Positions 1 to 62,916 are shown, counted from the whole stretch's first letter. The stretch: 62,916 nucleotides of DNA, filler included, from Octopus bimaculoides (GCF_001194135.2; 7 parts of 7 records of this genome joined end to end with filler, not necessarily neighbours in it); one strand, 5' to 3'. Numbers and translations are program-made. The notes: generated by a model from the sequence alone, not told the origin.

Positions 1-399
1 GTTTTAGCATCCAGTCCTCAGAGTTTTTCAGATAGGTATCTAGGCCAATTGTGGCTACCTTCATTGATAATGCCAGCTGTAGTAGTCCTCGACCTCCCTC
101 TTTTCTTGGCAGATAAAGACGTTCTATATCTGCCTTAGGGTGGTGCATTCTATGCATTGTCAACAGTTTTCGTATTTTTCTGTCAACATTACATATTTCA
201 GTAATTGACCAGTTAACGATATTGAAACTGTAAGTCACGACTGGTATGGCTAGAGCATTGATCGCTTCGATCCTGTTTCTTGCATTTAGCTCTGTCTTCA
301 GTATTGCTCTCACCCTGCGATAACATTCTCTTCTGACCCTTTCCCTCATCACTGAATGCTTAATATTGTCCCCTTCAATTACCACTAGGTATTTGTAGC

Positions 400-400
<1 letters not shown>
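1..400 (-). mobile_element. R4/Dong-like non-LTR retrotransposon fragment (RT C-terminal/thumb region), 5'-truncated, runs off window start
   Basis: Stop-free minus frame of about 133 aa, translated by hand: SYKYLVVIEGDNIKH...ELNARNRIEAINALAIPVVTYSF...DRKIRKLLTMHRMHHPKADIERLYLPRKEGGRGLLQL. YKYLG-like and RLY-PR--GGRGL motifs are typical of REL-endonuclease (R4/Dong) elements. Confidence 0.85.
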
Positions 401-430
<30 letters not shown>

Positions 431-449
431 GTTGTTGTTGTTGTTGTTA

Positions 450-525
<76 letters not shown>

Positions 526-535
526 CATCATTATT
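401..535. repeat. (TTA)n/(TTG)n microsatellite
   Basis: Directly visible trinucleotide array. Confidence 0.95.
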
Positions 536-611
536 AAGGGAGCGAGCTGGCAGAATCGTTAGCACGCCAGGTGAAATACTTAAGAAGATGATCCATCAAG
601 CTGAGCAAAAG

Positions 612-850
612 CACAGTCATGGCTGATACTGGTGTTATGCAAATTGGCACCTGTGCCTGTGGCGCATAAAAGCACCCATTACACTCTCAGAGTGGTTAGC
701 GTTAGGAAGGGCATCCGTCCATAGAAAGCCATGCCAAATCAGACTGGAGTCTGGTGCAGCCTTCTAGCGCGCCAGCCCAATCAAACTGTCCAACCCATGC
801 CAGCATGGACAATGGACTTAAATGATGAGGATGATGATGATGATGATGAT
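612..850 (+). mobile_element. Family D retroposon 3' end with (GAT)n tail
   Basis: GTTAGGAAGGGCATCC...AACCCATGC(C/T)AGCATGG...(GAT)n; same sequence recurs at 52595-52776 and 59175-59353. Confidence 0.75.
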
Positions 851-856
851 GGATGG

Positions 857-1420
857 ATGTATGTCATTGTTCAGTTTTATTTCAAGATTTCTTGCCAATA
901 GAGAAAGAGCTGGTTTCTAACCTAGATTCAAGGTTCCTTCATTGGAATTTCAACATCAACTGGGTATTTTGTATGTATGTATGTATGTATGTATGTAGTG
1001 AAGGCGCGTGGCTTAGTAGTTATGGGCATTTGGTTCGTGATTGTAAGGTTGTGGAGTTCAATTCCTGGCGACATGTTGTATCCTTGAGCAAGACACTTTA
1101 TTTCCCATTGCTCCAGTCCACTCAGCTGGCAAAAATGAGTAGTATCTGTATTTCAAAGGGCCGGCCTTGTCACACTCTGTGTCACACTGCGTCTCCCTGA
1201 GAACTACATTAAGGGTACACGTGTCTGTGGAGTGCTCAGCCACTTGCACGTTAATTTCATGAGCAAGCTGTTCCATTGATCGTATCAGCTGGGACCCTCG
1301 CCGTCATAACCGACGGAGTGCTCCTTTATGTATGCATGTATGTGTGCAGATTTTTATGTTGTTTCATGCATGTATTTTCATGCACATAGTTGCATACCTA
1401 GACATGTGCATATATGTTTA
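857..1420. repeat. Unclassified dispersed repeat interrupted by a SINE
   Basis: 857-997 plus 1328-1420 align to the uninterrupted copy at about 9680-9900. Confidence 0.7.
998..1324 (+). mobile_element. tRNA-derived SINE, family C
   Basis: tRNA-like head (TGGCTTAGTAG...GAGTTCAATTCC), CCTTGAGCAAGACAC CORE-like block, body shared with 45187 and 49353 copies. Confidence 0.8.
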
Positions 1421-1449
1421 AATGATGTATGTATGTATATATACATGTG

Positions 1450-1693
1450 TGTCTTTGTGTCTGTGTTTGTCCCACCACCACCACCACCACCATCACCACC
1501 ACTGCTTGACAACTGGTGTTGGTCTGTTTGTGTCCACATATGTCGCCTGTTCAGCAAAGGAGACCGATAGAATAAATACAAGGCTTAAAAAAAATATATG
1601 TTCTAGCGTCGATCTGATTGACTAAAAATTCTTCAAGGCAGTGCTCCAGCATGGCCGCGGTCCAATGGCTGCAATAAGTAACAGAATAAAAGA
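1450..1693 (+). mobile_element. SINE family A, 3' module only
   Basis: GCTTGACAAC...GAGACCGATAGAATAA...CTCCAGCATGGCCGC motif shared with full copies. Confidence 0.75.
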
Positions 1694-2264
1694 TTGCAAT
1701 GGGTTTTATTTGGGAGCATCAAACAGAGAAACCAAATATTTCAGTTCCCAGCTGACCATCGACCACAAGTTAAGAGCTGCACGAAAAAATCATGGCTGAG
1801 AAGGCCACCACAGGCAATCGCGGGGGAGTGGGAGATTGCGGTAGGGGAGGTCTGCCCCAGATGGCACTTTTAAAGTGGCACCACTTTCAGGTCTGCTGTA
1901 GGCAATATGTGATTTTTGTGAGGTCCAGGGGTAACAAATGGAAGGGCTGCCCCAGGCGGCATACACACTCTAGCAATACTAGTGACCCCAGGTTTTGTCT
2001 GAATGGTTGCAAAATGTTGCACTCACGATTATGAGATCATGGGTTCGATTCCCAGACTGGGCATTCCATTTAGTCATCTGACATATGACACCCGTTGCAC
2101 CTGAACAGGTAACGTCGATTTGATGGAGGGAGTGAGCTTATGTCTACACAAACATTTGATCACTATAAACAAATCATCTGTGTGGTTGTTTGGTAAGAAA
2201 TTGTCAAACCCTCATACGTCATCTAATGATAGGAGAGTCCATTATTGTATATATATATATTCTT

Positions 2265-2646
2265 CTATTCTTTCATTTTTTTACTTGTTTCAGTCATTTG
2301 ACTGCAGCCATGCTGGAGTACTGCCTTTAGTTGAACAAGTCGACCCCCTAGGTCTTATTCTTTGTAAGCCTAGTACTTATTCTATCAAACACTTTTGCTG
2401 AACTGCTAAGTTACAGGGATGTAAACACACCAACATTAGTGTCAAGTGATGATGGAGTGACAAGCACAAATATATACATATATATGTGTATACGACGGGC
2501 TTCTTTCAGTTTCCATCTACCAAATCCATTCACAAGGATTTGGCCGGTGAAAGGCTGTAGTAGAAGACACTTGACCAGTGTACCCGGCAGTGGGACTGAA
2601 CGCAAAACCATGTGGCTGAGAAGCAAGCTTCTTACTACTCAGCCAT
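2265..2646 (-). mobile_element. SINE family A, full length
   Basis: Reverse complement of the 20279-20690 element, including the internal TA/TG tract. Confidence 0.8.
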
Positions 2647-3156
2647 GTTTATCTTACCTGACAAGCAAGGCCTAAAGAGTGATTCAGTATAATTTAAAAT
2701 GTTAGTCCTTCATCACAAACTGGGCCAAAAGTCAACCAGACCCACAGAATTAACGAATTGCTGCCATGATGTCATGATTTCATAGGGCCATGGTATCAGT
2801 ATTATTTCAAGGCATGGACCACCGGGTAGTTGACTGAGGGGGTGGGCTGCATGAGTTTAGGGGCCCAATTCCAATCTATTTAACTTGTGGTTTACTGTCA
2901 CTAAATAAATACAGTAGGACCCAGCGCATTGGTTGTGCCCAGGGTACTGAGGTGGCTCTGCATGGTGTACGCGTTAATTAGTGCCTGAAAATTATGTTGT
3001 TAATGATTTATTACCAAATGTGTCTTGATATTTGACCTTTGACATTTGACAGTACCGATCCAGGCATGTCTGACAGGATTCACCTATCAAACTTTGAGTA
3101 CATAGAAAGGTTAGGTGGCTGTGGTTGTTGTGGGATGATAAAGCGATTTTGAGCTA

Positions 3157-3200
<44 letters not shown>

Positions 3201-3589
3201 AAATAATGCTGAATATATCTAATTTTATAGGTTTGCTTTTTTTTTGGATATTTTCCTCCATGTTTTGACCAGATATTTACTTTGAGCATGCTAGCATGGG
3301 TTGGATGGTTCGAAAGGGGCTGGCAAGCCAGAGGCCAGCACCGAGCCCCACTGTCTGCTCTGGCACGGCTTTTGTGGATGAATGTCGTTCCTAACACCAA
3401 CCACCCAACAGAGTGTACTGTGTGCTTTTCATGTGGTGCCAGCATAGGTGCTTTCCACATGGTGCTAGCACAGATGCTTTTTATGTGGCGCCAGCACAGG
3501 TGCTGCCAAAGGTAAAAGGAAAAAGTATGTGTGTGTGTTGTTATTGTGGCCAATAGAAGAAAATGTTATTATTATTATTATTATTATTA

Positions 3590-3822
3590 AGGAGATGAGC
3601 TGGCAGAATTGTTAGCACACCAACCAAAACGCTTAGCAGTATTTCTCCCGCTGCTATATTCCGAGTTCAAATTCCACCAAGGTTGACCTTGCCTTTTATC
3701 CTTTCAGGGTCAATAAATTAAGTACCAATGAAACACTGGAGTCAATATAATGAACTTAACCGCTCCCACCAAATTTCAAGCCTTGTGCCTATAGGAGAAA
3801 GGATTGTCATTATTATTATTAT
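3590..3822 (+). mobile_element. SINE family B flanked by (ATT)n
   Basis: GAGCTGGCAGAATTGTTAGCAC head, GAGTTCAAATTCC B-box, GCCTTTTATCCTTTCAGGGTCAATAAATTAAGTACC central block. Confidence 0.8.
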
Positions 3823-3936
3823 TTAGTAAATATCTGGTTAAAATGGGGTGGTGGGGCTATATAAAAAAGCAAACCTAGATATTTAGCATTATTTACCATT
3901 GTCAGCATATACATATATATACATATATATACAGAT

Positions 3937-4200
3937 ATATACAGATATAGGGCAGGGAATCGTCAGTTAGTAATAAAATTAATAATTAACAATTTTGCCA
4001 AGTAGTTCAGTATGAAAAAACCTTTGACTGCTATTTCTAAATTCTCAGTATGTTGGAGAAGCAACTCATGCTAATCCCTGTATATTTATGATTATAAATG
4101 GTTTTACCGATAAAGGTTTTTTCATACTGAACTACTTGGCAAAATTGTTAATTATTAATTTTATTACTAATTGACGATTCCCTGCCCTATATCTGTATAT
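3937..4200. repeat. Fold-back inverted repeat, 89-nt arms
   Basis: 3937-4025 is the reverse complement of 4112-4200, with one mismatch seen. Confidence 0.9.
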
Positions 4201-4420
4201 TTTATATTGATGCCTCTAATTGGATGGTTAAACTGTAACCCTTCATACGGGACTTTTTTATACGGGACTATTTGTGGCGCACATAGAATAGATTCTTTGG
4301 AGTGAAGTGTTTGAACTCACTAGCCGATAAATTTCGTAAGTGCCTTCCTCACGTGGTTTTGATGTCGCATGGTCAAAATCCCCGTGAGTTTTTATTAGAC
4401 ACTTTCAAATTTATTCGAAT

Positions 4421-4482
4421 ATTGGGCTGAAGATCAGAATAGAGTAACTTCATACTCTTAACCGTGAAACGTCGTACCCAAT
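4421..4482 (+). ncRNA. Type I hammerhead ribozyme motif, core intact
   Basis: ATTGGG-CTGAAGA-[stem II with AGAGTA/TACTCT]-GAA-ACG-T-CGT-A-CCCAAT: 6-bp helix I, palindromic helix III, GUA site; base of helix II poorly paired. Confidence 0.75.
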
Positions 4483-4663
4483 TAACTAAAGGCAGGTTTG
4501 TTTTTGCTTTTCTCTTCTGTTTTTTGTTCTGTGTGTGCCATAAATATCACCATCCGTTAGGGAAAAAATTTGTAGTTTGGAATCAGTAGTTCTTTGACTG
4601 CTATTTCTAAATTCTCAGTATGTTGGAGAAGCAACTCATGCTAATTCCTGTATATTTATGATT

Positions 4664-4684
<21 letters not shown>

Positions 4685-4702
<18 letters not shown>

Positions 4703-4863
4703 CATATGACGGGTTTCTTTCAGTTTCCGTCTGCCAAATCCACTCACAAGGCTTTGGTCGCTCCGAGGCTATAGTAGAAGACACTTGCCCAAGATGCCAT
4801 GCAATGGGACTGAACCTAGAACCATGTGGTTGGGAAGCAAGCTTCTTACCACACAGCCACTCC
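4685..4863 (-). mobile_element. SINE family A, 5' half
   Basis: Matches head to GAAACTGAAAGAA segment of family A. Confidence 0.8.
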
Positions 4864-4996
4864 AGCACCTATAAATTCAATATTTGCTTAATAATACTGA
4901 GTATTAATTGAAACAGCTGTAAGTGAAGATGATTAATTTGTTGTTAATAATAAATAATTATTAACTTCCCAATCTACATTTTCTTTTTCTTCTATA

Positions 4997-5335
4997 TGAA
5001 GGCTCATGGCTTAGTGCTTAGATCATCGAGCTTACAATCGTGAGGTTGTGAGTTCGATTCCTGGACTGGACTCTGTGTTGTGTTCTTGAGCAAGACACTT
5101 TATTTCATGTTGCTCCAATTCACTCAGCTGTAGAAATGAGTTGTGACATCACAGGTGCCAAGCTGTATTGGCCCCTTTGCCTTTCTCTTGGATAACATCA
5201 CTGGTGTGGAGAGGGGAGGCCAGTATGCATGGCCGACTGCTGGTCTTCCATAAACAACCTTGCCTGGACTTGTGCCTGGGAGGGGAACTTTCTAGATGCA
5301 ATCCCAAGGTCAGTCATGACCAAAGGGGATCACGA
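4997..5335 (+). mobile_element. SINE family C variant
   Basis: tRNA-like head and TTGAGCAAGACACTT block; body matches the reverse-strand copy at 14800-15135. Confidence 0.75.
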
Positions 5336-5619
5336 CAACGATGACGATTATAAACCATGTTTTTATGTGAATGCAAATGGCATTTAAAATTTATGACAGC
5401 TCTTTCAGTAGTATTTTATTTAATGCAGTTATAAAAGATTACATAATCAGAATATAATCTCTCGTCAAAAGATAAAACCTTAAAAAGCGTAAGATTATAA
5501 ACATTGACCCAGACATAACCAAGATTAACCGGATTAGGTACTTGCATATCTATGGTAGCCTACCAACACTTGATGTATTCAATGTTGTTTGTTTCACTGT
5601 GCTTTGGTTCTTATGAATC

Positions 5620-6035
5620 CATCATCATCATCATTTAACATCCATTTTCCATGCTGGTATGGGTTGGACGATTTGACAGAAGCTGACCATCTGTTTCAGA
5701 ATGGTTTCTATGGCTGGATGCCCTTCCTAACACCAACCATTTTATGGGGTGTGCCGGGTACTCTTACACAGCACCAGCATGGGTGTTTTAAATGTGGCAT
5801 CAACACCCATGATAAGCCTGCAAGATTAGGGATGCTCAGCTGGAGAGGGTTGCAAGAGATGAGCCTTTATGCAAGGGCAATCACGCTTTTACTTAGCTTC
5901 ACGTGTCTTTTCAAGCACAGCAAACAGACGGGTCTCGGTCCCCTATCATCCCCTCTGTGAGTTTCAACATCTGTAGATCCTCATCACTTCATCCCATGTC
6001 TTCCTGAGTCTACCCCTTCCACTAACAAAATCATA
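5620..6035 (-). mobile_element. RTE-clade LINE 3' end (ORF C-terminus, 3' UTR, (GAT)n tail), 5'-truncated
   Basis: Minus frame GRGRLRKTWDEVMR...GDRD matches the RTE C-terminal GRPRKTW motif, followed by the family D tail. Confidence 0.75.
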
Positions 6036-7069
6036 GAAGGGCATCCTGGCGTTAGTAAGGGTATCCAGCTGTAGAAACTTTGCCAGATAAGATTGGAGCC
6101 TGGTGCAGCCTTCTGGCATGGGTTGGACGGTTTGACTGAGGGCCAGCAAGCTGGAGAGCTGCACTACGTTCCAGTCTGATTTGGCAGGGTTTCTATGCCC
6201 TTCCTCATGCCAACCATTTTACTGAGTGTGCTGTGTGCTTTTAACATGGCACCAGCACAGGTGCCTCTATTGTGACGCCAGCGCAGGTGCTGTTATGTGG
6301 TGCTGACACGGGTGCTCTTTATATGGTGCAGCACATGCACTTTTTACATGGCACCTGCACAGGGCACAAATGGCAGGCTTCCTTCAGTTTCCATCTACCA
6401 AATTCTCTCACAAGGCATCAGTCAGTATGGGGCTATAGTAGAAGACACTTGCCCAAGGTGCTATATGGTGGGATTGAAACAGGAACCGTGTGGTTGCAAA
6501 GTGAGCTTTTTAACCACATGGCCATGCCTGCATTTAATTGCATATATTCTATTACATATAATGTTTATACAAATACACATGGATTTGTATATATGTATAA
6601 ATCTATATATTTATTTATATACACATATATACATTATACACACACATATGTGTTCATATTTATATATATAACGTTATATATAAATATGTACATACACACA
6701 CACGCACATGCACCTTCTAATTCTGCCAAGATACTCCATACTCAAGACAAATGCAGACCTAACTTGATACAAAGACTAACCATTCCTGTATCGGAGAGGG
6801 TTTTTATTTTCCAAACAATATCCTAATTTAATCAATCCTTAACCATTTGTCTGTAAATAGATTAGCATCACGTCTTTCCCTTTCTCACTCAGACACACAT
6901 TCACACACACACACACAGCCACATATTCTTGTTGTAGCCATTGTTCAAGTCAATAAGCTAGACTGGTCTTCAACAATGGTGACACAGTTAGTGACTGCCT
7001 TCTCCATTAACTGTGAAATCTTAAGACATTATTCCATTGCTGTCTTTTAATGAGGTAACACTGCCACCT

Positions 7070-7105
<36 letters not shown>

Positions 7106-7527
7106 ATAATAATAATAATAATAATAATAATGGTGGTGGTGGTGGTGGTGATGGTTATTGTCCTGGTTGAATGGTGGCTGGTTCTGGTCAGCTCTGGTCA
7201 GTTCTGACCAGGTAGATTTTATGAAACTTGGGTGGCCACTTATTGTTAGCTGTACTGTAGTTGCTGCTGCTGCTGCTGCTATTGTTGTCGTTGCAGTTGC
7301 TGCTGTTTTTGTTGTTGTTGTCCTTTTTATTGTTGATGTTGTTGTTGCTGTTATTGTTGTAGTTGCTGTTGTGTTGTTTTTGTTGCTGCTGCTGTTTTTG
7401 TTGTTCTTGTTGTCTAGCTTGTAGTCAGTCTTCATTAAACATACCTATAACGAAACATGACATTCTGGCCATGACCATCCAAAATTTTATCTCAGATTTT
7501 ATTTTCCAGTATTTCCTCACCTTTGTG

Positions 7528-7564
<37 letters not shown>

Positions 7565-7829
7565 TAAACAGTAAGTTGTGATTTGAGAGAAGTTTGGCTG
7601 CTATTTCTAACAGTCGAGTGACCACTTAGGAGCTTCTTTTTTAGTTCACTGGTTGCCAGTCTCTGAAACTGTGATTCCACAGGGCTTTTGATCCATGGAT
7701 CCAGATGATATCTCCTGCCTCAACCTTGTTGGAGTGGTTTATTGGGTTAATTGGAATGGTCTGGGGATAGGGTTAGGGTTTGAAAATGGAGGAGGGGAAC
7801 AGACAAAGAAATAGACAGATAGATAGATA

Positions 7830-7979
7830 GATAGATAGATATACAGACAGACAGAGAGAGAGAGAGAGAGAAAGACAAACAGAAAGGCTTGGTAGGTAGG
7901 TAGAGAGAGAGAGAGAGAGAAAGACAAACAGAAAGGCTTGCTAGGTAGGTAGGTAGGTAGAGAGAGNNNNNNNNNNNNN

Positions 7980-8031
<52 letters not shown>

Positions 8032-8138
8032 AACAGAAAGGCTTGCTAGGTAGGTAGGTAGAGAGAGAGAGAGAGAGAGGGGGCAAGCACACAGACAGAC
8101 AGGCATACAAGCAGACAGACAGGTAGGTAGAGATAGAC

Positions 8139-8172
<34 letters not shown>

Positions 8173-8175
8173 GTT
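7830..8175. repeat. Compound (GA)n/(GGTA)n/(GATA)n array with repeated spacer AAAGACAAACAGAAAGGCTTG
   Basis: Three copies of the spacer visible between microsatellite blocks. Confidence 0.85.
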
Positions 8176-8606
8176 ATGTTCGTAGATGGACAGACAGAAA
8201 GACAAACAGGTCCATTGATTGATTGTTCAATAAATTGATCGATTGATTTTGGGAGGCTAGTTAAATGGGAAAATGTATGAATGAATGATTTGATCCAAGG
8301 ACAGATATTATAACATATACATACACCCACACTCACGTGTACGAGCTACATAAAACCGTGTATGTCTCTGTAACATATTGATAAATAAATATGGCCAGAG
8401 ATGATCAATAGCCGTTATCTATAAAGGTTATAGAGTTGTAGTTTAACTTTAATACTTAAAAATCTTGTGTGAACGATACCTCCGGGCCTAAAATTTTGGC
8501 TTTTAAATTATTGCCACACTAAAGATATACATAGTTATGTCCCTTGCATTGGTGAACCGTTTTCATGGGTTTTAATGAGACGCAAGGAAATTTATTAGAC
8601 GAAGTT

Positions 8607-8845
8607 AGGGCGGCGAGCTGGCAGAATCGTTAGCACGCCGGGCGAAATGCTTAGCGGTATTTCGTCTGCCATTACATTCTGAGTTCAAATTCCGCCGAAG
8701 TCGACTTTGCCTTTCATCCTTTCGGGGTCGATTAAATAAGTACCAGTTACGCACTGGGGTTCATGTAATTGACTTCATCCCTTTGTCTGTCCTTGTTTGT
8801 CCACTGTATGTTTAGCCCCTTGTGAGTAATAAAGAAATAAGAATC
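8607..8845 (+). mobile_element. SINE family B, young-looking copy with many CpGs; a second partial copy follows to about 9030
   Basis: GGCGGCGAGCTGGCAGAATCGTTAGCACGCCGGGCG...GTCGACTTTGCCTTTCATCCTTTCGGGGTCGAT. Confidence 0.85.
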
Positions 8846-9264
8846 GTTATTAGCACGCAGGACAAAATGTACTGCGGTATTTCGTCCGCAAAGGTCAACT
8901 TTTACGAGGTTATCTCCTCAAGGTCGATAAAATAAATACCAGTTGATTGAGCACTGGGAGAGGGGTGTTGATGTAATCGACTTAGCTCCTCCCTCGAAAT
9001 TGCTGGCCTTGTGCCAAAATTTGAAACATTATTAGACGAAGTTTAATGAGGGGACAAATACCAGTAATATGTTGAGGTCGATTATAATAAGCTGTTCCTC
9101 AAACAGCATTACCTTGAAATTTTGGTTTTGGTCAATTAGAAATTATTTTCAAATACTTTATGGTGGCAAACGATGGCACAGAAGAAAAGATGTTTTTATG
9201 TACCCCTGCGTGTGTGTATGAGAGAGAGAAACAGAGAGAGAAAGAGCCTCTTTGTATCTATCTA

Positions 9265-9307
<43 letters not shown>

Positions 9308-9358
9308 CTCTATCTGTCTATCTATCTAACCATCTGTCTGTCTACATATTTATCTACC

Positions 9359-9395
<37 letters not shown>

Positions 9396-9402
9396 GCGTG
9401 TA

Positions 9403-9461
<59 letters not shown>

Positions 9462-9905
9462 AAATGAATAGAAAATGGAGATATATTTCACAATTGCCAA
9501 TTCAAAAATTAAAATTTAAAATTTATAATAATAAAACATTATATAATCAATTATAGATATTAAATATAGATTACATACAATTGTTTCGATTCTTACCCAT
9601 AATAAAATTATAAACATCCATTGTTTGTGGGCAAGAATCTCCTCAGTGTAGTTTTTTATATATGTGGATTCACAGATATGTATGTATGTATGTATGTCAT
9701 TATTCAGTTTATTTCAAGATTTCTCGCCAATAGAGACAGAACCAATTTCTAACCTAGATCCAAGGTCTCCTTCATTGGAATTTCAACATCAACAGCAGGG
9801 TATTTTTGTATGTATATATATGTATGTGCAGATTTGTATGTTTTGTTTTATGTAAATATTCTCATGCATATAGTTGCATACTAAACATGCTCATATATAT
9901 TTTAG

Positions 9906-10089
9906 CCCTTTCATTACTGTATTTATTTTGAGGTGCTCTGTGTTTCTTTCAATTAATTTTAAATATAACAAAGAATTTAGTAAAATAATTTAGTTATCAT
10001 TCAGCTAGTGTTAGGAACATAAATTGTGACTAAGGTTTGGTGGAAGATTTTAATTCAAAACTTATGAAAACAAGACATTTGTACTCAGA
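9906..10089 (+). mobile_element. Partial copy of the piggyBac-like MITE, cut by gap
   Basis: Aligns to 19441-19612. Confidence 0.75.
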
Positions 10090-10395
10090 NNNNNNNNNNN
10101 NNNNNNNNNNNNNNNNNNNNNNNNNNNNNNNNNNNNNNNNNNNNNNNNNNNNNNNNNNNNNNNNNNNNNNNNNNNNNNNNNNNNNNNNNNNNNNNNNNNN
10201 NNNNNNNNNNNNNNNNNNNNNNNNNNNNNNNNNNNNNNNNNNNNNNNNNNNNNNNNNNNNNNNNNNNNNNNNNNNNNNNNNNNNNNNNNNNNNNNNNNNN
10301 NNNNNNNNNNNNNNNNNNNNNNNNNNNNNNNNNNNNNNNNNNNNNNNNNNNNNNNNNNNNNNNNNNNNNNNNNNNNNNNNNNNNNNNNNNNNNNN

Positions 10396-10560
10396 ATCTG
10401 TAGTCTTCGAATTATCTTTCTCCTTTCTGGTTTTGAGAAGCCTAATTTCTCAAGATTGGTATTTAGGCAGTGTGTTACATATCCCAGTGCCCCAATGATT
10501 ACAGGTATAAAGCTGAACTTGTAATCTGGATCGAGTAACTGCAGATTTCTCAATAGATCA
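10396..10560 (-). mobile_element. R4/Dong-like REL endonuclease C-terminal fragment
   Basis: LLRNLQLLDPDYKFSFIPVIIGALGYVTHCLNTNLEKLGF: P-IIGALG...L--LG motif at the end of restriction-like endonuclease ORFs. Confidence 0.7.
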
Positions 10561-11307
10561 GCCTAATTGTTCTCTTTTTCACTGATCTTCAGTTTTATGT
10601 TAACATCCGCTGGGCAGCTAATTCACACAACTCTGCACAGTTTCTCTTCTCTATCCCAAATCATTATATCAGGTCTGTATGTATGTGTATGTGTAGGTAT
10701 ATGTCTACCTTTCTACCTGTTTACCTATCTCTTTGCCTCCGTCTATCCAGCTATTTATCCAGGCAGCTGATTGTCTGTCTATCACTAAGCGTCTCTGTCT
10801 GTCAGTCTGTCTGTCAGTCTTTGTGTATCTTTCCTTCAACCTGTCAGTCAGTCAATTTTTCCCTGACCCCTATCTTTCCTTTCCATCACAACTAAGACAA
10901 AGAAACCAAACCCTAATCTCCAGATTATTCAAAGGGATTTATTTTCCTGTTGCTGTTTAGCCTAGGTCGGTCCTGTTTGAGCTGATCTTATGATTAAAGG
11001 CACTTCAGTCAGCGACGCTGGACATAGACATCCACATGAAACCAGGGTGTGAATGTGACTAAAACTTACTAAATGTGTGGGGGGGGTGCAGTTAAACAGT
11101 TTTCTTGGTTACTGATGAGATCTTGGTATAAGTATTGAAACTTGTCTGGATGCTCGCTCTCCCCCCCCNNNNNNNNNNNNNNNNNNNNNNNNNNNNNNNN
11201 NNNNNNNNNNNNNNNNNNNNNNNNNNNNNNNNNNNNNNNNNNNNNNNNNNNNNNNNNNNNNNNNNNNNNNNNNNNNNNNNNNNNNNNNNNNNNNNNNNNN
11301 NNNNNNN

Positions 11308-11349
<42 letters not shown>

Positions 11350-11764
11350 GTATGTATGTATGTATGTATTTGTGTGTCTGTGTTTGCCCCCTACCATTGC
11401 TTGACAACCAATGTTAGTGTGTTTACTTAGCAGTCCAGCAAAAGAGACCGATAGAATAAGTACTAGGCTTACAAAGTGTGAGTCCTGGGGTCAATTCGTT
11501 CGACTAAAGGTGTTGCTCCAGCATGGCCGCAGTGAAATGACTGAAACAAGTAAAAGAATAAAAGAATTATTAAGAATTCTATAAAAATAAAGTCGTTAAA
11601 ATATTTTTTTGTGTATTTTAGAAGTATAACCAATTTGTTGCAGATGAATTTTAACAACAATGTTTTTTTTGTGGGGTCTGGGGGCGGCAAATGGAAGGGC
11701 CATCCCTGATGGCACACACTCTAGCTATGCTAGTGCCTTCTACTCAACCAGGTATTCATTTCTA

Positions 11765-12210
11765 CTCTAGGCACACGGCCCGAAATTTTTGTGGAGTGGG
11801 GGGCCAGTCAATTAGATTGACCCCAGTGTTCAACTGATGCTTATTTTATCGACCCCAAAAGGATGAAAGGTGAAGTCAACCTCGACAGAATTTGAACTCA
11901 GAACATAAAGACACGAATTCCCACTAAGCAGTTTGTCCAGCATGCTAACATTTCTGCCAGCTAGCTACCTTTAATAATAATAATAATAATAATAATCTTT
12001 TCTACTCTAGGCACAAGACCGAAAATTTGGGGGGAGGGAGGTCATTTGATTAGATCGACCTCAGTACGCAACTGGTACTTAATTTATCAACCCTGAAAGG
12101 ATGAAAGGCAAAGTCAACCTTGGCGGAATTTGAACTCAGAACGTAAAGACAGATGAAATACCGTTAAGCATTTCGCCCAGCATGCTAACGGCTCTGCCAG
12201 CTCACTGCCT
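11765..12210 (-). mobile_element. Head-to-tail pair of family B SINEs joined by an (ATT)n tail
   Basis: Two successive reverse-complement copies (about 11765-11972 and 11998-12210) separated by (AAT)n. Confidence 0.8.
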
Positions 12211-37035: not shown

Positions 37036-39305
37036 TGTATATCTAACTATATGTATGTATGTACGTATGAATGTATGTATGTATATACGTGAATGCATAT
37101 ATACACTGCAGGCACATCGCACAATACTTAGATACGCTCTACGCAGTAATAACAATAATAATAATAATAATAACAACCACAAAGTTAATAATAACTCTGC
37201 AGCAAGAGTAATATCTACACAACAAACACACACACAGTGTATATATGTAGATATATATATATATATATATATATAAATGTAAAATGTAATAATACATTAT
37301 ATATGCCTATAAATGTATGTGTGAGTGTGTGTATTGAATGCCTCGGCAATAATGGAAGCAGTAATATCATCATCATCATCATCATGATGGACGACAGGGA
37401 CAGCAAGAAGAACAATCTTAAATATCAGCCGTAACAATGGCATCAATAAGATGAGAAGCGAGGTGATTGAGTACAGATAAGTCGATGCTGCTGCCGCCAA
37501 GCGGAGGCAGTGCGTTCAACTGGCCTATATGTACGGTAACACAGTTGAGTAGGAATTGAAACACAGGGGTAGAATGGGCGGCGGGTGGCGGGGTGGGCGG
37601 TCACGGTCATGGAAGAGGTTGCGGGTAGGGGTGGTTGCTGGTGGTTATGGTGGTGGTGGTGGTGGTGGTGGTGNNNNNNNNNNNNNNNNNNNNNNNNNNN
37701 NNNNNNNNNNNNNNNNNNNNNNNNNNNNNNNNNNNNNNNNNNNNNNNNNNNNNNNNNNNNNNNNNNNNNNNNNNNNNNNNNNNNNNNNNNNNNNNNNNNN
37801 NNNNNNNNNNNNNNNNNNNNNNNNNNNNNNNNNNNNNNNNNNNNNNNNNNNNNNNNNNNNNNNNNNNNNNNNNNNNNNNNNNNNNNNNNNNNNNNNNNNN
37901 NNNNNNNNNNNNNNNNNNNNNNNNNNNNNNNNNNNNNNNNNNNNNNNNNNNNNNNNNNNNNNNNNNNNNNNNNNNNNNNNNNNNNNNNNNNNNNNNNNNN
38001 NNNNNNNNNNNNNNNNNNNNNNNNNNNNNNNNNNNNNNNNNNNNNNNNNNNNNNNNNNNNNNNNNNNNNNNNNNNNNNNNNNNNNNNNNNNNNNNNNNNN
38101 NNNNNNNNNNNNNNNNNNNNNNNNNNNNNNNNNNNNNNNNNNNNNNNNNNNNNNNNNNNNNNNNNNNNNNNNNNNNNNNNNNNNNNNNNNNNNNNNNNNN
38201 NNNNNNNNNNNNNNNNNNNNNNNNNNNNNNNNNNNNNNNNNNNNNNNNNNNNNNNNNNNNNNNNNNNNNNNNNNNNNNNNNNNNNNNNNNNNNNNNNNNN
38301 NNNNNNNNNNNNNNNNNNNNNNNNNNNNNNNNNNNNNNNNNNNNNNNNNNNNNNGAAACGGTAACCCACCACCGCTATCGCCACCACCAACCAAACCATT
38401 CAACATTACCGTTATTATCATGAACACATTCCTCACCACCATCATCATCATCATCATCATAACGGCAATAACAACACTACTAGCGCCACCACGTCACCAC
38501 GCCACCACGCCGCCGCCACCATGACGCTGTGATTCGCTCGACCTGCTTGAAATAACAGCTAAATCTACCTCAAATCGTACCTTGCCTTCTTGAGAAAAGA
38601 AACCGATTAGATAATGGGATCCTAAATACAAAAGTTGCATCTGAGGTAGGATGGGATGGTCATGGCTGGAATCAAGTCGTTGCCTACGGGATCAGGGATA
38701 ACCTGGGGCTGAGCAATAAAGACAGCAACAACAACAACAGTAACCATAATACTATCGTTAGCATCACCATCATCATCATCATCATCATCATCGTCGTTGT
38801 CGTCGTCAGCATCACTAAGATCGTCATCATTTCTGAACGTTAGCAACACTACCACTGCAATCATCTACACCACCGCCACCACAATGACGACCACTTCCGT
38901 CGCCATGACCACCACCACTGTCACTAACGTGATCGTAGCAATCACCACCACCACCACCACTACCATCACGAACAACCAGCAATGTGGCCCCTGCCACAGT
39001 CGACGTTCCTTTCTTTGCCTCTGTTTCACCGATTGCCCGTAACCGTGCTGTCACCATCACCACCACCAGCACCACCACCAGCACCATCATCAGCATCCAT
39101 CGCCACCCGTCACCGCCCATCGCCGCCTGTCACCGCCCGTCCATCAGGAACGCCATTTTTATTTCCCATACTTCACCGCTGCACCAACGCCGTCATGCAC
39201 GAATCGTGTTCAAATGACTCAACGTTTCGACCGTGAAAACTATAACAAGGTTGCAAGGAATGTTGTTGTTGCTGTTGTTGTTGTTGTTGTTGTTGTTGTT
39301 ACTGT
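35350..39305. repeat. Gapped cluster of trinucleotide arrays (ACA, ATA, GGT, CAC, CAT, GTT)
   Basis: Direct inspection; source of many spurious homopolymeric ORFs. Confidence 0.9.
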
Positions 39306-40064
39306 TGTGTTGTTTTCTTTAGATCAGATGGGAATATATCATAGCGGTAGGTTAGAGGTTTGGGTGCGAGTTTTTTCCACAGAAAGAATATGGATGTACA
39401 AACATACATCCGTCCGTACACACACACGAAGGTACATACGTGTGTGTGTGTGTGTGTGTTTCTATTGTATGTGCTTATGTCTTCCAGTGTATATGCGCAT
39501 ATATTCAAAACGTGTAATTGCGTGCATATGCTTCTTTAAACTTACCACACCGTCCCATCCCACTCCTAAACAGACATATACACATGTGTGTGTGGGTGTC
39601 TATATAAACATATATATGAATATTTATGTATGTATACACACGCATATATATATATGCATATATACATAAAAACATAATAATACACATATATATACGTATG
39701 TATTTGTGTATATATATATATATATATNNNNNNNNNNNNNNNNNNNNNNNNNNNNNNNNNNNNNNNNNNNNNNNNNNNNNNNNNNNNNNNNNNNNNNNNN
39801 NNNNNNNNNNNNNNNNNNNNNNNNNNNNNNNNNNNNNNNNNNNNNNNNNNNNNNNNNNNNNNNNNNNNNNNNNNNNNNNNNNNNNNNNNNNNNNNNNNNN
39901 NNNNNNNNNNNNNNNNNNNNNNNNNNNNNNNNNNNNNNNNNNNNNNNNNNNNNNNNNNNNNNNNNNNNNNNNNNNNNNNNNNNNNNNNNNNNNNNNNNNN
40001 NNNNNNNNNNNNNNNNNNNNNNNNNNNNNNNNNNNNNNNNNNNNNNNNNNNNNNNNNNNNNNNN

Positions 40065-40123
<59 letters not shown>

Positions 40124-41138
40124 TTATATGTATATATATATTTATATGTGTATATATATTTATATGTATATATATATATGTAATGCATCGACACATACAC
40201 GCAGATATAGGCAAATATGGTTATTTTAAATATTCGAGATGGATATGGTATATAATATATAAGCAAACACACACATACACAACACGCCTCCAAACAAACA
40301 CACTCATACGTATATATATATATATATATATATATGTTTGTTTATTTATTGAGATGTTGTTGGTGATTCATTCATTGCTATTCCCAGTTTCAGATAACGC
40401 ACAATCTCCATTTGATCGGTCAAACAATATTACGACTTTCACTTATACAAGACCATTAGCGCTAATTTTTTTATGATAGCCCACTTCCAAGAAGACATAA
40501 CACATTTAAATGCAGGCAAACACTGCTCTTTCAGAAAGCCAAACGAAGACATCGTATGCATCCATAATAATTTTAACCACTCCCCACCCATAATTAGAAA
40601 ATTTGAAGCTGAAATACGTAGAAGAGTCTCTGATCTGTCTTCGGAGAGACATTTTTGACATACTGACTGTCCTACAACGATTAACTTCGCTGCAAACGAC
40701 TTGGATAGAAGTTAGTATACACGGAGAATTCCCTACCCACCCATATCAGCAAGGAAAGGGAGGCCAAGTATGTATATGAACGTAGCGAAGAGCGTTCTAG
40801 CTCTAGTAAGACACCACCGATTTACAAATATATTAATCTTTTAATACACACAATGTTAAGGTCAGTTATTCCCGCCAAGATAACATAGTTAAGTTTCTCA
40901 GATTACACACAACGAAAGAAACTACACACCTACTATGATTATTTTCAAAGGTCGTTACTACTAGCATCTTCATTTATTTACGTCATCTCATAGGGAAAAT
41001 TCCCCCAGCTCTGTCCCAAACCAATGTTTTTCCAAAATTATCGGGAATTTGAGGTACGTTAAGCAGGAACTGTTATTACTTGTTTAAATAGAATCGAAAC
41101 GGACAAAGACCGACAGATGAAAGGGGAAAAGACATGCC

Positions 41139-41189
<51 letters not shown>

Positions 41190-41439
41190 TGGGTGTGTGT
41201 GTGTTTATTTGTATAACTGAGCGTGTGTGATTATAGACACACACACACCACTAGTCTAGTGAACGTAGCCATGTCATACATCCCAAATTCGTCGGTTTAA
41301 CACTAGCCCAAGGACCATTATTGTCGGAGATACCCAACGCACACACATACACACGCATGCAAACACCAATACACACACAGACACACACACACACATGCAA
41401 ACATTCTTCATCATGCTAAGCGCAACAATTTATTGTATA

Positions 41440-41483
<44 letters not shown>

Positions 41484-43281
41484 GCGCGCACACACCTATC
41501 CACTACAACCACAGAACTAGCCATGCCCTCCACTTCAGACGCATCATAACAACGCTGTCACAGCCCAATGAACAAAGCAGCAAACACCTTTGTAAATTTG
41601 GAAAAGGGGAAATAGAGAGAGGGAGGAAGAACTCAGTGGAACCATTTCCATCATGAAAAATCATCTAAGTCGGCAGTAAATGATGGAACAACATCAACAG
41701 CAACAACAACAACAACGCTACCACCATCAATGCAACAACATCAACAACAATGTAATTCCTAGTATAAACGCAACAGTATATATACACACATAGACACACA
41801 CATATACGATGAAACAATTGTAAACGCATCCTTCCAAAAATAAATAAATAAATAGATAAAAAAAAACAGCCCATCCAATAAGAAGATAATATAAATACAT
41901 CCCTAATTGCAAAACGGAACAAACAAACCTGATCAAAACTAGGACCAACCTCCAAACACAAATAATATCAACAACAGACAGAACAGAGATAAAACTCAGC
42001 ATGAAACAACTTTAAAATAAACAGTGAAACAATAAAGAAAATAAAACATGGAGAATGCAAAAACTGGCAATCATTTGTGGTTAATATAAAGCGTGAAATA
42101 ATTAAAGGAAACAACATATAAAGCAATTAGCAGCAGCAGTAGCATCAACAACTACGGCCCCATAATACGGCGTATCACAACCATCATCGTCATCAGCATC
42201 GTTAGACCTCATTTACTGTCAGCAGATTCAGTATCAAGGATTTTCATTCGGGTCTTTCCTATGCCATTCTCTCGCATTCGATATTTTAATCCAGTCGCTG
42301 TTAATAAACCAGTTCTAAGTCTTCATCTCGACTCTTTATCGATTTCCTAGAAAAAAGTTTTTATATAACTTCTGCTCCTCTTCCTACGATATTCTTTCGG
42401 TTTGAGACTACAAAATGGATGTGAAAAGTTATCGTAAGCAATCAACATTAAAGGATTGAAATTTTGCTAAAATAGAAAATTTTTGGTTTTTTTGTTTCGG
42501 AATCGTAATCTCTATATCTTTGGCACCACCCAACCGGAAGCCTGAACCGAAGGCTCGTCACAAAGAGAATTCCGTTGAAGAGGAATCGAGTATTAAAAAA
42601 AAAGGAAAAAGAAAAAGTGAAAAATAGAATATGATAGGAAAGTTGGGGTTAATTCAAAATTTGAAGATCTTTCGGAGGTTGGAGGGCAAAATCGCAATCT
42701 CCGTTGTTGGAGTCAGAGAAATGCGAAGAAATCTTAAACAAAATGGCGCGGAGTGTTGCAATGGATATGTCCACCTGGACATTAACGGATTCTGCCAATA
42801 TTAATAAATACTTTCTTTTTTAATGCTCATAAGCCGAAAGAATGCTTATGTAATAATTATCAAGAAAAAAAGGAAGGAAAAGAATTTCCGGGAAAACGCT
42901 CGGTCATTTACGTAAAGAAAGAAACGGGGAGCAAAAACAAACAAACAAACAAAAGGAAAAAAGTATTTCTCTCGCAGAATTTTCAAAAACTCCATTCAAT
43001 CATCCATGTTCCTTCACTTTTTACTTTTCTTTAATTCCAATTCAAAAATATTCCACCTAATTAAGGCAGGGACAAATCGCTACATGTGTATGTATGTATG
43101 TGTGTGTGTGTGCGCTTGTTTGTGTATGCTTGTATGTGTGTGTGTGGGCGTGCGTGTGTCTGAAACACAATGAAATATTGCTTAGTTGTCGGCCATATAA
43201 ATTTGAACCACATTATATAATCATTCGCCATGGTTGATCGCTAGCCACTAAACCTTCCTCTCCCTGTTTCTCTCTCTGTTC

Positions 43282-43317
43282 CTTTCTGTTGAAGAGCGTA
43301 GGCTCGAAACGTAAAAG
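43282..43317 (+). ncRNA. Degenerate minimal hammerhead motif
   Basis: CTTT-CTGTTGA-A-GAGC-GTAG-GCTC-GAA-AC-GT-A-AAAG; A6U core change. Confidence 0.55.
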
Positions 43318-43650
43318 ACTTTCTCACTTCCCGAGCGTTAACTAATACATCTGTTGTTTACACACCCGTCTTCGTCTTTTGTTGCTTTTTTTTTTTTTGT
43401 AAATTCCAACTACATGCATACATCCATCAATCCACCCGTCCATCCATCCATCCACACATACGTACATACATAATATTATTTTATAAGCTTAAAGCTTATA
43501 AGCAATCACTGTGCATTGACTATGGTAAATCGCCTAATACCGGGGCTTAANNNNNNNNNNNNNNNNNNNNNNNNNNNNNNNNNNNNNNNNNNNNTTAATT
43601 AATTAANNNNNNNNNNNNNNNNNNNNNNNNNNNNNNNNNNNNNNNNNNNN

Positions 43651-43930
43651 CGTGTACCCTTAACGTAGTTCTCGGGGGGGATATTCAGCGTGACACAGTG
43701 TGACAAGGCTGACCCTTTGAATTACAAGCACAACAGAAACAGGAAGTAAGAGTGAGAGAAAGTTGTGGTGAAAGAGTACAGCAGAGTTCGCCACCATCCC
43801 CTGCCGGAGCCTCGTGGAACTTTAGGTGTTTTCGCTCAATAAACACTCACAACGCCCGGTCTGGGAATCGAAACCACGATCCTATGACCGCGAGTCCGCT
43901 GCCTTAACCACTGGGCCATTGCGCCTCCAC
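43651..43930 (-). mobile_element. tRNA-derived SINE (family C subfamily) overlapping the ZNF-A stop codon; cut by gap
   Basis: Reverse complement of the 49353 copy starting GTGGAGGCGCAATGGCCCAGTGG. Confidence 0.9.
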
Positions 43931-45024
43931 TCTGTGTGACTGTATTCGTGTCCTGTCAATTGGTATTTATATAAGAATGATTCACCACAGGTATTGCAAT
44001 GATATGGCTTCTCTCCTGTATGAATCCGTCTGTGTACATGTAAGTTACCTTTTTGAGAGAATGATTTTCCACAGACATCACAGTGATATGTGTGCTCAAC
44101 TGTATGATCTGATTTCTGAAATTTTAAACTTTCCAAAGAGAATGGTTTATCACAGATATCGCAATGAAATGGCTTCTCTTCTGTATGGATATCTTTGTGT
44201 TTTATCAAATCACCTGCTTGAAAAAATGATTTCTGACAGATATCACACTGGTATGGCTTCTCTCCTGTATGAATGTATTGATGAATTTGGAAACGACGTT
44301 TCTGAGAAAAGGATTTACCACAAATATCACACTGGTATGGTTTCTTTCTTGAATGAATACATCTGTGTCTAATTAATAGGCTAGAATCAGAGAATGATTT
44401 ACCACAGATGCCGCAACAATGATATGATTTTTCTGTGGGAATACACTGGTGTTCAGTTAAAAGGCCAATTTCAAAGAATAATTTACCACAGATACCACAA
44501 CCGTATGGCTTCCCTTTTGTATGAATCTGTTTGTGATTTCTTAAATGATAACTTTGAGAGAATGATACACCGCATACTTCACAGAGATATGGCTTCTCTC
44601 CTGTATGAATACGCTTATGAGATCTCAAGTGATGCTTCTGAGAGAATGATGCATGACAGATGTTACAGCGATATGGCTTCTCCCCTTTATGAATACGTCT
44701 ATGTTTAGTCAGTTGGCCACCTTTGGGGAATGATTTACCACAGATATCGCAACAAAATCGTTTGTGCCTAGCTAAGGCATTTTTTATAGAGAATGACTTA
44801 CCACATGCATCACAATGATATGGCTTCTCTCCTGAATGAATTTGGTTGTGAGCAAGTAAGTCATCTTCCTGAGCGAACGACATGCCACAGATTTCACAGC
44901 GAAATGCTTTCTGTGGTTCATGAAGAAGTTTATGGATAGTTAACTCCCCTTTTTCAGAGAATACTTTATTACAAATGTCACACAGAAATGGTGAATCTCT
45001 TATCGCTTTCAGCATCTCTTCCAT
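43882..45024 (-). CDS. C2H2 zinc-finger protein ZNF-A, 380 aa, 13 finger units (3 atypical), no effector domain visible
   Basis: Uninterrupted ORF of C-x2-C-x12-H-x3-H units with TGEKPY-type linkers. Confidence 0.92.
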
Positions 45025-45186
45025 TAAAATTTACCCTTTTTTTTTTTTAAGACCTTCACATTAATTTCTCATCACGATATACACATAGTTTTCTTGTTTT
45101 TGTTTTAATATTATATTTGTTATATTATTATATCTTCCAGTTATGCTTTTCCATCAACTGCAACCTTCACTAATATCTAAAGAAGC

Positions 45187-45501
45187 GAAGTGAAGGTGCT
45201 TTTCTTAGATTGAGTATTTGGTTCATGGTCATAAAGGTCATGAGTTCGATTCCTGGCAGTGTATTGTGTCCTCGAACGAACAAGACATTTTAATTCACAT
45301 TGCTCCAGTCCACTCAGCTGGCAAAAATGTAATTCAAAGGGTCAGCCTTGTCACATTCTGTGTTACACTAAATCTCCCTGAGAATTACATTAAGGATACA
45401 CGTGTCTGTGGAGTGCTCAGCCACTTGCACGTTAATTTCAGTAGCAAGCTGTTCTATTGAATGGATCAATTGGAACCTTCATCAACATAACAGCCTGAGT
45501 G

Positions 45502-45535
<34 letters not shown>
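45187..45535 (+). mobile_element. SINE family C within the ZNF-A upstream leader
   Basis: Same body as 998-1324; flanked by an imperfect 9-bp duplication TCTAAAGAA / TCTGAAGAA. Confidence 0.8.
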
Positions 45536-46151
45536 TCTGAAGAACTGCCGACTTCCTTTGTAAATTTCTTTGAATTTAATTATTATAGAAATTCATCTTG
45601 GTCACAGTCCAGTCAGTGAAACAGAGAAATGTAGCTGTTCACATCAGTTCATATGAGATATTCCACAATAATTCACCATAGATTCATAGAAACAATATTA
45701 CATCTGGTTTGTACAGCATGTTCCTTTAGTCTTTAAAAGACAATTCAGCATATCTTCACTTAAAATTAACCTTTTATAAGTCCTTCACATTAATTAATTT
45801 TCCTTTATCTCTTCTTCTTCCACCAGAATATACACATAGATTTCTTGTTTTTTGTTCTTATATTTGTTACATATTTCCTACTGTTACGTCTTCCATCAAC
45901 TGCAATCTTCACTGATATCTGAAGAAGCAGCAAATTACTTTGTAAATTTATTCAAATTTATATCCAAATTCATGTTGCACACAATCCAAACAGTGAAGTA
46001 AAGAAATGTCGCTGTTCACCTCTGTAATTCCCCATAGAGTTATAGAAACAGTATTACTTCTGGTTTGTATAGCATGTTCCTTTAGTCTTTAAAAGCCAAT
46101 TCAATATTGATGAAGGGCCTGATGGGGAAATGATCATTACACCAATGTCAC

Positions 46152-46190
46152 CTGATATTCTGAAATAAACGAGAAACAACAGGGTAAGAT
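46152..46190 (-). promoter_or_regulatory. Predicted 3' splice site of the ZNF-A coding exon (AG at 46161-46160)
   Basis: Minus strand CCCTGTTGTTTCTCGTTTATTTCAG|AATATCAG; the same TATTTCAG|AATATCAG precedes ZNF-B. Confidence 0.6.
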
Positions 46191-46874
46191 ATAGAAGATT
46201 CTTAAACAGCAGAGGCACAACAGTGGACATTTTATACTTTTATATAACAATAAAATAGACACAGAAATGGTTATGTGGTTAAGAAGTTCACTTCCTGGTC
46301 ACGTGGTTTCAGGTTCAGTCCCACTGCGTGGCACCTTGGGCAAGTGACTCCTACATTAACCTCAAGACAACCAGAATCTTGAGAGTGGATTTGGTAGACC
46401 AAAACTGAAAGCAGCTTGTTCTGCCCTAGTCATGTAAAAGTACCCATGTGGTACACCTGTGCAGTGTCATGTAAAAGTACTTGAGCAGTGCCATATATAA
46501 AGTGCCTATGTATAAAGTGCTTATGTATAAAGTGCCTATGTATAAAGTATCCTAAAAAGGTAGACTGTATGACGCATGTGTGTGAACAGCCATGCTACTT
46601 GGCAGTGAAGCGTGGGCCATGACTGCTGAAGACATGCATAAGCTTGCAAGAAATGAAGCTAGTATGCTCCGCTGGATGTGTAATGTCAGTGTGCATACAT
46701 GACAGAGTGTAAGTGCCTTGAGAGAAAAGTTGGACATAAGAGGCTATAGTAGAAGACACTTGCCCAAGGTGCCACGCAGTGGGACTGAACCCAGAACCAT
46801 GTGGTTGGTACATCATTCCATTAAATAATTATAGCGAGAAAAATATGGAAAAAAAATCAATACATGTCAGGGTG

Positions 46875-47178
46875 ACAAGCCTTGTGAGTGGATTTGGTAG
46901 ACGGAAACTGAAAGAAGCCTGTCGTATATATGTATATATATGTATGTATGTATGTGTGTGTATATGTTTGTGTGTCTGTGTTTGTCCCCCCAACATCGCT
47001 TGACAACCGATGCTGGTGTGTTTACGTCCCCGTAACTTAGCGGTTCGGCAAAAGAGACCGATAGAATAAGTACTAGGCTTACAAAGAATAAGTCCTGGGG
47101 TCGATTTGCTCGACTAAAGGCGGTGCTCCAGCATGGCCGCAGTCAAATGACTGAAACAAGTAAAAGAGTAAAGAGAGT
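46875..47178 (+). mobile_element. SINE family A, 5'-truncated, near-consensus
   Basis: Matches 20380-20690 closely and retains CpGs. Confidence 0.85.
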
Positions 47179-47627
47179 ATGCCCCCCAAGGGTGGTCCAC
47201 TGCTGGGATTTAAGCAATAAAGTCAGACTGTCCGTAGTTTAAACTCTGATTTTTAAAAAACTTTGAAAAACAGTAGNNNNNNNNNNNNNNNNNNNNNNNN
47301 NNNNNNNNNNNNNNNNNNNNNNNNNNNNNNNNNNNNNNNNNNNNNNNNNNNNNNNNNNNNNNNNNNNNNNNNNNNNNNNNNNNNNNNNNNNNNNNNNNNN
47401 NNNNNNNNNNTTTTTGTTTGTTTTGTTTGTTTGTTTGTTTTTGATGTGGGATGTCTTGAAAGTACGAGTAGGGGGGAGAAAAGGGGCGGCGTCATTTTGT
47501 AGGGCGTTGTACCAAAAAAAAAAAAAAGTGAGTGAGATATTCTGAAAGTGCGCCGAATCCTTAATTACCCACTGATGAATAAATAAATTAATTTTTAATT
47601 TTTTTTTAAATTAAAAAAAAATCTTAC

Positions 47628-48227
47628 TCGTATTTCTCTATAAATTTCTCGTCTCTATTTATTACCGCCAATGTTTCTCTAATTACGTTAACTCTTATTT
47701 CCTGGTTTAACTTGGTTCAAACGCAACTGAGATTTCACAATAGATATTAAAAACCTGACTGGGTGTAAACGAAACGTAGAAACAATCCGGTAGTTGTCAC
47801 TCGGGTTTCCCCAACTCTATTTTTATTTACTTTTAGATTTCCTTTTGAGAAAGAAGTTTAAAATATGAATGAATTTTATTTGTTCTTCAAAGAAAATCAG
47901 AAAAAGTTCATGTGTGAGAACACCAAATTGTATTGTACTTTCCGACATTGTACTAAGTCAATCAGATATAGAAGATATTAAAAAAAATTTACACAACTCC
48001 AAGTATAAAAACATTGTTTGTTTTTATACTTAAGATAATTTCTTTTAAAAAATAATACTCTCACACACCACATCATGCAGCTTACGATGTACGGAGACAA
48101 AATTGCATTCCGCTTGTTGTATTTCCGAGTCGACATTTCTAGATTTCTATTGTCAATTTCTGACCTGGTTGGATGGGCTAGTGTAATTAATACGGCAAAT
48201 TTAATACAATTTGGGCAGTAATAACAG
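47628..48227. promoter_or_regulatory. Candidate bidirectional promoter and non-coding first exons of the ZNF pair
   Basis: Repeat-free stretch bounded by outward-facing donor-like sites: CGA|GTAAGA on minus (GT 47627-47626) and CAG|GTAAGC on plus (GT 48228-48229). Confidence 0.35.
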
Positions 48228-48779
48228 GTAAGCTATATAATCTATATCATTTTGTAAAAGTAAGGTGAACGTCGGCAATTGTAAACCTATTGATGTTGCT
48301 GATCAAAGATCGATATTAATTGTGTTGTCCTGCACTGATTGTCTGAAGTTAGTAATTAAACAGATTTAATTAATTACGAAGCAAATCAACAATATATTTA
48401 TTACTCTAGATCATTCTCTGAATTACCATCCATGATTGTATAGGAATCTCTTAATGAACATACAATAGTAGAATAATAAACATTTCCCATTGTTACACCA
48501 TCAAAGCATATTAATTATTATTTAATTATTTGGATATTAATTAATATAGTCCAGGTGTCGTCGAAAATCTTGGCTCCCTCGTCACATACCCCGCTCTTTG
48601 ACATTCCTTATATGCCTAACAGTAGTGAATTATAATTAATACAACAGGTACACGTGAAAATAGATATTTAGAAAAGATATTTAAAATAAAACTACACACA
48701 ATAATATTATTACAATCGTTAGAATATGGTAGTAATCTTGTAGAATAGAGTCAGAAATTATCTTGAGGGTCCGGCCTTG

Positions 48780-49132
48780 AAGAATTTTTAGCCGAATGAA
48801 TCGACCTCTGTACTTTTTCTTTCTTTTTTTCTTTCGGCTGGTACTTATACTATCGTTTTCTTTTGCCGAACCGTTAAGTTACGGGGATGTAAACACACCA
48901 TCTCCACTTGTCAAGTGGTGGTGGGGAACAAACATAGACAAGAACACACACACGTAGATAGATAGATAGAAACACGCCGGACTTCTTTCAGTTTCTGTCG
49001 ATCAAATGCATTTACAAGGCTTGATGTTGACCTGGGGCGAAAATAGAAGACATTTACTAAAGGTGCCGTACGGCGAGACTAAACCTGGAACCATGTGATT
49101 GGGAAGCAAACTTCTTACAACACAGCCACTCC
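48780..49132 (-). mobile_element. SINE family A, diverged
   Basis: Reverse-complement match to family A head and 3' module. Confidence 0.7.
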
Positions 49133-49352
49133 TCCAAAATCCTTAATTTCTTCAGATTTGGGCGGAATTCTGCTCTAAGTATGCCTTGTAACCCCTTATA
49201 ACTTTTTTTTTTTTTGTTTGGAATTTTCAGAAAATTTTTCCGAATTTGTGTGCTACACACAGGAACTGTGACTTTAACAAAACTTAGAAAAACTTTAATT
49301 TTTTTTTTCTTTGAATGTCGAAAAAAAATTTTCATAATGTTCTCATAGTCCT

Positions 49353-49727
49353 GTGGAGGCGCAATGGCCCAGTGGTTAGGGCAGCGGACTAGCGGTCATA
49401 GGATCGCGGTTTCGATTCCCCGACCGGGCGTTTTGAGTGTTTATTGAGCGAAAACACCTAAAGCTCCACGAGGCTCTGGCAAGGGATGGTGGCGAACCCT
49501 GCTGTACTCTTTCACCACAACTTTCTCTCACTCTTACTTCCTGTTTCTGTTGTGCCTGTAATTCAAAGAGTCAGCCTTGTCACACTGAATATACCCCGAG
49601 AACTACGTTAAGAGTACACGTGTCTGTGGAGTGCTCAGCCACTTGCATATTAATTTCACGAGCAGGCTGTTCCGTTGATCGGATCAACTGGAACCCTCGA
49701 TGTCGTAAGCGACGGAGTGCCAACAAT
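49353..49727 (+). mobile_element. tRNA-derived SINE (family C subfamily), full length
   Basis: A-box TGGCCCAGTGG, B-box GGTTTCGATTCC, body shared with 43651-43930 and 998-1324. Confidence 0.9.
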
Positions 49728-49903
49728 GATTGTAACAATGGTGAAAAAAATATCAATGTTAATTCATTGATGCATTTGGGTGAGTCTGTCTGTATTATCA
49801 AACAATTGCAAAAAAAATGTTTAAAGAAAATTCAAAACTCTGCAAAAATCTAATACAAATTCTTCACGGCTCAAACATTGCTTACTTTTTACTCAACCGG
49901 ATA
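49727..49903 (-). mobile_element. Mariner 5' end fragment with TIR
   Basis: 49727-49862 aligns to 53658-53792; TTGCTTACTTTTTACTCAACCGGATA is the inverse of the 52780 TIR TATCAGGCTGAGTAAAGAGTAAGCAA. Confidence 0.8.
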
Positions 49904-50111
49904 GATAAACATACACGCATATCACATCATAATATATAGGTTTATGATCACAATGACAGCAGTGTTTATAACAATATGCATACATCTACAAAAATTGAAG
50001 GAAACTTAAAGTTCAATTATTCCAGTAAAGTGTTAATATCTTTTGGTTTTCTCTATAAAAATGTAAAATTTCCACCGTTCCATCTTTACTTTGTAAGTAT
50101 CCTCTATATCT

Positions 50112-50149
50112 CACATTCTTGTTTCTCTATTATTATTTCAGAATATCAG
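50112..50149 (+). promoter_or_regulatory. Predicted 3' splice site of the ZNF-B coding exon (AG at 50140-50141)
   Basis: Pyrimidine tract followed by TATTTCAG|AATATCAG. Confidence 0.65.
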
Positions 50150-50573
50150 AAACAGTGAAGAACCATTTACTTATGATACTTCTTCAATATTTATCATTTT
50201 TGAAAGACTGAAGGAAATTGTTGCACAGAACAGAAATAATTCTGTTTATATGAATCCATGGTGACTTCCTGATAAATATTTTTTTAGAACTCAGATAAAT
50301 ATCAATACCTGTGTTTTGGGGGGTTTTTTTCAGTGCCTAAAAAAGTGTATAAACTGATTTTGCATTCTAATTTCTCTTTTTCCATTGCATATAATATCTA
50401 CAACATCATTTCACAAACTTCGTAGAAGTGGAAAAAATTTACAAAAGAGTTTGTAGCATCTTCAGATAAAAAGTTCGCCATTGATGAAAATATAACAGCA
50501 GTAATATTTACTAGGAATAAAAGAATAAAATCAAAAAGAAAATCATCTGTATATTGTGGTAAGAAGAAGAAAA

Positions 50574-51761
50574 ATGATGGAAAATGAGTTAAGTCAGATG
50601 GTTACACATGAAACAGCAACTGAAAAGATTGTCTTTTCTGACGATTTAAAGAATGTGAAAAGTAAAAAGTCATATCATTGTGATACCTGCGGTAAATCAT
50701 TTTCTCAAAATAGCAAACTAACTAAACATAAATCTATTCATACAGGAGAAAAACCATATCATTGTGATGTCTGTGATAAATCATTCTCACAAAAAGACTA
50801 CCTAACCACTCACCTACGTGTTCACACAGGTGAAAAGCCATATCAGTGTGACATCTGTGATAAGTCGTTCTCTCAAAGTGTTCACTTAACTAAACACAAA
50901 CGCATTCATACAGGGGAAAAGCCATATTTCTGTGATGTCTGTTGTAAATCATTTGCTGAGAATGGTACCTTGACTAGACATAAACGTATTCACACAGGGG
51001 AAAGGCCATATGAATGTGATATCTGTAATAAATCATTTACTCAAAAGGATAACTTAACTACTCACCAACGCATTCATACAGGAGAAAAACCATATTGTTG
51101 TGATGTCTGCGGTGAATCATTCTCGCAAAACGTACACTTAACTAAACACAGAAGCATTCATACAGGAGGAAAACTTTATTTCTGTGATATTTGTGATAAA
51201 TCATTCACTGAAAAAAGTTCCTTAAAAAGACACATCCGCATTCATACAGGTGATAAACCATATCACTGTGATATCTGTTTCAGATCGTTCTCTGAGAATC
51301 ATACCTTAACTATTCACAAACGCAGCCATACAGGAGAAAAGCCATATCATTGCGACAGTTGTGGTAAATCATTCTCCGACACTGGTCATTTAGCTAGGCA
51401 TGTACGTATTCATACGGGAGACAAACCACATCACTGCGATATCTGTGGAAAGTCCTTCTCTGAAAATGGAGATTTAACAAGACATATCCGCATTCATACA
51501 GGAGAGAAGCCATATCAGTGCGACATTTGTAGTAAATCATTCTCTCATGGACATGCCTTAACTACTCACAAACGCACTCATACAGGAGAGAAACCATATC
51601 ACTGCAATGTCTGTGGTAAATCCTTCTCTGAAACTGGTCACTTAAGTAGACACAAACGCATTCATACAGGACTGAAGCTACATCACTGTGATATCTGTGG
51701 TAAACCTTTCTCCGAAATAAGTCATTTAACTGAACATATTGCTATTCATACAGAACAGTAA
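50574..51761 (+). CDS. C2H2 zinc-finger protein ZNF-B, 395 aa from first ATG, 13 canonical fingers, no effector domain visible
   Basis: Uninterrupted [11 protein letters not shown]...HIAIHTEQ*; all 13 fingers retain four ligands and TGEKP-like linkers. Confidence 0.95.
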
Positions 51762-51789
51762 CAATATCAAAATATGGGGTCAAAATACA

Positions 51790-51876
51790 TAGGAGTGGCT
51801 GTGTGGTAAGTAGCTTGCTTACCAACCACATGGCTCCAGGTTCAGTCCCACTGCGTGGCACCTTGGGCAAGTGTGT
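51790..51876 (+). mobile_element. SINE family A head only
   Basis: GGAGTGGCTGTGTGGTAAG...GGTTCAGTCCCACTGCGTGGCACCTTGGGCAAGTG. Confidence 0.8.
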
Positions 51877-51913
51877 TCATTTTGTTCATTAAAGTATTTC
51901 CTTTTACTCATTA

Positions 51914-51945
<32 letters not shown>

Positions 51946-52377
51946 TGTATTTTGGGATGGTCGGTTTTTTTTTTTGTTTTTGTTTTTGCCAAATAAATGC
52001 CTGCACTATATATTCGTTCTTCACCCTTTTATTACTTCTCTTATTTTCACTCTTGTTGATTGTCCAGAAATCTTTCATCACACACCTGTGACCTCTTCGG
52101 CAACACTTTCTGTCCTCGTGTATGCTCCTGCTCTGCTTCCGGAAATATAAGAATATCTATTTCAACACACTGTTTCAGATCAGGAATCTTGCAACACAAA
52201 TTCATAAATGTGTGTGTGTGTGTGTGTGTATTTGTATTTGTATGTATGTGAAAGATCCCACCTACAAATAACTCTGATGGAGATTGAAAGAAGCCTGCAA
52301 CAATCCTATGTGAAGGAGAGAGCAGAAAAAGAAACCTGGGTTATAAAAAACATCAAGTTAAATCCCAAAGGCCTGAA

Positions 52378-52442
<65 letters not shown>

Positions 52443-52594
52443 TCCCTAACGAGGACAAGATATCCTTGAATTGACTACACACACACATACATACNNNNNN
52501 NNNNNNNNNNNNNNNNNNNNNNNNNNNNNNNNNNNNNNTTAATTAATTAANNNNNNNNNNNNNNNNNNNNNNNNNNNNNNNNNNNNNNNNNNNN

Positions 52595-52776
52595 GGTGAC
52601 ACGTAAAAGCACCCACTACACTCTCTGAGTGGTTGGCGTTAGGAAGGGCATCCAGCTGTAGAAACTCTGCCAAATCAGACTGGAGCCTAGTGTTGCCATC
52701 CAGTTTCACCAGTCCTCAGTCAAATCGTCCAACCCATGCTAGCATGGAAAGCGGACGTTAAACGATGATGATGATG
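52595..52776 (+). mobile_element. Family D (RTE-type) 3' tail
   Basis: Near-identical to 59175-59353; ends in (GAT)n. Confidence 0.8.
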
Positions 52777-52779
52777 GTA

Positions 52780-53792
52780 TATCAGGCTGAGTAAAGAGTA
52801 AGCAACATTTTGAAACGTGAAATTCATCACAATGTATTTCAACAATGTGAAAATTTTATTCATCAAAGTAAGTAGTACCATTACAATCAACACATTTTTG
52901 TCAACGAATTACAAGTTTGTTTATTCCGGTAACAAGTTTAGGAACTGATGAATTCTTTGAACACACTTTCAGCATCGGTTTGATTTTTGAACTCCGTCTC
53001 ACAGGAAACCATCAAGGTGATTGAAAAAGTGGTAGTCAATAGGAGAAAGGTCTGGGGAATATGCTGGGTGAAGAACTTCGTAGCCAAGTCCCCTCATAAC
53101 CTTCTTTTTGAAGAGCTTGGGTTTAGGGAAGGTTTTCAGTGCTTCCTTTTGGTCCAACCACTGTGAGGTATGTTTTTATTATTGTACAGAATCCACTTTT
53201 CATTGCATGTTACAATACAGGCGAGAAATGGATCAGTCTAGTTATGGAGAAGAAGTGACAAGCAAATTTCATATCTGCGCATTTTCTGATTTTCATTCAA
53301 TAGTGTGGTACCTATTTGCCGATCATTTTTGATTTTCCGATTGCATGCAAATGGTTGCACACAGTTTTCTGCCAATTCTTTTGCTAATTCTCAAGTGGTT
53401 TTATGTGGATCTTTCTCAATAATGGTCTTTAATTGACTGTCATTGATGACAGATGGGCGTCCATTATGCTCACAATCTTCAAGGCTCAGGTCTCTTCTGT
53501 GAAATCGTTTAAACCATTTTTGAGCTGGCTACTCACTGGTCATTTCTCCACCAAATGTTTTGTTAATATTGTGAGCAGTTTCAGCTGCTTTATGTCATTT
53601 TTTGAAGTTGAATAGGAAAATTGCTCGAATATCACGCTTTGACAGTTCCATTTCAGATGATTGTAACAATGGTGAAAAAGATATCAATGTTAATTTATTG
53701 ATGCATTTGGGTAAGTCTATGTCAGTATTATCAGACAGTTTTAAAAAAATGTTTAAAAAAAATTCAAAACTGCAAAAATTTGGTACAAATTC
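52780..53792 (-). mobile_element. Mariner DNA transposon, internally deleted; 5' TIR presumably in the gap
   Basis: TA then TATCAGG TIR at 52778-52786; transposase remnant inside. Confidence 0.9.
52856..53651 (-). pseudogene. Mariner DD34D transposase pseudogene (Hsmar1/SETMAR-like)
   Basis: MELSKRDIRAIFLFNFK...AAETAHNIN...WFKRF...GRPS; IVTCNEKW; KKVM; HPAYSPDLSPIDYHFF; QKCVDCNG...YFDE*; multiple stops and frameshifts. Confidence 0.9.
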
Positions 53793-54058
53793 NNNNNNNN
53801 NNNNNNNNNNNNNNNNNNNNNNNNNNNNNNNNNNNNNNNNNNNNNNNNNNNNNNNNNNNNNNNNNNNNNNNNNNNNNNNNNNNNNNNNNNNNNNNNNNNN
53901 NNNNNNNNNNNNNNNNNNNNNNNNNNNNNNNNNNNNNNNNNNNNNNNNNNNNNNNNNNNNNNNNNNNNNNNNNNNNNNNNNNNNNNNNNNNNNNNNNNNN
54001 NNNNNNNNNNNNNNNNNNNNNNNNNNNNNNNNNNNNNNNNNNNNNNNNNNNNNNNNNN

Positions 54059-54100
<42 letters not shown>

Positions 54101-54529
54101 GATATATAAATACAGGTATATATCAAATAGATAGATAAATAGATTGATAGTTAGATATATAGATACACTGATGTATACACAAACACAGACACATACTCAC
54201 ACACACACACACACTCACACACACACACACAATTATATATAAATTTGTATAATGTTATTTAAATTGCATGACATTTAAAACTCAGTGTACATCCTTATAT
54301 GCTGAAAGAGAAAACTGTAAAAGAGAAGCTGTGTTTTATAGTCCAAATTTCTTTTCACTGGTTTCTATTGTTACAAAGATGACAGAGTACATATAGGAAA
54401 AAAAGAAACAAAACAAAACTGGAGCATTAGTTCATAATTAAATAATTTATGAACCAACCCTCCAGGTTTGTTTTCTCTTTTTCTTTTGCATACGTAAATA
54501 CATTTATATTCATACATACATACATATGC

Positions 54530-54756
54530 ATGCACTTACATACATACATAGATATGTACATGCATGCAAACATACATGGTTTTATAGATATATATGTATA
54601 CACACAAATATATATATATATATATATGATACCAGCACACAAACATACATACATGTATATATGTCTACATACATATATACATACATACATACATACACAC
54701 ATGCACATATACATACACAAGTATGTATATATGTATACACACTCATGAACACACAC

Positions 54757-54790
<34 letters not shown>

Positions 54791-54825
54791 TCGCACAGAC
54801 ACAGACACAGATACACATACACACA

Positions 54826-54865
<40 letters not shown>

Positions 54866-55152
54866 GGCTGACAGAAGCTGACAGAAGCAATCAAACTTAC
54901 ATAGATACATACATACATATGTACATGCATGCATACATACATTGTTTTATAAATATATATGTATACACACACATATATATATATACCTGCACACAAACTT
55001 ACATACATGTATATATGTCTACATACATACATACATACATACATGCACATATACATACACAAGTATGTATATATGTATACACACTCATGAACACACATAT
55101 ACACACACACACACACTTGCAGACACAGACACACATACACACACAGACACAG

Positions 55153-55218
<66 letters not shown>

Positions 55219-55235
55219 GCTGACAGAAGCAAGCA
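54530..55235. repeat. Tandem duplication of a ~350-bp compound microsatellite unit
   Basis: Unique anchors CACAAGTATGTATATATGTATACACACTCATGAACAC and GGCTGACAGAAGC occur in both halves. Confidence 0.85.
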
Positions 55236-55413
55236 AGCTGAAACTGAAGTCACTGCTAATTTTTTCCTTGTAAAAGTTTAATAAGCATGTACTCTACTAA
55301 AAATATTTTTATGTATTATAGTATGCATCTTTCAGCTTAATTTGGTTTTATATATGACTTGACATAAAAACAAGCATTAATATATCTATCTTTAGACTTG
55401 CATACGTAGACAC

Positions 55414-55790
55414 AGGAGTGGCTGTGTGATAAGTAGCTTCCTAACCAACCACATGGTTTCGGGTTCAATTCCACTGCATGGCACCTTCAGCAAGTATCTT
55501 CTACTATAGATTCAGACCGATCAAAGCCTTGTGAGACAGAAACTGAAAGAAGCTCGTCATATATATATATGTATATGTTTGTGTGCCTGTGTTTTTCCCC
55601 CCCATCATTGCTTGACAACCGATGTTGGTGTGGTTACGTCCCTATCACCTAGCGGTTTAGCAATAAGCGACCGATAGAACAAGTACTAGGCTTACAAAAA
55701 ATAAGCCCTGGGGTTGATTTGCTCGACTAAAGATAGTGCTCCAGCATGGCCACAGTCAAATGACTGAAACAAATAAAATAATAAAAGAAT
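55414..55790 (+). mobile_element. SINE family A, full length
   Basis: Head, TA tract and 3' module present. Confidence 0.8.
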
Positions 55791-55901
55791 ACATATATAC
55801 ANNNNNNNNNNNNNNNNNNNNNNNNNNNNNNNNNNNNNNNNNNNNTTAATTAATTAANNNNNNNNNNNNNNNNNNNNNNNNNNNNNNNNNNNNNNNNNNN
55901 N

Positions 55902-55940
<39 letters not shown>

Positions 55941-56145
55941 CATACATATACATGCGCACAAACGCACACACACATATTTGATCACATTTTTCTGGTGAAT
56001 AACGAAAAACTGATGTCAGGTTCTTGTCATTTCACGCCCACCCCATTGAATTCTGTTGGTGTTTGATCTGTATTAACAAGCACTTTTTCATTCAAGTTAT
56101 ATGTATTTGTGTGTGTGTGTGTGTGTGTGTGTATACATATATACG

Positions 56146-56177
<32 letters not shown>

Positions 56178-57319
56178 ATACAAAGAATATATATAGATGT
56201 ATACACACATATATGTACATACTTACATCTACATGTGTATATAGATGCATATCAGGGTACAGGACGTTAGAACAATGAACTACAGACAACAGAACGAACA
56301 CATAGGAACGGAAAGCCACTTGGAATATCCCTTCATCAGCTGTCTCTATTCTAACTAGACGTTTCGAAGANNNNNNNNNNNNNNNNNNNNNNNNNNNNNN
56401 NNNNNNNNNNNNNNNNNNNNNNNNNNNNNNNNNNNNNNNNNNNNNNNNNNNNNNNNNNNNNNNNNNNNNNNNNNNNNNNNNNNNNNNNNNNNNNNNNNNN
56501 NNNNNNNNNNNNNNNNNNNNNNNNNNNNNNNNNNNNNNNNNNNNNNNNNNNNNNNNNNNNNNNNNNNNNNNNNNNNNNNNNNNNNNNNNNNNNNNNNNNN
56601 NNNNNNNNNNNNNNNNNNNNNNNNNNNNNNNNNNNNNNNNNNNNNNNNNNNNNNNNNNNNNNNNNNNNNNNNNNNNNNNNNNNNNNNNNNNNNNNNNNNN
56701 NNNNNNNNNNNNNNNNNNNNNNNNNNNNNNNNNNNNNNNNNNNNNNNNNNNNNNNNNNNNNNNNNNNNNNNNNNNNNNNNNNNNNNNNNNNNNNNNNNNN
56801 NNNNNNNNNNNNNNNNNNNNNNNNNNNNNNNNNNNNNNNNNNNNNNNNNNNNNNNNNNNNNNNNNNNNNNNNNNNNNNNNNNNNNNNNNNNNNNNNNNNN
56901 NNNNNNNNNNNNNNNNNNNNNNNNNNNNNNNNNNNNNNNNNNNNNNNNNNNNNNNNNNNNNNNNNNNNNNNNNNNNNNNNNNNNNNNNNNNNNNNNNNNN
57001 NNNNNNNNNNNNNNNNNNNNNNNNNNNNNNNNNNNNNNNNNNNNNNNNNNNNNNNNNNNNNNNNNNNNNNNNNNNNNNNNNNNNNNNNNNNNNNNNNNNN
57101 NNNNNNNNNNNNNNNNNNNNNNNNNNNNNNNNNNNNNNNNNNNNNNNNNNNNNNNNNNNNNNNNNNNNNNNNNNNNNNNNNNNNNNNNNNNNNNNNNNNN
57201 NNNNNNNNNNNNNNNNNNNNNNNNNNNNNNNNNNNNNNNNNNNNNNNNNNNNNNNNNNNNNNNNNNNNNNNNNNNNNNNNNNNNNNNNNNNNNNNNNNNN
57301 NNNNNNNNNNNNNNNNTTT

Positions 57320-57440
57320 ATTAAAAAGCAGCAAAAATATCACAAAAACTGTTACTCAGAGTTTCACGTTAAAACTGTCCGACGAATGGGAACGTGAAAC
57401 TCTGAGTAACAGTTTTTGTGATATTTTGCTGCTTTTTAAT
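57320..57440. repeat. Fold-back inverted repeat, 50-51-nt arms, 20-nt loop
   Basis: 57320-57370 versus 57391-57440, differing by one 1-nt indel. Confidence 0.92.
57371..57416 (+). ncRNA. Type I hammerhead ribozyme motif with U4C variant
   Basis: AAAACTGT-CCGACGA-ATG-GGAA-CGT-GAA-ACTC-T-GAGT-A-ACAGTTTT: 8-bp helix I, 3-bp helix II, palindromic helix III, GUA site. Confidence 0.72.
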
Positions 57441-58229
57441 TAAGCATATTACTCTACCTCTAGTATTTGAGTACTGTTTTTTTCCTCCTTGTTTCACATT
57501 TATGTGCTTGTGTGTGTATGTGTGCATGTGTAAAAAATCAATATAGACAGCATGTTGCAGAAATGCTAATATGTTTACAATTATATGTATGTATGTATAC
57601 ATATATCTATCTATCTATATATATATATATATATCATTATATATATATGTGTGTATGTATATCTATATCTATCTATCTAAATATATATACACATATATAT
57701 ATGTATGTGTATATATATATGTGTGTGTGTGTGCATAAGCAATAATTATAATGATATTGAACATAGAGATTTGTTCCACCATAATATTTATTCCCTATTA
57801 TTTTAGAATTTTATGCACCATTGCAACCATAAAAATATGCCGTACAAAATTGTAAAAAAGCAAAAGGAAATAAATTTTGAGGATAAACAATTCTCCATGT
57901 TCCATACCATTATAATTACGATTAATATATACTCCAGACAATATTACTGCCCGTGAAACAAACACAGAATTACCTATCAGAGGAATTTACCATGTGAATG
58001 ACAACTAATAGCAGTCAATGTGGTTAGCCATAACTTGGAACATAACTGAGAGCCACTATAGTATTCACCTATTATTATCTATACTATTCAAATAGGTTTA
58101 ATTTATTTTATTCATATTATTATCCACATATATTTTATTGTTTAATTCATATTATTCTGTTGTGTCTGGGGAAAGTCATTCTCCTCTTGTGCCTTACAAT
58201 TTAACACACTCATTCATATATATATTTCT

Positions 58230-58377
58230 TTATAATTATAATTATTATTATTATTATTATTATTTTTATTTTTATTTTTATTATTGTTGTTGTTGTTGTT
58301 GTTGAAGTTATAATCATTCATACATTCTATTCATATTATTCATATCATTATTCATATATTTTATTTTTATTATTATA

Positions 58378-58409
<32 letters not shown>

Positions 58410-58500
58410 CATCATCATTATTATTATTATTATCATCATCATCATTATTATTATTATTATTATAATTATTATTAATATTATTATTATTATTATTATTTTT
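58230..58500. repeat. (TTA)n/(TCA)n/(TTG)n microsatellites
   Basis: Direct inspection. Confidence 0.9.
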
Positions 58501-58954
58501 ATTTAATATTTATAATATTATATATATTTTTTAAATAAGTTTGTCTTATTTTATATTTATTTTTACTTGCTTGATTTATTACCTCAGCAAATACACACAC
58601 ACAATACATATGAAATAACGTGTCAAACTTCTTTAGTTGTAGATTAGAATCTTTTCAAGAAAGATATAACCTTTGTTCTTATTAAAACAAAACCCAGAAG
58701 AGATTCCGCCCCTTACAGCTTAAATTCTTATCATTGGATTTAGCCCAAATGCTTTGAATTATGCATTACCAAGGGGCCAGAATTGAAACATATGTAGGTT
58801 TTTGAGTCTACTATTGTGTTTCTTAAAAATTTATTTGTATTTCTACTTTAACAACAAACTATGATTCAAATAAATTAACTAAGACCCCCTAATTCTCCAT
58901 TTGCTTATATTATTAATCTTACCTCTTATAATAATCCATAATGCATAATGTGTG

Positions 58955-59160
58955 TGTATGTTTGTCCCCCACCCCAGCATCGCTTGACAACCGATGCTGG
59001 TGTGTTTACGTCCCCCGTAACTTAGTGGTTCGGTAAAGGAAGGAGAGCGATAGAATAAGTACTAGGCTAACAAAGAATAAGTCCTGGAGTCGATTTGTTC
59101 GACTAAAAGGCGGTGCTCCAGCATGGCCGCAGTCAAATGACTGACACAAGTAAAAAGAAT
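58955..59160 (+). mobile_element. SINE family A 3' module
   Basis: Matches 46980-47170. Confidence 0.8.
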
Positions 59161-59174
59161 ATTTACATATGCAC

Positions 59175-59353
59175 TACACTGTCGGAGTGGTTGGCGTTAG
59201 GAAGGGCATCCAGCTGTAGAAACTCTGCCAAATTTAGATTGGAGCCTGGTGTTGCCGCCATCCGGTCTCACCAGTCCTCAGTCAAATCGTCCAACCCATG
59301 CTAGCATGGAAAACGGACGTTAAACGATGATGATGATGATGATGATGATGATG
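59175..59353 (+). mobile_element. Family D (RTE-type) 3' tail
   Basis: Matches 52620-52776; ends in (GAT)n. Confidence 0.8.
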
Positions 59354-59363
59354 NNNNNNNNNN

Positions 59364-59397
<34 letters not shown>

Positions 59398-60544
59398 TAT
59401 ATATGTGTATGTATATGGGTCAATATGTATATGCGTGCGTTTATATGCCCTCAGAGCCTTCCGGCAATCACATGCATGGGTGTGTCCATGTGTTCAGCTG
59501 TCTCACCATCAAAATCAAATGCACATAGTGTATGTGAATGGATGTCAGTTTTAAACGTTTTTGCATATGAATGTATGTTTATAAACATGTGCATCTGTAT
59601 GTGAAAATATGAGAGGGCGCATGGCTCAGAGGTTAGGGTGTCGCACCCGCGATCGTGAGATCGTGGTTTCAGTTCCTAGACCAGGTGGTCATGTTGTATT
59701 CTTGAGCAAAACACTTCATTTCATGTTGTCCTGTGACCACCTCTACATCTGATGTGACATCAGGAAAGTTTATTTGATGGAGAGAGTATGTTGATGTGTG
59801 GTACATACTGCTGACCATTATAAACAAATATTTTGTACAGGTCATTCGGCAATAGCTGAATGCTCATACATCGTCTTTGATGGGACAGTCCATCATATCT
59901 AAATATATATACACGCATACATGTATACATATACCTATAAATGCATACATGTATTAACATATATATATATATATATCAGCAATAATAAATCTCTGAATGA
60001 GGTATAAACAGTAGCAGCATGACATCGTGAAGTATATTTGCCCCCTAAATGTGGCTAACCCTTAAGGGTCGATGCTACTGTAGCTTGTAGCCCCAGGAAG
60101 ACATCTCCTCCAGTTGGCTATTGTCACACTTTCTGTGCCCTTTCAGTATTTGCAACACGCAGCCCGGTCCGGGATTCGAACTCCCAACCTCATGGTCATA
60201 AGTTTGACGCTCTAACCACTGAGCCATGCACCTCCACACACACACACATACGTTAATCAATTCATTTTGTAAGATCCCTGATGTGAAATTGTGTGTTGAA
60301 ATATATTGTTGTATTTAGGTATGATCAATTTTTTTTTTGCTTCTTAGAAGAACAGAATGGAATAAGTGGAGCAAAAAACACATGAAAACGAAAAGTGTGA
60401 CAAAAGATTTCCGGACAATGGAAATGCGTTAAAATAACAACATTAATAAACGAATGAAGAAAAAATATACATAATACGTGTGTTTAATTAGCATTAAAAA
60501 AATAAAAAATGACCATCCTGAAATACAACAATATGCATATAAAC

Positions 60545-60690
60545 ACGACAGGCTTCTTTTAGTTTCCCTCTACCAAATCCACTCACAAGGCTTTGGTCGA
60601 CCTGAAGCTATGGTAGAAAACATCTGCCCAAGGTATCACACAGCGGGACTGAACCCAGAACCATGTGGTTAAGAAGCAAGCTTCTTACAG
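60545..60690 (-). mobile_element. SINE family A, 5' half
   Basis: Reverse-complement match to family A head. Confidence 0.75.
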
Positions 60691-60839
60691 CTCCTCCACA
60701 TATATGCAAACATACGAAGAGGGAGTGGGGAGAGCCAGTGGGTGAGCAACTAAATGTTAATTGTATTATTGTATGGATGAACTCACAACAAGTCATGCAT
60801 GTACAGTAACACACATACTTGAGCGAATAACTGACATGG

Positions 60840-60876
<37 letters not shown>

Positions 60877-61163
60877 AAACAGAGGAAGAGAAAATGCTGG
60901 AAACAAAATCTTTTTCAATGAAAGTGTATATAAACACTCTACGTTATATGCAATATATACGCAATAGGTATTTACAATATATGTCATCATGGTTTGGATT
61001 TTATCACAGAACACAAAGTTTATGAGTATAACGGTCATATATGTATATATGTGTGTGTTTGTGTGTATGTGTGTGTATATATGCAAACAAAGATCATATA
61101 CATATAATGAACATAAAACATTACAGGTATACATGTATGTGTGTAAATATAAATATATATATA

Positions 61164-61196
<33 letters not shown>

Positions 61197-61930
61197 NNNN
61201 NNNNNNNNNNNNNNNNNNNNNNNNNNNNNNNNNNNNNNNNTTAATTAATTAANNNNNNNNNNNNNNNNNNNNNNNNNNNNNNNNNNNNNNNNNNNNATGT
61301 ATATTATATATGAATGTCAGAATCTTATACGATAAAGATGAACGGTGTAAATGAAAAAAATATAGATATAAGTATATATACATATATATATACATAACAG
61401 TGAATTTATTGCTCCTATCAGTTTTTCATATAATTTTTTATTCATCGTGTTTTCTTTCGTTCTTCAGATTCATTAAATGCTCGTTAAAAATATTACCACG
61501 CAACCCCATCTCCTCACCCCACCCGATAAAACGAGAATAAAAACAAAAAAAGATAATAATATAAAATAAATATTGAAAAAAAAAAACATAAAAATTTGAT
61601 ATAATACAACGAACAAACAACGAAAAATCTTTTTTAATTTATAAACAAAAATAATAAAACCAACCGATAACAGCTACATAAAAGAAGCGCGAAAATAAAC
61701 ATAGATAGACAACAAGAACAACATCATCGTCATCTTCTGTGAAAGCATCTCTGCCAAGACACATACGTGGAAGAATTATTTTGATTAAGAAGTATGATTC
61801 TAAGATTTAAGAGATTATATGTGTGTATGTGTAGCTGGAACGATAAAGATATAGAAATCTATATATATGTGTGTATGCATAGACACACACAACTACATAT
61901 AGTTTCACGTATATATACACGTATATATAC

Positions 61931-61994
<64 letters not shown>

Positions 61995-62449
61995 NNNNNN
62001 NNNNNNNNNNNNNNNNNNNNNNNNNNNNNNNNNNNNNNNNNNNNNNNNNNNNNNNNNNNNNNNNNNNNNNNNNNNNNNNNNNNNNNNNNNNNNNNNNNNN
62101 NNNNNNNNNNNNNNNNNNNNNNNNNNNNNNNNNNNNNNNNNNNNNNNNNNNNNNNNNNNNNNNNNNNNNNNNNNNNNNNNNNNNNNNNNNNNNNNNNNNN
62201 NNNNNNNNNNNNNNNNNNNNNNNNNNNNNNNNNNNNNNNNNNNNNNNNNNNNNNNNNNNNNNNNNNNNNNNNNNNNNNNNNNNNNNNNNNNNNNNNNNNN
62301 NNNNNNNNNNNNNNNNNNNNNNNNNNNNNNNNNNNNNNNNNNNNNNNNNNNNNNNNNNNNNNNNNNNNNNNNNNNNNNNNNNNNNNNNNNNNNNNNNNNN
62401 NNNNNNNNNNNNNNNNNNNNNNNNNNNNNNNNNNNNNTATATATGTATG

Positions 62450-62486
<37 letters not shown>

Positions 62487-62916
62487 GGGGGGGAGGTATA
62501 AAGATAGATATAACAGTAAATATATAACATTGACGGATAATAAAAAAAGCTATAGAATTTGATGTCTTAAGAAATGGTTAATTTAATTCAATATCTTTTT
62601 TTTATATATTTGGCATTTTTGTTGTTGTTGTTGTTATTGTTGTGAATCTTTCCTACAACATTTTCCCACTAAAAAACAACGCTCAAGACATAATTGTTGT
62701 TTTCTGACTTTTTAATTCTTGCAGCTGCTGCTGCTGTTGTTGTTGTTGTTGTTGTTGTTGTTCTTCTTCTTCTTCTTCTTCTTCTTCTTCTTCTTCTCTA
62801 TCCCCTCCTCCTCCTCTCTGCCTTTTCATCCTCATCCTCATCATCCCCATCATCGTCATCCACCACTTCTGTCTCCCTTTCCGCCTCTTCCTCTTCCCCC
62901 TCATCCTCCACCTCCT

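What the first reader, a model, noticed from the sequence alone, without database searches (positions are those of the whole stretch)
4421..57416. Five sequence-unrelated type I hammerhead motifs in one 63-kb window, sharing a palindromic helix III design
Seen: hammerhead topologies at 4421 (+), 14110 (+), 24722 (-), 43282 (+) and 57371 (+), plus a partial GAAAC-GUC running into the gap at about 56353-56370 (-). Helix III is a palindrome with a 0-1 nt loop (ACG-T-CGT, ACTC-GGGT, AC-GT, ACTC-T-GAGT). Three motifs lie in or within about 250 nt of long fold-back repeats. Established: Penelope-like elements and non-LTR retrozymes in animals carry minimal type I hammerheads whose palindromic helix III folds as a dimer. 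Inference: several distinct non-autonomous PLE or retrozyme families are scattered through this genome at high density. No Penelope RT or GIY-YIG ORF is visible here, so the motifs may be an overlooked self-cleaving RNA component of this repeatome.
Basis: partly seen in the sequence, partly recalled or inferred. Interest (0 to 1): 0.75.

Follow-up and report, generated by a model that had tools for sequence, protein, structure and literature searches.

The report
Penelope tail hammerheads with altered cores
The five motifs are hammerhead-shaped tail ends of four very common jumping-gene families of a known kind; three carry core letters changed across the whole family, which is predicted to slow self-cutting, and the copies were likely made from uncut RNA.

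Summary
The five type I hammerhead motifs are real and exceed shuffles. But the window packs seven separate stretches, its motif density is near the genome average, and 14110 and 43282 are sister lineages, not unrelated.

Each motif lies near the 3' end of a high-copy family in (TA)n tracts:
- 43282 (A) is the tail of a decayed Neptune-type Penelope-like element; its RT, linker and GIY-YIG were found elsewhere in the genome.
- 57371 (D) is the tail of a Hydra-type element.
- 24722 (B) and 4421 (C) are non-coding 358- and 570-nt retrozyme-like units.
- The partial motif reads best as a permuted (SGC) hammerhead.

This kind of element is published. Not found in the papers I could search:
- Family-wide cores. 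A6U occurs in 96 of 100 listed copies (4,263 matches) and 35 of 35 copies picked without the motif. U4C occurs in A2, D and a B-related family.
- 5' ends pile up at an initiator-like CATT upstream of the ribozyme, and 0 of 30 start at the cut.

Copies were likely made from uncut RNA; cleavage is untested. The scan noted A6U before in other genomes and hammerhead tails in this one.

The parts
3935..4025 (-). Family C inverted arm; its outer end falls at the family's second fixed 3' end
4022..4669 (+). Family C direct arm: one 570-nt non-coding unit plus a 78-nt terminal repeat, ending in (TA)n
4421..4482 (+). Family C type I hammerhead: canonical CUGAAGA, extended helix II, helix III ACG-U-CGU, predicted cut after 4476; this copy has a private G->A in helix II
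14070..14237 (+). Family A2 tail, sister of A, 5'-truncated, ending in (TA)n
14110..14144 (+). A2 hammerhead: CCGAAGA (U4C), bulged A, helix II GAGC/GCUC; private G16.2->A
24678..24900 (-). Family B copy, part of a 358-nt non-coding permuted unit
24722..24766 (-). Family B hammerhead: canonical CUGAUGA, helix III ACUC/GGGU, GUC triplet
43222..43411 (+). Family A tail of a Neptune-type element; starts exactly at the initiator-like CATTCG where family 5' ends pile up
43282..43317 (+). Family A hammerhead: CUGUUGA (A6U), bulged A, helix III AC/GU, predicted cut after 43313
56244..56370 (-). Family E: 3' half of a likely permuted (SGC-order) hammerhead, cut off by the assembly gap
57317..57370 (-). 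Family D inverted arm ending near the inner fixed 3' end (+36 from the cut)
57371..57509 (+). Family D direct arm, tail of a Hydra-type element
57371..57416 (+). Family D hammerhead: CCGACGA (U4C), helix III ACUC-U-GAGU, predicted cut after 57408
59984..60155 (-). Second family B fragment without the hammerhead

Best explanation
The five motifs are hammerhead-shaped sequences near the 3' ends of four high-copy Penelope-type families (a decayed Neptune-type element with its sister lineage, a decayed Hydra-type element, and two protein-less units), likely pasted into (TA)n tracts by reverse transcription of uncut RNA, and three carry family-wide core changes predicted to slow cutting. Shown: family membership, parent ORFs for A and D, fixed 3' ends, inverted arms, the core variants, and the positions of the 5' ends. 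Inferred: transcription starts at an initiator-like CATT 47-105 nt upstream of the cut site. The element's RT starts about 105 nt downstream of the cut (D also at +42) and runs off the RNA's 5' end, leaving 150-200-nt stubs that keep the whole ribozyme. Inferred: the short helix III makes the ribozyme depend on a dimer or protein, so cutting is rare and not needed for insertion. Selection is then weak enough for A6U and U4C to be fixed while the fold is kept. Inferred: B and C borrow a Penelope-type RT and are copied in more-than-unit lengths from a tandem or circular RNA.
For: Copy number: first-look candidates 3556 (A), 1504 (B), 1402 (C), 1812 (D), 2828 (A2). Exact patterns gave 4,263 (A) and 1,174 (D) matches with reversed controls 0. 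A parent: RT motifs, CSRPRCRTC linker and C-terminal GIY-YIG upstream of the motif. The fragment is 45% identical to 800-aa RT+GIY-YIG proteins whose sequence matches the Neptune1_Ap row of PMC8557442 by eye. D parent: WFNP...NIGREFLKL...KHF thumb and CNCKDKTCC linker, matching the Hydra alignment and CxCX5C. A6U: 96 of 100 listed rows, 13 of 13 motifs found downstream of 30 endonuclease-picked loci, 35 of 35 copies picked without the motif. U4C: D 90 of 100 and 18 of 21 picked by upstream UTR; A2 24 of 29, query-biased. Fold kept: N7 takes all four bases (U42, G32, C14, A12); N17 is U59, A29, C12, G0; helix I pair C-G in A against G-C in A2. 5' ends within -4..+10 of the CATT A: 11 of 13 and 20 of 27 A copies that reach +10; 20 of 25 A2 copies (-4..+11); 19 of 36 D arms (-4..+9); P 5e-9 to 1e-16. 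0 of 30 copies picked by the part downstream of the cut start at it. RNA reads cross the cut without a dip or end pile. PMC11167929 (parts 1-2 of 4 read) reports that ribozyme mutants do not impair insertion in vitro.
Against: No cleavage assay. Within family A, constrained ribozyme positions are not significantly less polymorphic than flanks (1 of 30 against 8 of 110, P=0.68). The N7/N17 contrast is post hoc (P=0.006, or 0.066 if loop 2 counts as free). Covariation in A/A2 rests on one event. Start sites are inferred only: the Inr consensus is recalled, no DPE was evident by eye, and the RNA libraries give both read directions equally and show no start pile. A2, B and C loci had no PLE ORF within 1.5 kb (0 tblastn hits in 90 loci with 4 Neptune-like queries), so A2's parent is inferred from homology. 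GIY-YIG Pfam scores of the decayed fragments are below cut-off and RVT_1 did not hit. No intact autonomous copy was seen in 30 A loci. No RT tree was built. The A2 and D samples were picked by BLAST score.
Confidence: 0.8

Rival explanations
1. The A6U and U4C motifs are working, slow ribozymes whose cut is needed at a later step, for example as dimers or when bound by the element's protein; selection keeps them active.
For: G5, G8, A9, G12-A15.1 and U16.1 are kept between A and A2 while the flanks lie about 1.1 changes per site apart. N17 was never G. U4C recurs in A2, D and family F, and in single copy L164. PMC3088659 (passages) says U4C lowers activity in vitro yet supports viroid infectivity, and that an A6C natural variant cleaves slowly. 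PMC11167929 found a protein-assisted ribozyme.
Against: No insertion or read ends at the cut. A subfamily carrying both U4A and A6U spread (11 of 100 rows). The within-family constraint test was not significant.
Confidence: 0.35
2. The 5'-end pile-up is not a start site but an RT stall or junction preference (AT microhomology with the (TA)n target), or comes from a few short master copies.
For: Many junctions abut TA runs. A weak hairpin spans the A site. Short masters could have been amplified.
Against: The pile-up sits on the same CATT in two clades and three lineages. The A2 and D regions fold weakly (-1.1 and -7.1 kcal/mol). Short copies are spread over different A subfamilies. The Penelope start site lies in the pLTR upstream of the ribozyme (PMC2377424 passages; PMC4209133).
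Confidence: 0.25
3. All five are independent non-autonomous retrozymes spreading through abundant self-cleaved circular RNAs.
For: B and C are non-coding permuted units (longest stop-free runs 74 and 69 codons) with tandem dimers (L053, L085). C folds as a circle at z=-5.1 with strong strand asymmetry.
Against: A and D continue into PLE ORFs. RNA depth over the C ribozyme is about 4-25 per direction in about 1.8 Gb, in both directions, and the unit junction also exists in DNA. B folds weakly (z=-2.1) with no asymmetry.
Confidence: 0.12
4. The motifs are chance matches or decayed single copies.
For: Single-motif folding z-scores are about 0; two window copies carry private damage.
Against: Thousands of copies, family-level pairing, shuffles near zero.
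Confidence: 0.02

Closest known systems
Minimal type I hammerheads in pLTRs of metazoan Penelope-like elements (Cervera and de la Pena 2014, PMC4209133; parts 1-2 of 4 read)
   Same: Type I, short palindromic helix III, extra base after A9, mostly single truncated copies, some pairs on opposite strands.
   Different: The parts read name U3-A8 as a core variant, not A6U or U4C. A search of two supplementary files found none of six variant strings; file 1 and the figures could not be seen.
Neptune clade PLEs, Neptune1_Ap (PMC8557442; passages and supplement passages)
   Same: RT, CX4CxxC linker, C-terminal GIY-YIG with CCHH, (TA)n targets; best protein homologs match the Neptune1_Ap row.
   Different: All copies seen are decayed; about 750-nt 3' UTR; A6U core.
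Hydra clade PLEs, e.g. Hydra-2_Amil (PMC8557442 File S2 read)
   Same: Thumb and CxCX5C linker motifs, (TA)n targets, helix III ACUC-N-GAGU followed by A and ACAG.
   Different: Not Hydra-1_Obim (different thumb and ribozyme). The Hydra cores listed there are all CUGANGA from a canonical descriptor; D has CCGA(U/C)GA.
Metazoan non-LTR retrozymes (PMC7229834 passages; bioRxiv 10.64898/2026.07.22.740005 part 1 of 5)
   Same: B and C: non-coding units with one canonical type I core, tandem dimers, more-than-unit insertions.
   Different: Mostly 1-2 units with PLE-style inverted arms; C is 570 nt, above the about 300-nt norm; abundant circular RNA not seen.
Poseidon element PAc (PMC11167929; parts 1-2 of 4 read)
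   Same: Two RT start sites define the tail; uncut RNA is the substrate; no reads end at the cut.
   Different: Canonical core; the parts read do not describe a 5'-end pile-up at an initiator.
Type-SGC hammerheads (PMC10085705 passages)
   Same: Family E block order: cleavage site, GAAA, CUGAUGA.
   Different: Reported there from metatranscriptomes; family E has extra helices, its window copy is half hidden by a gap, and it is untested.

Membership tests
Type I hammerhead ribozyme | Three helices in the order core, helix II, GAAA, helix III, NUH, helix I | tested here: met
   at family level for 14110 and 4421
Type I hammerhead ribozyme | Canonical CUGANGA core in B and C | tested here: met
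   majority in 35 B and 38 C rows (BLAST-picked)
Type I hammerhead ribozyme | Canonical CUGANGA core in A, A2 and D | tested here: not met
   A6U and U4C fixed
Type I hammerhead ribozyme | NUH rule, N17 not G | tested here: met
   0 of 100 G in A
Type I hammerhead ribozyme | Helix covariation | tested here: inconclusive
   One compensatory pair A/A2, 93.4% of cells paired; three compensatory pairs B/F read by eye; within-A constraint not significant
Type I hammerhead ribozyme | Self-cleavage at N17 | not testable with these tools
   Indirect checks found no ends at the cut
PLE minimal hammerhead | Short palindromic helix III | tested here: met
PLE minimal hammerhead | Extra base after A9 and G10.1-C11.1 pair | tested here: inconclusive
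   Met in A and A2. B, C and D have the extra base on both sides, as many File S2 rows do
Neptune PLE (family A) | RT core motifs upstream of the linker | tested here: met
   Pfam RVT_1 missed the fragments
Neptune PLE (family A) | CX2-5CxxC linker and C-terminal GIY-YIG with CCHH | tested here: met
   PF01541 E 0.005-0.02, below cut-off
Neptune PLE (family A) | RT phylogeny within Neptune | not tested
   No tree; nearest homologs match Neptune1_Ap by eye
Hydra PLE (family D) | CxCX5C linker and Hydra thumb motifs | tested here: met
   read by eye
Hydra PLE (family D) | RT core and phylogeny | not tested
   The fetched loci ended before the RT core
EN+ PLE insertion | (TA)n targets, 5' truncation, inverted arms, two fixed 3' ends | tested here: met
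   D: 34 hits end near +108 and 17 near +42, of 86; C ends at +192 and -268. Inverted arms in B, C, D, rare in A; only one 3' end seen in A
Non-LTR retrozyme (B, C) | Non-coding unit, two consecutive units with the motif | tested here: met
   One dimer locus each (L053; L085/L089)
Non-LTR retrozyme (B, C) | Abundant monomeric linear and circular RNA | tested here: inconclusive
Type-SGC hammerhead (E) | Block order S-G-C with stems I and III pairing back | tested here: inconclusive
   Order seen by eye in 3 relatives; MFE gave stem I in one; no covariation test

The most novel reading that the evidence does not exclude
Penelope hammerheads act as a kept RNA fold on short promoter-to-tail transcripts rather than as a needed cutter. 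Several lineages in one genome independently fixed core changes (A6U, U4C, U4A+A6U) and still made thousands of copies, each a run-off from an initiator in the pLTR. That amounts to a SINE-like class of Penelope mini-elements and a natural mutant series for testing what the ribozyme is for.
Probability: 0.3. Interest if true: 0.65.

Novelty: new variant of a known kind. Interest (0 to 1): 0.4.

Why it matters
What hammerheads do in Penelope-like elements is an open question; PMC8557442 calls their function unclear. One genome offers canonical (B, C), U4C (A2, D, F), A6U and double-variant families, several with thousands of copies, so the effect of the core on cutting can be tested side by side. 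The 5'-end pile-up predicts exact start sites and says the templates were uncut. Searches with a canonical CUGANGA descriptor would miss about half of the intact motifs here (3 of 6 in random DNA). The basic observation, hammerheads in Penelope tails, is ordinary.

Tried and rejected
- Rfam scan: only microsatellite-driven miRNA-type hits among the 150 listed.
- The repeat finder was swamped by microsatellites and N runs.
- Single-motif MFE folds did not beat shuffles.
- tblastn of 4 PLE proteins found nothing in the window or in 90 B, C and A2 loci.
- Locus-specific clustering rejected: the window is a pack and its density is near background.
- Pile-up of insertion ends at the cut: A 0 of 30; B 2 of 37 non-boundary ends within 2 nt (about 0.5 expected, hand estimate); C none; D one.
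- Read joints going back about 560-570 nt in C are not evidence of circles, because the same junction exists in DNA.
- The run search listed no holder on record as RNA; this says nothing either way.
- A splice-acceptor role for the pyrimidine tract before the A core was considered. I saw no donor between the CATT and the core, and no loose-end pile at the AG among the rows shown (382 rows hidden).
- The 'flank' sample mixed in A2 copies and was dropped from the statistics. Copies ending at assembly gaps were dropped (4, 1, 0 and 2 for the four samples used).
- Family D is not Hydra-1_Obim.
- Not in print: searches found no A6U hammerhead and no initiator pile-up. Lunse et al. 2017 on Penelope hammerhead variants is not held and may already list these cores; figures and some supplements were not visible.
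Full report
Observation. The window is seven stretches. The motif-bearing ones map to C26, C23 and C30 of G000. The genome looks octopus-like; that is a guess from microsatellites, zinc-finger arrays and earlier notes. My descriptor found four of the five claimed motifs: 3 loci against 0.1 in shuffles (strict) and 5 against 0.68 (one mismatch), with 0 of 60 shuffles reaching either count. 14110 failed because of a private change in helix III. 14110 and 43282 are homologous; the other nine pairs are not. In 335 kb of random genome a similar descriptor gave 3 canonical and 3 U4C motifs and none in 12 shuffles. About 1.0 is then expected in the window against 3 (P=0.075), so the window is not a special cluster.

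Families. Each motif found a large family: 3556, 1504, 1402, 1812 and 2828 first-look candidates for A, B, C, D and A2. Exact patterns gave 4,263 A and 1,174 D matches with reversed controls of 0. Copies end in (TA)n and are 5'-truncated; B, C and D often carry inverted arms or partial tandems. D arms end at two sites, +108 and +42 from the predicted cut (34 and 17 of 86 hits), and C at +192 and -268. This is the tail signature described in PMC8557442 (passages) and PMC11167929 (parts 1-2 of 4).

Parents. Long A copies run upstream through about 750 nt of UTR into GIY-YIG, a CSRPRCRTC linker, thumb and RT motifs. A 269-aa piece is 45% identical to 800-aa RT+GIY-YIG proteins that match the Neptune1_Ap row by eye. 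Pfam scores on the decayed pieces are below cut-off, and none of 30 loci held an intact ORF. Long D copies run into a Hydra-type thumb and CxCX5C linker; D is not Hydra-1_Obim. B (358 nt) and C (570 nt) are non-coding permuted units with one dimer locus each. C folds as a circle at z=-5.1, -151 against -98 kcal/mol for the other strand; B is weak. No PLE ORF lay beside 90 A2, B or C loci or in the window.

Cores. B and C are canonical. A has U at position 6 in 96 of 100 listed rows (hand tally), 13 of 13 motifs downstream of endonuclease-picked loci, and 35 of 35 copies picked without the motif (47 collected, 12 dropped as not spanning it). Position 7 takes all four bases. Position 17 is U59, A29, C12, never G. 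The 12 rows with C17 all have A4, and 11 of them also have U6. A tree from flanks alone shows these states follow subfamilies and puts A2 about 1.1 changes per site away, yet the 28-nt core block differs only at 4, 6, 7 and two loop bases. Helix I swaps C-G for G-C, which is one event. D has C4 in 90 of 100 rows and 18 of 21 UTR-picked copies; A2 in 24 of 29 query-biased rows. A B-related family F also has C4, with three compensatory pairs read by eye. Against ongoing constraint: within A, 1 of 30 constrained positions and 8 of 110 flank positions are polymorphic (P=0.68). The N7/N17 contrast is post hoc. PMC3088659 (passages) reports low activity for A6C and U4C, so slower cutting is predicted, not measured.

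Template. Of 30 A copies picked only by sequence downstream of the cut, none starts at the cut. Instead 5' ends stop at the A of a CATT motif 47-105 nt upstream: 11 of 13 and 20 of 27 A copies, 20 of 25 A2 copies and 19 of 36 D arms, with P from 5e-9 to 1e-16 against background truncation. The window's A copy starts there. The motif resembles an initiator (consensus recalled, from no call). PMC2377424 (passages) places the Penelope start site and initiator in the pLTR, 46 nt before an intron whose end meets helix I (PMC4209133). I infer run-off of RT at the RNA's 5' end. Stalling or junction bias remains possible, and the A2 and D samples were picked by BLAST score. Three RNA-seq runs from one study cover A (1,545-2,607 reads each) and C (401-723) in both directions, with no start or end pile and no dip at the cut. 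These reads may be passengers in host transcripts. PMC11167929 already shows that cutting is not needed for insertion in vitro.

Partial motif. Three relatives show the cleavage block before GAAA and CUGAUGA after it, the SGC order of PMC10085705 (passages). It is a different family and untested.

Comparison and verdict. These work like, and by the features tested are, Penelope-like element tails (Neptune-type A, Hydra-type D) and retrozyme-like derivatives (B, C). A, A2 and D fail the canonical-core test, which lowers 'active ribozyme' but not 'hammerhead-derived'. Eight paper searches and supplement look-ups did not show A6U or the initiator pile-up. Lunse et al. 2017 was not held, and figures were not visible. 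PMC6765202 and PMC7229834 were read as passages, the 2026 preprint as part 1 of 5. The scan's own notes report A6U in other genomes and hammerhead tails in this one; a search for the pile-up found none. Those notes are not support. Verdict: new variant of a known kind, interest 0.4.

Noticed in passing
window 43885-45030 (-) and 50529-51758 (+): Two divergent C2H2 zinc-finger ORFs (382 aa with 10 fingers; 410 aa with 13) and a 235-nt inverted repeat at 43696-43930 / 49353-49587.
   Followed up: no
window 13810-13966: 158-nt self-inverted hairpin, 91% paired, no hammerhead; one partial relative in L225.
   Followed up: partly
window 4663-4863 and about 14 other window sites: Very common SINE-like repeat directly after the family C insertion.
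   Followed up: no
L219, L229, L246: Family F: U4C hammerhead in a unit related to family B, 3 copies in 335 kb of random DNA.
   Followed up: partly
L161:849 and 1108, L133, L108: Another canonical hammerhead family in head-to-head pairs; 6 hits in 4 random loci.
   Followed up: no
L164:2336, L138: Sister hammerheads, one U4C and one canonical, weakly related to family C; the L164 copy lies just upstream of a gap and a GIY-YIG ORF.
   Followed up: partly
window 3965-4645, RNA reads: A>G (26-30 places) and T>C (16-18) dominate the read differences, as expected for editing of fold-back RNA, though alleles and other copies could explain it.
   Followed up: no
family A, 45 nt upstream of the core: Branch-point-like motif and a long pyrimidine tract; the U4A subfamily creates a TTTCAG acceptor-like site. 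No donor was seen.
   Followed up: partly
G000: 2,390 GIY-YIG candidates, 112 of 150 scored passing the E-value limit: a very large load of Penelope-like elements.
   Followed up: partly
window 2947 (+), 11112 (+), 45537 (+), 52100 (-): Weak descriptor hits with G-U-rich helix I, probably chance.
   Followed up: no
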